This document shows positions 1 through 64,000 of a stretch of 64,000 nt of DNA, piece by piece. Under the pieces are notes generated by a model that did not search any database, was not told where the DNA came from, and saw only the letters and a list, made by a program, of their open reading frames with translations. How positions within the stretch are numbered: position 1 is the stretch's first letter; each line of letters begins with the position of its first letter. Source of the DNA: Amoebophrya sp. A120 (taxonomy: Eukaryota > Protista > Dinoflagellata). Both the position numbers and the translations under genes were made by a program. Location of the stretch: NCBI GenBank assembly GCA_905178155.1, contig CAJINV010000013.1, positions 982,344 to 1,046,343 of the forward strand. The letters are read 5' to 3'.

Positions 1-120
1 TCTTCGTACAACTCTAGTTCGCGGTGCAAGGCGAAGACTTTTGCGAAAACACGGGCAGGGAGATTCTTCACGCTGTCGGGCAAGCCTTCTATCGCCACCA
101 GGACGGCACCTGGGTGGCGG
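1..120 (-). CDS. Possible coding exon running off the left edge; product unknown
   Basis: Open minus frame RHPGAVLVAIEGLPDSVKNLPARVFAKVFALHRELELYE, co-oriented with all other host genes; no recognisable domain. Confidence 0.3.
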
Positions 121-2569
121 AATAGCGATGTCTGAGTTGTCAAGATACGGTGTTCGTGTGCACGTCCACTCTGAAGAAGAATGAGAAAAGACAATAACAC
201 AATGTCAATGGACAAGCACGAGAATGATGATGATGATGATGACAACTCTAGTTCTAGGTAGCCCCGACATGAATACTTTTGCGTTCTATCTTCAATTACA
301 GAGCCAGACAATTTGAATCGCATCTAAAAAGCCCCATGAAGAGAAACAAATCATTTGTGAGGAGCGTTGTCTTCCCTGCAGGTATCCCCTGCTGCGCGGC
401 ATCCACCTTCGTTTATTAGTGCTCTGAAATTATTTTTGTGTGATATTGCCCACAGTGGAGACGATGTGGGCAACTCGCCGAACAATACAAAGAAGGCAAT
501 GGACGAAGAAACCGAGAGTGGAGACTCAACATACAAGGCGAAGGTAACCATCTCCGAACATGTGTCAGAAATGAATTGAAGGAAACCACGCCTCACGTTT
601 CCAATTTATTTCCGCTAAGCTTGATGTCGATCCCAACAACAAACAACTACGCGCAAGAAGAGTCTATCTATAACAAAGCAGGGCAACGCCATGATCAATT
701 TACCTCGTGTATAAGGAGGAAGAATAACTCATCACATGGGTGTTCCTTGACCTGCTCAATGCAACCACCTCCTTGCGGAGACGCGCCAGATCGGACAGAC
801 TACAGCGCGCACCTAGCTGATCCTTGTTTCTTGATAGACGAAAACCACAAAGGAGTTGGACGAACTCCATGAATGTCGACGATTCATCGGTCGGGAATTT
901 TCAAATATCTCATATCATTCCTTTCCGATGTGATAATTTTGAGATCGATAGATTCATGGAGATGGATGGACCATAAGATCGATTATGGGTGTATGAAATC
1001 GAATATTTTGGGGTCATATGATTGGAAGACTCTTTTCTCGATCTGGATTCTGTTTAATTTTTATTTTTTTAATGGATTTTATAGAGTGTCGAGATCGACA
1101 GATAAAAAATGAAAATCTGAAGATTGATCGAAATAATAAATTATGGTAGTTCAGGATCTGGATTGATGTCAGAACGAAAATATTTTTTTTTTCGAAAATT
1201 TTTCCAGGATGAGATTCTGCATATTATTATTATCTTCAAGATATTTACAAAAAATAAAATCGGAAAATGATTTTCGAACTCTTCAAAAATGAAAAATTTG
1301 GATCGATCCATATTTCGAAATTTTTTGGGAATATTTCGAAAGAATTCTGGAATCTCGGAATATTGGAATCTCGGAACAGAATTCGGTGAATCTCGGAATG
1401 TGTTACAAGATTCGATTCAATATGAAAATATATCTTCTTTTCCTATTCTGAAATTAATATTCAAATTGTTGGAAAATCAAAATCTATACCATAGAAATTC
1501 CCAAAGATGAGATATTCTTATTCATTTTTTCAATCCAACAAGATAAGATCCGTGAAGAATGGATTCATTTGTGTTTGTTTGTTTGTAGACATGCGATAAG
1601 GTGGAAATATGATTATTCACCTTTTTTGAAGTTTGCTTGAAAAAATATTCAATGACTGCTACGACCGATAATGCTAGTGTGCAACTGTTTTAAAAATAGC
1701 AGCGACCTGCTGGCGTCCATTTTCATCTTTATTGCAACCCAAACAGAACCAGATGAAAGATTTTCTATCTTCTTCGATCCTGTGTTGTTCACATCTATTA
1801 CACGTTGCCATGAGTTGAGATCAATCAAGACCTGGGAATTACATCAACAACAGATGATTACAACCGATAGAGGAACGAATAGAACCAATCTACTCAGGAA
1901 AAAGTTTTCAAATGGAACTCTCATCCAGCTCTTCAAAAGTTTAAGGTAACGGCGCTAGCAGTTGGCATGGACTTTTGTTGCGCACGTGGTATCTATAGAT
2001 TCTTCAATCTGAAGAGCCACATCACCGAGCTTCTTGTGCCATCGTTGCCATTCATTGTTCGCACTCATATTTCGCCTGTTGGTATTCGTCATCGCTTTTG
2101 AAGATGGTCGGACAAAGCAGCCGCAGATCAGGATTTCTTCGAAAATAAAAATTCAAACCACACGCCAGCTAATCTCTGAAGTTGTCACTCACAGGCAATG
2201 TTGACAACAGCGAAAACGTCAAGCGTTAAGCAAGTCAGGTGGTCGAACTAGAAGTCTACGTGGGTGCTGGTCGTCGATAGTGATCGGCTCGATGCCATGA
2301 ACATTATCACTTCGGACCTTAAAAGTCGATGATGCTTACGCTTAGCTTCAAGAGAAAAATTCGCGCGCCTCGTCGTGGCTTCTATTGTGGTTCATTATAG
2401 CATGATCCTTACTTGCTTTGTAGTAGATTTTTGAACTTGATTTTGCTGCTTCCGCACTATTCGTCCGCTTACGAATATCGAGTGTGTTCTTGTTCTTGAA
2501 AAAGTTTTTCTACAACGCGGTTCTTTTTTGTAGATGCGTCTGTTTCTGTAGCTAAGTAAAAAAACTTCC

Positions 2570-5500
2570 TCAATCCAGAGCTTCTTCTTGGACAGCAACC
2601 GCGTCGTCTTTGATCGGAGTCGTTTCGCTATCCAAGAAAAAACCTGTGTTAGTGTAACTTTCTTTGGTCGACAGCATCACAAATTTGCTCTACCTGACAG
2701 AGAAAACCTGTCATGCGTGGCTTGTAAGGGAAAACACACACGAATAGAGGACTTCATCATGGCTGTCTGGCATGACAGCTGTAACTCTGTTGCATGTTCT
2801 GCAACACAAATTTACACTTACACAGTTTTTTTCTTGCATATCCGCTGGTTTCATCAGCGTCGACAAAGTCGTCGTCCGCGGTTCCGTTCGGAGTTGTGGT
2901 CACCACAGCCGCCATTTTATCCGCAGCTGCCAGCTGTTCCACGACTTTACTTTCGTGGGCCATGACAGCATCCGCGGACGTGGTCGTCGTACCCTCTCCA
3001 TCTTTGGTTTCTTCAGCCCCTTCTTGCACGGATGATACTTATGCATTGCAACATTTTTTGTCTGGATCATCTAATAAGGGAACCGAGCTTCTGCTCGCGG
3101 CTGTAGCTGTAGGTCGTGGTCACACAAAAGTAAGTATGTCTCTCTTGCATACATGTTGCCACTTCTGGTTTATTCCTTGTATGTTCTTCGACTGGACCCA
3201 GACAAGAACTATACTATACTTGCTGTGGATAATGTTGATGCTCCTACGGCCACTCCTGCTGTGCCATTTTGCGGAGGTTCTACTGCCGTCTCCACGTCGC
3301 CTGTTGACGCTGCGGTCTTTTTGTTCGTCCCGTCCTTGTCATCTGCGTTCTTCTCAGTTCCTGCAGTCTCTTCCTTTTCATCCTCGGTCGCCGTCGTGAC
3401 GCCGGTCGACGCAGGCATGGCGTTGAGCCGGGCCAGCTGCGCCTCGAGTCCCTTCGCCCATCTGGCGTCGTTATCCTGTGCAAAAGTATCGCACTCGTAT
3501 TGTAATCATGCATCACAAATTTTCTTCTCAAGGTAAATCCGCATTACAAATTTAAGTTCTCATGCTGAGGAAATTTGTATATGCATTTATACGAGTACGA
3601 TACTTTTGCAATGCATAGTCGTCGAGTTCTGAGTCCAGGTTGTCTTTGTCGTTGTTTCTTATCAAATGGAAAATAAGTAGGAGCGCTCCCCCGAGAGGGA
3701 ACAAAGTTGAGAACTCTTGCTGTAGCACGTGTACATGCACAAGCATACATTTGCGTTTCTTCCTCATTCTGGAGTACTTACATGCTTACCAGCTAGGAGG
3801 GAGCACATCAAGGACTTTCCATCTTGATATCTTTGGCAGAAGATTTCCCGCTGCCCTTGCCATTGGACTTACCGCCAAATCTATCACGAGAAAAAAGTGT
3901 TACAGTTACACACTCTCATGCACGACAAGCAAGACAAACAACCTCTGCCATGCAGGAAACGCTTGCCAGCGTCATTTCATTCGTGTTTTCCCTTAATATA
4001 GTCTGCGCATTACAAGTTTTCTTTGCCATGCAGAGCAAGTTTGTGATGCTGAAATTACAACAAATGTGTAACTGTAACACTTTTTTCCTGTGATAAAATC
4101 CGCCTTTCTTGCCCGACTGCTGGTGACCTATGGATTGTAAAAATGTCTGGGTCTGGAAGATTCTGACACTTGTCATGCACGTTTTGCATGAGCCCTAATG
4201 TCTGTGATGCATCCCCTAGCAATACAGATTTTTTGAGAGCTTCTTGATGCGTATTCCGCATGACAAATGCCTCCTCAGCGTAGCAAAAATTGCCTTTCTT
4301 TTGGAACTCATGCAATACAAATTTTTTTGGAATCCAAATGCAGCATCACAAGTTGCATTCTTCCAGACCCAGACATTTTTACATTTGATATGACCTCCTT
4401 TGCTGCCACTGTAGGTCGCGTTGCCGGTTTGGCCAGGCGGGGCACTCGCACCTGGAGAAAAGAAGACAAGACGAACTGTGGAACAACTACGGAGCAGCGA
4501 TAAAATCGAGGACGAAAAAGTTTTGGCGATGTTACTTATTTGAAAAGCAAAAGGCACACTGCGAAAATACTACCCTTTTAGTTATCGTGCATCAAAAGAA
4601 AAAACGACAGAGTCACTTAATCAGAATACTGCTTCCAGTCGGGTCCCAGGTCCAGATGAATTTTTCTTCACTATCGGTCAATGTATGCACTTTGAATTTC
4701 AATTTCTTGAGTTTTGCCATGCACAAATAGTAGTAGACCACGCTAGTACGGTCATACGCAACCGCAAGCTAAGACGATGTGCTGCTCAAGAAAGCATCAA
4801 AGCATCCTCAAGATAGATACAGGAGAAGGTTCGCGTGCTAAAAAAGGTACATAAAGAAGCATGGCAAATCTAGAAGAAATATTTCAACTTCGATAACCGC
4901 GCGTCCAAATTGCTGATCCCTTTTCCTTCGAGACTTCGCGCTGCATTGATTTAAAAGTGTGCGAGTTCAACAACAGAATCCTTTGACAGTTGGTCTTTTA
5001 ATATGATGGACGTGATCGAGAAAATGCGTCACGATCATGTTCGTGTCGGTGTGGTTCATCATCAAAAACAGATACTACAAAATATCTTACCAGCACAAAG
5101 TGATTTTCGTAACTTGAGTCGCAAAGCTCGTTGGTTGCCTTCCTTTGTGGACGTGCAAAATTTCTTTCTTTTCCCGAAAGAACTGCTCTCAAAACGCGAA
5201 GATCCTGCTGGGGCTTTCTGCAAACACGGCTACAAGAAAAAATGGTCTTCACAGAAAGCCTTCAGATTCTCGTGTCGCCGACGCAGGCATTACGATAGTA
5301 CATGAAACACTCATTCGGGAAGTAAAAGAACTTTTGTGTTTTCTTAGGTTCAAGAAAAATCGTTTCGACCATGATATTGGATTTGACGCGTCTCTTGCTG
5401 ATACCGTCCATCTTGTACCTCGGAGATGTTGTTTTGAGTGATGATGTGGTCGTCGAAGAGGACGTTGTTTCATACGAATACGCGACTCGCTCCAAATACA

Positions 5501-7565
5501 GACCTTCTCATTCGCTACATCGAACTCCTTGAGCTTGAAGATCATTTTCATTGTGCTAAATTTGTGTATTGAAAATGTTTTCGCTGATACCTTGTACGTA
5601 CACCCGGTTCCGTGCTGGCCGCATGAAGCTATTCGCAATCCAGTGGTTGCCCTGAAGTTCCTCCAGTTTCGCTTTGATATCTTCTGGTAAATCTGCGTCG
5701 GTTGGTATGGAGCTGGAAAAAATCTCTCTGTTCTTTTCGGTCGCTTGGTTTTTCTTCTTTGCTCTAAATCACATCATCTGTTGATGATCAGCACCCGGAT
5801 GTTGAGAGTCAGTGTCATCTTTTGGTGCCATGCTCATGCATGAGGATAATTTCCAGTTCGGTCCTCGGACAAGCCAAGGCAAAATACAAAATTGCAAAAC
5901 ATCGAAAAACATATGGAACGAACAGAAATAGGCTTTTCTTCAACTCCCATACACATCTCTATTGGGTGCATGGATTCGACCCACTTTTTACCTTGTTTTT
6001 TTTGGTTTTCTTTGCCCGGGGCGTAATATTCTTGAATCTGAATCATCGAAGGAACTACGAAAAAACAGAAACAGTTTGCGACTATGCTCCGCTTCCACAC
6101 AGTAAGAATACGCATGGGAAAAATTCCAGTCGCCATGCAAATCAGCACGAAACACAAGCGCAAGATTTTTGCAGCGAGGACCACACTTCTACCACCTACT
6201 GCTACAACTACAAGTACCAGCTCCTTTTCCGCTTCCGTAGCCTCCTTTTTTTCCGCCACCACCGCCGTATTTGCCACCGCCCCCGGAGCCAAACTTGCCT
6301 CCGCCACTGAACTTGCCACCCCCTTTACTTCCGCCACCCCCGAAGGAGGATCCACCCCCGCCGAATTTTCCCCCGGGTCCGCCGTTTCCTTTCGGGTGCT
6401 GATGTCCTCCACCGCCCTTCGGTCCCCCTGCACTGTACCCGTTCATGCCACCACCAAAATTCGGCCCGCCGGGTGGTCCGCCCATGCCGGGAGCGCCACC
6501 GCCTCCCATTCCGCCGTTGTAGGGCTGATGTTGGTGTTGTCCTCCCATCGGATGTTGTGGCCCTGGGGGGCCCATCCCGCCACCTGGCGCCATACCTACA
6601 CCTCCTCCAGGGCCGCCTTTCATCAACATCGGGCCGCCGGGATGTTGATGACCACCCGCCGCGCCGGGTGGTGGACCTCCCATCATCATCGGGCCGCCTT
6701 TCATCATCGGCATTCCGGGGTTCATAGATGGAGGGTAGGCCGGACCGCCGGGGCCCGCCATGTATGCAAGAAGAAAACTGTGTAGTAAGTGTCATGTAAA
6801 GCATGCAACGTCGTTACACTTGTCATGCTGGCCAGCCATAAAAACGTCGTGTCCTCTGTTCATACGCAATGGCCATTTCGATTTCACGCACTAGCTGTGC
6901 ATGATTCTCGTCATGCAGAGCAGATTTGTCATGCTCTTACCCCAACAACAAGACACCTACGCTAACACCGTTTTTTTGTTGGATACCATGGCGGCGGGGT
7001 GCATGGGGTGGTGATTCAGTGCTGCCACACCGGGGTGCATGCCAAAGCCCGGCGCGCCGGGTGGTGGTTGCGACGGGTTCGGCGGGAGTTGCTGCGGTAC
7101 TGGTTGTCCCTTTGCATCTTATCCACGCGGAAAGAAGTTATTTACGGCCTCTGTGTCAACAATTCAAATAAATGGAAAAGAAGGAAAAAAAATTTGATTT
7201 CCTTTGCGAATGTGGTCCGTACAGATCAGGAGGTAGAAATCAGAATTCCGAGAAGTTGATGCTCATCTTTAACATACATGATGCTGTTGACGCGGCACCG
7301 CGCCATCAAAACAACTTATTTGTTTTCCAGGCCGTCGACTGCAAAAGTTCTTTCAACTTTGTTGACTCAGCACAGACCGCACTTTGCTCCGGGTGGATAC
7401 TGCAAAGGGCATTGGTTGCCCCGGTGGTGCCTGCCCCGGGGGAAGGCCTTTTGCTCGCGCGACGTCAGGTCCGGGTGCCGGTGGGGAACTCATCGGAGGC
7501 TGCGGTTGCGACGGTGGCGGGGGGCCTGTGCCGGTTGGCGCGCCGGCCATACCGGTGAGATCCAT
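2570..7565 (-). CDS. Multi-exon Gly/Pro-rich low-complexity protein with an LDSELDD (FoP/ALY C-terminal-like) motif; possibly RNA-binding
   Basis: Exons join in frame after removing introns/introners: MDLTGMAGAP...HPAAM|AGPGGP...GKGAG|ASAPPGQ...SKGG|HQQSGKKGGF|GGKSNG...LDSELDD|ARWAKGLEAQL...SIV|SSVQEGAEE...TS|ETTPIKDD...EALD*. Includes an in-phase 1.77-kb GT-AG intron at 4452-6217. Confidence 0.7.
2629..2840. mobile_element. IR-introner (TATCCAAGAAAAAA family)
   Basis: Ends TATCCAAGAAAAAAC...GTTTTTTTCTTGCATA; flanks TTCGC/TCCGC; similar throughout to 24981-25180; removal restores frame. Confidence 0.85.
3040..3210. mobile_element. Degenerate IR-introner
   Basis: ATACT direct repeat on both sides; TGTCTGGATC / GACCCAGACA inverted remnants; removal gives in-frame SIV-SSVQ. 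Confidence 0.6.
3472..3617. mobile_element. IR-introner (GCAAAAGTATCG family)
   Basis: TIR TGCAAAAGTATCGCACTCGTA / TACGAGTACGATACTTTTGCA; perfect TSD GTCGT; related to 50533-50687. Confidence 0.9.
3882..4095. mobile_element. IR-introner (GAAAAAAGTGTTACAGTTACAC family)
   Basis: ~30-bp TIR, perfect TSD AAATC; close full-length relative at 59899-60115. Confidence 0.92.
4129..4390. mobile_element. IR-introner family A (TGTCTGGGTCTGGAA)
   Basis: TIR TGTAAAAATGTCTGGGTCTGGAAGA, TSD TGACC; reads GT...AG on the minus strand using TSD bases. Confidence 0.92.
6763..6985. mobile_element. IR-introner
   Basis: TATGCAAGAAGAAAAC...GTTTTTTTGTTGGATA; perfect TSD CCATG; internal TGTCATGC motifs. Confidence 0.85.
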
Positions 7566-9291
7566 AATTCTGGAAATTTGGCTCTTGCAACGTCAAGGGA
7601 GAGTTTTTTTATACTACATAGTCGTTCGTGTTAGCTTGGAAGCGTAGTTACATTCCGTTATATAATTTTCGACCGATTTGTTCAAACGCTGCAAACATCA
7701 ATTCGTGCAGCACTTACTTTGTTTCAGGAGTTACTTGCGTTGCTATATTGCCTGGGGGAAGTAGCAATAGGAATAGCGCACAGGAATAGCGCGGTTGATG
7801 TCTAGCTAGACCAACGGACAAAGTGCTGGGAGGTGGTTCGTATATTAGAAAAAGATACTTTCTATCTTATCAGCTTCGCAGTCGTCGCGCAACGTGATCA
7901 CTTCCTCGCGGAAAGTAGTAAGAGATTGTATGTTGGGGTTGGGCCCCCCGCTACTGCGCTGGGGTGGACACTTGAACTAACTTCGACATGCACCACTTGC
8001 TAAAGCCAAGCATACGTCGCAGCCACATCAAAAATCGCTGAGACCTACGATCGCAAGTTGTTTTGATATCTATGTACAGCAGGAAATAAGTCCAGTTCTA
8101 TTTCCAAGAATCCGAAAGGCGCAACGTGAACATGAACATCTTTTGCTGAACATAACATAACTTCTCCGTCCATGAACATGAAGTGGGAGCCTTGTTCTGC
8201 ATTAACCGCGTCATCTTTTCTTGACTCACTTATTTCAGCGCTGTCTTAGTCAAGAAGAAAACCTCAATCAAGTTCCGTCACAAGATGAATTTCAACTTCC
8301 TTGTTCAGCTTTTGAAAGATAGCGGCCCGACCCTGACATCGGAGTCACAGTGGTTTTTTCCAATATCATACTTCTTGACGTGCCTTGGGTCTAGCCAGCC
8401 GATAGTAGGACGAGCACCTGCTGTACCCGACGGACTATGCAGTGGCCGCAGAAATCGCAAAAGAATTTTTCTACAAAATCATCAATTTCTATTTGGGTCA
8501 AATTAACAGAGATAATCCAGCGAATGGCTTTTACACGCCATGACAGAAGAAGTAGAACTAGAAGACAGACTGAGAAAGAAATTAAAATTAGCTTAGGCAT
8601 AGGCATACCCATAAAGAATAAACAGATACAAGTGTTGAAGTTGCAGATGCAGCGTCATACTTTTTTACAACATTATTGTCGGTCCGGACGCTAGCTCTTT
8701 CTTTCGGTACAGACACTTTCCCCGTAAGACCACAGGGAGACCACAGCAAAAAGAAGAAGAACCAGGGCGAGTATACTTTGATAAAATTTTACGACGACAT
8801 TCTGACTTGCAGTTGGTATGTACCGAAAGCAGATACGCAATCGCCAAAGAACATCTTTATTTCTTGGCAACGACGTATATCGTAGTTGAAGTTGTCAAAT
8901 TAAAGAAAAATCCTAGGAAGTATGTAAGCATATCCTACGTGAAAGTTGTTTTTCGCATAGCTCCTAGTGTTCGCGGGAATCCTTTTTTCCCACAATACCG
9001 ATTTCGTTGGAGTTGAAGACATTTCGTTTTCGTTCTCCGTTTGGAATTTTCATAAATAGAATCATTGCAAGCTCTACTTCATGAACACTTTCTCTACAAC
9101 TCATCAAGTTACATTCATATAGCAAATAGAAGGCAGAAGCAGGAAAGAAATAAAAAGATGTAACTGAGGACTGTGAACATTTTAGTTCATCTCCAGGATC
9201 GTCGTGGGCACCAAGTTGTATCTGGTCTGAAACAAGCAAAAAAAGATCCTAGTATGGAAAAGCACCTTCAAAGATGAAATCTTCCCACGAC

Positions 9292-12200
9292 CTACAACTC
9301 CACCTTGACGGGCGAGAACGCGTCTTGTGACACAGCCGTACTCAATTTCTGCCCGCTGCTGCTCCCACCAACATTGCCCGCCCGCACGTCCGTCGCGCTG
9401 CTCTCCTTCCTCAGGTTCTGCTTCATGTTCGCCGAGCTGGCCGTCGTTGATGAGGACGAGGTCGCGTCCGGGGAGGCCAGATTTCCAAAGTTATTCCCCA
9501 TCTTCAGCAATTCCGGCGAAGCCATGCTGTGCTTTGGAATCGAAGAAGACGCGACGCCACCTATGCTAATATTTCCAGCAGTTCCACCGAGTGCCGTCCC
9601 CGCGCCAGCAGCCGTTCCGGGAGCCGCTCCAGGAGCCCCGGGAAGTCTTGAGCTGCTCGTAGAGGAGCTCGCCGGATTCGTGCCGACTTTCACGCCGTTG
9701 ATTACCGTGGGCAGCTGTTGCGCGGCAGCGGCTGCGGCAGTAGGAATAGGTCCTCCTGTTGCTGATGCAATTCCAATTCCACTTCCTCCTGCGTTCAATT
9801 TCATTCCACCACTTGCTCCTGTGACGTTCACATCAGATCCGTAACCCGTTGCGAGGGAACTGGTCCCGGTCATTAGGCTTGAGGAGGAGGAAGAAGAAGT
9901 TTTTGAAGTCGTCCTTGACGCGTTCGTACTAGAGCCAGACTGCAGCTGCTGGTGTGCTGCCGCACTCGCTGTGGTGGCTCCACTCAACTTGCCGCCGGAG
10001 GTCAAGGAAATTGTACTGGCAGCGCTGCCGCCCACTTGCTCTGATCCGGTGGCAAGTGGTGGAAGTTGTCCTGTACCGCTGGTGCCACTAGTATTGTTGC
10101 CAGCAGCTTTATTCGAAGCGATCGTACCGTCGAGAAGCTTGACTAAGTTCCTCGCTTGCGGTCGGTTGCGCACCAAGACGATGTCGAACTCAAATTCGCC
10201 CTCGGAGACGGACTCGATCTCCGATTCCTGGAAGTGCGAGCGGTGCACGAAAACGTCCGCCTGGTTGAAGCGTTTGGCGGCGTCTTCGGATATGGCGTTC
10301 TCAAACGTTACATTCTCAACTGTTACATGAAATTTGTCATGCAAGAACGGCAAAAGTGAAAGGGAAAAGATTGGGCCTTTTGCATTACAGGTTTGGAGCA
10401 GATTATGATGCTATCTAGCGCGTCGAGAAGTTGTCATGCGGAGAAGGCTTGATCGTGTGGAGAGCGATAGTGTTTTTGCATGACAAATCATGTAACAGTT
10501 GAGAATGTAACATTTGAGAACGCCATATCGGAATCCAGAAAGGTGTACTCCGCATCTTGCGGAAAAGGACGGAGACGACCTGATAATTTGTTCGATTGTT
10601 GTTCCGTCGGTCCTCTGGTGCCGTAATTGATTGTCCTGCTGCAAGCGCTACCGCTAGCGGCGCAACATATATAGCGATATTACACGATATCATCGTAGAA
10701 GAATGTCAACAACACGATCCAGTCTGGCATTGCAAAGTTCCAGTACTTGTCTCACTGTACTATGTGTACCCGTAAACTTCGATCTGCCATCAGGCGGGGT
10801 AACCGCCGCTTCCTCCTCTTTCTGCTTTAATTGCGTCACCTCTCGTGCCTGTGGCTGGCCCTTCGCGTTTACCGAGACTTTGAACTGCACCTGGGGTTTA
10901 TTGTGGTGTCTGTCATTTCACCTTTTCATCATGCATTGCAAGTGGTCTCGCTCTCGCAGCAGGAGGAAGGAACTTGTAACTCTCAAGTTTACTGACCCAC
11001 AATGGTCAATGGATTTCATGATCCTGGCGGAAACACTACAACTGGTGTGGTAGTAACAACGAAGTAGTACCTGATCCCCCACTTCGAGGCCCTCAAACTG
11101 CTGTTTGTGCACGAAGACGTCGCGGTCGTACTGATCTTTCAATACCGCGCACGTAATGAAGCCGTAGCCCAAATTGGCGTTGAAGGTGCGAATTACGCCA
11201 CTGAAAACCTTGTCCGCCGGGGGCGCCTTCTTTTTTGCCACCTTCTCACTGATCTTCAATTCCACCGCCTGCGGCTGGTTTTTCTCGTTTAGCGTAAGCT
11301 GGAACTGCACCGGGAGCCCGGGCTCGATCTTGTCCGCGCCTGAGTATTTTTGTGGACGAAATTGATTAGATTAAGATTTACTATATGATTCACAGTACAT
11401 GCTGATGGTGTTGTACATGTACTAGTAAGTGCAAGACAAACATTTCTAAGTTGCGTCTTCGGCATCACAGATTCCAAGTTCTTTTACCTTCGATCTTTCT
11501 GTTGAAGAAGACATCGCGGTCGAATTTCATGTAGAGTTCTTCTTGTCGAATAAAACCAAAGCCCGAGGCGACGTTGAAGGTCTTTACCTGGTGTTTCATT
11601 TTTGTCGTGGTGCTTCATGATTTCATTTTCAAGAACTCCAGCGTCCCCTGTTGGTCATACAACGAATTGGTAAGAAAGCGGCAACTTGAGAATAACTGGT
11701 CTGAAGACATGCGGCGAGTGTTTTATCTGCATCCATCGCATCAAACAGAACAAGTTCTACTTGTAGAACCAGATCCAGAAGAGAAAACTATAATTCGTCT
11801 CATAATTTTTACCACGCCCTCGTAGACGCGGTCTTTGTCAAAACTGGGCTGTGGCGGCTTACTCGGCTGCATCCCGGGGTAAGAACTGGGGTAGAACGAC
11901 GGACCGCTTTGCGTCGGATAGAATGGCTGTGATTGCATCACTTTCTTTTCTTCCAAAGCACGAGCATGTATAATGGCACTGACGTTATTAAAAAAGTAGG
12001 GACATTTATTAAATGCAATTGCAACTACTGCAGGCAGAATGCTCAACATCTTCATTTATTTTACTACCTGCGCCCCCACATTCGCGCTCAAACTTGGAGG
12101 TAACTTTGGTGGGCCGCTTCCCCCGACACCAAAACTCGGTGGCGGCAACCCCGGTGCGGGGCCGATGCTGAAGTTGTTGTACATGTTTGTAGTCTGTTGC

Positions 12201-12622
12201 GTGAACGCCGAAGCCGTGTTTTGATGCGGGGGCAGGCCCGCCCCTCCCGCTCCAGGATTGTAATGCGTGTCTTGAGGGGAGGAGTTCGGGTTCATTCCAT
12301 GATACGGAGGACCAGCGCCCCCAGTCGCTAGCGGCGGGTTGGGGTTGTACCCGAAAGCAGCCGCGCCGCTCATCGGTGGTCCGTTATGATGTCCTGGGTT
12401 GTAGGAGGACAAGCCGGGGGGCGGAGAAGCAGCAGGGGAAACTTGATACTGCGCATACTGCTGACCGGTGGGCGGGAGCGGGTTGTAGGAAGCAGTGGTA
12501 CCAGGAACGGAATTCTGATGTAGTGTGTACTGCGAATGTTGCTGAAGCGGCGCTCCGTAAGCAGAACTAGTAGGACCTCCGTAGTTTGGAGGCGCTCCTG
12601 TAGGGTTCGGTGGGACAACCAT
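9292..12622 (-). CDS. Multi (about four) cold-shock-domain nucleic-acid-binding protein with Pro-rich N-terminus and Ser/Gly-rich C-terminus
   Basis: Exons encode VKTFNVASGFGFI...RDVFF, GVIRTFNANLGYGFITC...RDVFVH, QFKVSVNAKGQPQAREV and DVFVHRS...FDIVLVRNRPQARNL (RNP1/RNP2 CSD motifs). Confidence 0.85.
10291..10527. mobile_element. IR-introner (TTCTCAAATGTTACATTCTCAACTG family)
   Basis: 40-bp TIR with one mismatch, perfect TSD TCGGA; removal gives FLDS-EDAAKRF; sibling at 25232-25467. Confidence 0.95.
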
Positions 12623-13649
12623 CGTGGCGCAACCTCCTCGGTTCTGCCGCGCTGTTGAGATGAAAGAAGCAACGCCAACAACGAGCTACTACAACTGGTC
12701 TGCCTTTGCAACAAGATTATCGGCTTTTCTTGAATGATTTTTCAATGACAAAAAGGCTGAATCAAATCAAAGTCGTGAAAACAACTGCTATGAAAGCGGT
12801 TTTGGGACTGAAAGCTGCAATATTATACTAGAAGCCAAGTAAACGATTACGATTGGTTGGATAGAGATAGAAGAGTTTGAGATTGAGTTTATGCTCTCGC
12901 TTGCAACAAAATTCAAAATGCCAAAATTGTCAAAGAATAGAAAGTGATACTGAGACTGAGAAGAGCCGCACGAGCTGCTTTGCCTTTCAAACAATCAATA
13001 TGCATTGGCCACGAAAGAAGTGAAATCAACGAACTGGCCGAAAAATATCGGTGAGATAAACTACTGAGCACCAGGCTGCTAATGCGCAGCAGAGGTTTCG
13101 TTTCCTGTTTTTGGGATTATGGATTTTGGGAGACTGGAAAGAATGCCATAAAAGTTTTTGTGAGTGAGTGCACTCACTTCCTTGGGGAACACGACAAGAA
13201 AAGCAAAACCAAGGGTTCGACCGTCGGCCAAGAAAAACATTTGCTGACCCTCACAACAATGAAAAGCCAGGCACTAAGGGACAGGGACACACAGCTGGCC
13301 ATCCCGCAGAAGCATCGCTGAAAGTAGTTGCAGACGAGAAGTTCGCGGCTTCAAGACGAGCTTCTAGTATTGCATCGTCATATAGGTTCCTGCCATTTTT
13401 GTGCATTATTCAGAGCGGTTTTTGGATGTCTGTACGATGCGACACATCGCCAGTACCATCATCAAGAAAAACATCATGTAAACCTCAACAATTCAGTGCT
13501 CGTCTTCTTCCTGCGTCTCTGCCTCTGCGTCTGCCGATCGATAATCTTTGCTGACGTCGAGCCCATCTTCTGGCACGGCAACATCAAAAACAAGCTCCGG
13601 CAGGGGTAGGGACAGAGGGAACAGCAGGGTAGTAGAGCGAATAGGATTT

Positions 13650-14932
13650 TTATTCTCGCAAAATATCGCCGTCGTCATCACCGTCACCCTCGTACTGCCG
13701 TAACCTTTCTCGGAGCTGCTTTATCGTCTGGTTTTTCTTTGCCACGATGTTCTTCAGATCTTTGAACTGCGAACTGTCGCCTAGACGCCGGGTTAGGTCC
13801 TGGGGTTTTGATTTTGTAATGTTCAGATCGCACGATCGCATTCGAGAAAATATGGCCTAAAACGAATGCCGCATGGTCTTCACATCCGTACCTACTGGTA
13901 TGCGTTGTGAATCCGATTCCGAAAAAAGTCTCTGCTACCTCTCGTGCTTTCTCTGCCTCTGAGGCTTTGGAGTCCAAAAGCATTTTGGTATTCTTCAGCT
14001 GCCCTTCCAGGTCTTTTACCATGGACGTACCTGAGTTTCGAGTTATTCTATTTTTGCATCCATATCACACACGACCTGAGTCTGGCGTCCAAACGATTGA
14101 AGTTGCTGGGCAAAACCAACTCAAGAAGCCAAGTGAGAAGTTTGGGGAAGTTTTGATCCTGCTACTGAAAGTCAAATATTGTTGGTCCTGGTCACAACTT
14201 CTTCTATACTTTGCAAATCCGCGCCCATCCGGTCTTTTATCGTGGAAAACGAGGTCTTGATCTGCGCTAGCTCCTCTTTCAGGGCGCTGCGCTCGCTCAT
14301 CATTTCTGAGAGCTGCTTTTGTATCGATTGATACCTCTCTTGCAGCATCTGGTTTTCCTTGACCAGCTCGTCCGAGGAGCCACCGGCAGCGGCGGAGCCT
14401 GATGATAATATCTTCATCTATTTGATGGTGGAATTTGTAGTCATTAGAATCATCATGCGAACAACAACAAGCAGATTTCTACACGATAACATTATGCCTG
14501 TCATGCAGGAGAATAAATGCGGTGTTCTCAGATAATACCGAGACTCGCCAACACCGCCGGTTTGTTCCCTGCGGTTCCTTGCCACTCCGCGAGCTCCGCA
14601 ATTTTTGCTAGTCTCGCTTCGTCCTCCACGACGGAGAGGTCTGACCCGAGTTGCACGGACCTGGATTGCGCCTGGGCAAACAGGTCCGCGGTGTGTAGGG
14701 CCATCATGTTCGTGACCGTATCTAGTTCCAATTTCACGACTTCTTTGATCATTTTTGCGAATTCATCGAGCAGGGTCACCACATCCTCCTGGTTGTAAAT
14801 GGTCTCGGCGCAGCGATCGTCTTTCAAATCCGTCACGATGTCGTCGACTTCCCGCAAGTGCCGGTCCCGCTTTTGCCGCAGAAACTGGTACAACCGCTTG
14901 ATTTGAGCCTTGTTACTGTCGTCCAGCTCCAT
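13650..14932 (-). CDS. LZTFL1: Leucine zipper transcription factor-like 1 (BBS17), ciliary trafficking; multi-exon
   Basis: MELDDSNKAQIKRLYQFLRQKRDRHLREVDDIVTDLKDDR...DLFAQAQ...DLSVVED and C-terminal SSQFKDLKNIVAKKNQTIKQLRERL match the LZTFL1 pattern. Confidence 0.85.
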
Positions 14933-16491
14933 GGCGGCCCCGATACTCATACTAGAGACGAGGAGGGTCTTTGTGACGCGGACGACAAGCAACGTGGTGA
15001 CACCAACCAAGGTATGATATTCGTCGAGACCTTTTCAACAAAAACTAAATCTGCCTTTTGTTCTTATGCGGAGGAAAAACAATTATATGTCTTCCTTCGA
15101 TTCGCTCTTTTTAGGAGACCAATTTCGTGGTCCATGATCTTCTCCACTGGGGGAAATAGAAACGACCTTGTCATCGTCTGGATGCCTCGTCCTCGGAGGA
15201 GGTGCTTCTGTGCGCGGTAAATAGAACCTCGCAACGACTCCATTCACATTCTCTCCTGTAGTTGCTTCTTAGTCTATTTCATCGTCCCTCAGGAGTATAT
15301 TATCATCGCTCGGTGCAGAAGTTCTTTGGGATGAGTGGATATTACGACCTACTGGATGAGTAGAAAGAGGATACTTGCACCCAACAGATGTCGTACAAAA
15401 CTCAACGCTGCTTTCATATCGATGTCTGTGACTGACACGAACTCCAACTCGTGGTCGTGTCGCAAAGAGAAGAGAAATCCTTGCAAATTGAGTGCATCCC
15501 CCAAGAAATGACGACCTACCAAGAAAAGAAATTGAAGGTTGTGCTTCTTGGATCATTGATACTACTTGTACTTTGCATGAAGCACTAAGCAGTCCTCGGC
15601 AATGGCAAACCAAAACCAAACATCTAGCTACAACGACTTACGCCAAACCTGCTGGTATAATCCCAGCGTATGAATTAGAGTTTCAATATTTCAAACCACT
15701 CGCAGCACTACCATGCTCACGGTGACGCCCCTGGTACAGTTTTACTTTTTCCAAGTCTGAGTCATTCCCTGTAGATACTTAAATTTGTCGATAAGTTCGA
15801 CCTCACTTTCATTTATGTAAGTAAGTACTACATCAGACCTGAAGATGTGTCGCCGGCCTGTAGAGGACAAACGAAGCGTCTTCTTGAAGATAGTGTCGCA
15901 GCTCTTTGGCCATACTGTTTATTCTTGCTATCGAAGAAATGGGGCGGTGCTCAAGTTACAGTCAGTGGTAATGTAATCCATATCAAGAAATCAGGAGAAG
16001 TAAAATTGCAAAATTTTGCCGTCGTGGTTGTCGTCGTCGTCCAACTGCAGGCTACTACTAGTTGCGTTTTATGTTCGCGAAAAATACCAACAAATCTAAA
16101 TCAAAATCTAAATCAACCAAGAGCACAAAAAGCCGGCTTTCCCGCGTATCGAGCAAGTTGTAGCGCGCAACCTTATCCATGGCCGCGCCGTAGTACCTTA
16201 CTACTTGTACGTGAAAGCGACAAAATATCGTGCCTCTGGCATCACAAAAGATCAAACGATAGAGATTCTTGTTGGGATTATTTGCAAGGTGGGCACAGAA
16301 ACGCATCCCCCTCAGAACCTCTTCGTCTCGCGGCCAAGACGACGACGAGGAGGGATTATACCAAAGCTAGAGGAAAATAAATGCTCGCACATAAAGTAAA
16401 ATCAGCAAGTCGTCTAGACTTGTTTTGCTCCGTACTTACTTGTTAGTTACAGCAGCTCCCGCCACAGAGGTCGTGACGAAGAAGCCTAGTG

Positions 16492-19400
16492 TCAGCCAGA
16501 GTGATGCTGGTGCGCGTGTCCCCCCTGCCCCGTGCCGCTGTTTGCTACCGCGTACCTCGCCTTCTGGATTTGCTCTTCCGTCGCTTGGCCCATGGTTTGC
16601 AACTCCAAATCTACTTGCGGCAACTGCTTGTAGAGACACGGCCCGAATTCCCCGCGCTTCCGGGTCCACCAGAAATCCATGCAGTTGCTGACGCTGCCCC
16701 CCTTGTCCCAGGGGTTCACAAAGTTCTTCTTCACCTGCCCTTTGGGGTCGCTCACCAGCTGCCAGAAGTGCTCGTACCGGTGCATGTTCATCACTTCGTT
16801 CGTCGTGAGGTTCCTGGAGACCAACCGCAGGTGATACGACGTGAGGCAGAGGAGCCAGGGCAACGTGACGACGTGCGAGAAGAGGGAAACCGCGATTATC
16901 GTGTAGTTGGTGATGGTCTAGTTGAGGTTTTGTTTCATCATCAGGATCAACAACATCATCGATACATTGATTGCGAGTCAGTGAAGCCAGCTGTTGCTGT
17001 TCTCTTCTTCATTCTAATTCATGTGGACGTAAGTTATGAGTGAAAATTCGATCAATCCCAAGAACAAGCACAGTGACAGTACTACAAAACGTCTGGTATT
17101 CATCTGCGATCAAGCTGCAACAAAATTATACGAAAACAATGGTGCCCCAGACGCCGTTTTCCGGGTTGTCCTTCATCGCTTCGGACACGATGCAGTACCA
17201 TATCAGCGCGAAATGCGCCAACTGGGTGAAAAACTCCCAGAGACACAGCATCACAAACCGCCTGTTGTTATCCCGGCCAATTGGCACGCCGAGCCAGCCG
17301 CAGTAGTGATCGAACTCGCGCACACACATTTTTGACGTGCTGCAGTACTTCGTGCGCAAGTCCTTTTCTATCCAGGTCTCGGTGCAGAGCCGATGAAGCC
17401 GCTTTTCGTCAAACTTCTCATCGGAATCGATGTCGGCTGCGTGATGTAGTTTTTTGCCATTTTCGTGGTCATTTTGTTTTTGCTATTGCTGGTGCCAAAG
17501 AACAATGTAGGGCAATTTTTGATGGTACCTTATAACGTAGCGCTTCAAAAATAAATATAAAATGGCATAAACAAATCCCCAGCTGCAGGAGCAAAAGCGT
17601 ATGCGTATTAGAATCTTCGAATATGAAGTGACGCAGTTTATACCCATGATTTCCTCCACTGCACTCCTGCCTATGGGTCTTTTCGGCCACGCGCCCGGGT
17701 GGGACTGCGTCATCTGCACAAACGCGATGATTGCCATTGGCACCATGATCCACACAATCACGGTCAGCATCGGTGCGGCCTCGGACCCGACGACGGCTAA
17801 GTACTGCACGTGGACGTAGAGGGCTAATGTCGCGGCACCGAGGTACATGCAGGGAACCAGGTACTTCTGAAAATCCGGTTCGTCCAGCATTTTCTGCATA
17901 TCATTGGCAAAGCTGGATTTTTCTTTCGTGGCCGTCGTTGTTGCGTCCGCCGCTTTTGGCTCCTCGCCTACCCTGGCGCCGATAATCTGCGTCTCGGGGA
18001 GGGATTCCGGGACGAGAGCGGGGTCGGCGTATCCTGAGTAAAAACGTCCCCACGCCAGAGTTGTCATGCAGATTTGCAATGACAGGAACATTTGCAATGC
18101 GCATCGCCAGGAGAGGCATTTTTAGTCGTGTTTTGGAATTTGTAATGCTGTAAACAGGATGAGCAGATGGATTGATGATGCAGCTGGCCTTGCGAACCTG
18201 CACTACACTACGGACTGCAACTTGTGATGCGTGACCCCCAAAAGTTCTAGGTTTGTGTTGCAAAATCCCCATCTTGACTCTGGTGTGGGGATGTTTTTAC
18301 TCAGGATACGGCGAGCTTTTTCACTAAGGCGGTCAGGGACGTATGGAGGTAGGGGTTGTCTGAAGTCGGTTTTTTTGAAAAGTCATCCGATTGCGATTGA
18401 TTTCGATTTGATGTTGAAATTGAAATGCGACTGTGATGTCGCGAAAGTATGTTCACGTGCATGACGCCATTGCAACGTCGTCACGCTTCGGCTTCTCATG
18501 TTGCGCACCAGGAGGCAATAAAAACTTGTTTCCGCTTGACAAACTGCTTGATGGTGCGGCCTTATATCATTCTTGTATATAGCATGTAACTTACTTTTGT
18601 CCTTTGCCGCCAGCTGCATGCAGTCCTCGCCGTCCTTGGTCTTCAGGTAGGGGTTGACTTTCCTCTTTAGCAGAAATTCGCACACCTCGATGCTCCCCGA
18701 CGCCACCGCGCGGTGCAGGGGGGACATTTTTGCGAAGTCTACGTGCTGAAAGTCGGCCTGGAAGTAATCGAGGAATTTCAAATTCATGATGTCTGCCTTG
18801 TAAGCGGCCCAATGGACCGCACCGCAGCCATTGATGTCCATCTCGTCCAAAACTTGCCGGTCACGCTGAAGAAGGAGGAGGAAGGCGAGTTTCCTGTGGT
18901 TTACGTTGTTCTTGTTGTTCGTCAACTTGCGCAATCAGAAGAACTAAACCTTAACCTAATCTTTGTTCACTGCGAAAATTATAGATACGCAACACGGACT
19001 TTTTTCATCTGCCCCTTGTTGTGCACGGCATTTCCTCTCGCTAAATCATGTCTCGCTTTGAAGATATACTGTTTGTGCTGAATCGCCAAAAGGAACGGCG
19101 TTGCGCCGAGGCTGTCTCTTCGTTTTATGTCAGCCCCTCGGGATATCAACATGCGCATGATTTGCACGTGCCCTTGGATTGTCGCCCACATCAATGGTGT
19201 CTGACCGTTGAACCTGATCGACGGGTTGATAAAAATCTTCTAGGTTTACATCTTACTCAATCTCGCCACTTTTACTCGTTGCAAGACAAAATCTGCTTTA
19301 CAATGCAATGCATGAACTGCAGGGGCATAATCACATTTTTCTGTTCGTTCAGTTTATTTGGTTTTGCAAAAACTAGCACTAGTACGTTGCCATCTCCACC

Positions 19401-20314
19401 GGCACACCAACCTCGTCCACCGCCCACTTACAGAAGGCTTCATCACCCCCCAGCGCGCCCCAGTGGAGGAACGTGTGGCCCTGCGGGTCCCGCGCGCCGG
19501 CAATGTCCTCGGCGCGGGGAAAGGCATTTGGCTGCCCCGCGTTGTTGGTAACCATCTGTTTTAACTTGTCGAAGCCGGAGTTGCGCACGTATTGAAACAG
19601 TTGGTTCATTTGCCGCTCCCTCATTTGCTGTTTCTGTGCCTCCATCATCTGTTGCATGCCCCCGGTCTTCATAAAGCTCTCCATCTGCTGCCGCATCGCA
19701 AGCCACTGATTGTGGTCCGGATGATTTGGGTCCGCTTGTGGCCAGGAGTCTAATTGTGCCAGTTGGGGTGGCTTCTCCTGTGTTGCAGCTCCTTCACCGG
19801 GCGGTGGTGCGGTACTAGAGGAAGCGGCTGGGGTTGGTGCTGCCACCTCTGGGGGTTTCTGAAAAACGGTTTGGGGAGGCAGCCCCGGTGGGCCCACGGC
19901 GAGGAGTTTCTGTTTCGATTCCTCATCCAGATTTGCGAGCACTTCCGCAGTTGTCGGCGCTTTCGTCTCGACGCTTTTTTTGTTGATGTCCTCGGCTTGT
20001 TCATCGTTGTTCGCATTCGTGGTGCTGCCACTACTATCCTCGTGGTCCACCGGCAGCTTCACCCCCGCTTGTGCAGCCGCAACGGCGGCTTTATTTTGGC
20101 CGAGAGAAGATGCAGCATGATCGCCAGCGGTCGTGCTGTCGATGCTACTGCGAGCAGTGTCGGATGCGAGCGTTGCCGAGGAGACAGACGCGGTGGTCGC
20201 CGTGTCGTCAATCACTTCGCCGCAAACGTCAATATTCTCAAAATCCTTCAGCGAAATCTGTTTCTGCGGCGAGTTCGTGCTGGTCATGGCCGGACCGTTA
20301 TCGGCACCCGCCAT
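16492..20314 (-). CDS. Ankyrin-repeat DHHC-family palmitoyltransferase (Akr1/ZDHHC13-17 type, DHYC variant), copy 1
   Basis: Ankyrin motifs (HTFLHWGAL, ATPFLLA, GAVHWAA, SPLHRAV), TM segments, RTKYCSTSKMCVREFDHYCGWLGVPIGRDN, NLTTNE, NPWDKG. Confidence 0.9.
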
Positions 20315-20930
20315 CGAGGAAAGGCTCGATGGCGAGGAGTGAAGCGCGGTAGAGATTGGACTCTAGATGTTCCACGACCGGTGCGATGGTGCTATCTTTT
20401 GCTTGTACTGATGGTTGTAGTACTGAAAACGATTGCAAACACTTTCTGTTCTGAAGGATGAAAGTTTTCATATGGTCGAAAAAAAGCGCTTACAGAATCA
20501 ACGCCCGAGAGAACCCGGCTCCGCCTGGAAAGAAGTGACGCGGTGCCGATAAAAGGTTTGAAAGCTGGTAGAAGGCACTGGTGCGCCACACGCATTTTGT
20601 AAAAAGTGATTTCGATTTGCTGTAAAGGAATGCAATCCAAAAGTTGTGGAAAAATTATTCATATTCTGGAATGAAAATCACGAAAAATAAATCGCAACGA
20701 CCACGACACCGAGCGACCTGCATGATGAATAAAAAACTCATATAGCGTGGACGTCTTTTATTTTTTTTACGGAACAACGGAGAGAAAGTCGCCGCACGCC
20801 TTTCGTCTTGGTCTTTCAGCGAAAATACTGAAACAAATATGCGAATGCTGGGTTTGTCTTTGTCAGCTTAATCTTCGACGTGGTCATGCTGTCAAAATCA
20901 AGCGGATGAAATATGCGCCATGAAATACTT

Positions 20931-22878
20931 ATATAATTTCACCTTCTCTGCGCAATTCACCCATAGAGTGAACGCGCGCGCAACCAACGGAAGCGAATGA
21001 CGTGCAGAAGCGCGTCGCAGTGATAGTCGCAAGACCTCGAGCGACAGTCACAATGGCAGCCAAGAGAGAACCCGGCCGGCACAACGAGCTACGGGTAGCA
21101 GGCCATGCAAGCCAGGCTCTCGACCCCCACAGAGCCATGCCCCGGACATAGAGGTGGCCCAAGCCGCGAGACGCGACTGGGACCGCCGAATATCTAGGGC
21201 GGGCTTGCGAGGGGTGCCGCAAGGGGTCTCGCGACCTCAAGTCGGGTGGGAGGGTGGGAAAAAACGCAAAATCTAGGCGAGCCAAGACAATGCGGTATTT
21301 CTGGAAAAAGGACAGAGACCCAGCCGAAGCTGGTCGACACCGGGCAGCCAGCCCGGTGTCGGAGTGTGCAACCCTCTTGCTTGATCATGTGAACTGATAT
21401 AATCGCTACGCGACGCATATAATTTCACCTTCTCTGCGCAATTCACCCATAGAGTGAACGCGCGCGCAACCAACGGAAGCGAATGACGTGCAGAAGCGCG
21501 TCGCAGTGATAGTCGCAAGACCTCGAGCGACAGTCACAATGGCAGCCAAGAGAGAACCCGGCCGGCACAACGAGCTACGGGTAGCAGGCCATGCAAGCCA
21601 GGCTCTCGACCCCCACAGAGCCATGCCCCGGACATAGAGGTGGCCCAAGCCGCGAGGCGCGACTGGGACCGCCGAATATCTAGGGCGGGCTTGCGAGGGG
21701 TGCCGCAAGGGGTCTCGCGACCTCAAGTCGGGTGGGAGGGTGGGAAAAAACGCAAAATCTAGGCGAGCCAAGACAATGCGGTATTTCTGGAAAAAGGACA
21801 GAGACCCAGCCGAAGCTGGTCGACACCGGGCAGCCAGCCCGGTGTCGGAGTGTGCAACCCTCTTGCTTGATCATGTGAACTGATATAATCGCTACGCGAC
21901 GCATATAATTTCACCTTCTCTGCGCAATTCACCCATAGAGTGAACGCGCGCGCAACCAACGGAAGCGAATGACGTGCAGAAGCGCGTCGCAGTGATAGTC
22001 GCAAGACCTCGAGCGACAGTCACAATGGCAGCCAAGAGAGAACCCGGCCGGCACAACGAGCTACGGGTAGCAGGCCATGCAAGCCAGGCTCTCGACCCCC
22101 ACAGAGCCATGCCCCGGACATAGAGGTGGCCCAAGCCGCGAGGCGCGACTGGGACCGCCGAATATCTAGGGCGGGCTTGCGAGGGGTGCCGCAAGGGGTC
22201 TCGCGACCTCAAGTCGGGTGGGAGGGTGGGAAAAAACGCAAAATCTAGGCGAGCCAAGACAATGCGGTATTTCTGGAAAAAGGACAGAGACCCAGCCGAA
22301 GCTGGTCGACACCGGGCAGCCAGCCCGGTGTCGGAGTGTGCAACCCTCTTGCTTGATCATGTGAACTGATATAATCGCTACGCGACGCATATAATTTCAC
22401 CTTCTCTGCGCAATTCACCCATAGAGTGAACGCGCGCGCAACCAACGGAAGCGAATGACGTGCAGAAGCGCGTCGCAGTGATAGTCGCAAGACCTCGAGC
22501 GACAGTCACAATGGCAGCCAAGAGAGAACCCGGCCGGCACAACGAGCTACGGGTAGCAGGCCATGCAAGCCAGGCTCTCGACCCCCACAGAGCCATGCCC
22601 CGGACATAGAGGTGGCCCAAGCCGCGAGGCGCGACTGGGACCGCCGAATATCTAGGGCGGGCTTGCGAGGGGTGCCGCAAGGGGTCTCGCGACCTCAAGT
22701 CGGGTGGGAGGGTGGGAAAAAACGCAAAATCTAGGCGAGCCAAGACAATGCGGTATTTCTGGAAAAAGGACAGAGACCCAGCCGAAGCTGGTCGACACCG
22801 GGCAGCCAGCCCGGTGTCGGAGTGTGCAACCCTCTTGCTTGATCATGTGAACTGATATAATCGCTACGCGACGCATAT
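20931..22878. repeat. Exact 4 x 486-bp head-to-tail tandem array, ATAT at every junction and both ends
   Basis: Units start at 20931, 21417, 21903 and 22389; terminal ATAT at 22875-22878; only one substitution noticed between copies; many hairpins per unit. Confidence 0.95.
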
Positions 22879-23382
22879 CTCGCGGAAGTAAAAGGGTTAG
22901 GGATGGAACGTCTCAAGAATACCATAGGGTTGAGATTCTGGGTTGTAAATGGTGGCGATAAAACTGCAATCTGCGTTACGTTTGTTTGTATTGGGGTAGA
23001 GATCTAGACATGTGACTAGAATACAGGACGCGCTTGATCATGAGCGCTAGAATTGATTTAGACTAACCAAACCAATATGAAAAATTGAGAGCCGCAAATG
23101 TGTCTGCAACTCAATTAGGATACAAGTACATCTTCATTTTACAGGCTCGGTCTAGGAAGAGAAAAGAAAATACACCTAGTTGCAAAATGATTCTCGGAAA
23201 AAATGGAAGCAAAATTTGCTCTTTCTCGGGGGCAGCGGCGCAGTAGTACGATAAGCAAAAGCATGAGGACGCGAACGATACATACAGCAGGAGCAGATGT
23301 ACTATATTCCTTCGCGACTTTTAACATCGCCCCTTGTTAAATGTTAACTTCTTGTCTAACCTCGTGGCATTACAAGAGATCT

Positions 23383-26300
23383 TTAGTCTACTTCGATATC
23401 GCCGCCTCCGTTGCTTTGTCCGCCCTGATTTGACGTCGCGAAAATCCCTCGCGCGCGCGTCCCAGAACTACTAGGAGTCGCCCCCGCTGCACTTCCGAGG
23501 ACGGACGCGAGCAAGCCGCCACCGGTGACCGCCTGCGTTAGTTCCAGCATTCCCTGCTGTTGCAAAATTCGGCGGTACAGCCGGTTGGACGGCTCGTCCT
23601 GTTGCGCGACCGGGTCGTGCCGCGTGAACCAAAAATCCCGGCAGTTGTTCATCACGGACCCCTTGTCATTGTAGGCGTTCGAAAACACCCGGCGCGGCTG
23701 CATCCGCGGGCGCTGGGGCGGTGGGTGTGAGGGATGATGATGATGTCCTTGTCCATTCATTCTGTTCTCCAACTCCTCGTCCACACATATGTCCTCTTCC
23801 TCCTCATGATCATGCGCGTGATCATTACCGTGATCGTGGTGGGCGCAACACTTTTTCTGCCCCATCGTCCCTGCCCTTGCGGTGGTTTTCACCATGATGG
23901 TTTTCCAGAGGTGCGGGTACTTGTGCGCGCTCAGTTGCTCGTTGGTCGTCATGTTGTCCATGACCACCTTAAGCTGAAACAGTGTCAGGCCGATCAGCCA
24001 GGCAAACAGGACCACGTCGAGCAGAAAGACGATACAGTGCCCGAGAAAGTTGTGGTCGTCTGTCGCGTGGTACAGTAGGAAGTGGATCACTTTTCCGGTT
24101 AAGCTCGTCGGCGCCTGCTGCGTGTTCGTGATCACGATCTGTGAAGTAGGCGGTGCTGGTGCATGATTGCCAGCACCTGGTACAACTGTAGCTCCAAGTC
24201 CAACTACATCTGCTGCTGCACCACCAGCACTCGTAGCACCGCTGTCTATTATTATCGGTTGCAACGCCTTGGAGGGGTCTTCCACGGTGTAAAACCAACC
24301 GACTGTCCAGTAGACCGCAAATCTCGTGAACCAACTGGGCTGTCCCCACACCCGTCGTGGCATCACGATTTCCACCGGCGTGGTGGACCCCGTTTCTGAT
24401 GTCGTGGGCACGATAGGAGTAGTTGTGACCACTTCATCTGCCGCTGGAGTGAAGATGGGCAAGGACACGTCTTGGCCGGCTGATCCGCTTGGAGCTCCTG
24501 GAGCTGCGGTTGATAAAGCCAATGCGGCGTCGAAGGTCAGGCTTCGGGTATTACTAGACGAGGAAATAGAATTTTTATCCCACTCGTCTTTCAAAAACGT
24601 CTCGAAGTCGATCCCGAATCGCTCGGGATAGAACCAGCACGAGTAGAAAAACTCGATGAACCTTATGAACATCATGCCCAAGGAGACCATCAGTGTGGTG
24701 ACGAACGCCATGAAACTGCGGTGGTTTCCCCGCCCGACCGCGTTGCCGATCCACGGGCAGTAGTGGTCGAAGTCGTGCACGCACACCCCGGAGACTCGGC
24801 AGTGCTTCGTGCGGAAGTCCCGGATGCAGAAACAGGTCTCGCACAAACGGAAATGGGTTAACAGATTGATCTTCTCCAAATGGTGCGTCTCCGCCAGGTA
24901 GTTGCAGATCATGGTGCGCTGGTCCTTCTCGTTTTTGAACGCCTTCACCGCGCCGGGGTTACTGAGCCAGGCTTTGCAGTTATCCAAGAAAAAAAGATTG
25001 TAGGTGTAACTTTTTTGGAGGAACAGCATTACAAATTTGTCTGGCATGACAGCAAAAACCTGTCATGCGCAGATAGTACGTGAAAACGCCCTTTAATGGA
25101 CCCTACGACGCATGCCAAGCATGACAGACACCATCATCTTGCATGTTGCGCATCACAAATTTACGTTTTTTTCTTGGATAGAAGTACGAAATTAGGAAAA
25201 TCCAGTCGAGGAGAACCATGAGCGAGTGGAATATCGGATTCTCAAATGTTACATTCTCAACTGTTACATGAATTTGTCATGCAAAAGCACCATTATCATC
25301 CTCACGATCAAGCTGCTCCGCATGACAAACTTGCGGAGGGCTAAATAGCACTATAATCCGTCCCAAATCTGTAATGCAAAAGGCGCAATCTTCCTCCTTT
25401 CACTTTTGCCCTTCTTGCATTGCAAATTCGTGTAACAGTTGAGGATGTAACAGTTGAGAACGCCATATGGAAGAAGGTCGGGTTGGTCACGTCTCCAAAA
25501 ACCACCCACCAAAAGAAGCTCGAGACTTTCGCCACGCTGAAATTCGAGAGAAACCGGGCCAACGCGAAGAGCGGGAGAGTCACGATTGTTGCTGGGTTCA
25601 GGAGGAAACTTGTTGTTTCCGCGTCGATCGAAGCGATAATATCGGGTCGACTGTCAGCGGTGAGAATCGACGTCGTGTGAAGGGAAATAGGAGGCGACGT
25701 CGTAGCGGCTGATGCTGCACTTGCAGCATCAAGTTCTGCTACGCCTGCTGATGCGCCAACACTTCTTCCCGGGCACAAGTTCTCTTCTGGCAGTCCCCAG
25801 ACGTTGCAAAATTGGTAGCGGGACCAGTAGATCTTCACGAAAGAGAGAGAAAGAACAATGGCCGGAATGAACAGCTCCGTGAATTTCAGTCGTGGTTTGC
25901 GCAGTGGCATTTTCTGCGACAGCATGGCTTCCAAGATTGCGTCGGGATTAGGTGGATAGAGTTTCAAGTAAACTTGCCCGCACTTCGCTAAAACTTTCCT
26001 CCCGGTTTCGGTCTTCCGCAGTACGCCAGCGGCGCGCAAAGCAATTGGGGCGAGAAAAGCGAACCTACCAGCCACCGCAGAGGATACTAGGCTACTAGCA
26101 GCTGCGGAAGAAGCAAAAACTGAATCCGTCAAATTTACCCCCTGTTCTATCGCGTTTCTCGCCGCGCGCGTTTCTTTGCTCGGTTTTGGAGAGGGGCTGC
26201 CAAACGGATCGTCTTCCTGCTTTTCCTTCATCCGTCTGCGGCACCTGCCGTCCTTGCTGTCCTTTTCTGAAATTCTTTCCGAATTATTCGCGTTGTTCTG

Positions 26301-27692
26301 ATCGACGTTGGTCATCTCCGTTTCAAAAGACCCACCCTTCGAGGAAGATCGGTCCTTACCTCGACCACTACTATTTCTTCCGAGCAGCACCAGCCCGCAC
26401 CTCTCTTGCATCGCTAACTTGAACCGTCTCCAGTTGCTCATCAGCGCCGCTTTCCCGGTGCCGAGCCAGCTCATCCGCTTCTCATCGTCCAGCCTGTCGA
26501 TCTCCTTGCGCAGCAATTTCATCATGTAGTCGTCGGTTCTCGCGGCGATTTGGAAAGCGGTTTCCTCCGACCGCGACTTCGCTTCGTAGTCCACGACGTT
26601 TTCCTGCAGCAAGATCTTCGCGATGTCGTACCTCTATCAACTGTAAAAATGTCTGGGTCTGGAAGATTGCCAGACTTGTCATGCATATTTTGCATGGCCC
26701 CTGATGGCTGTAATGCATGGCCTAGCATCACATATTTCTAGAAGGCTTCCTGATACCTATTCTGCATGAGAAATGCCCTCTCCGTGTAGACCAAACTGGG
26801 CTCCTCTTGCTGGTCATGCAATACAGATTTTTTTCGAATCCGAAGACAGCATGACAAGTTGCAATCTTCCAGACCCAGACATTTTTTCAATCCATAACCT
26901 CCCCCCGATGACACTTCTGTGCAGCGGTGTCATCTGCTGCACGTCTCGGCGCTTGAACAACTTCGCGCCGTAGAGGCGGATCAAGATTTTGACCATCAGC
27001 GACTCGCCGCGGAAGCTGCACCAGTGCGCCGCGGTGCACTGGTGCGCGTCCGTGTCGTCCACGCAGTGGATATCTTGCCCCAGACAGAGCAGGAAGCCGG
27101 GCAGGTTTCCATGTTGGACGGCGATGATGAGCGCGGAGGCGCCGAGCGAGTCCCGCATGCGGAGAACGGATTTTCCACCCTTCTGGATCAAATACCGCAG
27201 CCCGTAAAAGACCGTCGTAGTGTTGCGTCCCGTCGCGTCCTCCACGCTGTCGCGAACCGGATCCACCTTCGTGATCGCCCACATCAAAGGGGTCTGCTTC
27301 GTCTCGACAGCGAACTGGGCCGGGTTGCAGTGCAGTCTCTCGATGCACCACTGCAACACCTCCACCTCCTCCGGGAACAAGGCGGCCCAGTGGAGCAGAT
27401 TATGTCCGTCGTTGTCGATTTGCTGGCCCAGGTAGCGAAGCTTTTCCGGTTTCTCGCGGGCAAAGCCCTGCAGCACCAACGGCATCTCATTCAACCTGAG
27501 TAGGTTGCGGTACTCGCCAAAACTCCAGGGAAGGGACATGTCGTCCCCGGGCGGTCGGGTGTGGAAGGCGCGGTCGGCTGCGGAGGAGGAGGAGGTGCCG
27601 CCATTGGAGGTGTTTTTCGGCGGGCTCATTGGTCGCCCGGCGGCGCCGTGGTCCCGGGGAGCTCCCGGCCGCTGGCCGTGAAGCACTACCAT
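23383..27692 (-). CDS. Ankyrin-repeat DHHC-family palmitoyltransferase (DHYC variant), copy 2
   Basis: HNLLHWAA, QTPLMWA, TAAHWC, TPLHRSVIGGR|YDIAKILL ankyrins; LCETCFCIRDFRTKHCRVSGVCVHDFDHYCPWIGNAVGRGNH; NMTTNE. Start codon uncertain. Confidence 0.9.
24981..25180. mobile_element. IR-introner (TATCCAAGAAAAAA family)
   Basis: TATCCAAGAAAAAAA...TTTTTTTCTTGGATA; flanks GCAGT/GAAGT. Confidence 0.88.
25232..25467. mobile_element. IR-introner (sibling of 10291-10527)
   Basis: Same TIR family; perfect TSD TGGAA; removal gives PTFFH-SLMVLL. Confidence 0.92.
26635..26896. mobile_element. IR-introner family A
   Basis: TIR AAAAATGTCTGGGTCTGGAAGATTGC; perfect TSD ACCTC; GT-AG on minus; splits an ankyrin repeat. 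Confidence 0.95.
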
Positions 27693-28774
27693 GATTTGTT
27701 GTAAAAATGCTAATACAGTTGGTCGAGTCGTGCAGCTGTCTGAAGTAGAGGACTGGTGGTGGGGCTAGGGATGGCCATCAAGATCCGCCGGACGAAATCT
27801 ACGACCTAAGTAGCTCATGACATTTTGCTTCAGGCGGCTGCTGATGCTGAAGATGATGTTGCATCTTCACAGTCTTCCATCTGGGACGACAGCTCTCGAC
27901 CACGTGTGGGCCCCCCCGAGCTGGAAGTTCATTAAAATTAATGTTTTGTCTAGAAACATACGTAGTCGCACTGTGGTAACTTGTTCCGGGATAGTTGTAC
28001 AGGAGACTGTTGGACAGTAGTTGATAGATGAAACGTTTCTTGGTCTTGCAACTGGACTGCATCAACACGAAGGACCGCACGGCCTCTGTACTGTCTGTGA
28101 ATGAACGAACTGCTGAACGGGTGGCGTCGATCTTGTCAGAATCATATATTTCTTGAGTGCGTAGCTTGCGGAAGCAGGGACGTCTACTGCGTGTACGCTC
28201 AGTTGTCACAGAGATCGAACTGAGGAACCTTTTACGAACGAAACGAACATCGCGTAGCATGGTAATGCTGTACGATCGCGTAGCTACTGTAGCAAGCTAA
28301 AACGTGAACGATGTGTCTAAACATTGCAGTCAAGTAGAAACTTGAAGCCTCAATTTCGTGCAAACGAGAGTACTTAGACATTCTTTTGCTTTGCAGAGCG
28401 CAAGAACAGTGACAGACGGAGAGAGCACAGACAGACGAGTGAACACACGCCAGCTCAGTACTAAACCCAAACACCGAACTCTGGTGGTGGATGCCTGCAG
28501 TGTAACTCACCTACACCATCTTCACCACTACCACTCTCCCTCTAATACTGTTCTGAGATGACGCACGCTGACTTTTTTCTTTCAAATCACGCCCTCGGTG
28601 GAGGACAAGGAGAGCGAGGTCAAGAACCGCTCGAGGACACAAGGCAAGATAATTAATACCGGTCGCTCCTCTCAACCTCAAGAACACGAGGCTGTAGCAG
28701 GATAACTTCTGGTCTACTTTTACTTGCAAGGACGAGCTGGAACGTCTATGGTTCCAAAAGCAAAAGCGTGGCAG

Positions 28775-30190
28775 CTATCTGGAGTCGGTGTCTCTTAGAC
28801 ACTCGCAAACACTTTCAGAGCTCCAAACAACTGGCTTCCTTCCCGCCGGTAAGCGGCTCACACGCGCGCCCGCTTGAAAGCGGATGAGCTGAGCCAACGA
28901 ACATAGGGCAACTAAGACAAGCCCAGACAAGGACATGGGCCACCGAGGATCAGCGCCGGTGAGGGCGTGGGGCAGATGGCCGGCCAACACACGCCGCCAA
29001 GCCTGAGCGTGCGAGGCAGGGGGGCGGGCATCCAATAGATATGGCGCGCGGCCGGCGAAACCAAGCAACCAGCGCCCGGCATTCCGGCCAGCAGGCCCAC
29101 CCCTGAGAAGGCCGGGGGGACCACCTGGGCCACGCCCCTGCTAAGAGCCCGGCTGGTGACAGACCTACCTTCTCTCTGGCCCGCAAGCCCGCCCCATACA
29201 CACACCCCGCCGCCGCAGCGCCTGCGTGCGGGCAGGCGGCAAAGAAATGGGCGGCGCGCACGCCTTTCGGTGGCATCGAGATGCACAATCCCCACGAGGC
29301 AGTCTCGGTCTTGGAGTTGTCCGCGCGATTGTTTCCGGCAAGCTCCACTTTCCGGTCGAAAATGACGCCAATAAGAGCGCCAAACTCTTTCGGACTGAGG
29401 CCGTCGGGCCGGATCACGAGGGGGGGCGCCTTCTCAGTCCCGGCCTGGACTCCTTCCCGGCGCAGGGAGTATGTCTGCTGTAAGACCATCACGCTGTCGC
29501 TGGGATTGGGACCGGAACGGTCCGCGAGAGGGCACATACAGGCCCGCGAGCGCGTCGCGCCCCGCATCATTTTCCCCGCGGGGAGGCTGCCAAGCAGGCG
29601 GCGAACGCCCCACCCAGGTCTGTCCAAAAAGCTGGCGGACCCTGTGCACCAGCCCCGCCCCCTTCGTTCTGGCTTGCCGCAAGCCCGCAAGCGGGGGCGC
29701 CCCCTCGGGCTTCCCCGTCGGTGTATCCTCGCACCAGTGGGCGCGCAACACTTCCGGCCATACTTCGCGACGACCGCCAGGCCCGGCATCTTGGTCGTGT
29801 GTCTCAGGTAGTCGCTGACCAACCTTCTGCAATCAGCCATCTCCGTCCGGCCCCCGCCGGGAGGCCACGCGCGCGCAAAACTCGCCGCGCTTTGACTCCG
29901 AGGCCTCGAAGCGCGCGTAGTCCAGTTCGGTCGGTCCCAAGCTCCGCGGAGAAGATTCCAGGCCCCGCGGCCGTAGCTAGCCCCGAGCGCCCGAGGCCCC
30001 CCGCCACCCTACGCAGAAACTCGCGCAAGGCCTCTAGTCGCCCCCGCTCGATCAGCTTCAAGTCAAAGGCTTGGACTAATGAATCTAAGCTTGGACCACG
30101 TCCACGCCTAGAAACGAACAACTCCAAGGACATGAAAGACGGACAAAAGAACAACAAGGGCTTTGCGAGAGAGGTGTGAGTCTCTCGATC
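28775..30190 (-). mobile_element. GC-rich unclassified insertion, possibly a truncated retroelement
   Basis: Abrupt GC shift, frameshifted minus-strand ORFs (29804-30133, 28950-29840), purine tract then TGTCAC near 29160, short hairpins at both edges; no domain recognised. Confidence 0.3.
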
Positions 30191-30921
30191 GATGTTTCTC
30201 TTTGCTGTATGTTTCACCTTTTCACATAATTCTCGAAGCTGTTTACTGTGCTGCATTTTGTGTTTTGTTTTTCATCGCGATCAGCCTCAGGCATCTACAT
30301 CCTAGTGGGAGATTGATGAAGTAGACATCACAATACAACTTCAACTTGTTGCAATCGCACAGTCATCAGGCTCCACCAGCGATCGGTACGATCTGTAAAA
30401 ACTGAAAGAATGCGAAATCACAAAAAACACTGGAAGCCAGGTCGATATTATAATTCCTTGTTCTGCTCGGCCGCCCAACGCAAACGGCCCCGGCACCTTG
30501 AGTATCCAAACGTAAAATAAAGGTTAGCAGACCAGAATCTCAACTGCAGCAAATCGTCTCAACGTTGAGCCAGAAGGTAGCCAACGTTGGGAAAAGTGTC
30601 TCAACTACTCAACTTAGTAGAAGTAGAAGTAGTTCAAGCGTACAAGTAGAAGTAGAAGTAGGTGGGGCTAGATCGATCTAGAAGGAGTCGCGGTAGAAAA
30701 GCTGCAGCAGAAGGGAAAGCACAGTGACAAGCAGGCAGAAGATGGAAAGAGGGCAGCGCCGTCTCTTTCTTGTCTCTATCTGGCTGTGTCTTTTCTCTCT
30801 CTCTTGTCTCTATCTGGCTCTCTCATCTCTTTCTCTCTCTACCCTCTCCTTCACCCTCTCGCACATCCATATATTTGGTGTGTCAGAAATCTAACTTGAA
30901 GAGACAAAGAAGACAGGACTT

Positions 30922-31035
30922 TTATTGCTCGACTGCGCTTTAATTTTGTCCACCGATTGCGACGATCCGTTTGTATTGCTCGACTGCGAAGATCCGTTTG
31001 TATTGCTCGACTGCGACGATCCACTTTGTCCACCA
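30922..31035. repeat. Short 27-bp imperfect tandem repeat in the MULE 5' region
   Basis: Repeated TATTGCTCGACTGCG and GATCCGTTTG units. Confidence 0.7.
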
Positions 31036-31348
31036 GAGCCCGATCCATGTTGTCCAAAGAACCACAAGAAGGCCCTTGTCGTTGCCTTTTTCTTTTTTTG
31101 TCATTTTCTACATGAGGCCCGCTTGTGGTTCGATGTCAGAACCACACTTCGACCTCCACTGCGCGCAGCTGTCCAGTGAGCAGCGCCCCTCTCTTTTCTC
31201 CAGCCAGGTTTGTTGTAGTTAGTACACTGAGGCAGGTTGTGTTGTAGTTAAGTATAGCCATCGGGCTCGAAGATACAAAGTCACAGAGAACCACCATCCG
31301 CCTCCGGGGCATCAATTACCTAGCGCGAGCTGCTGCGGCGCGAGAAGC

Positions 31349-34300
31349 ATGAGCTCCGCAGAAAAAGACCCGCCGGCGCGTGGGCGCTCCGCAGCACCCC
31401 CGGGCAGCCAGCACTCCGTATCCGACTGCGTCGAGGCCGGCGGCGGGCTGACTCCCTTGGTCGCGAGGATCAAGAAATGCAGCACATCCGTCGGGAAAGA
31501 GCTGATCATGCGCGCGATCGACAAAGGGGAAAAGGAGTTTGAACGTTTGAACCTGCGAGAGGCGTGCGGGAAGCGGCGTCTCTTCGCCAATGACCTTGAC
31601 GACATGCTGAAGCCGCAGGCGGACGAATTGCTGCAGGCCTCCCTACCAGCGCAGGGCCTTCTTCCCAAGCAACAGCGTCTTCTTCCGGGTCCGCTTATCA
31701 AATGCAAACATGTCCGGGTCTGGAAAATTTCGGGAGTTTGTCATGCAAATTGTACATGGCCTCCCATGCCTGTGATGCATTCTCTAGCAACACAGATTTC
31801 TCACGGGTTTGCTCATGTCTATTCTGCATGAGAAGTGCTCTGTTTGAGTAGCATCAATCACGCAATACAGATCTGCAGCAGTCACGCAATACAGATCTTT
31901 GTGTGATCGACAGCTAGCATCACAAATCCCATTCTACTTGCCAGACCCAGACATATTTGCAATGAATGCCGCTTGTGAACATGCAACAACTACCGGCGGC
32001 GTCGAGTGGTAGTAGTAGCAGCTACATGACGGGAGTGCCACTGATGTCGAACATCAAGCAGCAGAAACTTGCGACGGGCAGCAAGCAGAACTTGCTCAGG
32101 GACTATCAGCAGGAGTCTAATTACGTGCAGCGCCCGGCAGGTTCCTCGCGCCTGGACATGATCACGGGCGAGCAGGGGTCGGGATTGTTAGGCTCGGAGA
32201 ACCAGCAACAACAGAGCAAGGGTCAGTCATCGCGGAGTGCGAAACGGCCGGCCGGTTTCGCCTCGTCTTCTTTATCCGCGGACCATGTTGCCCCGGGCAT
32301 GTTCGTATGAGTTGCAAATATGTCTTGGCCTGACAGGTCCGCTGGACTTTGTATATGCATTCGCTGCATTCCTGAAAAACAAATATCTGTGTTGCGCGAG
32401 CGGCAAAAGAGCAGCTTGCTTCATCATGCAGAAATGCAGTCGGTATCTGTAATGCGTTCTAGGCATCAATCTGTAATGCAGTCGCGTCTGTTCTTGTAAT
32501 GCAGAAGTGCAATCTTGTCATGCAGAAATGTATCACAGGTCTGTTTCCAGACCCGGACATGTTTGCGCTTCATATTTTGGCGACCTGGATGAGCAATATT
32601 TCCCGGGCGATGACGAGTTTCACCCCTCAGGACTGGACGGGGCTTTGTCCGAGCAGAGCAGTGACGCAGAATTTGAAAAGTACGATGGGATCAGTAGCTT
32701 CATCCGAAAGCGCATCAAGAACGCAACGCAGGGAGGCAAGAAGAAGAGGAAGGACTCGCTCGACCTCGACTTCGGGGATGGTTTCGGCAACGGAGGCGAG
32801 GGCGGTGAAGGCGAAAACGGTAACGACAAGCCTATCGCGGAGCTGGGGGCGAACTTGAAAAGCAAAAAGATGCAGCAGGGGGGCGCAAAGAGGAGGAAGG
32901 TAAGACCTCTACTCTAGGTCTCTCGGCTCGGTTCTAGATCTTTCTGGCCGGCATCTTTAGGACAGTCCTTGTTTTTTGTCTTCCGCGATCGATTAATGAA
33001 GAAAATGACCCTGTTCTCTTGTTACACAAACCGCAAACGAACCAAAACACAGAAGAACGACCCGCCGCTGCTGGAAGCAGATGGGGAGCACGGAGATGCC
33101 GCCCCGCCCGCGGCGGGCGGAAGAAGGAAGAACGACCCGTACGTTGTCAAGATGGTGGTGCCCCAAACCGTCCAGGCCACGGCCGCGGAGTCCCTCCGCG
33201 AGGGGGAGGGAAGCGACGTGAGGTTCAAAGCGGTGGTGCAGAAGTGGAACAGTGAGCGGCTTAATATGACGCTGCTGAAACCTCCGACGAAAGACGGCAA
33301 GCGGACCTGCTACCTGAGGTGCAGGCTATCGATTGCAAGCATGCCTGGGCCTGGATTAGTGGGCGGAGGGCTTTTTGCTCTTTGCCAAAGATCGGCACGC
33401 TACACTCACATGTGAGACACAGACATAGCATGACCATTTGCCACCGGATGGGTGGTGGTTTTGTTTCTCTTTGCCTAAGATTGGCACGCTAAGTGAAGTC
33501 TTTAGACTTAGCGCGACGAATTACCATCTTCCAGACCCAGACGCGTTTGCATGGAATACAGAGACCCGAAGAGCAATGTGAAGGTTGCGAGCGAGCGAGC
33601 TGGTTGCCAGTGCCTCGTGCGGTGCACCTGGCACAAGGACGCGTTTGAAGCCTACTGCTCAAAAGTCTGCGAGTATGTCGAGGCCGAGCGGAGCCTGCGC
33701 GACGTCCTCCGTCCGGTCGAGCACATGGAACCACTGCGGGCCGCCAATGTGCTAGCTGCGCAGCATGGGAACCCGGAAATATCAAATGCAAAAGTGTGTT
33801 GGTCTGGAAGCTTGAAACTCGTGACGCTAACTTTGGACACTCGAAAAATCTGTATTTTGTGACCACACCGAGGAGTTTAGTTTGTGCTACGCGGGGAGGG
33901 CGTTTGTCATGCGGGGTAGGCATGAGGAATCTGTGATGCGCGGCCGTGCATTACAGACACCCTGGATCATGCAAAACATGCATGACAAATCTCAAAATCT
34001 TCCACACCCAGACATTTTTGCATTTGATAGGACGAACTGGTTGACAAGTTGAACTCGATCAGGCGCAAAGACCGCCGGCAGAAGGCGAAAGAGCGGGAAG
34101 GTTTGGGGGCCGACGAAATTGCAGCGCGGGAAGCCGTATCAACTGGAAACGTGTCAGGGTCTGGAGGGACAACGCGAGCTATCTCTTTTATCGCAACGAG
34201 CGATATCTCGGACATTCGCAATCGATTTCGTCCTCGCGGGGGGGTTCCATCTCGATTTCGATCTTTGGCACCCCTGCATATATCGCTTATATGCATGACA

Positions 34301-37300
34301 AAACCGCGCCTCGCATTCTTTTCCGACTTTGATCTCTCTCGCGGGTCCGTCTCGGTCTAGAGCCTCGTCCGACGATGCACAACGCGAGTGGTTTCTAGTA
34401 GTTTTTGACGTAGACAGGGAGCTGGTGATGGCCCGCCGGGTTCCTCGCGGTTCGTTGGCGTCCTTAACCCGCCGACCGGAGTCGGCGACTTCCGTTAATT
34501 TCAACCGGGAAATTAAGGGAAGTCGCCGACTCAGGTCGGCGGGTTAAGGACACCTTGAAGAACCCGGCGGGCCGCTAGTTGGCTTCCTACTATCAGGGAG
34601 CCCTGCTTTGCTTTCAGAGGTTCCACTTTGCTCTCTGACTACTGTGCTTTCAGGGTACTTTGCTTTCAGGGTACTTTGCTTTCGTTCGCTTTCAGGGTCC
34701 TTGCTTTCGTTCTCTTTCAGGGTACTGCTTTCAGGGTACGATAGCAAGGGCGGAAGGCCTCCAGACGGAAGCTCAAGCCATTTGCGCTTTTTGTTAGATT
34801 AGGTTCTAGATTACTTCGCTCGGCTTATTGTTGTACTTCTCTTAAATTGAGAACGTTTTACAAAAGGCAGTGGCTTGAAAGATCCAGAAAAATGAGCGTC
34901 CTCGTCCTATCTGACGAACAAGGCTTGCTTTTCTTTTAGAAAGTGGCCCCCTTACCTTTCAGTAAAGATCCAGAAAAATGGAGAACCCCGCCCATTCTAG
35001 ACAGGAACAGATGGGTCCACATCATGCGGGAAGGGCGTTTGTCATGCGAGAAAGCTCGTAACGTTCCAGACCCAGACCTATTTGCAACGCATATGCCCGG
35101 GTCGGTGAGGTGGTCCGTCGCTTTCAGCAGTACATGGAGCAGGAGACTCCGTTGACCCAGCTCCCGGTTGAAAAACAGGACGCCAGCTCCGAAAAGATGC
35201 AGACGGTGAGCTATGTCCGTGCGGTGCCGGTGGACGAGAACATGCTGCCGAAAAAAACCGCCATCGTTTCGAGCGCAGTGTGGGAAAAGAGGTCGCGCAA
35301 CTTGGTGCGAGTTTTGAAGGGGGAGCTCGACGCGGACCCGCGCGTGGCGAAACCGGAAAACCAAAAAGGCCTTTTGCCGGTGGAGCAGCCCGATCGATCT
35401 GAAAAAGGACTTGCGGCGCAAAGAAACGAAGCGGCGGCGACAAAGTTGCCAACTATTGGCATCGTTGTCGATGCCACGTACGACAGTATTATGCATACTC
35501 ATCACTTCTGCTGTTGCGTTTCAATGATGTCGCCCTGGCTTCTAATTTTGGTAGCCTCCCCCTGGAAACCGCCAGGCTAGACTCAGAATGAGTGTCGTGG
35601 TACTTAGCATGCAGCCGCATACAATGAGAATCGAATGAATTCAAAAACCACAGTCAACCGCGACAACTGGAGTTATTCCTGTGCGAGTTTGACCTGCCTG
35701 CACCGGGACGACCGCGGAATTATCAGGAGAACGTCCCAGCGCATCGCCGCGGCCTGGTCAGCGGGGGAAAAAAACGAAATGTGGAAGGACTTATGGGCGC
35801 ACTGCAACAAAATTCTGGGTGGTGTGTTGACCTCTGGCGCGTTTGAAGTTCGGGTGATGTGCGACGAACATCTTTCCATCTCGAAGGCGGTGACGGATTC
35901 GTGGGGGAAGCATTGCGTGATCCTGGACCCGCGCCATGTGAGTGCCACCGCGCAGCGAGTTACGTCCGACCCTATCAAATGCAAAAGCGAGTGGGTCCGG
36001 GAGAACACAACCCGTGGCGTTGCGTTTGGATGTCTAGAACATTGGCGCTGCATGAGCAGCAAAAGGAGTCTCGTTTTTGCTGCACGGGGAGGGCGTTTCC
36101 ATTTGTCGTGCGGAATAGGCATCAAGCATCCCTCAAAACAGCTGTAATGCTAGTGCATGCATCACAGACAATAGGGCTGGCTCATGCAAACCGTGCATGA
36201 CATGGCTCGTCAGAATCTCCCAGACCCAGAGATGTTTGCATTTGATAAAACACGGCGTCCAGCAATTTCTCCAAATATATGTACGGCGTGAAAACATGAG
36301 ACGCGCCCGGCTTGGAAGAACCTCCCGACGGTGAAAGAAGGTTTGCCATGCAGGACCGAGGGCAGGGGGTGGACCGACCCGGGGCAGGGGGTGGGCCCGG
36401 GGCAGGGGATGGGCCCGGGGCAGGGGATGGGCCCGGGGCAGGGTTTGGGCCCAGGGCAGGGGTTTGGCCCAGAACCCAGGGCTGGGGTTGGGCCCAGGGC
36501 AGGGGCTTGGCCCGGGGCCGGGGTTGGGCCCAGGTTGGGCAGGAGTGGGGCCCAGGGCAGGGGTTGGGTCCAGGGTAGGGTCTGGGCCACGGGCAGGGTT
36601 TGGGGGGGCCCAGGGCAGGGGTTGGGCCTAGGGCAGGGGTTGGGCCCAGGGCAGGGGTTGGGCCCAGGGCAGGGGTTGGGCCCAGGGCAGGGGTCGGGCC
36701 AATGGCAGGGGATGGGCCCCGGGCAGGGGATGGGCCCTTAGCAGGGGTTGGGCTCGGGGCAGGGGTTTGGCGGGCCCAGGGCAGGGGCTGGGTCCGGGGC
36801 AGGGGTTTGGCCCAGCGGTTGGGCCCCCCCCCAGGCAGGGCGGGGGGGAGAGTGTGGGATCGCCGCTGGCTCCCAGCGTTGGTTCTTGCAGGCCATCTGC
36901 GATTCGTAGACAGCCTGAGCGGTCGCAAGGGTGCTATGTGTCGTTCGTGAAGTCCAAATCTGTATCTTAGTTAAGACGCAGTATGAGCCAGCGCCACACG
37001 CTCCCGAGTGTTCCCTTCCAAAGCCGGGCCGCTTTGTATTGCATAGCGCCGCCAGTGCCCCAATGAAGCGACCGCCCGTCTTTGGGCCTTCTACGGCGCG
37101 GATAAGATAACCAGCAGCACCAGCGACAAGTGGATTGAGAAGCTGATCACCTGGGAACAAGACGACGCATGGATCGGCTGCGACTTTCACCCAGGCTTGA
37201 CGGTGCCACTGACGAATAGCATCGCAAGCAGCCTGCCGGGTCTGGTTGACGGGTATTGGTCCCAGAACAAAGAGAGAGGCTTCAGAACGCTCAAAGGCGC

Positions 37301-38026
37301 TTGCTGCAACAGTAATTTGAACACTTTGCCGACGACTGAAGCCATGGCGCAGCTGTCGGACGCAAATTTTGCGGTGGACAAGTCTTACAACAGCAAGGAG
37401 CAATTTTATGCTGTGCCTGCGGACGTTTTCGATGTCGAGTTCCAGAAGCAGGGGCAGGCGATTTGGGACGAGTCGAAGGACCTCTACTGTCCGGATGCCG
37501 ACCGTTTCGTGTTGCGCAAGTGCGGAACGGCCCGCCCCGCCCAGACGCAGAAGTGGTTGGAAGCCGCCGGCCGCCTGCTGGAGCCGGGGAAGATGGGGCC
37601 GATGATGGAGGAGGACTGGTGCTCGTTTTGTCTGGTTGCGCGCAGTGAAAGCGTGCGACTTCTTGCAGTTCGCTCCGGCGACATTTCAGTTTTGGTTTTG
37701 CGTTGCGTGCGATAGAAAATGCAAAACAACGCAAAAGAAGAACCACCAATCTCCAATACAGGTACACCGTCGGCGTGCGGTACAAGGGGCCTGCGCCCGA
37801 GTACAAGCCGATGCTCAGTTCTAACGCGTTCTTCGAACTTTTGCAGCACTGCGTCACGTCTTCGGCTTTCGTCGTACACCCCTGCTCGTGTGAGGATGCG
37901 ATGGTGAAGGGTCAGTGCGCGCACTCCATTGCCCGGCTCGGCTGGGAGTTGGTTCTCGACTTTCGCCATACGGCGCCGTCCGATCGATGTCGCACCCCCT
38001 TGCGCGGCTCACAAAGGTGCGCGTGA
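31349..38026 (+). CDS. MULE transposase (DDE) with N-terminal Cys motif and SWIM finger, split by about 10 introns
   Basis: CYLRC|RDP...GCQCLVRC; GIVVDATY (~35470); VRVMCDEHLSISKAV...LDPRH (~35860-35935); QNKERGFRTLK (~37270); CSCEDAMVKGQCAH (~37885). Most introner excisions restore frame; a few joins unresolved. Confidence 0.82.
31696..31968. mobile_element. IR-introner family A inside transposase
   Basis: TSD CCGCT; removal gives LPGP-LVNMQQ. Confidence 0.88.
32306..32574. mobile_element. IR-introner family A (diverged) inside transposase
   Basis: TATGAGTTGCAAATATGTC...GACATGTTTGCGCTTCATA; removal gives PGMF-GDLDE. Confidence 0.78.
33327..33558. mobile_element. IR-introner family A (diverged) inside transposase
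   Basis: TAT...CTGGGCCTGGA / TCCAGACCCAG...ATA; flanks CAGGC/CAGAG allow GC-AG. Confidence 0.78.
33780..34029. mobile_element. IR-introner family A inside transposase, reverse orientation
   Basis: TATCAAATGCAAAA...TTTTGCATTTGATA; removal gives HGNP-DELVDK. Confidence 0.88.
34137..35093. mobile_element. Long (957-bp) family A introner containing a 92-bp palindrome
   Basis: Ends TATCAACTG...GGGTCTGGA / TCCAGACCCAGAC...CATA; removal gives REA-RVGEVVRRF; hairpin at 34460-34551. Confidence 0.78.
35973..36247. mobile_element. IR-introner family A inside transposase
   Basis: TATCAAATGCAAA...TTTGCATTTGATA; interior resembles 33780-34029. Confidence 0.85.
36359..36850 (+). repeat. G-rich 18-bp minisatellite (GGGCAGGGGTTGGGCCCA)n, G-quadruplex-prone
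   Basis: More than 20 degenerate units of G-runs in a transposase intron. Confidence 0.9.
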
Positions 38027-38349
38027 CGCAGCGGGCCCCATGTTGCTTGCGGGGGACCGCAGCACCGCTGCCGCGGCCTCCGCCGCAGAACTGGAACTCT
38101 GAGGCCGCAAAGCCGCCCCCCCCTTCGTTGCAGAGGTAGATTCTTCGGAAACAACCCCTATGGGCTGGGCTTCCTATGTTGCCCCTGCACTGGCCTGCCA
38201 CAGGAATCGCGTAGGGGGGCGCCCTTGCCTCCGCGTCCGCCTGCCTACGCGGACGCGCAGGGCAGCGGGCGCGCCGCCTGAAGCATTGTAGCAAGCCCCG
38301 GCGGACGCCGCGCAGCGGCGGGAGGCAGTCCGCCCCCTGACTTCCGCAA

Positions 38350-39305
38350 GCAAAAGCGGCCAAAGCAAGGCGGCCAAAGCAAGGCGGCCAAAGCAAGGCG
38401 GCCAAAGCAAGGCGGCCAAAGCAAGGCGGCCAAAGCAAGGCGGCCAAAGCANNNNNNNNNNNNNNNNNNNNNNNNNNNNNNNNNNNNNNNNNNNNNNNNN
38501 NNNNNNNNNNNNNNNNNNNNNNNNNNNNNNNNNNNNNNNNNNNNNNNNNNNNNNNNNNNNNNNNNNNNNNNNNNNNNNNNNNNNNNNNNNNNNNNNNNNN
38601 NNNNNNNNNNNNNNNNNNNNNNNNNNNNNNNNNNNNNNNNNNNNNNNNNNNNNNNNNNNNNNNNNNNNNNNNNNNNNNNNNNNNNNNNNNNNNNNNNNNN
38701 NNNNNNNNNNNNNNNNNNNNNNNNNNNNNNNNNNNNNNNNNNNNNNNNNNNNNNNNNNNNNNNNNNNNNNNNNNNNNNNNNNNNNNNNNNNNNNNNNNNN
38801 NNNNNNNNNNNNNNNNNNNNNNNNNNNNNNNNNNNNNNNNNNNNNNNNNNNNNNNNNNNNNNNNNNNNNNNNNNNNNNNNNNNNNNNNNNNNNNNNNNNN
38901 NNNNNNNNNNNNNNNNNNNNNNNNNNNNNNNNNNNNNNNNNNNNNNNNNNNNNNNNNNNNNNNNNNNNNNNNNNNNNNNNNNNNNNNNNNNNNNNNNNNN
39001 NNNNNNNNNNNNNNNNNNNNNNNNNNNNNNNNNNNNNNNNNNNNNNNNNNNNNNNNNNNNNNNNNNNNNNNNNNNNNNNNNNNNNNNNNNNNNNNNNNNN
39101 NNNNNNNNNNNNNNNNNNNNNNNNNNNNNNNNNNNNNNNNNNNNNNNNNNNNNNNNNNNNNNNNNNNNNNNNNNNNNNNNNNNNNNNNNNNNNNNNNNNN
39201 NNCAAAGCAAAGCGGCAAAAGCAAAGCAAAGCGGCAAAAGCAAAGCAAAGCGGCAAAAGCAAAGCAAAGCGGCAAAAGCAAAGCAAAGCGGCAAAAGCAA
39301 AGCAA
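38350..39305. repeat. Simple satellite flanking an assembly gap (N 38452-39202)
   Basis: (GCGGCCAAAGCAAG)n on the left, (CAAAGCAAAGCGGCAAAAG)n on the right. Confidence 0.9.
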
Positions 39306-39559
39306 GTTCTACCTTTCTGGGGGTGTGTGAGTGTCTTGGCTCTCCCTCTTGTTCGGGGTTCGCCTTTCTCTCGGGAGGCTCGCTGGCGGGCCTGGCCCGC
39401 CCCCCTCCCTGCGAAAACAGCCTGCTGGGTTGGCTGGTTGCAAAAGGGAGAGCGCCGCCCGCGGGGGGCGTCGCCCGCGCCGAATGTGAAGCGCGCCAAG
39501 GGTTGCAGCGTCGGTCGTCGCAAGGCGGTGATAGGTCCGCTGACGTGCTTCAGCCGTAG

Positions 39560-41731
39560 CTTGGACTACCGAAAACAGGTCACGAGCCGGGGCACGTGTC
39601 TCTCGCCTCGCAGCCGGGGCGCGAGGTCACAGCAGGAGAAAGAAGAGGAGAAGAAGCGCTGTAGCTTCATCGTGTCGGCCAACAAGAAGCTTCGCGACCC
39701 TGCTACGCCCTCGAGTGAAAAAGACAAAATTTTGACCGGGCTCCAGTCCTACAGGTTGCGGTTTGTGATACAGACGCTGGGATGGAATGAGACAAAGAGC
39801 TTTCTGAAACACCTTGACTCGCTCCAAGTAGTGAAGGCCAAGAATTTGCACGCGGATTGGGAGGGGCAAAAGACGAAGGAGATCGCTTTGTTTAAACTGA
39901 AAGCACTGCTTGGGCGCTTTCCGAACGTATATACTTGCCTCCCCTGTTGCCCTTTCTTACTTTGCCTCACGTGATGGATGGAGCATTTTGTCGTAGGTGT
40001 ATTATATATTGTGGCCCGTTTTTAATTTTGCCGTAGGTGCATTACAAACATAGTATCAAATGCAAACGCGCCTGGTGGGTCTGGAGGGTTGCGCCTTGTC
40101 GTGCTAAATGCGAAACATGCGAAAAACCTGTGTTGCCTGGACACCAGCAGCCCTCTTGTTTTGCCAATTTTAAAGGGAATCTCTCATGCAAGATAGGCAT
40201 GGCCAGAGATCTCACATAATTTGTCATGCTGCATACCAGACCTGCACCTCGCGGGTCGGGGTCATGGACAACCTGCATGACAGATCTGGCATCCTTCGTT
40301 CCAGACCCAGACAGATTTGCATCTTGGTGAACACTCGATATTTGATGACTATTTCCACCGCGGCCGCCCGTGAATAACTTAGCAGGGCCGTGTGCTCTAA
40401 AACCATAAATAGAGATCTTTGATTGAGTTTGAAAACCTTTATCAGGTGCCGGAGAAGGTTCAGGAGGCCGCGCGGGCCGTCCGGCTCGAACCTTTCGGAA
40501 AGATCACGGAGCCCCTCGAGATCATCCAGTGCAGGGCAGTACCAACTGCAAATATGTCTGGGTCTGGAACGAGTGGGATCTGTCATGCTAGTTTCCACCA
40601 GCGCAGATCTGCATTGCAGGAGCGGTCGGAGGTGTTGCGCAGATCCTAGCCTCCCGGAGAGGGCATTTGTCATGCAGGACAAGTATGAGCAAGCCTGCGC
40701 GAGAGTTGTGACGCTAGACCTAGATCAAGAGCCCGCGCCACATGTATTACGGGTCATGCATGACAAACACAAACCTCACTTCTCCCCGCACTTCTGTTTA
40801 GCATGACAAACACAAACCTCCCCAATCTTCCAGACCCAAACATCTTTGCAATGCATAGGCAGAGGCGGCCTCTTCGCCGGGCCAGATGTACGACTTGGAA
40901 TTGCGGCTGGACTCCCTTTCGTTCCGTTGCTCCTGTCCGTACCACGCCGGTTTTTGCAAGCACCTGGTCCGCATGGCCGACGCGTACAACGCTGTTCATT
41001 TTAGATTTCTTTGCTTTTCAAATACCTCTCAAGCTCAGTAAGTCCCTGCTAGAACGTCGCTGGATCTGCATGCCTACTACAATTGTCTTCGGAGAAGTAT
41101 CTTCGCCCCGCGCTCGATTGTCTATCTTCGCAAACTGCCACCTATCAGGTTATATGATTGGGCCGCGCTACAGCCGCACCCCGTGCATATATGAAAGGGC
41201 ACAACCCCCCCTCCCGCTCTCCCTTCTTTGCCGTACAAGATTCCGAGTCGAGCCTTTGCCTGTTAGCATTGTCTGCATGACAGATTGACTCCGGACTTCA
41301 CAGCAGCCCTACAACCTTGTAGGATTTTTTCATGCAGAAGCTGCACCTTTGCCAGCGCTTGCGCTGCTGCTCATGCAACACAAATGAGGGGGAGGGGGGG
41401 TTGTGCACTTTCATAGTATGTGGGGAAGACCCAGGACGCGCTCGACATGTTTTCGCCGGCTGAGAAGATGGTTTTTGATCTGCTCAACTCCACGGACATG
41501 CCCCTCGGGAAAATTTCCGCGGTTGACATTTTGATGGGCAAGGGGACAAAGCTGAAGGACTCAGTCTACCGAGGCCGTGGCATGCAGATCCCGAGCGCCG
41601 AGAAGACGCTGCACGCGGCTGTCGACAACTTGGAGAAGACCGGCGTCTTGAGGAGGATCCCGATCAGAGCCGGACTTCCGCACACAAGGCTAGTCGTTGC
41701 TCGTGGTCTCGGTGGGCGCGGGAAGAAGTAG
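39560..41731 (+). CDS. MULE-borne protein region: helical N-terminal part + SWIM zinc finger + RQC-like winged helix (separate gene or transposase C-terminus)
   Basis: Spliced: ...LLGRFPN|VHYKH|SIFDDYF...IIQCRA|EAASSPGQMYDLELRLDSLSFRCSCPYHAGFCKHLVRMADA|LYDWAALQPHPVH|VGKT...LGKISAVDILMGKGTKLKDSVYRGRG...AVDNLEKTGVLRR...HTRLVV. Confidence 0.7.
40054..40329. mobile_element. IR-introner family A
   Basis: TATCAAATGCAAA...GGGTCTGGA / TCCAGACCCAGACAGATTTGCAT; right end degenerate. Confidence 0.75.
40540..40857. mobile_element. IR-introner family A
   Basis: TGCAAATATGTCTGGGTCTGGAA TIR; perfect TSD GGCAG. Confidence 0.88.
41190..41415. mobile_element. IR-introner (TATGAAAG-GCACAACCCCCCCTCCC family)
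   Basis: 26-bp TIR with one mismatch; flanks GCATA/GTATG. Confidence 0.85.
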
Positions 41732-43145
41732 TCGCCTTTGGGTCTATGTCTTTCTTCCGGATTTACTAGTCGGCCAGCTACGTTTACACTTTCTTCTCCA
41801 AATCACCGACGCTTTTTGCGCCTCTGTAGATGCTTCCTTTTACTGTTGTGCCCAGTGTTGCGACTTCTTACTACTACAACTCGTTTTGTTGTTGATATGT
41901 TAGCTCTAGATCCTATCTCTCTTCGGACGTCAGCACCTTGCTATACTTTTAGTGACTTCGACACTTTCTACCGTTACGGCATTTTATGACTCTATTACTG
42001 GCGTCTTCACCACATGCTACGGCGCTTTTCTTCTGTTTATTCGCTCCTTTACTCTGACTCTCTCATGTCCAGACATAAAGATGTGCGCGAGCCTCAGTCT
42101 CGAGAACGAAGATGAACCTATCCACCAGATTACGTTTTTGCAATACACATTCGGTCTGTCTAGCTTTCGTGTAAAGCTTCCAGTGCTTTCATCGTTGTAA
42201 TTCTCTTAAAACGCAACCGATTTGAGTGTCTTCAGCATACAGACTGCAGCTCGTGCTTGGATTTCAAGCATAGATGACGCCTGTGAGTAGAACGCACAGA
42301 GATCGACGACTGTGGCCGTCAAGTATAAATGGCGCTCTACTCGGGAGTACAGTGACGGAAGCTAGTAGACGGCGTTGCTCCTAGCCGTATTTGGAGCCAG
42401 TTTCGGTATATTGGAGTCTGGCAGCAAGAGTGCAGCTCGTAGATTCTGAACATTTCTGCTTTGACGGTTAGGAACATGAAGCAAAGCCGAGCGAAGGGCT
42501 TGGAAACGTAAACGATATCGGCGTGCAAGTATGCACTGAGAGGGGCAAAACTCCGCGGGCCCTGAGCTGGCTGTAGCCCTTAGAAGTATTGCAGAGGAAC
42601 ACGAAGCTGCAGGTGCTTAGTTTCGTATGACGATTGCTTAGGGGCTTGTGCGTGCTTGGAGTTTTTTTCCATTCGCGCGCGCCCTTTCAGCAACAAAAGT
42701 AAAAGGGGTCCACAGGAAACACGCCAGACCTCTCGCCATCATCGAGTGTGTCTGCTACCTGTCCCCGACAAATAAAAAAAAAAGAAGTTTACATGTCCGA
42801 AGCAAAACAATACTCAGTAAGGAGGTACGACGCGCAGCGACACATCGTTGAGTCGCGCGCGCGATCGTTGATGCGCAAAGGTTGAGGCGCGTCAGAACGT
42901 TGAGATGCAAACGTTGAGATTCTGGTCTGTTAACCTAAAATAAACCTGTTTCTTCGGGTTCGTACTAGTAGCTGCACTCGATAACATAATGTAGTAAACA
43001 AAGTAAGTAAGTAGACCAGCAAAATCTTCATTCGCTTCGTAAAGGTAAACATTTTGCTACTGACGCGCAGAAAAATCGAAGTTCGCGGTGAAGGATCAGG
43101 TGGACAGTAACATCCTCCCTCCGGTATTCCAGCCCCAAAAGCCGT

Positions 43146-44508
43146 TCATGGAAATGTCTTCTTGGTCATGATTGTGTAAAAGTCCTCTACTGAAATCTCG
43201 CCATTGCCCATACTGTCTGCGTATTACGAGGAAAAGTGCCAGGGTCGCGCAGTGAGATATTCATTTTCGAAGTAGATCTTTCTTCTACCCGCTAGGCATG
43301 CAGCTTTGTGATTTTGAGAGCTTTTGTAGTATTCATTGATATGTTTACTTACCGCATCAAACAAGAACGTTGGAATATCTTCGATACACCAGCGTGAAAA
43401 AGATTCTACAACCGCGACGCTGCTCACTGAGCTTTCCCTGACACTTTTGCAATGCATAGAGCGCGCTCGATCATTTCCCTCAGTTCCTCGTCGGACATCG
43501 TTTCACCTTTGTAGTATAGGTACATTTTCATACATAGTATTTGGCCGTCTCGTCAGAACTCGGTTTTCTTGTTCTGAAAATAAGAATTATCGCTTTGTTT
43601 CTATTTCTATATCGATGCGGAAAATGCAAAGCCAATCAAATACCGAGTTCCTTCGCCACTCTCTTCAGGTTTTTCGAAGTGATGGCTCCCGTCTTATCGT
43701 CGTCGAAAAGCGCGAAAATTTTGGAGATGCCTTCCCGCGTCTCCTTGTCGCCGAGCTTGGCGGTTATTGCGTCCAGAAATTGCTCGAATTCGATCATGCC
43801 AGACATATCTCGGTCCAGGTCCTGGATCATCTGGAATACCTGGGTTTTTGGAGTCAGTTGTATGGAAAATTGCAGCATCAAACCACCTATGAAGTCTAGT
43901 TATCGGCGTCGAAAAGAGAATGCGAGAATGGAATCATGATCATGCTCCTCATCATGCATGTTGTTCATGTTCAGTGGTGGGCAGCATTAGATAGAAAAAC
44001 CGTTGTACCGTTGGATTTTTTGAGTCGAAGCCCAAGCTTTGCATTGCGTGTTTCAGCTCCTTGGGGTCGATGGTGCCGCTACCTTTGAGCAGTTTTATTT
44101 GTTCTTCTTTTTCTCGATCGTCTCTATCACTAAAACTAGATCTAGATTCACGACAAATTATAAGCCTCGCATGAAATGAAGTTGTAATTCAGCGCATGCG
44201 CATCAGAAACAAGTTTGAGTGTCATACCTGTTGTGTCGAACAGGTTGAATGCTTCCCTGATCTCGTCGATTTCATCCTCCGTCAAACCTGGTCTCTCGTA
44301 CCTGGAAAGAAGAAGCAGTCGATTTTTCATATCATGCACCAGCAGCTTCCGCAGCACTACGGGTCGTCGTCGTGTCATGTCATACACAGACTTGCTCACG
44401 CACTTCCTGCACGAAAAAATTGTAGTTCGTGTGCCATGTGAAAATGTCTATATACGTCAGTTTTCTCCTGCCACCGCCTCGGGAGCCAGCGCCTGCTCGT
44501 GACGCCAT
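43146..44508 (-). CDS. Centrin (EF-hand; alveolate [10 protein letters not shown] type), multi-exon
   Basis: [18 protein letters not shown]|[24 protein letters not shown]|[20 protein letters not shown]...[22 protein letters not shown]|[15 protein letters not shown]|[23 protein letters not shown]. Confidence 0.93.
43222..43458. mobile_element. IR-introner in centrin
   Basis: TAT...AAAAGTGCCAGGG / CCCTGACACTTTT...ATA; shared GCG flank; removal gives ERA-D. Confidence 0.8.
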
Positions 44509-45682
44509 TTTTGCTTTCTGTGATCTTCTTCCGGTGTAGAAAACGAATTTCTACCTCTACCGCACAAAGAACCTAGGAATAACGTTGTCGTGTGAGGAAT
44601 AGGAATACCATGTCGAAAAGCAGCGTTTAATAAAGCGAAGTAGCGAGGGCAGTTTTGTCCTCTTGCACAAAAAAATAGAAGGCCGTTCACGCATCCACCT
44701 TCCTTTACAGTAGCAGAAAGCACCTCTAGTACGTCTACGTCGCCATTTTTGGACACCCAAAATCAACTCGGCTTGTTGCTGTTGGTTTCGTCGGCGCTAA
44801 AAACAACTCTGACTTTTTGCAGCTTCTGCTCACCGGCCTGCTCAGGGGACACACAACTGACACCTCTCAAGTGAAATCAACGCGGTATAGACGAGAATTG
44901 TTCTGATGGCGCAGCCGCAGCTCTTGTGAACAGATCATCATGTTGACGCAAGAGGACCCAAAGCAAGAAACCATTCTGCTAGGAGCAGGGAACGCGGAAA
45001 AGGACACCAAGTTCGTTCCTTCGTTCTTGTAGAGGGGTTAGTAGTTTAGAGGTACTAACTTTCAAAGGGATTATTTTCACTCAGATCAACGTCGTGGTAA
45101 AACAGAGGAGCCCCAGGAGAAGGCTCTCCCGTTGTTGTTCTGTGCGTTTTTGTGAGCTAAGCAAGGGACAACATCTACTTTATGCGGGATGTTGTTGCCC
45201 TTGCCTCGTTTCATGTGCCGATTGGGTCCTGCCGCACCCACTCGGTCGACGTCCACAGCATACTTGCATGAGCGTTTTGGTACTAAAATGGTTCTTATAT
45301 TCGGTATGCCAACATAGTAGAGGAAAAAGAAACGACCCCCGTCATCCAGTGGGGCTAGTAAGGACACCGACTGACTGTGTGTGTGTGTGTGTCGCTGAAG
45401 ACGGGGCGTGGAATCAAAAAAACGATCAAAAGTCAAAGTCTGCACTCATTTTGGTCTCTCTACTCCTTATCTTTTTTTGAAAATAGCCTGCCGAATAGGC
45501 AATATCCGAGTGCTTTCCGAATGTATTCAAAATTTCGTTTCTGAGCAGGTAAAGAAAACCCCAGAAACAAACGTAGTTCACTGCAGAAATATTTACTCTT
45601 CTTCATCTTTAAATTTAATCATCTTCAAGAAGTATTACGACGTGGCCCCAGCAAGAGCCGGGAACAAACGACATCCACTCCT

Positions 45683-48600
45683 TTACACATTGTTTGCCGC
45701 GCCGCTACCACGCTTCATCTTGTGTTTTTTATTTTTTCCGCTACTCCCAGACGAAGTACCGAATCCCCCCGTGCATCCGCGATCATAGGTCGCCTCGCTC
45801 CGGTGAGACACCGGCGACCCGATGTTTTCACCCGATAAATTCTCCTGATCGCCATGATCGTCCTGCTGTTCTCCCGAAGACGAGTTGTTGCTGTCTTTAT
45901 TCCGCACTTCCTTTTTGATCTCCTTCAGTTTGTCCTTGGTATCAAATGCAGAAGTGTCTGGGTCTGGAAGAATGCATGTTTGTCATGCTTGTCTGGCGTG
46001 ACTCTTAAATCTGTTATGCACGTTACCCAAGAGCTCCATTTTTCTGTGATGCAGAAACGCAGTTTGTCATGCAGAATAGGCAACACCTAGAAGCTCAGAA
46101 ACTTGTCATGCTGAGCCAGCACTTGTGGCCCCATCATGAGACGCCACCCAGCATCACAAGTTTCCAGACCCAGACACTCTTACATTTGATACTTGGCCTC
46201 CTTCAACAACTTCTTCTCCGTTTTCTTCGCTTCTTCCGCCTTCAACCACCGATCGTACTGCGATTTCGTCATCCACTCCGTCACGGACGCTTGGAAAAGC
46301 TGGCTCACGACCACGAGCCAGGAGCCGATAAACAGCAGCAACAAAATCCACGCACTGCCTTGTCGTCCGGCTTTCGGCCGGAACAGTTCCTGGATCCACA
46401 GTGGCGTCGTGCGGTACTCTTCCGGCTGTTGGGGCGGAGTGGGGTTCAAAAACCTGATTTGTTGATAGATAGATTAGAGAAAACAAAATGCTGTTGATGC
46501 TTTACGACTTGTCATTACGCTGCGGCTGCCTGGAAGTAGCTCCTCTCGATCCATTAAGAAGGAACCGAAACAACAATCAGGAAAAGCACATCATGCTGGC
46601 CACACAGTGGGAACCACTGACTAGTTCAACTAACATGCTGGAGCTGGCACGACATTCTCTAAAAAATTCGTACGTGTGGTCTACGTCTAGTTTTTCAGTA
46701 CATACTTACTTCCGCTCTACCTCCACTCGTCCGCGTGATGGAAGGGTAGGAGAAGGTAGAACGGCGAGATCGCCAACCGCCACCACAAATGGGATTTCGA
46801 GTGGTAGATCTTCACCTCCACCATGGACATCACCCCGCAGAGGTAGCACCCCAGGGCAAACTGCATTTCGTGCCCGAATTGCATCCACCAGGTCGCTCTT
46901 TGCAGCATGGTCCTGGTGGCCGGGTCGACGGAGCGGCGATACGGAGCTTGGTCGTTCTCGGGGGCCGCCGCTGCTTCCCCAAAGGGGAGGGCGGGGAAGC
47001 AGTGGATGAGACACAGCAGAATGTAGGCCGACCAGAATAAGACCAGCAAGACACTATGGACCACGCAGGGTGCGATGCACCCAAAGCATTTTTTCAGTTC
47101 GAAAAGCTCTGGCTCCTGATACGCCTCGTACGCACCGGAAAACTGGGGTTTGATCAAATGGATGTACAGTACAACAAACGCGATATCGTTCGTACTAGTT
47201 CTATCTGTAACAATAACAGGTCACCAGCATAGGCGGCACAAGTGTAAAACTAAAATAATATTGCTGTACAATAGTGGATGATGTGAAACACCAAACCCAA
47301 GCATGCAAGCTTGTTCATCACCAACGCAAAATTACCACGTAGAAAATTCTACCCGATCCTGGCCCGCTAGCAATCCGGTTTGCTCTCCGGGCCCGTTTTG
47401 CCCATGGTTCACCTCGTCCCCATTTGCGCGCCTTTGCGGCGGCCGGTCCCCAACGTACGCATACCCGTTCTGCCCCTGCCAGTTATCGAGCAACCGCCTT
47501 CGCGGAAATTCTTCCAAAAATCTTCCGAAATGCTTCCAGCGCCCCAGCTTTTCAATGCGCCCACAGCCTGTAAGCTGTGGGGCCATCTATTTATGTCGGG
47601 CCAGTTGTGGCTGCGGCCACATCGATTTGCAGGCGGAGAACAGACTTAAGAGCGCCGTAGCGCCGGGCTCAATTTTTGAGCCGCACGGCACTACGAACCG
47701 CAAAAAGCGCCAATCAAACATCGCAAGCGAGGCGATGCGTATCGAGATACACCGCCCTGCCAAGCAACTTGCCCAGATTCGGCAGCGCCCTGTAGGTGGC
47801 CTACTGGGACACCAGAGGGGAAGGGCGCAACCAGAATGAACTCCGGGCCAGGCCGGTAGCGAGGTGCCGGACGGGCGGTCGGGTGCAGGTGTGCGAGGTA
47901 GGCCGCGCGCTGCCGGGCGAAAAAGTGGCGCCTTGGCGCATTACAAATTGCTTTTTTCAGAAAAAAAAAAAATTTCGATTTCCCTTTCGCCCAGGAGAGT
48001 CGACCATACCGTTGGCGGAAGGATTTCGGAAGGATTTCGGAAGCATTTCGGAAGGATTCCGGAAGGATTTCCGGAAGCCTCGGGAAGGATTTTCGCGAGC
48101 ATTCCGGAAGCCCTTCCGGCGGCCCCTTCGGAAGGATTTTCTGTTGGCCCTCTTCAGGGACAGCTGTCGGCTTGCGACGCACTCCGCGAGCCGCGGGTCC
48201 TTCCACAAGCAACCCATTACGGCCCGGCGGCTGCATCTTCTATCTAAGGCCGCGGGCCGGCCCCCTCCGGGCGCGACAGGCTTGCTGGGAAGCCTGCCTC
48301 GGCCTTTCGTTAAGTTCGTTCCGCTGTAGTGCACAACACAGGGGGCAAGGGGGCGCAACTCGCCCGATTTCCGGCGCTGGTTTAAGGTGGCAATGGGGCG
48401 CAAGCCCTACAGCGAGCGGCTGCGCGCCACGCCTCGGGCTACTGTCTACGCCACCCTGCCGCGGTGGGCTGCCCGTCCCAGGGCAGAAAAACAAGAAGGC
48501 CGTCCGGCTGCACTCAGGGCTGGGGCGCCGCGAACTTTGCCGGGGTGCTGGAAGGATTTCGGAAGATTATTGGAAACATTTCCCCCCGATTGTGTTAACA

Positions 48601-48924
48601 GGGGTGGCCGTTTGTAACCTGCCAGTTATCGAGCAACCGCCTTCGCGCCGACCGGACCGTGCCACCGCTCTGGAGGCTCCTCCGCGCTGCAGTCGAGTTA
48701 TTCGTGTTGCCCCGGTCCTCGTCTTCCGTGCAGTCGATTCCCAGCAGCCCGGGCGAAAATAGCTGTTGACGCGAGGACGAGCCAGGGCCGCTGCTGTAGT
48801 TTTGCGGTGGCGTGCTGTAGTTCTTCTTTTTTTTCGCGCTGCGCTGGAAAAAGGAGTTGCTGCCGCCGCGCTCTCCGGCATCCCTGCTGATCAGGTCTTC
48901 CTCGTCCTCGAAAGGGTTTGCCAT
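45683..48924 (-). CDS. Multi-exon multi-pass membrane protein of unknown function
   Basis: MANPFEDEE...RRRLLDNWQ|GQNGYAY..., hydrophobic exons 46717-47157 and 46192-46449, EAK|DKLKEIKK C-terminal exon. Confidence 0.7.
45940..46191. mobile_element. IR-introner family A
   Basis: TATCAAATGCAGAAGTGTCTGGGTCTGGAA TIR; perfect TSD CTTGG. Confidence 0.92.
47505..48617. mobile_element. 1113-bp insertion flanked by a perfect 30-bp exon duplication; forms GT-AG intron 47476-48618 (minus)
   Basis: DR CCTGCCAGTTATCGAGCAACCGCCTTCGCG at 47475-47504 and 48618-48647; ~43-bp imperfect IRs; central GGAAGGATTTC 11-mers (48017-48140). Confidence 0.88.
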
Positions 48925-50076
48925 GGCCGTGCTGTCGTGGGGAAAATGGGTACTATTGCAGAGATCCACCAGATCCTCTCAAGTAAACATAACGACGCGA
49001 TTAAGTAACCGTTGAAATTCTTTAGAAAAGACAAAGAGGTGAGACAACAGCAAGGACAACTACTTTCGTTGTGAATCTTCACAAGATTTGGAGGCACGAA
49101 CGAAGGAGCAACAACTCGATGCTGTCAGTGTCAGGCACGAAATCTGATCTGTCTAAACAAGAAACCTAAAACAGATGATGCCGCAATTTGCACAGAAACA
49201 GGATCAACTTTTAACCTCGAGCACGCAATAAACACGAACGGAAAAATCGAGATAGATAGATCTTACCTCCTTGGGCCTCTTCACTGTTCATTGATCTCTA
49301 GAACGCAAGGAAGGAATACTTCTTTGGTCTTGGTACCAAGAAAAAACAGGTTTGTTCTAGTCGTGACTGCTGGCATAATTGAGTCTCCAAAAGAAAAACG
49401 CAGCTGAAACAATAACAACTTCAGGGCGTGCAATGAGCATCACGATGTTGATCCTGGTGATCGTTGTTGGAAAGGGAAACGGATTACTTCTAATTGTAGT
49501 CTTTGTGCTGCAAAAGCAAAGACCTACTTTCTCGATGCACGAGATAGTCCTGAGGTGGGTGAACAACACAAATGACAAGCGAATATTTCTGTGCTGGAAT
49601 ACCACCAACATTAGTAATGCTCGCGAGCAGCCTTATTTCCTCGTCTTGTTTCTTTTGTTGTTTTGCAAGAAATCAAATCAACGTCCGCTTTCAAAAACAA
49701 ACGACTGAGGTCATGATGTCGGTAGTTGTAACGTCAGATAGAAGCCACAGCCAGCAGGGTTCTTGTGAACTTGTTTATTTGCAGTTTTTCTAAGAATTTG
49801 CACATTTCACCTTGACACTTTCATTCATTTTCGGAAAAAATTAAATAGGCGTCGAGAGCTGCAACTGTTCGTGGCGATTTCATGACCGCCCCCCTGAGTT
49901 GCATTTTCCACGTCCGGGTCGTCGTTCTGTGCCACTAGTGGCGCGACGGCACGGTGGCGCACCCGTCGTGGAACAAGACCACGAACGAAGATCCTTGTAG
50001 TTCCCCCGGACTGCGGAACCTCAATTATCCAGACATCCATCCCCATCTCGTCCTCCGTGTCAACCTCAATATCAAT

Positions 50077-52456
50077 TCATTTTCCCGCCACTAAGGCCTG
50101 ATTCACTTGACTTCCCGGCTGCACCACTCCACCGCTTGTTCGAGGTGTTGTCGCCTTTTCGCTGGCGGTGCCTGCATGTCGAGGCGTCGCGGGGCTCGGG
50201 GCCTGCGACCGCGCTTGTCTTCCAGCCATCGAGATCGCGGCACAGATGGCAAGCGTGATGGTGAATATGCCGGTGACCACAAAAGAGGGGATAATCACGA
50301 CCTGTGTCGTTTTTTTCATTTTGGAAAGCATATGCGTAAACATCTTCAACTACAGCGGTTAGTGCCACCTATCATCTAAAACCATTTTCACATCCCCTAG
50401 TACTTCTGACTCGCGTTGTTTTTTATGTGTTGAACTCAGTGTTACTCTTTTACCTTTGACAGGATGAGCTTGAACCCGATGAAGACGAGGATGAAGGCGA
50501 CTCCGTACTTCAGATACTCGAACAGCCGCATTTATGAACTGCAAAAGTAATGTAACGTACTAGTATAAATTGCATTACAAATTGGCCTAGCATTACAAAT
50601 TAAATTTGAAGTGCGGATTTGCCTTGTGGAGGAGATTTGTAATGCATAACTGCAATCAGTACGAGTACGATACTTTTGCACAGGATAGCATCAGTTCGTC
50701 AACAATGAGAAAGGTCGCCCGCAATCCCAGCATCGCCATGATGCAGGCGGTGTACGCCAGGTACAGGTCCGGTACCTGCGCGACGATGGCGGAAACCGAG
50801 TCTACCGCGAACATCAGATCGGTGATTTCCAAACACACCACCACGATGAACAGAAACGTGCAGCGCCACTCGACCCGGTAACCCTGGGGCAGGGAACGAG
50901 GCGAGCGACCCCATTGGGATTCGTAGACCTGGCAATGTTATTTTTCGTGTCATACGGTCACGGTAAGTATCTTATCACCTCGTATCATCACGTAAATCGT
51001 TCGCTCCTTGAAAAACAGAGCACTGCAGCTGTACTACGGGCGCGCCAGTACTATCCTGAAACCTCAAATCAAGGACACGCTGTTCAAAGTCAGTAAGCAC
51101 CTTCAGATTGTGCGCTTTGCTTGCGTGCGAGGCAGAGGACGCGCTGTCCGCGCCTAGATTGGATTTTGAGCTCGAGCTTTTGTCCAGGTCCGGCAACGAC
51201 ACCGTCGTGCTCTCCGGGGGTAGCTTCAGCGTCCCGTCCGGCAAGACCTCGCACTTGACGAAAAACCTGCCGCTCTCGTCGTACCCATTGATGAGCGGCA
51301 ACACCTCACTTGCCCACACAATGATCGGGTGCTCCGTAGGGTCGCCGTCCTCGTCTTCGAATAACGCCACGTGGATCCCGGTGTACACCAGAAACGCCCC
51401 GAACACGATGTGCATGAAGTGCAGGGTGTGGATCAGAGCCTCCCCCACGACGAAGAAGACCATGCGGAAGAAGATCGCGCCAATAATCCCGTAAAACAGC
51501 GGCTTGTGCTTCAGCTTGTCCGGGGTCGCGTATATGTCGAAGACCATGCGAAAGACGAACAAGTTGTCCACGGACAACATCCATTCGAGCAAGTACCCGG
51601 AAAACCAAGTCGCCGCGTTGTCGGCCCCTTTAAAGAGGTACACGTAGAAGACAAAGGCCAGCGCCACGCCCACGTAGCCGAGCGCGTACAAAGACGCCTG
51701 CCAGAGCTCCAAAACTTGGTGTTTGCGGAAGAGGTACAGGTTGTCGAAGATCAAGACACCGACAAAGATCACGGAAAACGCGATCCAGTGCGGGATGTCC
51801 GACGTCTTGAACAGCACAAAATCCTCGTGCGGGATCAACATGTCGCGGGTGATCTTCTTCGCGAGAAGGATGGGGTCGCGTTGGGCTAATGATCAGATTC
51901 CGATTGGTTTATTCAGTTTCAGTAGTTTCATTAATGTTAAGGTCTCGTCCCTCAATCGTCTAACGAGTGTGAGGCTTCGGCTTGTTTCGCCTCCCTTTGA
52001 ATTTGATATTGATTGAGCTTGAGCAGGTCTCCCTGACGCATGAGAAAGGGACCTGCACGAGAACTACTGCACAGGGCGAGCACAAAAAAATCCACTAAGC
52101 AATATTTTACCAAGTTCCCACATGTTCATCGTTTCGAGCTCTTCCGATTCCACCTTGGCTTGCAGCACCGCCTGTGCCTTCTTGAGCAGGTTGCTTTCCT
52201 CATATTGGCTGGTTTGCGGCGACCCGGATATTCCCGCGTCCACCACATCGATCTTCTGCTGTTTTTCTTGTTGCAGAAGTTTGTGCTGCTTCTTGTTCTG
52301 CTGCGATGAGGCTGTAGTCGTTGTGGTGGGCCTGGGTGATACAACTTGCCTCGGAACATAGCTCTTGGTCGTTAAGGCATCGACGAAATCAGTGGATTTG
52401 GCAGCGATGTTGATGAAAGCCACGGACTTCACCAAGAGCGACATCAACTTTATCAT
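50077..52456 (-). CDS. TerC/Alx-family integral membrane protein with N-terminal extension
   Basis: SGYLLEWMLSVDNLFVF, LFYGIIGAIFFRMVF, LEITDLMFAVDSVSAI, AMLGLRA, ELM|RLFEYLKYGVAFILVFIGFKL. Link to the first exon (52064-52456) is inferred. Confidence 0.85.
50533..50687. mobile_element. IR-introner (GCAAAAGTA family)
   Basis: TAT...TGCAAAAGTA / TACTTTTGCACAGGATA; flanks GCATT/GCATC. Confidence 0.85.
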
Positions 52457-52613
52457 CTTGTCGGCTGCCCCCCGGGCCGCGAGTTTAGAATGCTACAGCG
52501 CTAGTAGCTCGTGTTTTTTTTTTGAAAACCTCCTCGCTTTTTCTGAATCGGACTCGGAGAAACTGCCGCCACATGTAGTTGTGCGGGCAGCAGATACTTC
52601 TTGTTTAGAAGAT

Positions 52614-52829
52614 TATCCAACAAAAAAACTGCTTCACTGTGATGATTTTGCAGGATCTGCATTACATACAAGTTCGTTACACATGACACAGAATTATATT
52701 TGCCATGCGCGCTTCCCAAGGGAGAACACGCTTGAAAATCCAATGTCTTGCAGGTGTAGCAAGACAGACACCTTGGTGCTTCATTTTCTGCATCACAAGT
52801 TCACAGTGAAGCAGTTTTTTCTTGCGATA
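52614..52829. mobile_element. IR-introner-type element upstream of the TerC start (5'UTR or intergenic)
   Basis: TATCCAACAAAAAAACTGCTTCACTGTGA / TCACAGTGAAGCAGTTTTTTCTTGCGATA; flanks AAGAT/AAGGT. Confidence 0.85.
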
Positions 52830-53056
52830 AAGGTGGTGGAGCTGCCGCGCAGCTGCTCGCGGTTCTTGTCGATGCGGCCGTGCTAACTCGTTGCTCAGCT
52901 TGGCATTGATGTTCCAGAGTGGTCGCGGCCCGGTACCAGTATGATCAACGCAACATCTTGTTTTCAAAAAATTCCCAACATTTTCCCGCCGCCACTCTGG
53001 CTTTCCGCCGGCCTTATTGTGTGAGCAAGACATTTCAAAATTAGTTGCAGAAGCAG

Positions 53057-55038
53057 AACGCGGGCACTTTTTTGGAATGGCAGCGCGCTGGTGAAATCAA
53101 AGGCGCCTTGCGCTTCCCCGAACTGTTGCGTGCCAAAAGCCCTCACTGGGAAGGCGTTTTTCTGCAAAAAAAGCAGCCGGAAATTTTCCCCGTGACCGGG
53201 CTAACGCGGGCACTTTTTTGGAATGGCAGCGCGCTGGTGAAATCACAGGCATTTTGCGCTTCCCCGAGCTGTTGCTTGCCAAAAGCCCTCATCGGGAAGG
53301 CGTTTTTTTGCAAAAAAAGCAGCCGGAAACTTTCCCCGTGACCGAGCTAACGCGGGCACTTTTTTGGAATGGCAGCGTGCTGGTGAAATCACAGGCATTT
53401 TGCGGCTCCCCGAGCTGTTGCTTGCCAAAAGCCCTCATCGGGAAGGCGCTTTTTTGCAAAAAAAGCAGCCGGAAACTTTCCCCGTGACCGGGCTAACGCG
53501 GGCACTTTTGTGGAATGGCAGCGCGCTGGTGAAATCACAGGCATTTTGCGCTTCCCCGAGCTGTTGCTTGCCAAAAGCCCTCACCGGGAAGGCGTTTTTT
53601 TGCAAAAAAAGCAGCCGGAAATTTTCCCCGTGACCGGGCTAACGCGGGCACTTTTTTGGAATGGCAGCGCGCTGGTGAAATCACAGGCATTTTGCGGCTC
53701 CCCGAGCTGTTGCTTGCCAAAAGCCCTCATCGGGACGGCGCTTTTCTGCAAAAAAAGCAGCCGGAAATTTTCCCCGTGACCGGGCTAACGCGGTCACTTT
53801 TTTGGAATGGCAGCGCGCTGGTGAAATCAAAGGCGCCTTGCGCTTCCCCGAGCTGTTGCTTGCCAAAAGCCCTCATCGGGAAGGCGTTTTTTTGCAAAAA
53901 AAGCAGCCGGAAATTTTCCCCGTGACCGGGCTAACGCGGGCACTTTTTTGGAATGGCAGCGCGCTGGTGAAATCAAAGGCGCCTTGCGCTTCCCCGAGCT
54001 GTTGCTTGCCAAAAGCCCTCATCGGGAAGGCGTTTTTTTGCAAAAAAAGCAGCCGACAATTTTCCCCGTGACCGGGCTAACGCGGGCACTTTTTTGGAAT
54101 GGCAGCGCGCTGGTGAAATTGCAGGCGCCTTGCGCTTCTCTGAGCTGTTGCTTGCCAAAAGCCTTCATCGGGAAGGCGTTTTTTTGCAAAAAAAGCAGCC
54201 GGAAACTTTCCCCATGACCGGGCTAACGCGGGCACTTTTTTGGAATGGCAGCGCGCTGGTGAAATCAAAGGCGCCTTGCGCTTCCCCGAGCTGTTGCTTG
54301 CCAAAAGCCTTCATCGGGAAGGCGTTTTTTTGCAAAAAAAGCAGCCGGAAACTTTCCCCGTGACCGGGCTAACGCGGTCACTTTTTTGGAATGGCAGCGC
54401 GCTGGTGAAATCAAAGGCGCCTTGCGCTTCCCCGAGCTGTTGCTTGCCAAAAGCCCTCATCGGGAAGGCGTTTTTTTGCAAAAAAAGCAGCCGGAAACTT
54501 TCCCCGTGACCGGGCTAACGCGGTCACTTTTTTGGAATGGCAGCGCGCTGGTGAAATCAAAGGCGCCTTGCGCTTCCCCGAGCTGTTGCTTGCCAAAAGC
54601 CCTCATCGGGAAGGCGTTTTTTTGCAAAAAAAGCAGCCGGAAACTTTCCCCGTGACCGGGCTAACGCGGGCACTTTTTTGGAATGGCAGCGCGCTGGTGA
54701 AATCAAAGGCGCCTTGCGCTTCCCCGAGCTGTTGCTTGCCAAAAGCCCTCACCGGGAAGGCGTTTTTTTGCAAAAAAAGCAGCCGGAAATTTTCCCCGTG
54801 ACCGGGCTAACGCGGGCACTTTTTTGGAATGGCAGCGCGCTGGTGAAATCGCAGGCGCCTTGCGCTTCCCCGGGCTGTTGCGTGCCAAAAGCCCTCATCT
54901 AGAGGGCGCTTTTTTGCAAAAAAAGCAGCCGGAAACTTTCCCCGTGACCGGGCTAACGCGGGCACTTTTTTGGGATGGCGGCGCGCTGGTGAAATCAAAG
55001 GCGCCTTGCGCTTCCCCGAGCTGTTGCTTGCCAAAAGC
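53057..55038. repeat. 146-bp tandem satellite, ~13.6 copies
   Basis: Unit AACGCGGGCACTTTTTTGGAATGGCAGCGCGCTGG... recurs every 146 bp. Confidence 0.97.
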
Positions 55039-55645
55039 TTGCATACGGAGTTTTCAATAACTACGCAACATTTCTCTCCAACTCGAAGTGGCGTCAGGTG
55101 CGGCCTGCTTATCATGATCTAAACATCCAAAGAAGCGTCCGCCGTTGAAAGTATCACTTCCTCAATACTCTCAAACACTCACCAGAAATCTGAACCAGTA
55201 CCACCTCCAGAAGTATACAACTGACCAATTGAAGATGCCACTGCACTCCCACGGAACATTCGGACTGTGTGCCGTGTAAAATCCTACACTGACACAGCGA
55301 CGCCACCGGCAGCGGCTCTGGCACACGCGCTGTGAGACTACTACTTACATCTTTAGTACAACTAAGTACTTACATTGCAAAGTTACAACAGTCTTCGTAG
55401 AAGAAAAGCCTCCTCATCAAGTTGCAAAAGATAACGAAAGAAGAGCAAAAAATTAAGATAACAGGAGAAGGCTAAGCATAAGGAACTTGGTCATCAGAAT
55501 ATATCGACCGTCAATTGTCAAAATCCTGTGCTGCGGTGCTCCTTCGTTCTCGCACGCAAAATGAATGCAAAATTATTCCGTACAGACGAATTTTTTTTTC
55601 GTATTCTTGTCTTCTTGAAACAAAATGCTATCCCTTCCTATTTCT

Positions 55646-58600
55646 TCAGTTGTGCCACCCCCTTGCAAAGTCGTCCTCTTCCGCCCGTTTGTTCAATGAC
55701 ACGCCACCGATCCCGACCCCCACTCCGATCGCGGTTGGGGAAGGGCCGTTACTCAACAACGACGGCACACCACCTCCACTAAGAGTTGTCATCAGCGCCG
55801 GAGTGATGTTTGATGTTCCCCCGCCGCCAGCAAGGATCCTCGATTGATTCAACAAGTGCGTGGTGGAGTAGTTCTGTTCTTGGTAGCGGTAGGACCGGGG
55901 CATGACCATCATCGGTGTATCGAGTTCGGGAACTCGATCGTTCGTACTATCGGTGGGTTGTGCTGGTTCCGCTGCTGTCCTTGCAGTGTTATCAACACTG
56001 TCGCTAGGCGTGTGGTTTCTTCGGGAAGTTTTTGTACTAGCTAGCATCTTAGCGGTCCTTGTGGGAGTTGTTTCTACAACCGCCCCGGCCGCCGCTGCTG
56101 CTGCATCATTTTTCACTGCATTTATTTCCGCAGGCTGGTTGCGCACTTTCACCCGCAGACTGCCGTTTTTCGCTGAAAGAATCTGAATCGCTGAGTCGTA
56201 ATTTCTTGGACTTGTGGAAAGAACTTGGTTCTTCTTTTGCTCCTGCACTTTCATCGCGTGTTCAAAATTTTGCTTTTTCAACGTCTCCACGCGGTCCGCA
56301 ACCCTTTTCTTCACGTCCTTCAACTCCGGAGGTTGTACCTGCAGAAAGTTATCCGGCTTCATGTACTCCGCATGGTAAAACGGCTGGGAAAGGTTCGCGG
56401 ACTGGTGGGCAAACTCTTCCAAAAGCTCAAATGTGTTCTTTTTCGCTGCGGGCGGGGGCTCTTCATGTTCCACTCGGAGCTTCGGGACGGGAGCGGAGGT
56501 GTCATGATTAGGACTGCTTCTAGTTGGACCACCGCCGGAAAAATTTTTGGGGCCGCGAGGGGGATCTTCATTTTCGTCAGGGATGCGATCCTTTTCAGCG
56601 TCGTGAAAAAAATCCTCCTGCTCCAGCTGCAGTTGTTTCGGCTTCCCCGGCACGCGGCTTCTACTTGGCGGCCCGGTACCGGTTGTTGTAGTAGAAGCTG
56701 CCAAATGTTGTGCCGCGGCTCCTGCACCATGCGCTGCTGTCCTCGTTTCAGACACCGACTCTTCCTTCGCTCCTCGCTTCGTTATTTTGTTCGGTTTTTG
56801 CTGTAGTTGCTGACCAGCAGAGGGTCCGCCACCACCTCCCGGTTGGGGGTTTTTCGCCGATCTTCGGGAAAATTGCTGCCTGAAGGGTGTGGTGTGGTAA
56901 TCTTCGTCCGACGTAAACGCCGTGCTGGAAGAAGAAGCCGCAGCAGGAGCAGGCGCACCGCCGCTATAAGTTTTCATTTGTTGAACAACGCTACTAATAT
57001 CCTCCTCCTTTGACGCAGTAAATCTATTCTTCCGGTTCTCTTTGTGTAGCGCGACCATCTGTGCCGCTTGGGACTGCTCTTCTCGCAGCGTTTCGTGGCC
57101 GTACATTCTCTTGTGGTGGTGGTGCACTGGGTGGTGGTGTTTGGCGGTGGCGGTAAAGACGCGGTTCGGAGGCGGGTGGCGCTGATAATTCTGCAAAAAT
57201 AAAGCGTTTGAATCATTTCCGTCATTTCTACTAGTACTCGACGAAGACGCTGATTGCTCGAAGGGAGAGGGCGCGAACGCGTTGGAAGGAACGACGACAT
57301 CTGCCGCTCCGGCGGTATTCCTGTCTCTTGTGTTGTGCTTTCCCGAGGAAGACGAGCTACCTCTTTCTTGGTGAAGATGCTCCTGTGTCTGTGTGGCGCC
57401 AGAGCCAGTTCTTGTACCACTAGGAGTGGTTGTAGTTCCACCGATCAGTGTAGTTCCGTTCTGTTGCAGATGACCTCCAACAGCTGTACCTTCGCCAAGA
57501 AAGGTTTCAAGGTCGTGTCCCAAATTCCTGCTAGATCGCTGCATCTGCAATTTTGCAAATCGTGGCTGCCGGTGTCCTCTCGTCGCATCAGAAGCAACGT
57601 CCGGCTCCTTCGTGGCCGTCTCAATTTGCTCCCGCCAGACTGCGAGCTGTTTCTCATGGTCCGCCAGCATCTGTTCCAGCGCCGCCACGTCGTTGCTGCT
57701 CTCCAAGTTCTGGCTGTGCAGTTCGTCTTTGAGATTCTCGATCGTTTTCCGCAGGTTCTGTTCGAGCGGCAGCGGCTTCAGCTGCTTTAACTTCTCGTTC
57801 TCAAACAGCACCTGGCTAAGCTGCTGCTGCAAGTGCCGCTGCTTCTGCCCCGCGGCAGAAACAAGCTATTTAGTTTTGGATGTTACAACTCATCAACATT
57901 AACTACACATGATCGACACAGTAGTACACTCGAAATTCCTGCTATTCCTTCAAAGCACAAGAACTGCAACTGCACGGAAAATAAATACATATGACCACTG
58001 GAACCGGGATAAAAGCTTCGAAGAATGATGAAGAAAAACAAACGAATCACTCTACTTACGTCCTTCTCCCCCCGCTGTATCCTATCCTGAAACTCTGCTC
58101 GCATCGCTTCCCTTTCGACCTTCCATCCCGCCTGCTCCGCTTGCAATTTGGCTTGATAGCTTTCCGCCGCGGCCTGCAACATCTGCTTCAGTTGCTGCTC
58201 GCGAAGCTTTAGCTCCTCGACCTTCGCCTCGAGTTTGGACACTTGCGCGTCGTAGTAGGTCTCGACTTCCAGAACTTTGGCTTTCAAAATTTTTTCAAAC
58301 TCCTGCTCTTTGATCCCGGTCGTGATAGTTTTCTTCGCCAGCTCTTTCTCCATCTCCAGGGCGTGCGTCTGCTGCAATTCCTTCACAATTCGGAAGGACG
58401 TGAGGTCCGAATGGAGATCACGCGCTCGCGTCAACACCGCTTGGAAGGAGCGGAGCCAGGCCTGGGGAAAATTGTTGCGTTCTTGTTCGAGGCTTATTTT
58501 CGACATGGACGAGTCACCAACCCGTTCGCCCCCAGCACCACCAAAGCTTGCAAACTTCAGCAAGTTGTCTTTCAAGTCAGTGTTCATTCTCTGCCGTAGT

Positions 58601-61600
58601 TCGGTCGCCGCGTTCACAATCCGCACGGCGTCGAAGTCCTGCTCCCTGCTGCTGTTGAGCAGATTCTGGATCTGCTTCGCGTCCCGTTTCGCGGCGGACT
58701 CCAAGTCACCGGTGATGGTTTCGGCATAATCCAGGCAGAGCTGCAGGAGCTTCAGAATCGCGTCTCCTGCAGGGATACCAGGAGGTCCCGCACTTGGCAT
58801 GGCGGACGATGAAGAAGAAGGATTTCTCGCGCTATTCGTCTGCTGTTTGTATTCTTGCAGGAAGTCCGGCTTCTGTGAAGCAGTTGTATTCGGTGGGACC
58901 TCCACCGACGCGGGTTGTGGTGAAACAACTGCTGAGGGTGCTGAAGTCGTGCTTGGTTTATTGTCTTTGTCTCTACCCACCGTTTTGTCTTCGGGAGCTG
59001 CACCTACCGTGTTGCTTGATCGTCGTCCTAGAGACACTTCATGTTCGTCGTTCTTCGCATTTGGTATTCCTTGATCATCTCGCACTTCGACCGTGACAGC
59101 CCCACTCGTGCGCATTTGCAGCTTCTTGCGCAGAGGACTCATTACCCTTCCTGTTTGAACATCGGCTGTCGTCCCGTCGCCGTCATGCTCGTCGGGGATC
59201 GCTTCTTCTTGCTCACTCAAAGCCGCGGTGAGTTCCTTTTCTGTTTCGGAGAGTTTTTTCAGTAACTCTCCCATCTCCTCGATCTCCTCCTTCCACGCGG
59301 CCTCCTTGACAGAATACCGGCTGTGGAGCTTGGAAATCTCAGACGCATGTCGCGAATCCGCGGTCCTGATTAATTTCGTGGTGAATAAAATCGCAAATAG
59401 TAATGAGAGGTATGGTGCGTGAATGTTTATTTTGCGGAAAATGCACCTGGTCGCACAACAAATGCAGCTCCTGTCGTCCACTTGCGACGATGAATCTAAG
59501 TAATTGATACGGCAAAAAAGCAAAAAGTAGAACTTGCCATTGCGGTTGCTTCACATACAATTTCCAAAAACACCACCGCAATCACGAAGTCTTTTGTACC
59601 TGCACTGTTCGAAGACCTTTTCTATTTCGATAGTCAATCCTGCAACTGTAGAAACAGTGTGTTCCGGAGGTACTGGTCCCGTTTGCTGTCCCCGTGTCTG
59701 TTCCACATCGCTCCTTTTCTGTGCCGCGTAATAGCTCTTCACGATCCCCCGACAAACTTCCGCGAGCTGCTTTAACTGGTCCATTTCAGAAAAACCTCCC
59801 GAGGCCAGCTCCTTGTCAACAATGCCATGCTCGTCCTCCGCTGCATTTAGTTCGCGACTTTGGTCGTCGACGACATTCACGCCGGATTGCCGGACGGATA
59901 TCGCAAGAAAAAAGTGCTACAGTTACACATTGTGTTGCAAGACCGGCAACACAGATAACCTCTCTCATGCAGGAAATGCTTGGGATCCTCATTTTCTTCC
60001 TGTTTTCCGTTCTTATGATCTTCGCATTACAAGTTTTCCCTGCCACTACACAGAGAAAATTTGTGATGCAGAAACTCCAACAAATGTGTAACTGTAACAC
60101 TTTTTTCTCGTGATAACGGACAGCGGTTTAACACTAGTTGTATTCGATTTCAACCCCATCGATCGCTTGCTCCTGTCCGAGGAATCATTCAAGTGCTGTT
60201 TCTGCAGAAAAACTCTGTGTTTGGTATTTTCAGCGAAAATCGTTCTCGCTTCCTCCACGTCTAGATTCTTTGCGGCCAAGTACTCGAGGATCGCATTCTG
60301 ATACACTTCCTCCGTCTCTTTCGTTTGCTGAAGGATCTTCTCTCTGGTGGTCTCTTCCAACAAACTACTTGTTTCGCGGCCCATCATAATTGCGGTTTGG
60401 TCTGATGGCGGCGGCTGCACGACAGGTTGAGGCTGCAGCTGCGTTGAAGCGATGTTGATGTTTCCGCGCAGTTCGTCATGTTGATGCTGTTCTTGCATCT
60501 CGTCCTGTTGCGCTTTTCTGATTTCAAAGTCTACGGGATCAAGGCTGGTTCTTCCAAATTGGAAAAATTCGTGCTCGTGGCCGGACTTGGAATGATCATC
60601 CATAAGAGTGTTTGTCGTGCCATCGTCCATGATGTAGCTCCGCCTCGCGCCGTCGTCGTGGTAGTTCTGGGCAGCGTGCTCCTGCATTTGAAAATCACCC
60701 GGCCGGTGAGGGCCCCGTGGTGCAACGTGCTGTTCTGGCAATTTCAAGTGGTGGAATAACCGGTCTTCGCGACTCTGCTGGTGCGTAGTTGCAATTTCTT
60801 GATCATGGTCGTGGCGGTAGTGATTATTGTACTTCTCAACGTTCTCGGCTGTCAGCGGCGTGGTTCTACTTTGCGAGACACCTACTTCTTCACGGATTAT
60901 ATCGACATCTTCAACCTGATCCGGATAAAAGCCTCCATAGTTATTGACGTAGAATTGCGTATTTCGGCCGAGCCCGTCCCTCGTGACCTGTTTCTTCTTG
61001 TAGAACACCTGGTGGGCTTGATTTCTGTACAGGGATTCCTTGGGCTGTTCCGCTTCTTCTTCTTCTGGCCCCTCCGCCCCTCCTTGCCGGAGGTGCTGGT
61101 GGCCTACAGGCTTTCCTGCCCCGGGGGAAGGAGTAAAGTCTCCTTCAGAGGAACTGCGCAAATGCGGCTGCTGTTGCTGCCGGATCTCGATAGGGATTAG
61201 TTGCTCGGCCTGCTGGTGCAGGTCAGCGGCGGTGGGGGACGAAATTCGCAGCTTCATTTGCACCACCGGCTGAAGCGAGTCCTTACCCCCTCGCGGCTTT
61301 TCCAGGTTCGCCTCCTGCTGCTCCAAACTCAGGGGCGGAGTGCCGAATTGCGGTAGAGCAGGTTGCGGGAGCGATGTTGGCAACGACGATACTTCAACCG
61401 CTTTTTTCGTACCCGCTTTATTTCGTGAAGAAATTCCGCCAGCTCGAGGTCCGGCTGCGGCGGCTTTCTGTGCGGCCTCCTGGGATATGCGCAGGTTTTC
61501 CAAAACACTATCCTTCTTCGCGACCAAGACCACTTCCTCTTCGGTTGTGCCTTCTGCGGCCTTCGACAGTGTGCGTGCGGAAGCAGAACCACTGCCACAA

Positions 61601-62262
61601 CCTGTTGCACTGCCCGGGGCGTTGTGCTGTTGTTCATCGTGTGGGTCTTTTTTTCTAGAAGATGTGGCTGCATTCAACATCCCAGCGTTCATATTTTTCT
61701 GCTCTTTCCGAAGTCGATTTTCCGCCTCTGCTGATCGTAGTGTGCTCATGATACTAACCTCCACCTCGTTTTCCTGTGCGAGAAATGGTGGTGCAGAACT
61801 GTTCATGCTGCCCGAAGTTGTGTAGCTTTTCATGTAAAACTGATCCCGCGCATGATTTTTGCTGGCTTCGCTGGAAGAAGTTCCTGAGGACTTGCTGCGG
61901 CTGCTGGATGCGGCCGAGCTTTTGGAATTGGAAGTAAAAATCTCATTTTCAACGTCTCCAGCATTGATGTCGTGGTTGCCAACAGAAGATGACGATGAGG
62001 AGGATGATGAACTGGAGCTCGTTGCAGAAGATGAGCTTGTGCTGGCGTTTCCTTTTACTGCAGACGACGAGGACGAGTCTGCAGCGACGACCCCGGATCG
62101 CTGTGGTTCGGTAGCGTAGTACTGGTCTTGCTGGCGTTGATCAAAGGCAGCAGCCAAACCCATTCGAGAGCTCTTGCCGGTTCTTCCCGAAGATGACAAT
62201 CCGTCCGCGGTCACCGCAGAGGACGAAGAAGCGCCACCGCGCTGCTCGTTTCCTGTTGCCAT
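55646..62262 (-). CDS. Very large low-complexity/coiled-coil protein of unknown function (about four exons)
   Basis: Long ORFs 60116-62262, 59551-59898, 57883-59370 and 55646-57850; heptad E/K/Q-rich stretches; join KPLSV|RQSGVN. Confidence 0.75.
59899..60115. mobile_element. IR-introner (sibling of 3882-4095)
   Basis: ~32-bp TIR; perfect TSD ACGGA. Confidence 0.93.
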
Positions 62263-64000
62263 CGGGTAGTTATTAGACACGATGTTTGTGACAAATTGTA
62301 GATGTAAGTCAGCGTAACTGAAAGAACGAGATTGGTACTTTGACAACAGGCGGGCCCCTACGCAGCCACGCCTGCGCCTTGGCGATGTAGACAGCTTGTT
62401 GGCGCTCACTGATTTCTACCAAAAAGGTGAAAACGATCGCGTTTCTTCACGTGCGTGGTGTAGTGCTCAACCACACTCACATGATCCTTTCGTTCACCGG
62501 TTAATGCAAGTACTTACTCGTCGGGTGCTCATTCGTAAAGAAGAGCTCTTTGCACTTTCGTCAACTTCCCAAGTCAGATGTTAAGGGATCAAAAACGATC
62601 TCAAAACAGAACGCACTTCATTTTTCCGTGCATTTGCGCCTGTCCTCCCGTGAGTGCATGCATGAAGGGGCCTGCCGAAATTTCTATCCTGCTCTCTCAT
62701 CATCAACCAACAGTAAGTGTTGGTTTGGGCAACTTCACGCCGCTGCCTGCTCCTCGTGTCGAAGATACCACGACACATCGTAATCGTTCTCTTTATTATG
62801 CAGTGAAGAAGATCGTAATCTTGCTCGGTCACGACGGACGAACACGCCGGAGGAAGAGGAGAGGACCGCAGCTTTTTTAGCGGTACAAACAAGAAGTCTT
62901 CTCCCGTGGACACCAGTAGCAAGGCGTGCTTGTGTTATTTCAGAAGAATCAGAATCATCATCTTGATCTTCCTCAAACGTTGTAGTTTCATACATCGGAT
63001 ACAATACATTGATTCTGCAGACCACGGGCTGGGTGTCGGCTGCTCGTCAATCTTGATTATACATCGGTCTTCTAACCACGCGCATCAGCACAGGTATTAA
63101 AGCAAAAGAGAAAAAATATCTCGCACGAGCGAGCTCGTTGTTACATTTTCCAAGAGTGCATTAGGCTTGGTACATTCATCTGATTCAAAAAATTTAAATT
63201 AAGTAGTCTCACTTGAATACTGTTCTAGAGCAGTAGCACTATCATTTGCAATTTTTCCGCACAATGCGGAGTCCGTGTGATCAATCTTAACGGCTCGTGT
63301 TGTACGTACAACATCAACCCTTTGCTCGCCTCTTATGGCCTGCGAGTAACTGTCTGACATATACAGCTAAAGAATCCTGAGAGTAAGTCCTTTGCGAAAG
63401 CTCGAGAGAGCTTAGGCACTACAACAAGACCAAACACCACCCGTTTTAGCGGTGAACGACCTAGCGTAGGGAGTCGCACAGTTTGGATGAATCCGAGAAC
63501 TCACTGCTGCTGTGCTTCAGATAAGCTTCACACTACCACCTCATCCGTGTGAGCAGATCAACCTCCAAAGAGCCGCCAGTGCTGAACAACCCGCCTCACG
63601 TGCTCAACCTGACGTCAAACCGGATCCAAGAACCACAGCGCTACCAAAGGTCTCGCTGACTCTCCAACCACCGGAGCGGAAGGAGAGGTATACCGACGCC
63701 ACCGGGGGCCACAGGAAAACACGGAGTTATGCCCTGCGCCGCCAGTTACCACCGCCTAGGCTTGGAGCCTTGCCTTTTCTTTTGTTGGGATTTTTTTCCC
63801 TTCCAGCTTGGCGGGTGCTGGAAGGCGGCGCTGTTCTTTCTTTTACTGTTTTGCGCTCTTGTTTTTTTTTTTTTTTCCCTTTTTTTTTTTTTTTTTCTTC
63901 ATGGCGACTCGCGCTGCTCAGATGCAGTTCCTCCTCAATCTAGCCTGCAGGAGCGGGCTGAGCTATGCTTCAGTACGGTCTTAATTCAACTGCAGGCCGT

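What the first reader, a model, noticed from the sequence alone, without database searches (positions are those of the whole stretch)
2629..60115. At least 24 MITE-like introners from several TIR families share TAT...ATA ends and ~5-bp TSDs
Seen: families with unrelated TIR cores mostly begin TAT and end ATA, with 5-bp duplications (GTCGT, AAATC, TGACC, CCATG, TCGGA, TGGAA, ACCTC, CTTGG, GGCAG, ACGGA). Removing the element plus one TSD restores conserved domains (ankyrin, CSD, EF-hand, TerC). Known: IR-introners are described in Amoebophrya. Inference: one transposase type mobilises all families. TAT/ATA ends with 5-bp TSDs do not match the resident MULE (9 bp) or a superfamily I can name, so the autonomous partner is unidentified.
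Basis: partly seen in the sequence, partly recalled or inferred. Interest (0 to 1): 0.75.

Follow-up and report, generated by a model that had tools for sequence, protein, structure and literature searches.

The report
Amoebophrya transposon introns, one shared grammar
These small hairpin-ended mobile DNA pieces sit inside genes of what is likely the marine parasite Amoebophrya and, where tested, are missing from spliced transcript contigs together with one copy of a 5-base target repeat; the class is already published, and its many families share one end code that likely points to a single, still unproven transposase lineage.

Summary
In detail: 26 TIR elements, 50 of 52 ends TAT, flanking repeat exactly 5 bp. 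The class is published for Amoebophrya A120 (TAT start, 5-bp repeats, and one family labelled '5-bp TSD, TA/TA termini'). Tested here: four elements are missing from transcript-like contigs by length plus 5 nt, and the one junction that fixes the cut puts it 1 nt before and 4 nt after the element, with no GT-AG. A sister assembly (about 90% identical) has empty sites at 4 of 4 testable elements and 5 insertions of its own, so the repeat is a true target duplication and insertion is recent. In its loci, 12 families share TAT(C/G)...AAA ends and an internal 9-mer, which supports one mobilising lineage. No autonomous element was found here. The scan noted the same system, the same cut register and candidate hAT-like master elements in other windows of this genome; I could not check those masters.

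The parts
2629..2840 (.). e1, TIR element, family A (with e4, e6, e10, e26); repeat 1 mismatch
3472..3617 (.). e2, family B (with e24); perfect 5-bp repeat
3660..3829 (.). e3, decayed singleton; repeat 2 mismatches
   Evidence: inside an unbroken DNA contig
3882..4095 (.). e4, family A; perfect repeat
4129..4390 (.). e5, family C (core TGTCTGGGTCTGGAA, commonest); perfect repeat
6763..6985 (.). e6, family A; perfect repeat; transcript-like contig piece stops at 6757
7120..7399 (.). e7, decayed singleton; repeat 3 mismatches
10291..10527 (.). e8 (pairs with e11) in a cold-shock-domain gene; perfect repeat; contig piece stops at 10285
18030..18308 (.). e9 in an ankyrin gene; perfect repeat; contig piece stops at 18024
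24981..25180 (.). e10, family A, in the ankyrin-DHHC gene; repeat 1 mismatch
25232..25467 (.). e11 in the ankyrin-DHHC gene; perfect repeat
26635..26896 (.). e12, family C, inside an ankyrin repeat; perfect repeat
30522..42935 (+). 12.4-kb MULE-like element (GG..CC ends, 23-bp TIR, 9-bp repeat) that carries e13-e21; a passenger host, not the likely mobiliser
   Evidence: DDE-like and SWIM-like motifs seen by eye, no Pfam hit
31696..31968 (.). e13, family C, one end CAT; perfect repeat
32306..32574 (.). e14, family C-like ends; 2 mismatches
33327..33558 (.). e15, family C-like ends; 2 mismatches
33780..34029 (.). e16, family C; 2 mismatches
34137..35093 (.). e17, family C-like ends enlarged to 957 bp by inner sequence; 2 mismatches
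35973..36247 (.). e18, family C; 3 mismatches
40054..40340 (.). e19, family C, degenerate; right boundary uncertain, 4 mismatches
40540..40857 (.). e20, family C, one end TAC; perfect repeat
41190..41415 (.). e21, C-rich core family; 2 mismatches
43222..43458 (.). e22 in a centrin-like gene (- strand); skipped stretch 43218-43459 fixes the cut at 1 nt before and 4 nt after the element
   Evidence: skip 242, no ambiguity, runs X3 and X5
45940..46191 (.). e23, family C; skipped with 5 nt; absent from L036
50533..50687 (.). e24, family B, in the TerC gene; skipped with 5 nt; absent from L036
52614..52829 (.). e25; skipped with 5 nt; absent from L036
59899..60115 (.). e26, family A; perfect repeat; absent from L036 and L026

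Best explanation
These are short non-coding TIR elements that sit in exons between 5-bp target duplications, are missing from spliced transcript contigs where tested, and are likely moved by one divergent cut-and-paste transposase lineage, most likely hAT5-like, encoded elsewhere in the genome. Steps. (1) Shown: insertion duplicates 5 bp of an unbiased target, in either orientation, and sites differ between close strains. (2) Inferred: the enzyme reads a common code, TAT(C/G) at the tip, an A-run at 11-14, and a subterminal 9-mer about 30-45 bp inside, while the cores drift into families. (3) Shown at 4 sites, and compatible at 3 more: the element plus 5 nt is absent from the RNA form, so the original coding sequence returns. 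(4) Shown at one site, compatible at three: the removed piece is 1 nt + element + 4 nt. (5) Inferred: a relaxed spliceosome does the cutting, since this register puts the element's TA at intron positions +2/+3, as in the host's GTA introns, while the hairpin joins the ends.
For: 5-bp repeat and TAT ends: 222 perfect and 35 one-mismatch of 320; at most 3 perfect at any length 3, 4 or 6-12; 263 hits of the 5-bp TAT..ATA class in a scan not anchored on TAT. Empty sites at 4 of 4 window elements and 5 insertions private to L036. RNA skips of length plus 5 at 4 of 4 elements in covered genes, on contigs that also skip 9 GT-AG introns; three more contig pieces stop exactly before the left repeat. 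A DNA contig runs unbroken through e6 and e7. Register: e22 exact; e24 and e25 compatible; at e10 the relative P0001 reads SYFKAW, so the changed base lies in the copy that this register removes. 12 multi-copy families among 306 elements share the end code and all 12 carry the 9-mer; 911 copies against 3.6 in shuffles. Identical terminal 8-mers occur on unrelated cores. hAT5 has 5-bp duplications (PMC12730594); hAT enzymes bind subterminal repeats (PMC10368747). 8 of 9 host introns begin GTA; U1 was not detected in A25 or A120 (PMC7789003).
Against: No autonomous TAT..ATA element or transposase was found in the window or in 554 kb of related loci, so the hAT assignment rests on TSD length, subterminal repeats and unchecked scan notes. 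The only published coding-like TA..TA, 5-bp family in A120 (fam38) has integrase-like, not hAT, homology. Farhat et al. argued against general transposase mobilisation in A120. The register rests on one exact junction, and runs X3 and X5 are one sample whose RNA nature is the tool's guess. No G excess at intron +1 (66 of 202, p=0.54) and only 14 of 202 sites allow any GT..AG register, so nothing shows spliceosome use directly. The e22 hairpin is only modestly better than shuffles (z -1.7). The 9-mer could be a splicing signal instead of a transposase site.
Confidence: 0.6

Rival explanations
1. The mobiliser is an integrase-type DNA transposase (IS3EU/GingerRoot/IS481EU or Ginger2-like) and not hAT-like; the rest of the model is unchanged.
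For: A120 fam38 has TIRs, TA/TA termini, 5-bp TSD and homology to Copia/Gypsy elements (PMC12130899). IS3EU always has TA..TA termini and IS481EU has TNT..AYA (PMC10045372).
Against: IS3EU and GingerRoot make 6-bp duplications and IS481EU about 4, 15 or 25 bp; here 6 bp is never perfect (0 of 26, 0 of 320). Ginger1/2 termini differ according to the authors themselves. fam38 is about 810 bp with 5 copies. Recalled integrase motifs gave no convincing hit in the loci or window.
Confidence: 0.2
2. Several transposases make these elements, and the shared ends and 9-mer reflect survival: only elements with this code can be spliced out of exons.
For: A fixed 1/4-nt cut restores the frame only for this geometry; other element types are also spliced here (a 1.1-kb insert with other ends); Dataset S2 lists a Mutator introner family too.
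Against: Splicing needs only +2/+3 TA by the best model, yet families also share 8-mer caps, the A-run, and the 9-mer in both orientations near both ends, as expected for DNA-binding sites.
Confidence: 0.12
3. Removal from RNA is not spliceosomal: a structure-guided endonuclease and ligase cut at fixed distances from the hairpin, as proposed for euglenid nonconventional introns. This rivals step 5 only and is compatible with either mobiliser.
For: No GT-AG and no base bias at the cut; both orientations are used (44:36 in the largest family); euglenid introns also pair their ends with a longer 3' overhang (+4,+5 with -7,-6; PMC3935182).
Against: The register places TA exactly at +2/+3, matching host GTA donors; nearly all spliceosomal proteins are present.
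Confidence: 0.3
4. The elements spread through RNA (reverse splicing of the excised intron) or are cut from DNA like ciliate internal eliminated sequences.
For: Short, non-coding, exon-resident, TA-tipped.
Against: Either orientation relative to the host gene and 5-bp duplications without sequence bias fit DNA transposition; the DNA run shows no excised form at e3, e6, e7 (that run may be the window's own source).
Confidence: 0.05

Closest known systems
Amoebophrya sp. A120 introner elements (Farhat et al. 2021, PMC7789003; seen: abstract, sections 10-12 whole, passages of 16, 17, 32, 34, supplement legends; figures not seen)
   Same: Inverted repeats starting TAT, then about seven variable bases and an A-run; 3-5 nt direct repeats (5 bp in the legend of Fig. 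S19); non-canonical splice sites; about 240 nt; many families.
   Different: That paper calls repeats and splice positions variable and rejects general transposase mobilisation. Here the repeat is always 5 bp when measured from the TAT, empty sites prove duplication, the cut fits one register, and families share a subterminal 9-mer.
A120 introner families in Gozashti et al. 2025 (PMC12130899; seen: main-text passages, SI legends, all 58 A120 rows of Dataset S2)
   Same: Most families are TIR DNA elements of 100-330 bp; fam38 is annotated '5-bp TSD, TA/TA Termini'.
   Different: 56 of 58 families have superfamily 'Unknown' and automated TSD calls vary; the paper describes diverse origins and does not unite them under one end code in the parts read.
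hAT5 group of hAT transposons (PMC12730594 passages; Hermes, PMC10368747 passages)
   Same: 5-bp duplication; short TIRs; subterminal repeats in both orientations near both ends.
   Different: No hAT transposase was seen here; hAT5 terminal sequence was not found in the passages read (YA..TR for hAT is recalled); intron behaviour is a host feature.
IS3EU/GingerRoot and IS481EU (PMC10045372 passages)
   Same: TA..TA or TNT..AYA termini.
   Different: 6-bp, or about 4/15/25-bp, duplications; no integrase found.
Euglenid nonconventional introns (PMC3935182 passages)
   Same: Non-GT-AG, ends paired, direct repeats at junctions, recent gains, MITE origin proposed.
   Different: Conserved CA/TG pair at +4,+5/-7,-6; no TAT..ATA code; unrelated lineage.

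Membership tests
Amoebophrya A120-type introner elements | Terminal inverted repeat starting TAT, variable spacer, A-run | tested here: met
   against PMC7789003 section 11
Amoebophrya A120-type introner elements | Short direct repeat at the exon borders | tested here: met
   5 bp
Amoebophrya A120-type introner elements | Removed from transcripts at non-canonical sites | tested here: met
   4 of 4 in covered genes; contigs of one sample
Amoebophrya A120-type introner elements | Repeated in the genome | tested here: met
   self-BLAST; very high summed depth in DNA run X1
Amoebophrya A120-type introner elements | Window comes from strain A120 | not testable with these tools
   no genome held; inferred from the published end signature
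MITE (non-autonomous TIR transposon) | TIRs, target duplication proven by empty sites, no coding capacity | tested here: met
hAT5 | 5-bp target duplication | tested here: met
   definition
hAT5 | Subterminal repeats near both ends | tested here: met
   binding not tested
hAT5 | Cognate hAT transposase in a full-length copy | tested here: inconclusive
   none in window or 554 kb of loci; reported only in unchecked scan notes
IS3EU/GingerRoot | TA..TA termini | tested here: met
   definition
IS3EU/GingerRoot | 6-bp target duplication | tested here: not met
   0 of 26 and 0 of 320 perfect at 6 bp
IS3EU/GingerRoot | Integrase-type transposase | tested here: inconclusive
   motif scan found none; small sample of the genome
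MULE/Mutator | GG..CC termini and 8-9-bp duplication | tested here: not met
   resident element has them; the small elements do not
Canonical spliceosomal intron | GT/GC-AG borders | tested here: not met
   e22 intron begins CT and ends CA; 14 of 202 sites allow GT..AG in any register
Canonical spliceosomal intron | Lariat intermediate, snRNP dependence | not testable with these tools
   no raw reads covered the genes

The most novel reading that the evidence does not exclude
One divergent hAT5-like transposase lineage, missed by family profiles, mobilises all TAT..ATA families by reading a shared tip and subterminal 9-mer, and its 5-bp duplication matches a host splicing ruler (1 nt before, 4 nt after the hairpin) that ignores GT-AG, so every exonic insertion in either orientation becomes a scar-free intron. 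This would supply both the missing engine and the splice code for tens of thousands of introns.
Probability: 0.45. Interest if true: 0.72.

Novelty: already known. Interest (0 to 1): 0.42.

Why it matters
How new introns arise in bulk, and how Amoebophrya removes tens of thousands of non-GT-AG introns without a detected U1, are open questions. The class is known, but three results here make it testable: a fixed 5-bp duplication with empty sites in a close relative (argues for DNA transposition, which the 2021 paper doubted), one end code with a 9-mer that can serve as bait for the transposase, and a fixed cut register that a minigene can test.

Tried and rejected
No whole genome was available, so the genome-wide hunt for long elements was not possible. 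Pfam scan of 76 window ORFs (chosen from 226 of 95 aa or more) found no transposase, not even in the MULE-like exons. Rfam found nothing in the window. The TIR pattern had no match in viral contigs. Among 321 perfect-repeat pairs in the loci, 9 exceeded 400 bp; the cleanest long one (L022 505-1608) was translated and has no long ORF, the others were judged from their ends only. Recalled integrase and hAT motifs gave no credible hit. Raw RNA runs X9 and X10 covered only a shared TIR, not these genes; no RNA holder was listed as such. The MULE-like gene region 40400-41700 had almost no contig cover, which is no evidence on expression. I considered removal of element plus 2 nt (one extra codon), suggested by the NT/AN splice-site counts in Dataset S2, and rejected it for the tested sites: all four skips are length plus 5. 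PMC6004678 (passages) gave nothing on hAT5. Paper searches found no paper naming the transposase or a fixed register; Roy et al. 2023 (Curr Biol) was not read, and figures S19-S25 of PMC7789003, which I could not see, may already show the register.
Full report
Observation. Inverted-repeat, TIR-plus-direct-repeat and self-BLAST scans gave 26 elements of 146-318 bp (one enlarged to 957 bp) between 2629 and 60115; boundaries are. 50 of 52 ends read TAT. The flanking repeat is 5 bp: 102 of 130 bases match, against 33 (sd 5.7) for shuffled pairings, and no other length from 1 to 12 exceeds 0.32 identity. 12 repeats are perfect, 4 have one mismatch and 10 have two or more; 7 of those 10 lie inside a 12.4-kb MULE-like element (30522-42935, GG..CC, 9-bp repeat; mismatch excess p=0.009).

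Independent copies. After dropping 10 overlapping or duplicate loci, a scan of 554 kb not anchored on TAT gave 707 raw hits; the largest class was 5-bp repeat with TAT..ATA (263), and the printed examples of 4- and 6-bp classes were palindromic words inside TIRs (not all checked). Of 320 TAT-anchored pairs chosen without regard to repeats, 222 had a perfect and 35 a one-mismatch 5-bp repeat. 306 distinct elements fell into 12 multi-copy families and 7 singletons. Only the largest family was selected by the pattern. All families share TAT(C/G), a variable stretch and an A-run at 11-14; identical terminal 8-mers occur on unrelated cores; and the 9-mer YTGT(A/C/G)ATGC, defined on the window (64 of 72 copies in 10.9% of it), occurs in all 12 families (911 copies against 3.6 in base shuffles), mostly 30-44 bp from an end, with 31 the commonest spacing. 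Target bases show no preference.

Empty sites. L036 and L026 are orthologous to 44.9-63.3 kb at 90-93% identity. All 4 window elements in that span (e23-e26) are absent and leave one copy of the 5-mer; L036 has 5 elements of its own that the window lacks (4, 1). The relative P0001 (90% identical to the exon queried, 1193 aa) runs through the sites of e10-e12 without extra residues. The repeat is therefore a target duplication and the insertions are younger than the split of two close strains.

Removal from RNA. Contigs of runs X3 and X5 (one sample; RNA is the tool's guess, but they skip 9 GT-AG introns) skip e22, e23, e24 and e25 by exactly length plus 5 (e25 in X3 only). Three more X3 pieces stop just before the left repeat of e6, e8 and e9, while a DNA contig runs unbroken through e6 and e7. 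At e22 the two repeat copies differ and the joint is unambiguous: on the gene's strand the removed piece is 1 nt + element + 4 nt, beginning CT and ending CA. e24 and e25 allow this register, and at e10 it removes the copy that differs from P0001. Among 202 of 306 elements whose host strand a codon model could assign (not validated), there is no G excess at +1 (66, p=0.54), only 14 allow GT..AG in any register, and both orientations occur. 8 of 9 host introns begin GTA, and the register puts the element's TA at +2/+3, which suggests a relaxed spliceosome; this step is inferred.

The partner. None was found in the window or loci. The resident MULE-like element does not fit, but it shows why searches fail: its gene region is split by nine introners and gave no Pfam hit. 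Two named groups fit in part. hAT5 has 5-bp duplications (PMC12730594) and hAT enzymes bind subterminal repeats (PMC10368747). IS3EU/GingerRoot have TA..TA ends but 6-bp duplications (PMC10045372), and A120 fam38 has TA/TA ends, a 5-bp TSD and integrase-like homology (PMC12130899). Before reading scan notes I favoured the integrase type; several unchecked notes on 10-26-kb elements with these ends and hAT-like genes elsewhere in this genome moved me to hAT5-like. I could not see those sequences.

Prior art and verdict. Farhat et al. (PMC7789003) describe A120 introners with TAT starts, an A-run, 3-5-nt repeats and non-canonical splicing; the organism is inferred from that match. Gozashti et al. 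leave 56 of 58 A120 families without a superfamily. The system is already known. The uniform 5-bp rule with empty sites, the shared 9-mer and the fixed register are refinements that I did not find in the parts read; figures I could not see may hold part of them, and the scan has noted them on other pieces of this genome. Interest 0.42.

Noticed in passing
window 30522-42935: MULE-like element with 23-bp TIRs and a 9-bp repeat carries nine introners with more decayed repeats than those in host genes. X3 contig ends join the centrin-like 3' region near 42940 to sequence left of 30512, so the element is either absent from some alleles or skipped in RNA.
   Followed up: partly
window 47480-48618: A 1.1-kb insert with other ends, a 29-bp flanking duplication (47476-47504 and 48619-48647) and an 11-bp internal repeat is skipped in transcript contigs (1119 nt, non-GT-AG), leaving about 24 extra nt; absent from L036.
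   Followed up: partly
window 20931-22878: Four near-identical 486-bp tandem copies between two genes; no Rfam match.
   Followed up: partly
window 53057-55038: 13.6 tandem copies of a 146-bp unit, 95% alike.
   Followed up: no
window 34430-34573: A near-perfect 144-bp hairpin inside the enlarged element e17, probably part of a different nested insert.
   Followed up: no
L022 505-1608: A 1104-bp TAT..ATA element with a perfect 5-bp repeat, 9-mer-like words near one end and no long ORF; may be a deletion derivative of a larger element.
   Followed up: partly
window 28560-30150: GC-rich stretch with several overlapping open frames, no Pfam hit and no match in the loci.
   Followed up: partly
window 16400-20400 and 23400-27700: Two neighbouring ankyrin genes on the minus strand share a DHHC-like stretch (17288-17363 matches 24745-24820).
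   Followed up: no
window 4342-4391: About 70 raw RNA reads of run X9 match this TIR but continue into other sequence on both sides: an unspliced copy from another locus.
   Followed up: no

What the first reader, a model, noticed from the sequence alone, without database searches (positions are those of the whole stretch)
3467..10532. Introns with no GT/GC-AG in any register
Seen: on the coding strand 3472-3617 has ACGAC|TAT...ATA|ACGAC, 10291-10527 has TCCGA|TAT...ATA|TCCGA, and 25232-25467 has TTCCA. Sliding through the TSD never gives a canonical pair, yet excision is needed for the frame. Other copies get GT-AG (4129, 26635), GC-AG (33327, 40540) or only one canonical end (45940, 59899) from TSD bases alone. 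Inference: splice sites are set by the TIR stem or a relaxed/alternative machinery, alongside ordinary GT-AG introns in the same genes.
Basis: partly seen in the sequence, partly recalled or inferred. Interest (0 to 1): 0.75.

Follow-up and report, generated by a model that had tools for sequence, protein, structure and literature searches.

The report
Amoebophrya transposon introns, fixed cut position
These are the already published hairpin-shaped transposon introns of the marine parasite Amoebophrya A120; transcript assemblies lack several of them without the usual GT-AG ends, and one informative copy is cut one base before and four bases after the element, likely a general rule read by a loosened splicing machine.

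Summary
The window is Amoebophrya sp. A120: one spliced gene is 1198/1198 identical to GSA120T00012444001. The elements are its introner elements (Farhat 2021). I catalogued 22 TAT...ATA elements with 5-nt direct repeats; 18 have no canonical pair in any register. DNA-like contigs carry the focal elements. Transcript contigs from one sample lack element+5 nt: two joints are shown directly (43222, 45940), and three follow from exact contig lengths (10291, 6763, 7120). The 3472 junction was not bridged, and an in-frame GC-AG option inside its ends remains untested. A centrin copy with mismatched repeats fixes the cut uniquely: 1 nt before TAT, 4 nt after ATA (CT..CA), skipping an adjacent AG. 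Two other mismatched copies fit this. Under that register 0 of 22 are canonical, but 22 of 22 start N-T-A, like the GTA of 11 of 11 ordinary introns. Best reading: a relaxed spliceosome cutting at a fixed offset; a Euglena-like non-spliceosomal route is the rival. I did not find the register stated in the papers searched. This scan already reported the same system and register on other pieces of this genome.

The parts
3472..3617 (-). Focal introner element, 146 nt, TAT...ATA, direct repeats ACGAC at 3618-3622 and 3467-3471; predicted intron 3468-3618 (CT..GA)
   Evidence: DNA-like contigs run into both ends; retention gives stops; junction not bridged by any contig shown; in-frame GC-AG option inside the ends untested
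10291..10527 (-). Focal introner element, 237 nt, repeats TCCGA at 10528-10532 and 10286-10290, in a cold-shock-domain gene; 242 nt removed; predicted intron 10287-10528 (AT..CG)
   Evidence: X3 record 10 piece ends at 10285; a model with 242 nt removed gives exactly its 3513 nt and a 755-aa stop-free stretch, while the GC-AG option gives 3531; PF00313 on one exon
2629..2840 (-). Element, 212 nt, repeats GCGGA/GCGAA (one mismatch)
   Evidence: junction not seen
3660..3829 (-). Decayed element, 170 nt, repeats AAAGA/AGAAA
   Evidence: removal of element+5 joins the reading frame; junction not seen
3882..4095 (-). Element, 214 nt, repeat GATTT; no canonical register and no in-frame canonical pair within 12 nt
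   Evidence: X3 depth 0 at the three interior places listed, 3923-3948
4129..4390 (-). Element, 262 nt, repeat GGTCA; GT-AG possible in one register, AT..TC in the fixed register
   Evidence: register not resolvable from mRNA
6763..6985 (-). Element, 223 nt, repeat CATGG
   Evidence: X3 record 9 piece ends at 6757; contig length 857 is reproduced with 228+285 nt removed
7120..7399 (-). Element, 280 nt, diverged repeats TGCAG/AGATG; the cut is 0 or 1 nt before TAT
   Evidence: record 9 piece starts at 7400 with 0 other letters; 285 nt needed, while the GT-AG options remove 291 or 283
18030..18308 (-). Element, 279 nt, repeat CGCCG
   Evidence: X3 record 12 piece ends at 18024, other side not shown
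24981..25180 (-). Element, 200 nt, repeats ACTTC/ACTGC, in the ankyrin-DHHC gene; cut 0 or 1 nt before TAT in the published gene model
   Evidence: F668 in P0003 and the matching F in relative P0001; other registers give C
25232..25467 (-). Element named in the finding, 236 nt, repeat TTCCA; 84% identical to 10291 in the opposite orientation
   Evidence: removal of element+5 reproduces P0003 exactly; orientation
26635..26896 (-). Element, 262 nt, repeat GAGGT
43218..43459 (-). Intron of the centrin-like gene with a unique register: 1 nt + element 43222-43458 + 4 nt, ends CT..CA; repeats CGCTC/CGCAG
   Evidence: joint 43217 to 43460, skip 242, both=0, in 4 of 4 runs of one sample; translation; 'centrin' is my recalled label, not a database hit
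45940..46191 (-). Element, 252 nt, repeat CCAAG; 257 nt removed
   Evidence: joint 45934 to 46192, both=5, 4 of 4 runs
33327..41415 (+). Five further elements (33327-33558, 33780-34029, 35973-36247, 40540-40857, 41190-41415) in putative plus-strand reading frames
50533..60115 (-). Three further elements (50533-50687, 52614-52829, 59899-60115)

Best explanation
These are short inverted-repeat insertions flanked by a 5-base duplication, missing from transcript contigs together with exactly 5 flanking bases, and they are likely removed by a relaxed spliceosome that cuts at a fixed offset, 1 base before TAT and 4 bases after ATA. SHOWN: the anatomy; presence in DNA-like contigs; removal of element+5 nt (2 joints listed, 3 by exact contig length); the unique +1/-4 register at one copy; the strain's identity. 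INFERRED: (a) the elements are non-autonomous DNA transposons whose insertion made the 5-bp repeat; (b) the register is general; (c) the 5' end N-U-A is read like the G-U-A of this organism's ordinary introns with the first base freed, the hairpin brings the two ends together, and the 3' cut is measured from the ATA (a candidate branch A at -7 or -5) instead of from an AG. Since 1+4=5, every insertion leaves the mRNA unchanged whatever the target sequence or orientation, which would let the elements spread through coding exons at little cost.
For: Centrin-like joint 43217 to 43460: skip 242, both=0, 4 of 4 runs. It ignores an AG 1 nt further on and an in-frame GC-AG pair. Copy 7120: cut 0-1 nt before TAT, and its in-frame GT-AG option is not used. 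Copy 24981: 0-1 nt according to the published gene model. So 3 of 3 informative copies fit +1/-4. In that register 22 of 22 start N-T-A and 0 of 22 are canonical, while 11 of 11 ordinary introns start G-T-A (6 bridged, 5 from the length-matched model). All 9 'predominant' A120 classes in Farhat Table S4 have T at +2, as do all 9 A25 classes. Family members occur in both orientations on the coding strand (10291 vs 25232, 3472 vs 50533, 45940 vs 26635). Farhat et al. report 83 of 89 spliceosomal proteins and U2/U4/U5/U6 in A120 but no U1. A relaxed U2 spliceosome has precedent in tunicates.
Against: Only one copy fixes the register uniquely. The four RNA runs are one sample, contigs only, and are flagged 'RNA?' by the tool; the gene model may rest on the same kind of data. 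Nothing here tests the chemistry (lariat or circle) or the enzyme. TAT/ATA conservation is partly circular, because I searched for it, and a transposase would explain it equally. 4 of 22 copies have a canonical register against 1.2 expected (about p=0.04 by my hand Poisson estimate), a mild excess that a strictly fixed register does not predict. Ordinary introns show no fixed branch A (A at -7 in 6 of 11, at -8 in 7 of 11). 8 of the 9 A120 Table S4 classes also have A at -2, so aligner or strand effects may shape that table. [quoted passage not shown] The focal 3472 junction was not seen.
Confidence: 0.55

Rival explanations
1. The register is the same, but a separate structure-guided route removes the elements: the hairpin is recognised, cut at fixed offsets and the exons ligated, releasing a circle or a linear intron, as proposed for euglenid nonconventional introns.
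For: Strong stems; terminal TAT/ATA paired in the predicted fold of most copies. Both orientations are tolerated. No G at +1 and no AG. U1 was not detected. Euglenid introns also have a short 5' and a longer 3' unpaired end and leave as circles.
Against: The terminal three pairs are often cut off by an internal loop (positions 4-8 complementary in only 11-16 of 22) and have pairing probability 0.02 in the one copy with a fixed register. The +2U/+3A match to ordinary donors would be a coincidence. The Euglena signature (C at +4) is met by 1 of 22 copies (read).
Confidence: 0.32
2. The register varies by copy: the ordinary spliceosome uses GT/GC-AG wherever the repeat or the element's ends offer it, and other registers elsewhere.
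For: 4 of 22 copies have a canonical register against 1.2 expected. In-frame GC-AG options lie inside the ends of all three focal copies. This is the pattern in other dinoflagellate introners.
Against: Available canonical options are not used at 10291 (contig length 3513, not 3531), 7120 (285 nt, not 291 or 283) or 43222. The published model of 25232 does not use one either.
Confidence: 0.08
3. The joints are not splicing: they come from reverse-transcriptase template switching across a hairpin between direct repeats, or from excision at the DNA level.
For: A hairpin between short direct repeats is the classic substrate for template switching (recalled, not from a call). Only cDNA-derived contigs were seen.
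Against: The centrin-like joint has no microhomology (both=0) and lies outside the three shared bases of its repeats. Retention would break conserved reading frames. DNA-like run X1 spans 4366-10316 with 0 differences, including elements 6763 and 7120, and runs into the ends of 3472 and 10291.
Confidence: 0.05

Closest known systems
Introner elements / non-canonical introns of Amoebophrya sp. A120 (Farhat et al. 2021, PMC7789003: abstract, sections 10, 11, 12, 16, 25, passages, supplement part 2 and Table S4 rows read; figures not visible. Also Gozashti et al. 2025, PMC12130899: passages)
   Same: Same strain (P0003 identical). Inverted repeats start TAT + 7 nt + AAA, direct repeats of 3-5 nt, mean length about 240 nt, no GT-AG, mixed with canonical introns in the same genes; 29,850 such elements reported.
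   Different: The paper leaves the border 'variable/unknown' and sees no clear splice signature; here mismatched repeats point to one register with N-T-A at the 5' end. Unseen figures (Fig. 3, S19-S25) may already show part of this.
Euglenid nonconventional introns (PMC11282704 and PMC12501133: passages)
   Same: Inverted repeats near both ends, flanking direct repeats, no GT-AG, coexist with spliceosomal introns, probable MITE origin, register found from non-slidable copies.
   Different: Signature N3CDG...CH'GN5-6|R, not N-TAT...ATA-N4. Circular excision is shown there and untested here.
Fritillaria/tunicate non-canonical introns (PMC11282704: passages; PMC13326754: start of abstract and three passages)
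   Same: Transposon-derived, non-GT-AG introns handled by a modified U2 spliceosome.
   Different: They keep preferred ends (AG-AC, AG-AT); here only +2T/+3A and an ATA 5-7 nt before the 3' end are constant.
Introners of Polarella, Symbiodinium, Aureococcus and Micromonas (bioRxiv 10.1101/2020.10.14.339549 and PMC9860276: passages)
   Same: Non-autonomous inverted-repeat transposons whose splicing removes the element plus one target duplication.
   Different: Those recruit G[T/C/A]-AG sites from the element or the duplication, in registers that vary with the target; these need neither site.

Membership tests
Amoebophrya A120 introner element | Host is Amoebophrya sp. A120 | tested here: met
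   Spliced window gene is 1198/1198 identical to P0003, named GSA120T00012444001.1 / CAD7966288.1
Amoebophrya A120 introner element | Inverted repeats at both ends forming a hairpin | tested here: met
Amoebophrya A120 introner element | Ends start TAT, 7 variable nt, AAA | tested here: met
   30 of 44 ends exact, 36 of 44 with a 6-9 nt spacer; the search required TA(T) ends
Amoebophrya A120 introner element | Direct repeat of 3-5 nt at the borders | tested here: met
   5 nt; 11 of 22 perfect
Amoebophrya A120 introner element | Repeated in the genome, about 240 nt long | tested here: met
   mean 232 nt; 16 pairs above 66% identity in the window; very many X1 contigs pile on the elements
Amoebophrya A120 introner element | Removed from RNA as a non-GT-AG intron | tested here: met
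MITE / non-autonomous DNA transposon | Terminal inverted repeats, fixed-length target duplication, no coding capacity | tested here: met
   (longest stop-free stretch 27-89 aa)
MITE / non-autonomous DNA transposon | Cognate transposase or empty-site alleles | not testable with these tools
   No genome held. Relative P0001 reads collinearly across three sites, but its DNA was not seen
U2 spliceosomal intron | GT/GC-AG ends | tested here: not met
   CT..CA at 43218-43459; 18 of 22 have no canonical register
U2 spliceosomal intron | Branch-point lariat and snRNP dependence | not testable with these tools
   only contigs were available for this strain
Euglenid nonconventional intron | N3CDG...CH'GN5-6|R signature | tested here: not met
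   C at +4 in 1 of 22 in the fixed register (read; signature)
Euglenid nonconventional intron | Excision as a full-length circle | not testable with these tools
   needs RNase R or circle sequencing

The most novel reading that the evidence does not exclude
All A120 introners follow one hidden splice code, exon|N-UA(U)...AUA-NNNN|exon. It needs neither the first G nor the AG, works in both orientations, and matches the 5-bp target duplication exactly (1+4), so any insertion is silent in the mRNA. It is read either by a U1-less spliceosome with an ultra-short branch-to-3' ruler or by an undescribed stem-guided splicing machine.
Probability: 0.7. Interest if true: 0.6.

Novelty: already known. 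Interest (0 to 1): 0.33.

Why it matters
The finding as stated re-discovers a system published in 2021. How these tens of thousands of introns are excised is still open in the papers read. A fixed register turns 'variable, unknown borders' into testable coordinates: where to look for a branch point, which bases to mutate, and how to re-annotate the genome. It would also explain why insertions into coding exons are tolerated at any sequence and in either orientation. This window adds one unambiguous junction and two compatible ones to a rule that other reports in this scan already propose.

Tried and rejected
No whole genome was held, so no genome-wide count was possible. Raw-read RNA runs X9 and X10 put only 122 and 4 reads on 2300-19000, nearly all on one element end, so they gave no junctions. 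In one search the DNA-like run swamped the joint table (15 of 637 rows shown), so the joints at 2629, 3472, 3660, 3882 and 4129 were not seen. No contig bridged 40540 or 41190; that says nothing for or against their splicing. Three searches for a database protein of the gene holding 3472, to read its junction, found nothing. Pfam found nothing in the plus-strand frames at 31-42 kb or in the exons around 3472. Rfam found 0 matches in the window. A candidate at 7563-7620 was included and dropped before the count of 22 (58 nt, 0 of 5 repeat matches). Unpaired or decayed ends (31696, 32306-32574, 34137, 40054, about 49334) were not counted. A first k-mer scan was mis-specified and replaced. Considered and rejected: nearby canonical sites (10291, 7120, 43222), DNA-level excision, template switching, minor-spliceosome AT-AC introns (ends do not fit; U12 system reported absent). 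Literature searches for a stated register; none found in the listings or passages read. The review PMC11453091 was seen only as a listing. The figures of Farhat et al. and the supplements of the Gozashti papers were not seen and may bear on this.
Full report
Observation. The three named copies are as described. On the minus (coding) strand each reads 5-nt repeat, TAT...ATA, same 5-nt repeat, at 3472-3617, 10291-10527 and 25232-25467. None of the six registers gives GT/GC-AG, and retention puts stops in frame. An end-profile scan and inspection gave 22 paired elements in the window; one weak candidate and several unpaired ends were left out. Mean length is 232 nt, the repeat is 5 nt, and 18 of 22 have no canonical register. 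Ten pairs pass a strict test, against 0 in each of 30 resampled windows. The focal hairpins fold with z -15.6 and -7.8.

Identity. Removing element+5 nt at 26635, 25232 and 24981 yields a 1198-aa ankyrin-DHHC protein identical to P0003, named Amoebophrya sp. A120 GSA120T00012444001. Farhat et al. 2021 (PMC7789003) describe for this strain more than 60% non-canonical introns averaging 240 nt, inverted repeats beginning TAT, seven variable bases and AAA, direct repeats of 3-5 nt, 29,850 repeated introns, genes mixing both intron types, and no detectable U1. Here 30 of 44 ends match TAT-N7-AAA exactly. The finding is therefore a re-discovery, and the published gene model already treats 25232 as an intron.

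DNA versus RNA. Run X1 behaves as DNA of this strain: one contig covers 4366-10316 with no differences, through elements 6763 and 7120, and others run into both ends of 3472 and 10291. Runs X3-X6 (one sample, contigs, flagged 'RNA?') behave as spliced RNA: they skip six GT-AG introns. At 10291 an X3 contig of 3513 nt has a piece ending at 10285. Its middle was not displayed, but a five-exon model with 242 nt removed gives exactly 3513 nt and a 755-aa open stretch, while the GC-AG option gives 3531. A second contig (857 nt) is reproduced by removing 228 nt at 6763 and 285 nt at 7120; the canonical options at 7120 would remove 291 or 283. At 45940 the joint is listed directly, 257 nt. The 3472 junction was not among the rows shown, and three protein searches gave no gene model. 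Its internal GC-AG option therefore remains open.

Register. The centrin-like gene has a copy at 43222-43458 whose repeats differ at positions 4 and 5. All four runs join 43217 to 43460 with no ambiguity. The intron is 1 nt + element + 4 nt, ending CT..CA. An AG lies one base further on and an in-frame GC-AG pair is available; neither is used. The joint has no microhomology, which argues against template switching and against DNA repair. Copy 7120 allows a cut 0 or 1 nt before TAT, and the published model of 24981 likewise, since other registers change F668 to C. So three of three informative copies fit +1/-4, but only one fixes it. Applied to all 22, this register gives no canonical intron and makes every 5' end N-T-A. 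The 11 ordinary introns examined all start G-T-A. All nine predominant A120 classes in Table S4 of the paper have T at +2, though eight also have A at -2, so aligner effects cannot be excluded. The paper itself calls the borders variable or unknown. Related copies sit in both orientations on the coding strand, so the signal is probably in the symmetric ends.

Mechanism. Most likely (0.55) a relaxed U2-type spliceosome keeps the U+2/A+3 reading of the donor, drops G+1 and AG together, is helped by the hairpin, and measures the 3' cut from the ATA. All of this is inferred. The rival (0.32) is a separate stem-guided route, as proposed for euglenids. Against the stem as the exact ruler: positions 4-8 of the inverted repeat are complementary in only 11-16 of 22 copies, and the terminal pairs have probability 0.02 in the centrin-like copy. 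Against my reading: 4 of 22 copies have a canonical register where 1.2 are expected, ordinary introns show no fixed branch A, and the RNA evidence is one sample of contigs.

Novelty. The system is already known. I did not find the fixed register stated in five literature searches, but I could not see the paper's figures or the supplements of the Gozashti papers. After I had derived the register, the scan's index showed reports on other pieces of this genome reaching the same +1/-4 reading; these are unreviewed notes and not independent support. The attention to 'UA' and to the A at -7 was prompted by one of them and checked here only in part. Interest 0.33: a real and strange system, published, with a useful but already-noted increment.

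Noticed in passing
window 20931-22878: Four near-identical (99%) tandem copies of a 486-bp unit; no Rfam match.
   Followed up: no
window 53057-55038: 13.6 tandem copies of a 146-bp unit, 95% alike, close to nucleosome length.
   Followed up: no
window 31300-41730: Plus-strand reading frames against the prevailing minus-strand genes, packed with partly decayed elements and holding two CxC...CxH motifs (about 37870-37935 and 40920-40965) that recall SWIM zinc fingers of Mutator-like transposases (recalled). No Pfam hit; no contig matched the exons at 39400-42000. Possibly a decayed transposon gene.
   Followed up: partly
window 34430-34573: GC-rich near-perfect palindrome (46-nt arms, 6-nt loop) inserted within a decayed element that starts at 34137; not of the TAT...ATA kind.
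   Followed up: no
window 40540-40857: Element whose left end reads TAC instead of TAT and which has an internal duplication near 40758-40820.
   Followed up: no
window 14401-14538: Apparent GT-AG intron that begins GTAT and carries the GCATGAC motif common inside the elements; possibly an old element turned canonical.
   Followed up: no
window 8186-12824 (minus): Cold-shock-domain gene (PF00313 on one exon) with a long low-complexity tail and over 1 kb of transcribed sequence downstream of the reading frame.
   Followed up: partly
window 42890-42957 and about 30480-30560: A short sequence occurs in opposite orientation at both places; contigs leave the window at 42939-42957 into the sequence seen near 30480-30510 (loose ends). 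Probably another small repeat.
   Followed up: no
ordinary introns, e.g. 10580-12067 and 43507-47352: The 11 GT-AG introns examined all begin GTA and have A-rich 3' ends, mostly without a pyrimidine tract.
   Followed up: partly

What the first reader, a model, noticed from the sequence alone, without database searches (positions are those of the whole stretch)
30513..42944. 12.4-kb Mutator-type transposon carrying a second SWIM finger plus a RecQ-type RQC winged helix
Seen: 23-bp TIRs, perfect 9-bp TSD, MULE DDE motifs and SWIM. After removing introns, a downstream region reads CSCPYHAGFCKH (second SWIM), then LGKISAVDILMGK...YRGRG...VDNLEKTGVL...TRLVV. Known: 9-bp TSD and G-initial TIRs are typical of Mutator; the last motif resembles the RQC domain of RecQ helicases; RecQ-like helicases are carried by AcademH elements, but I do not know of an isolated RQC in MULEs. 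Inference: an unusual MULE lineage using a captured DNA-structure-binding module. A phase-compatible splice (CAAAG|GT near 38016 to AG|C near 39553/39559) could make one fused protein.
Basis: partly seen in the sequence, partly recalled or inferred. Interest (0 to 1): 0.85.

Follow-up and report, generated by a model that had tools for sequence, protein, structure and literature searches.

The report
Intron-riddled Mutator transposon skipped by host
A 12.4-kb jumping element in what is likely the marine parasite Amoebophrya likely encodes a Mutator-type transposase, hidden by hairpin introns and ending in an extra zinc finger and a predicted winged helix whose RecQ origin is unproven, and the host likely splices the whole element out of its centrin-like gene's RNA.

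The parts
30513..30521 (.). Left copy of the 9-bp target-site duplication
30522..30544 (+). Left 23-bp TIR (GG start), followed by short subterminal CTCAAC/CAACG repeats to about 30613
   Evidence: a contig of run X1 begins exactly at 30522
31349..34136 (+). Model exons 1-6: low-complexity N-terminus and a Cys/His motif (33308-about 33750) recalled as FAR1/WRKY-like; four introner introns and one GT-AG intron between the six exons
   Evidence: family name recalled, no Pfam hit on single exons
35099..38016 (+). Model exons 7-11: transposase-like core, D655 (35470), D740 (35863), DxxH (35926-35937), W853 (37257), candidate E880 (37338), first SWIM-like motif (37883-37924)
   Evidence: spacing compared with Muta1; boundaries of introns 35487-35624 and 36276-37050 are uncertain
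31696..41415 (.). Hairpin introners inside the element: 31696-31968, 32306-32574, 33327-33558, 33780-34029, 34137-35093, 35973-36247, about 40054-40328, 40540-40857, 41190-41415
   Evidence: repeated many times in run X1
38017..39553 (+). Proposed GT-AG fusion intron, holding 14-nt and 19-nt tandem arrays and a 751-base N gap (38452-39202)
   Evidence: not seen in RNA
39554..40539 (+). Model exons 12-15: coding region of no known family, without Met; exons 40037-40050 and 40334-40369 are tentative
40863..40993 (+). Second SWIM zinc finger, prokaryote-like short spacer (CxC-x7-CxH)
41417..41731 (+). Last exon: predicted winged-helix-like domain with weak RQC resemblance; stop at 41729-41731
42913..42935 (-). 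Right 23-bp TIR
42936..42944 (.). Right copy of the 9-bp target-site duplication
42957..43145 (-). Host 3' UTR upstream of the skipped stretch; the centrin-like EF-hand gene stops at 43146-43148 and its coding exons run up to about 44450
   Evidence: the name centrin is recalled from the sequence, Pfam gives EF-hands
30208..30498 (-). Last host 3' UTR exon beyond the element; a run of T lies loose before 30208 in run X5 (poly(A) on the minus strand)
30499..42955 (-). Stretch skipped in the main host junction (12,457-12,458 nt; 34-35 nt without the element); minor junctions 30511|42939 and 30520|42941

Best explanation
This 12,414-bp element with 23-bp inverted ends and a 9-bp target duplication is likely a Mutator-family cut-and-paste transposon whose exons likely splice into one transposase of about 1,390 residues, ending in a second, prokaryote-like SWIM zinc finger and a predicted winged helix of unproven RecQ origin. 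Shown: ends, TSD, introner-type introns, an open spliced frame, coding bias of the downstream exons, the second SWIM, a sibling copy with the same left end. Inferred mechanism: the host's non-canonical splicing route removes the old hairpin introns. The N-terminal Cys/His domain would bind the subterminal repeats, and the DD(E) core would cut at the TIR ends and join them to targets with a 9-bp stagger. The SWIM-winged-helix tail would be an accessory DNA- or protein-binding module; its role is the least supported step. This copy landed in the 3' UTR of a centrin-like gene on the opposite strand and is tolerated because the host likely splices it out, mostly with 34-35 flanking bases, as a 12.4-kb non-GT-AG intron.
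For: Ends and TSD; MULE TSDs are 8-11 bp and TIRs 14-500 bp (PMC6446971 passages). D740-H764 is 24 residues as in Muta1 D283-H307; H-W is 89 against 94; H-E880 is 116 against 112. The AlphaFold2 model of exon 8 (pLDDT 54) gives strand-strand-helix-strand, the order I recall for this part of an RNase H fold. Removing element plus 5 nt leaves at least 27 open codons at 8 of 8 introner junctions, against 3 of 8 and 2 of 8 for 3 and 4 nt. The model frame scores best in 16 of 18 exons; exons 12, 15, 16 and 18 score +20, +9, +12 and +14 with a codon model trained only on exons 1-11. There is no in-frame Met from 39203 to model residue 1249. Second SWIM: Pfam E 0.0015, own profile 26.7 bits with 0 of 2000 shuffles as high, 8 of 12 weak plasmid hits annotated as SWIM proteins. 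Winged helix: about 30 of 48 VIA rows are domains that I recall as winged helices. Mobility: an X1 contig starts exactly at 30522; the element's TSD is perfect while the 5-bp repeats of its introners match 27 of 40 bases, against 57 of 60 for introners elsewhere in the window. Host skipping: loose ends in X3, X4 and X5 map across the element, in X5 from both sides; none equals the empty site, whereas Muta1 excises about 90% precisely when TSDs are present; X1 contigs run unbroken from flank into element at both ends.
Confidence: 0.62

Rival explanations
1. One reading: the last exon is a true RQC winged helix taken from a RecQ helicase and used to grip branched or hairpin DNA during transposition or gap repair.
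For: The HHalign alignment is collinear over 60 columns with anchors at the G-x5-D-x-L-x-G, Y-x-G-x-G and L-x3-G-x-L positions; score 16.4 against a shuffle mean of 11.0, 4 of 200 as high. Best pairwise z is 5.4 among 42 RQC sequences. Predicted helices 14-24, 35-39 and 61-74 fit. A bacterial profile scores true BLM RQC domains at only 18-19 bits, so it may miss a diverged one.
Against: HHalign probability is 2%. HMM score 0.8 bits, 175 of 5000 shuffles as high, and unrelated window frames score higher. Median pairwise z is 1.0. No Pfam RQC hit. MAFFT does not recover the register in the second half.
Confidence: 0.33
2. The downstream SWIM-winged-helix region is a separate second gene or a captured host fragment (Pack-MULE-like cargo), not fused to the transposase.
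For: The transposase frame has its own stop at 38024-38026 if the donor is not used. The 1.5-kb interval holds an unsequenced gap. Extra ORFs are common in MULEs (diatom MULE with a UBR ligase gene). The second SWIM resembles prokaryotic SWIM proteins only over the finger.
Against: No in-frame Met lies before 190 codons of coding-biased sequence; donor and acceptor are canonical and in phase; run X1 shows one copy of the region at 90% likeness, so no close host copy.
Confidence: 0.25
3. This copy is catalytically dead or no longer expressible and was last moved in trans, or long ago.
For: The third acid is unclear; the core looks single-copy in X1 (depth 41-45 against 44-48 in the flanks); introner repeats inside are decayed.
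Against: About 1,390 codons are stop-free with uniform codon bias; the TSD is perfect and the TIRs differ at one base.
Confidence: 0.3
4. The host junctions are DNA excision footprints in part of the culture, or reverse-transcriptase jumps across the TIR hairpin, not splicing.
For: There are four different junctions, none at GT-AG, and the two ends can pair (co-fold -75 kcal/mol, no shuffle control). X3-X5 are only guessed to be RNA and come from another sample than X1.
Against: No junction is the precise empty site, and three of four have no microhomology. The main 3' cut lies 4 bases after an ATA, the register that earlier scan notes report for introners (not tested here).
Confidence: 0.15

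Closest known systems
Mutator-like elements (MULE superfamily; Muta1 of Aedes aegypti, PMC5225508, passages; survey PMC6446971, passages including part of Table 1)
   Same: TIR element, 9-bp TSD, D-D-(C/D)xxH-W-E order and spacing, SWIM-like motif after the core, extra cargo as in many MULEs.
   Different: No profile match; about 16 introns, most non-GT-AG; a second, prokaryote-like SWIM and a predicted winged helix. The survey's main text has no occurrence of 'winged', 'RecQ', 'two SWIM' or 'dinoflagellat'.
Amoebophrya sp. A120 introner elements (Farhat et al. 2021, PMC7789003; passages and section 10)
   Same: The internal introns carry the TAT+7+AAA end motif at 12 of 18 ends and short flanking repeats; host skipping of the whole element also ignores GT-AG.
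   Different: The element itself has GG…CC ends and a 9-bp TSD, is 12.4 kb and codes for a protein. The paper found putative transposases only in A25 and not in A120. Its ends do not match the TAT…ATA families, so it is unlikely to be their mobiliser.
A120 introner family 65, classed as Mutator (Gozashti et al. 2025, PMC12130899; passages and one row of supplement sd07)
   Same: Mutator type, GG/CC termini, 8-9-bp TSD, non-canonical 3' splice sites, same host type.
   Different: About 627 bp, non-coding, TIR 42-46 bp, 4 copies. Kinship could not be tested: this element's TIR was found in 0 of 14 supplement files, where long cells are cut.
Phaeodactylum MULE with UBR-type ligase cargo (bioRxiv 10.1101/2023.01.02.522487, passages)
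   Same: Protist MULE with SWIM, 9-bp TSD and an extra captured module.
   Different: 3.7 kb, TIRs of about 200 bp, cargo as a separate ORF, shown to move.
AcademH transposons with RecQ-like helicase (recalled; only citing papers were listed, none read)
   Same: DNA transposon with a possible RecQ-related part.
   Different: No helicase domain was found here; the 9-bp TSD and core motifs are of Mutator type.

Membership tests
MULE superfamily | Terminal inverted repeats (14-500 bp) | tested here: met
   23 bp, 22/23; range from PMC6446971
MULE superfamily | 8-11-bp TSD directly outside the TIRs | tested here: met
   Perfect 9 bp
MULE superfamily | First two aspartates followed by (C/D)xxH and a conserved W | tested here: met
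   D655, D740, D761-H764, W853; spacing 24 and 89 against 24 and 94 in Muta1. Motif level only.
MULE superfamily | Third catalytic glutamate | tested here: inconclusive
   E880 is 116 after H (Muta1 112) but 27 after W (Muta1 18)
MULE superfamily | Profile or fold match of the DDE domain (PF10551, IS256, RNase H fold) | tested here: inconclusive
   No Pfam hit on single exons, which split the domain; 13-sequence IS256 profile -2.3 bits; fold searches of a pLDDT-54 fragment uninformative
MULE superfamily | Mobility (other copies, empty site) | tested here: inconclusive
   A sibling shares the left end from base 30522; no precise empty site seen; no whole genome held
SWIM zinc finger (PF04434) | CxC-xn-CxH after beta-strands, second finger | tested here: met
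   Pfam E 0.0015, 18.4 bits, just below the cut-off 19.6; own profile 0 of 2000 shuffles
SWIM zinc finger (PF04434) | CxC-xn-CxH, first finger | tested here: inconclusive
   Motif present; no Pfam hit; 5.8 bits, 18 of 2000 shuffles, with a prokaryotic profile
RQC domain (PF09382) | Sequence-profile match | tested here: inconclusive
   No Pfam hit; HHalign 2%, 4 of 200 shuffles; HMM 175 of 5000; bacterial profile weak on BLM
RQC domain (PF09382) | Winged-helix fold with beta-wing | tested here: inconclusive
AcademH | RecQ-like superfamily 2 helicase ORF (recalled) | tested here: not met
   No helicase family hit in 14 and 13 segments of the model scanned against Pfam; the 751-base gap is unread
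Amoebophrya A120 TAT…ATA introners (the whole element) | TAT+7+AAA ends and 3-5-nt direct repeat | tested here: not met
   GG…CC ends, 9-bp TSD; met by the internal introns
A120 Mutator introner family 65 | Shared TIR sequence | not testable with these tools
   No sequence found in the supplements searched

The most novel reading that the evidence does not exclude
An active Mutator lineage whose transposase has gained a prokaryote-type SWIM plus a RecQ-derived RQC winged helix, can only be expressed through the host's non-canonical splicing, and hides from selection because its paired ends let that same machinery cut all 12.4 kb out of host transcripts: an autonomous giant introner and the missing mobiliser of A120's Mutator-type introners.
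Probability: 0.12. Interest if true: 0.8.

Novelty: new variant of a known kind. Interest (0 to 1): 0.5.

Why it matters
The genome paper found no transposase in A120 and took this as evidence against transposase-driven introner spread. A full-length transposase-like gene broken by introners shows how such genes could be missed, and the introner-removal rule gives a way to search for more. If the host junctions are splices, the non-canonical route works over 12.4 kb and with several cut sites, which is directly testable and bears on the open question of how these introns are removed. A SWIM-winged-helix tail would be a new MULE architecture, and an RQC origin would tie it to structure-specific DNA binding. 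Extra domains in MULEs are common, which caps the surprise.

Tried and rejected
Homologue searches found nothing: word-index searches among longer proteins for the last exon, exon 8 and the second SWIM; HMMER over 1.84 billion representatives for the last exon, 0 at E 0.001 or better; metagenome contigs for the last exon and exon 10. tblastn of the last exon gave 6 plasmid and 3 phage records at E 3-10, none annotated recQ. PDB sequence searches gave nothing relevant. No RecQ chain is listed among the 48 VIA rows or the Foldseek rows for the last-exon model; with pLDDT 42 this excludes nothing. NCBIfam gave no meaningful hit on 10 segments; Rfam gave 0 matches in 29500-44500. The protein Atlas gave no result. 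No RNA holder was listed on record; raw RNA run X8 laid 0 reads even on the host exon, so it is no test. X3, X4 and X5 give no cover of the core or downstream exons; this is not evidence of silence, and it leaves the exon model and the fusion untested. An exon at 41053-41189 (needing a 15-nt intron) and an alternative at 41053-41148 have no coding bias (-0.9 and -2.3) and were dropped in favour of one GT-AG intron 40994-41416. The 80 close enterobacterial RQC loci were not used in the profile. Folding the last exon with an RQC alignment was not done, because it would impose the answer. No TIR/TSD pair was found for the insert inside introner 34137-35093. Literature searches for a MULE with RQC and scan notes showed no such case; bioRxiv supplements are closed and most subscription journals are not searched.
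Full report
Observation. The element runs from 30522 to 42935 (12,414 bp). Its ends are complementary over 22 of 23 bases and are flanked by identical 9-bp repeats. A scan of the whole window for such pairs finds only this one. A 751-base N gap lies at 38452-39202, between tandem arrays of 14 and 19 bases. No whole genome is held.

Host and introns. A dispersed 30-bp motif forms inverted pairs about 230-320 bases apart (one pair 957) inside and outside the element. Of 12 pairs examined, 16 of 24 ends fit TAT+7+AAA (12 of 18 inside the element), the motif that Farhat et al. give for introners of Amoebrya-type strain A120 of Amoebophrya (PMC7789003, passages and section 10). The host is therefore likely Amoebophrya of the A120 type (inference). 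Removing each introner with 5 flanking bases leaves at least 27 open codons at 8 of 8 junctions, against 3 of 8 for 3 bases and 2 of 8 for 4 bases (a crude count, since it runs into the next intron). With GT-AG introns and three less regular ones, the exons join into a stop-free frame of 1,447 aa, or 1,388 aa in the simpler version. A leave-one-out codon model trained on exons 1-11 prefers the model frame in 16 of 18 exons; the two exceptions have 7 and 11 codons, and exon 17 scores below zero and was dropped. 13 of 14 introns tested score 0.01 per codon or less; intron 37619-37761 scores 0.14, so its donor may lie further on.

Transposase core. The model has D655, D740, D761-x-x-H764, W853 and a candidate E880. 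In Muta1 the residues D214, D283, H307, W401 and E419 are needed for activity (PMC5225508, passages). The second D to H distance is 24 in both, H to W is 89 against 94, H to E 116 against 112, but W to E is 27 against 18, so the third acid is uncertain. Pfam gives no MULE hit on 14 and 13 segments. A profile of 13 IS256-like proteins scores -2.3 bits (178 of 1000 shuffles as high), and HHalign aligns off the catalytic motifs. A single-sequence AlphaFold2 model of exon 8 (pLDDT 54) reads strand, strand, helix, strand, as I recall for this part of an RNase H fold, but fold searches return unrelated proteins. Membership rests on ends, TSD and motif spacing, which fit the survey in PMC6446971 (passages).

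SWIM fingers. The second finger hits Pfam SWIM at E 0.0015, 18.4 bits, just under the cut-off of 19.6. A profile from 31 prokaryotic SWIM stretches (four of these loci were picked as hits of this finger, so the profile leans towards it) scores it 26.7 bits with 0 of 2000 shuffles as high, and the first finger 5.8 bits with 18 of 2000. Of 12 weak plasmid hits (best E 0.2), 8 are annotated SWIM proteins, mostly haloarchaeal. Similarity does not extend beyond the finger.

Fusion. The donor after 38016 and the acceptor before 39554 are GT-AG and in phase. The downstream exons are coding-biased but have no Met from the gap end to model residue 1249, so they need an upstream start, and the transposase is the nearest. 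No read tests this.

Genomic context. To the right lies an EF-hand gene on the minus strand (Pfam E 6.5e-10; recalled as centrin) that stops at 43146-43148. Contigs of runs X3, X4 and X5 (one sample, one study, RNA only by guess) cover 42957-43200 and 30195-30498. Their loose ends join across the element at 30498|42956 (X3), 30498|42957 (X3; X5 from both sides), 30511|42939 (X3, X4) and 30520|42941 (X4), and X5 has a loose T run before 30208. Relative to a precise empty site these forms are -34, -35, -4 and +3 bases; none has GT-AG ends and three have no microhomology. In X4 the successive contig depths are 610, 119, 22 and 7, which suggests, with the tool's caution on depth, that the 30498 junction is the main one. 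Its 3' cut lies 4 bases after an ATA, as earlier scan notes report for introners (not tested here, and about a 1-in-20 chance post hoc). Contigs of X1 run unbroken from flank into element at both ends. Splicing fits best; excision or reverse-transcriptase jumps are not excluded. The loose-end tables were cut (149 and 141 rows not shown).

Copies and age. In X1 the core and downstream region have depth 38-45, like the flanks (44-48), while a contig begins exactly at 30522 and depth rises about 1.3-2-fold over much of 30522-32200, 34305-34958 and 42250-42627, with scattered differences. This points to one partial sibling; X1 may be the source of the assembly and is not independent. The 5-bp repeats of 8 introners inside the element match 27 of 40 bases, those of 12 outside 57 of 60 (sets picked by different scans). 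The element likely moved after gaining its introns.

Comparison and novelty. Farhat et al. report putative transposases in A25 only. Gozashti et al. (PMC12130899, passages and supplement rows) list one non-coding Mutator-type introner family in A120; its kinship to this element could not be tested. MULEs often carry extra domains or ORFs. My searches found no MULE with RQC or with two SWIM fingers, within the limits of the library. Earlier scan notes describe hAT elements and a 3.1-kb spliced element in this genome and no look-alike of this one.

Verdict. A real, probably recently inserted Mutator-like element with an unusual tail and an introner-broken gene, lying in a host 3' UTR from which it is likely spliced. 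New variant of a known kind; interest 0.5. The RQC label should not be used until a better profile or structure supports it.

Noticed in passing
window 34305-34958: Insert inside introner 34137-35093 with a 46-bp-arm palindrome (34457-34554) and 16/25-nt tandem repeats; about twice the single-copy depth in X1, and one X1 contig links it to the element's left end near 30731. No TIR/TSD found.
   Followed up: partly
window 31276-31938: Low-depth contigs of X3 and X5 differ from the window at several places, some shared with an X1 variant; they may come from the sibling copy.
   Followed up: no
window 36378-36815: 18-nt G+C-rich minisatellite (23 copies) inside the proposed 775-nt non-canonical intron.
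   Followed up: no
window 2629-60115: At least 12 further TAT…ATA introners with near-perfect 5-bp repeats lie outside the element.
   Followed up: partly
window 28953-30271: Two long minus-strand frames (352 and 155 codons) left of the host poly(A) site, without Pfam hit.
   Followed up: partly
window 30499-30521 and 42945-42956: Without the element the main host intron would be only 34-35 nt, so it is either a very short native non-canonical intron or one created by the insertion.
   Followed up: partly
window 41038-41052: A 15-nt GTAAGT…AG stretch would remove an in-frame stop if spliced, but the exon after it has no coding bias.
   Followed up: yes
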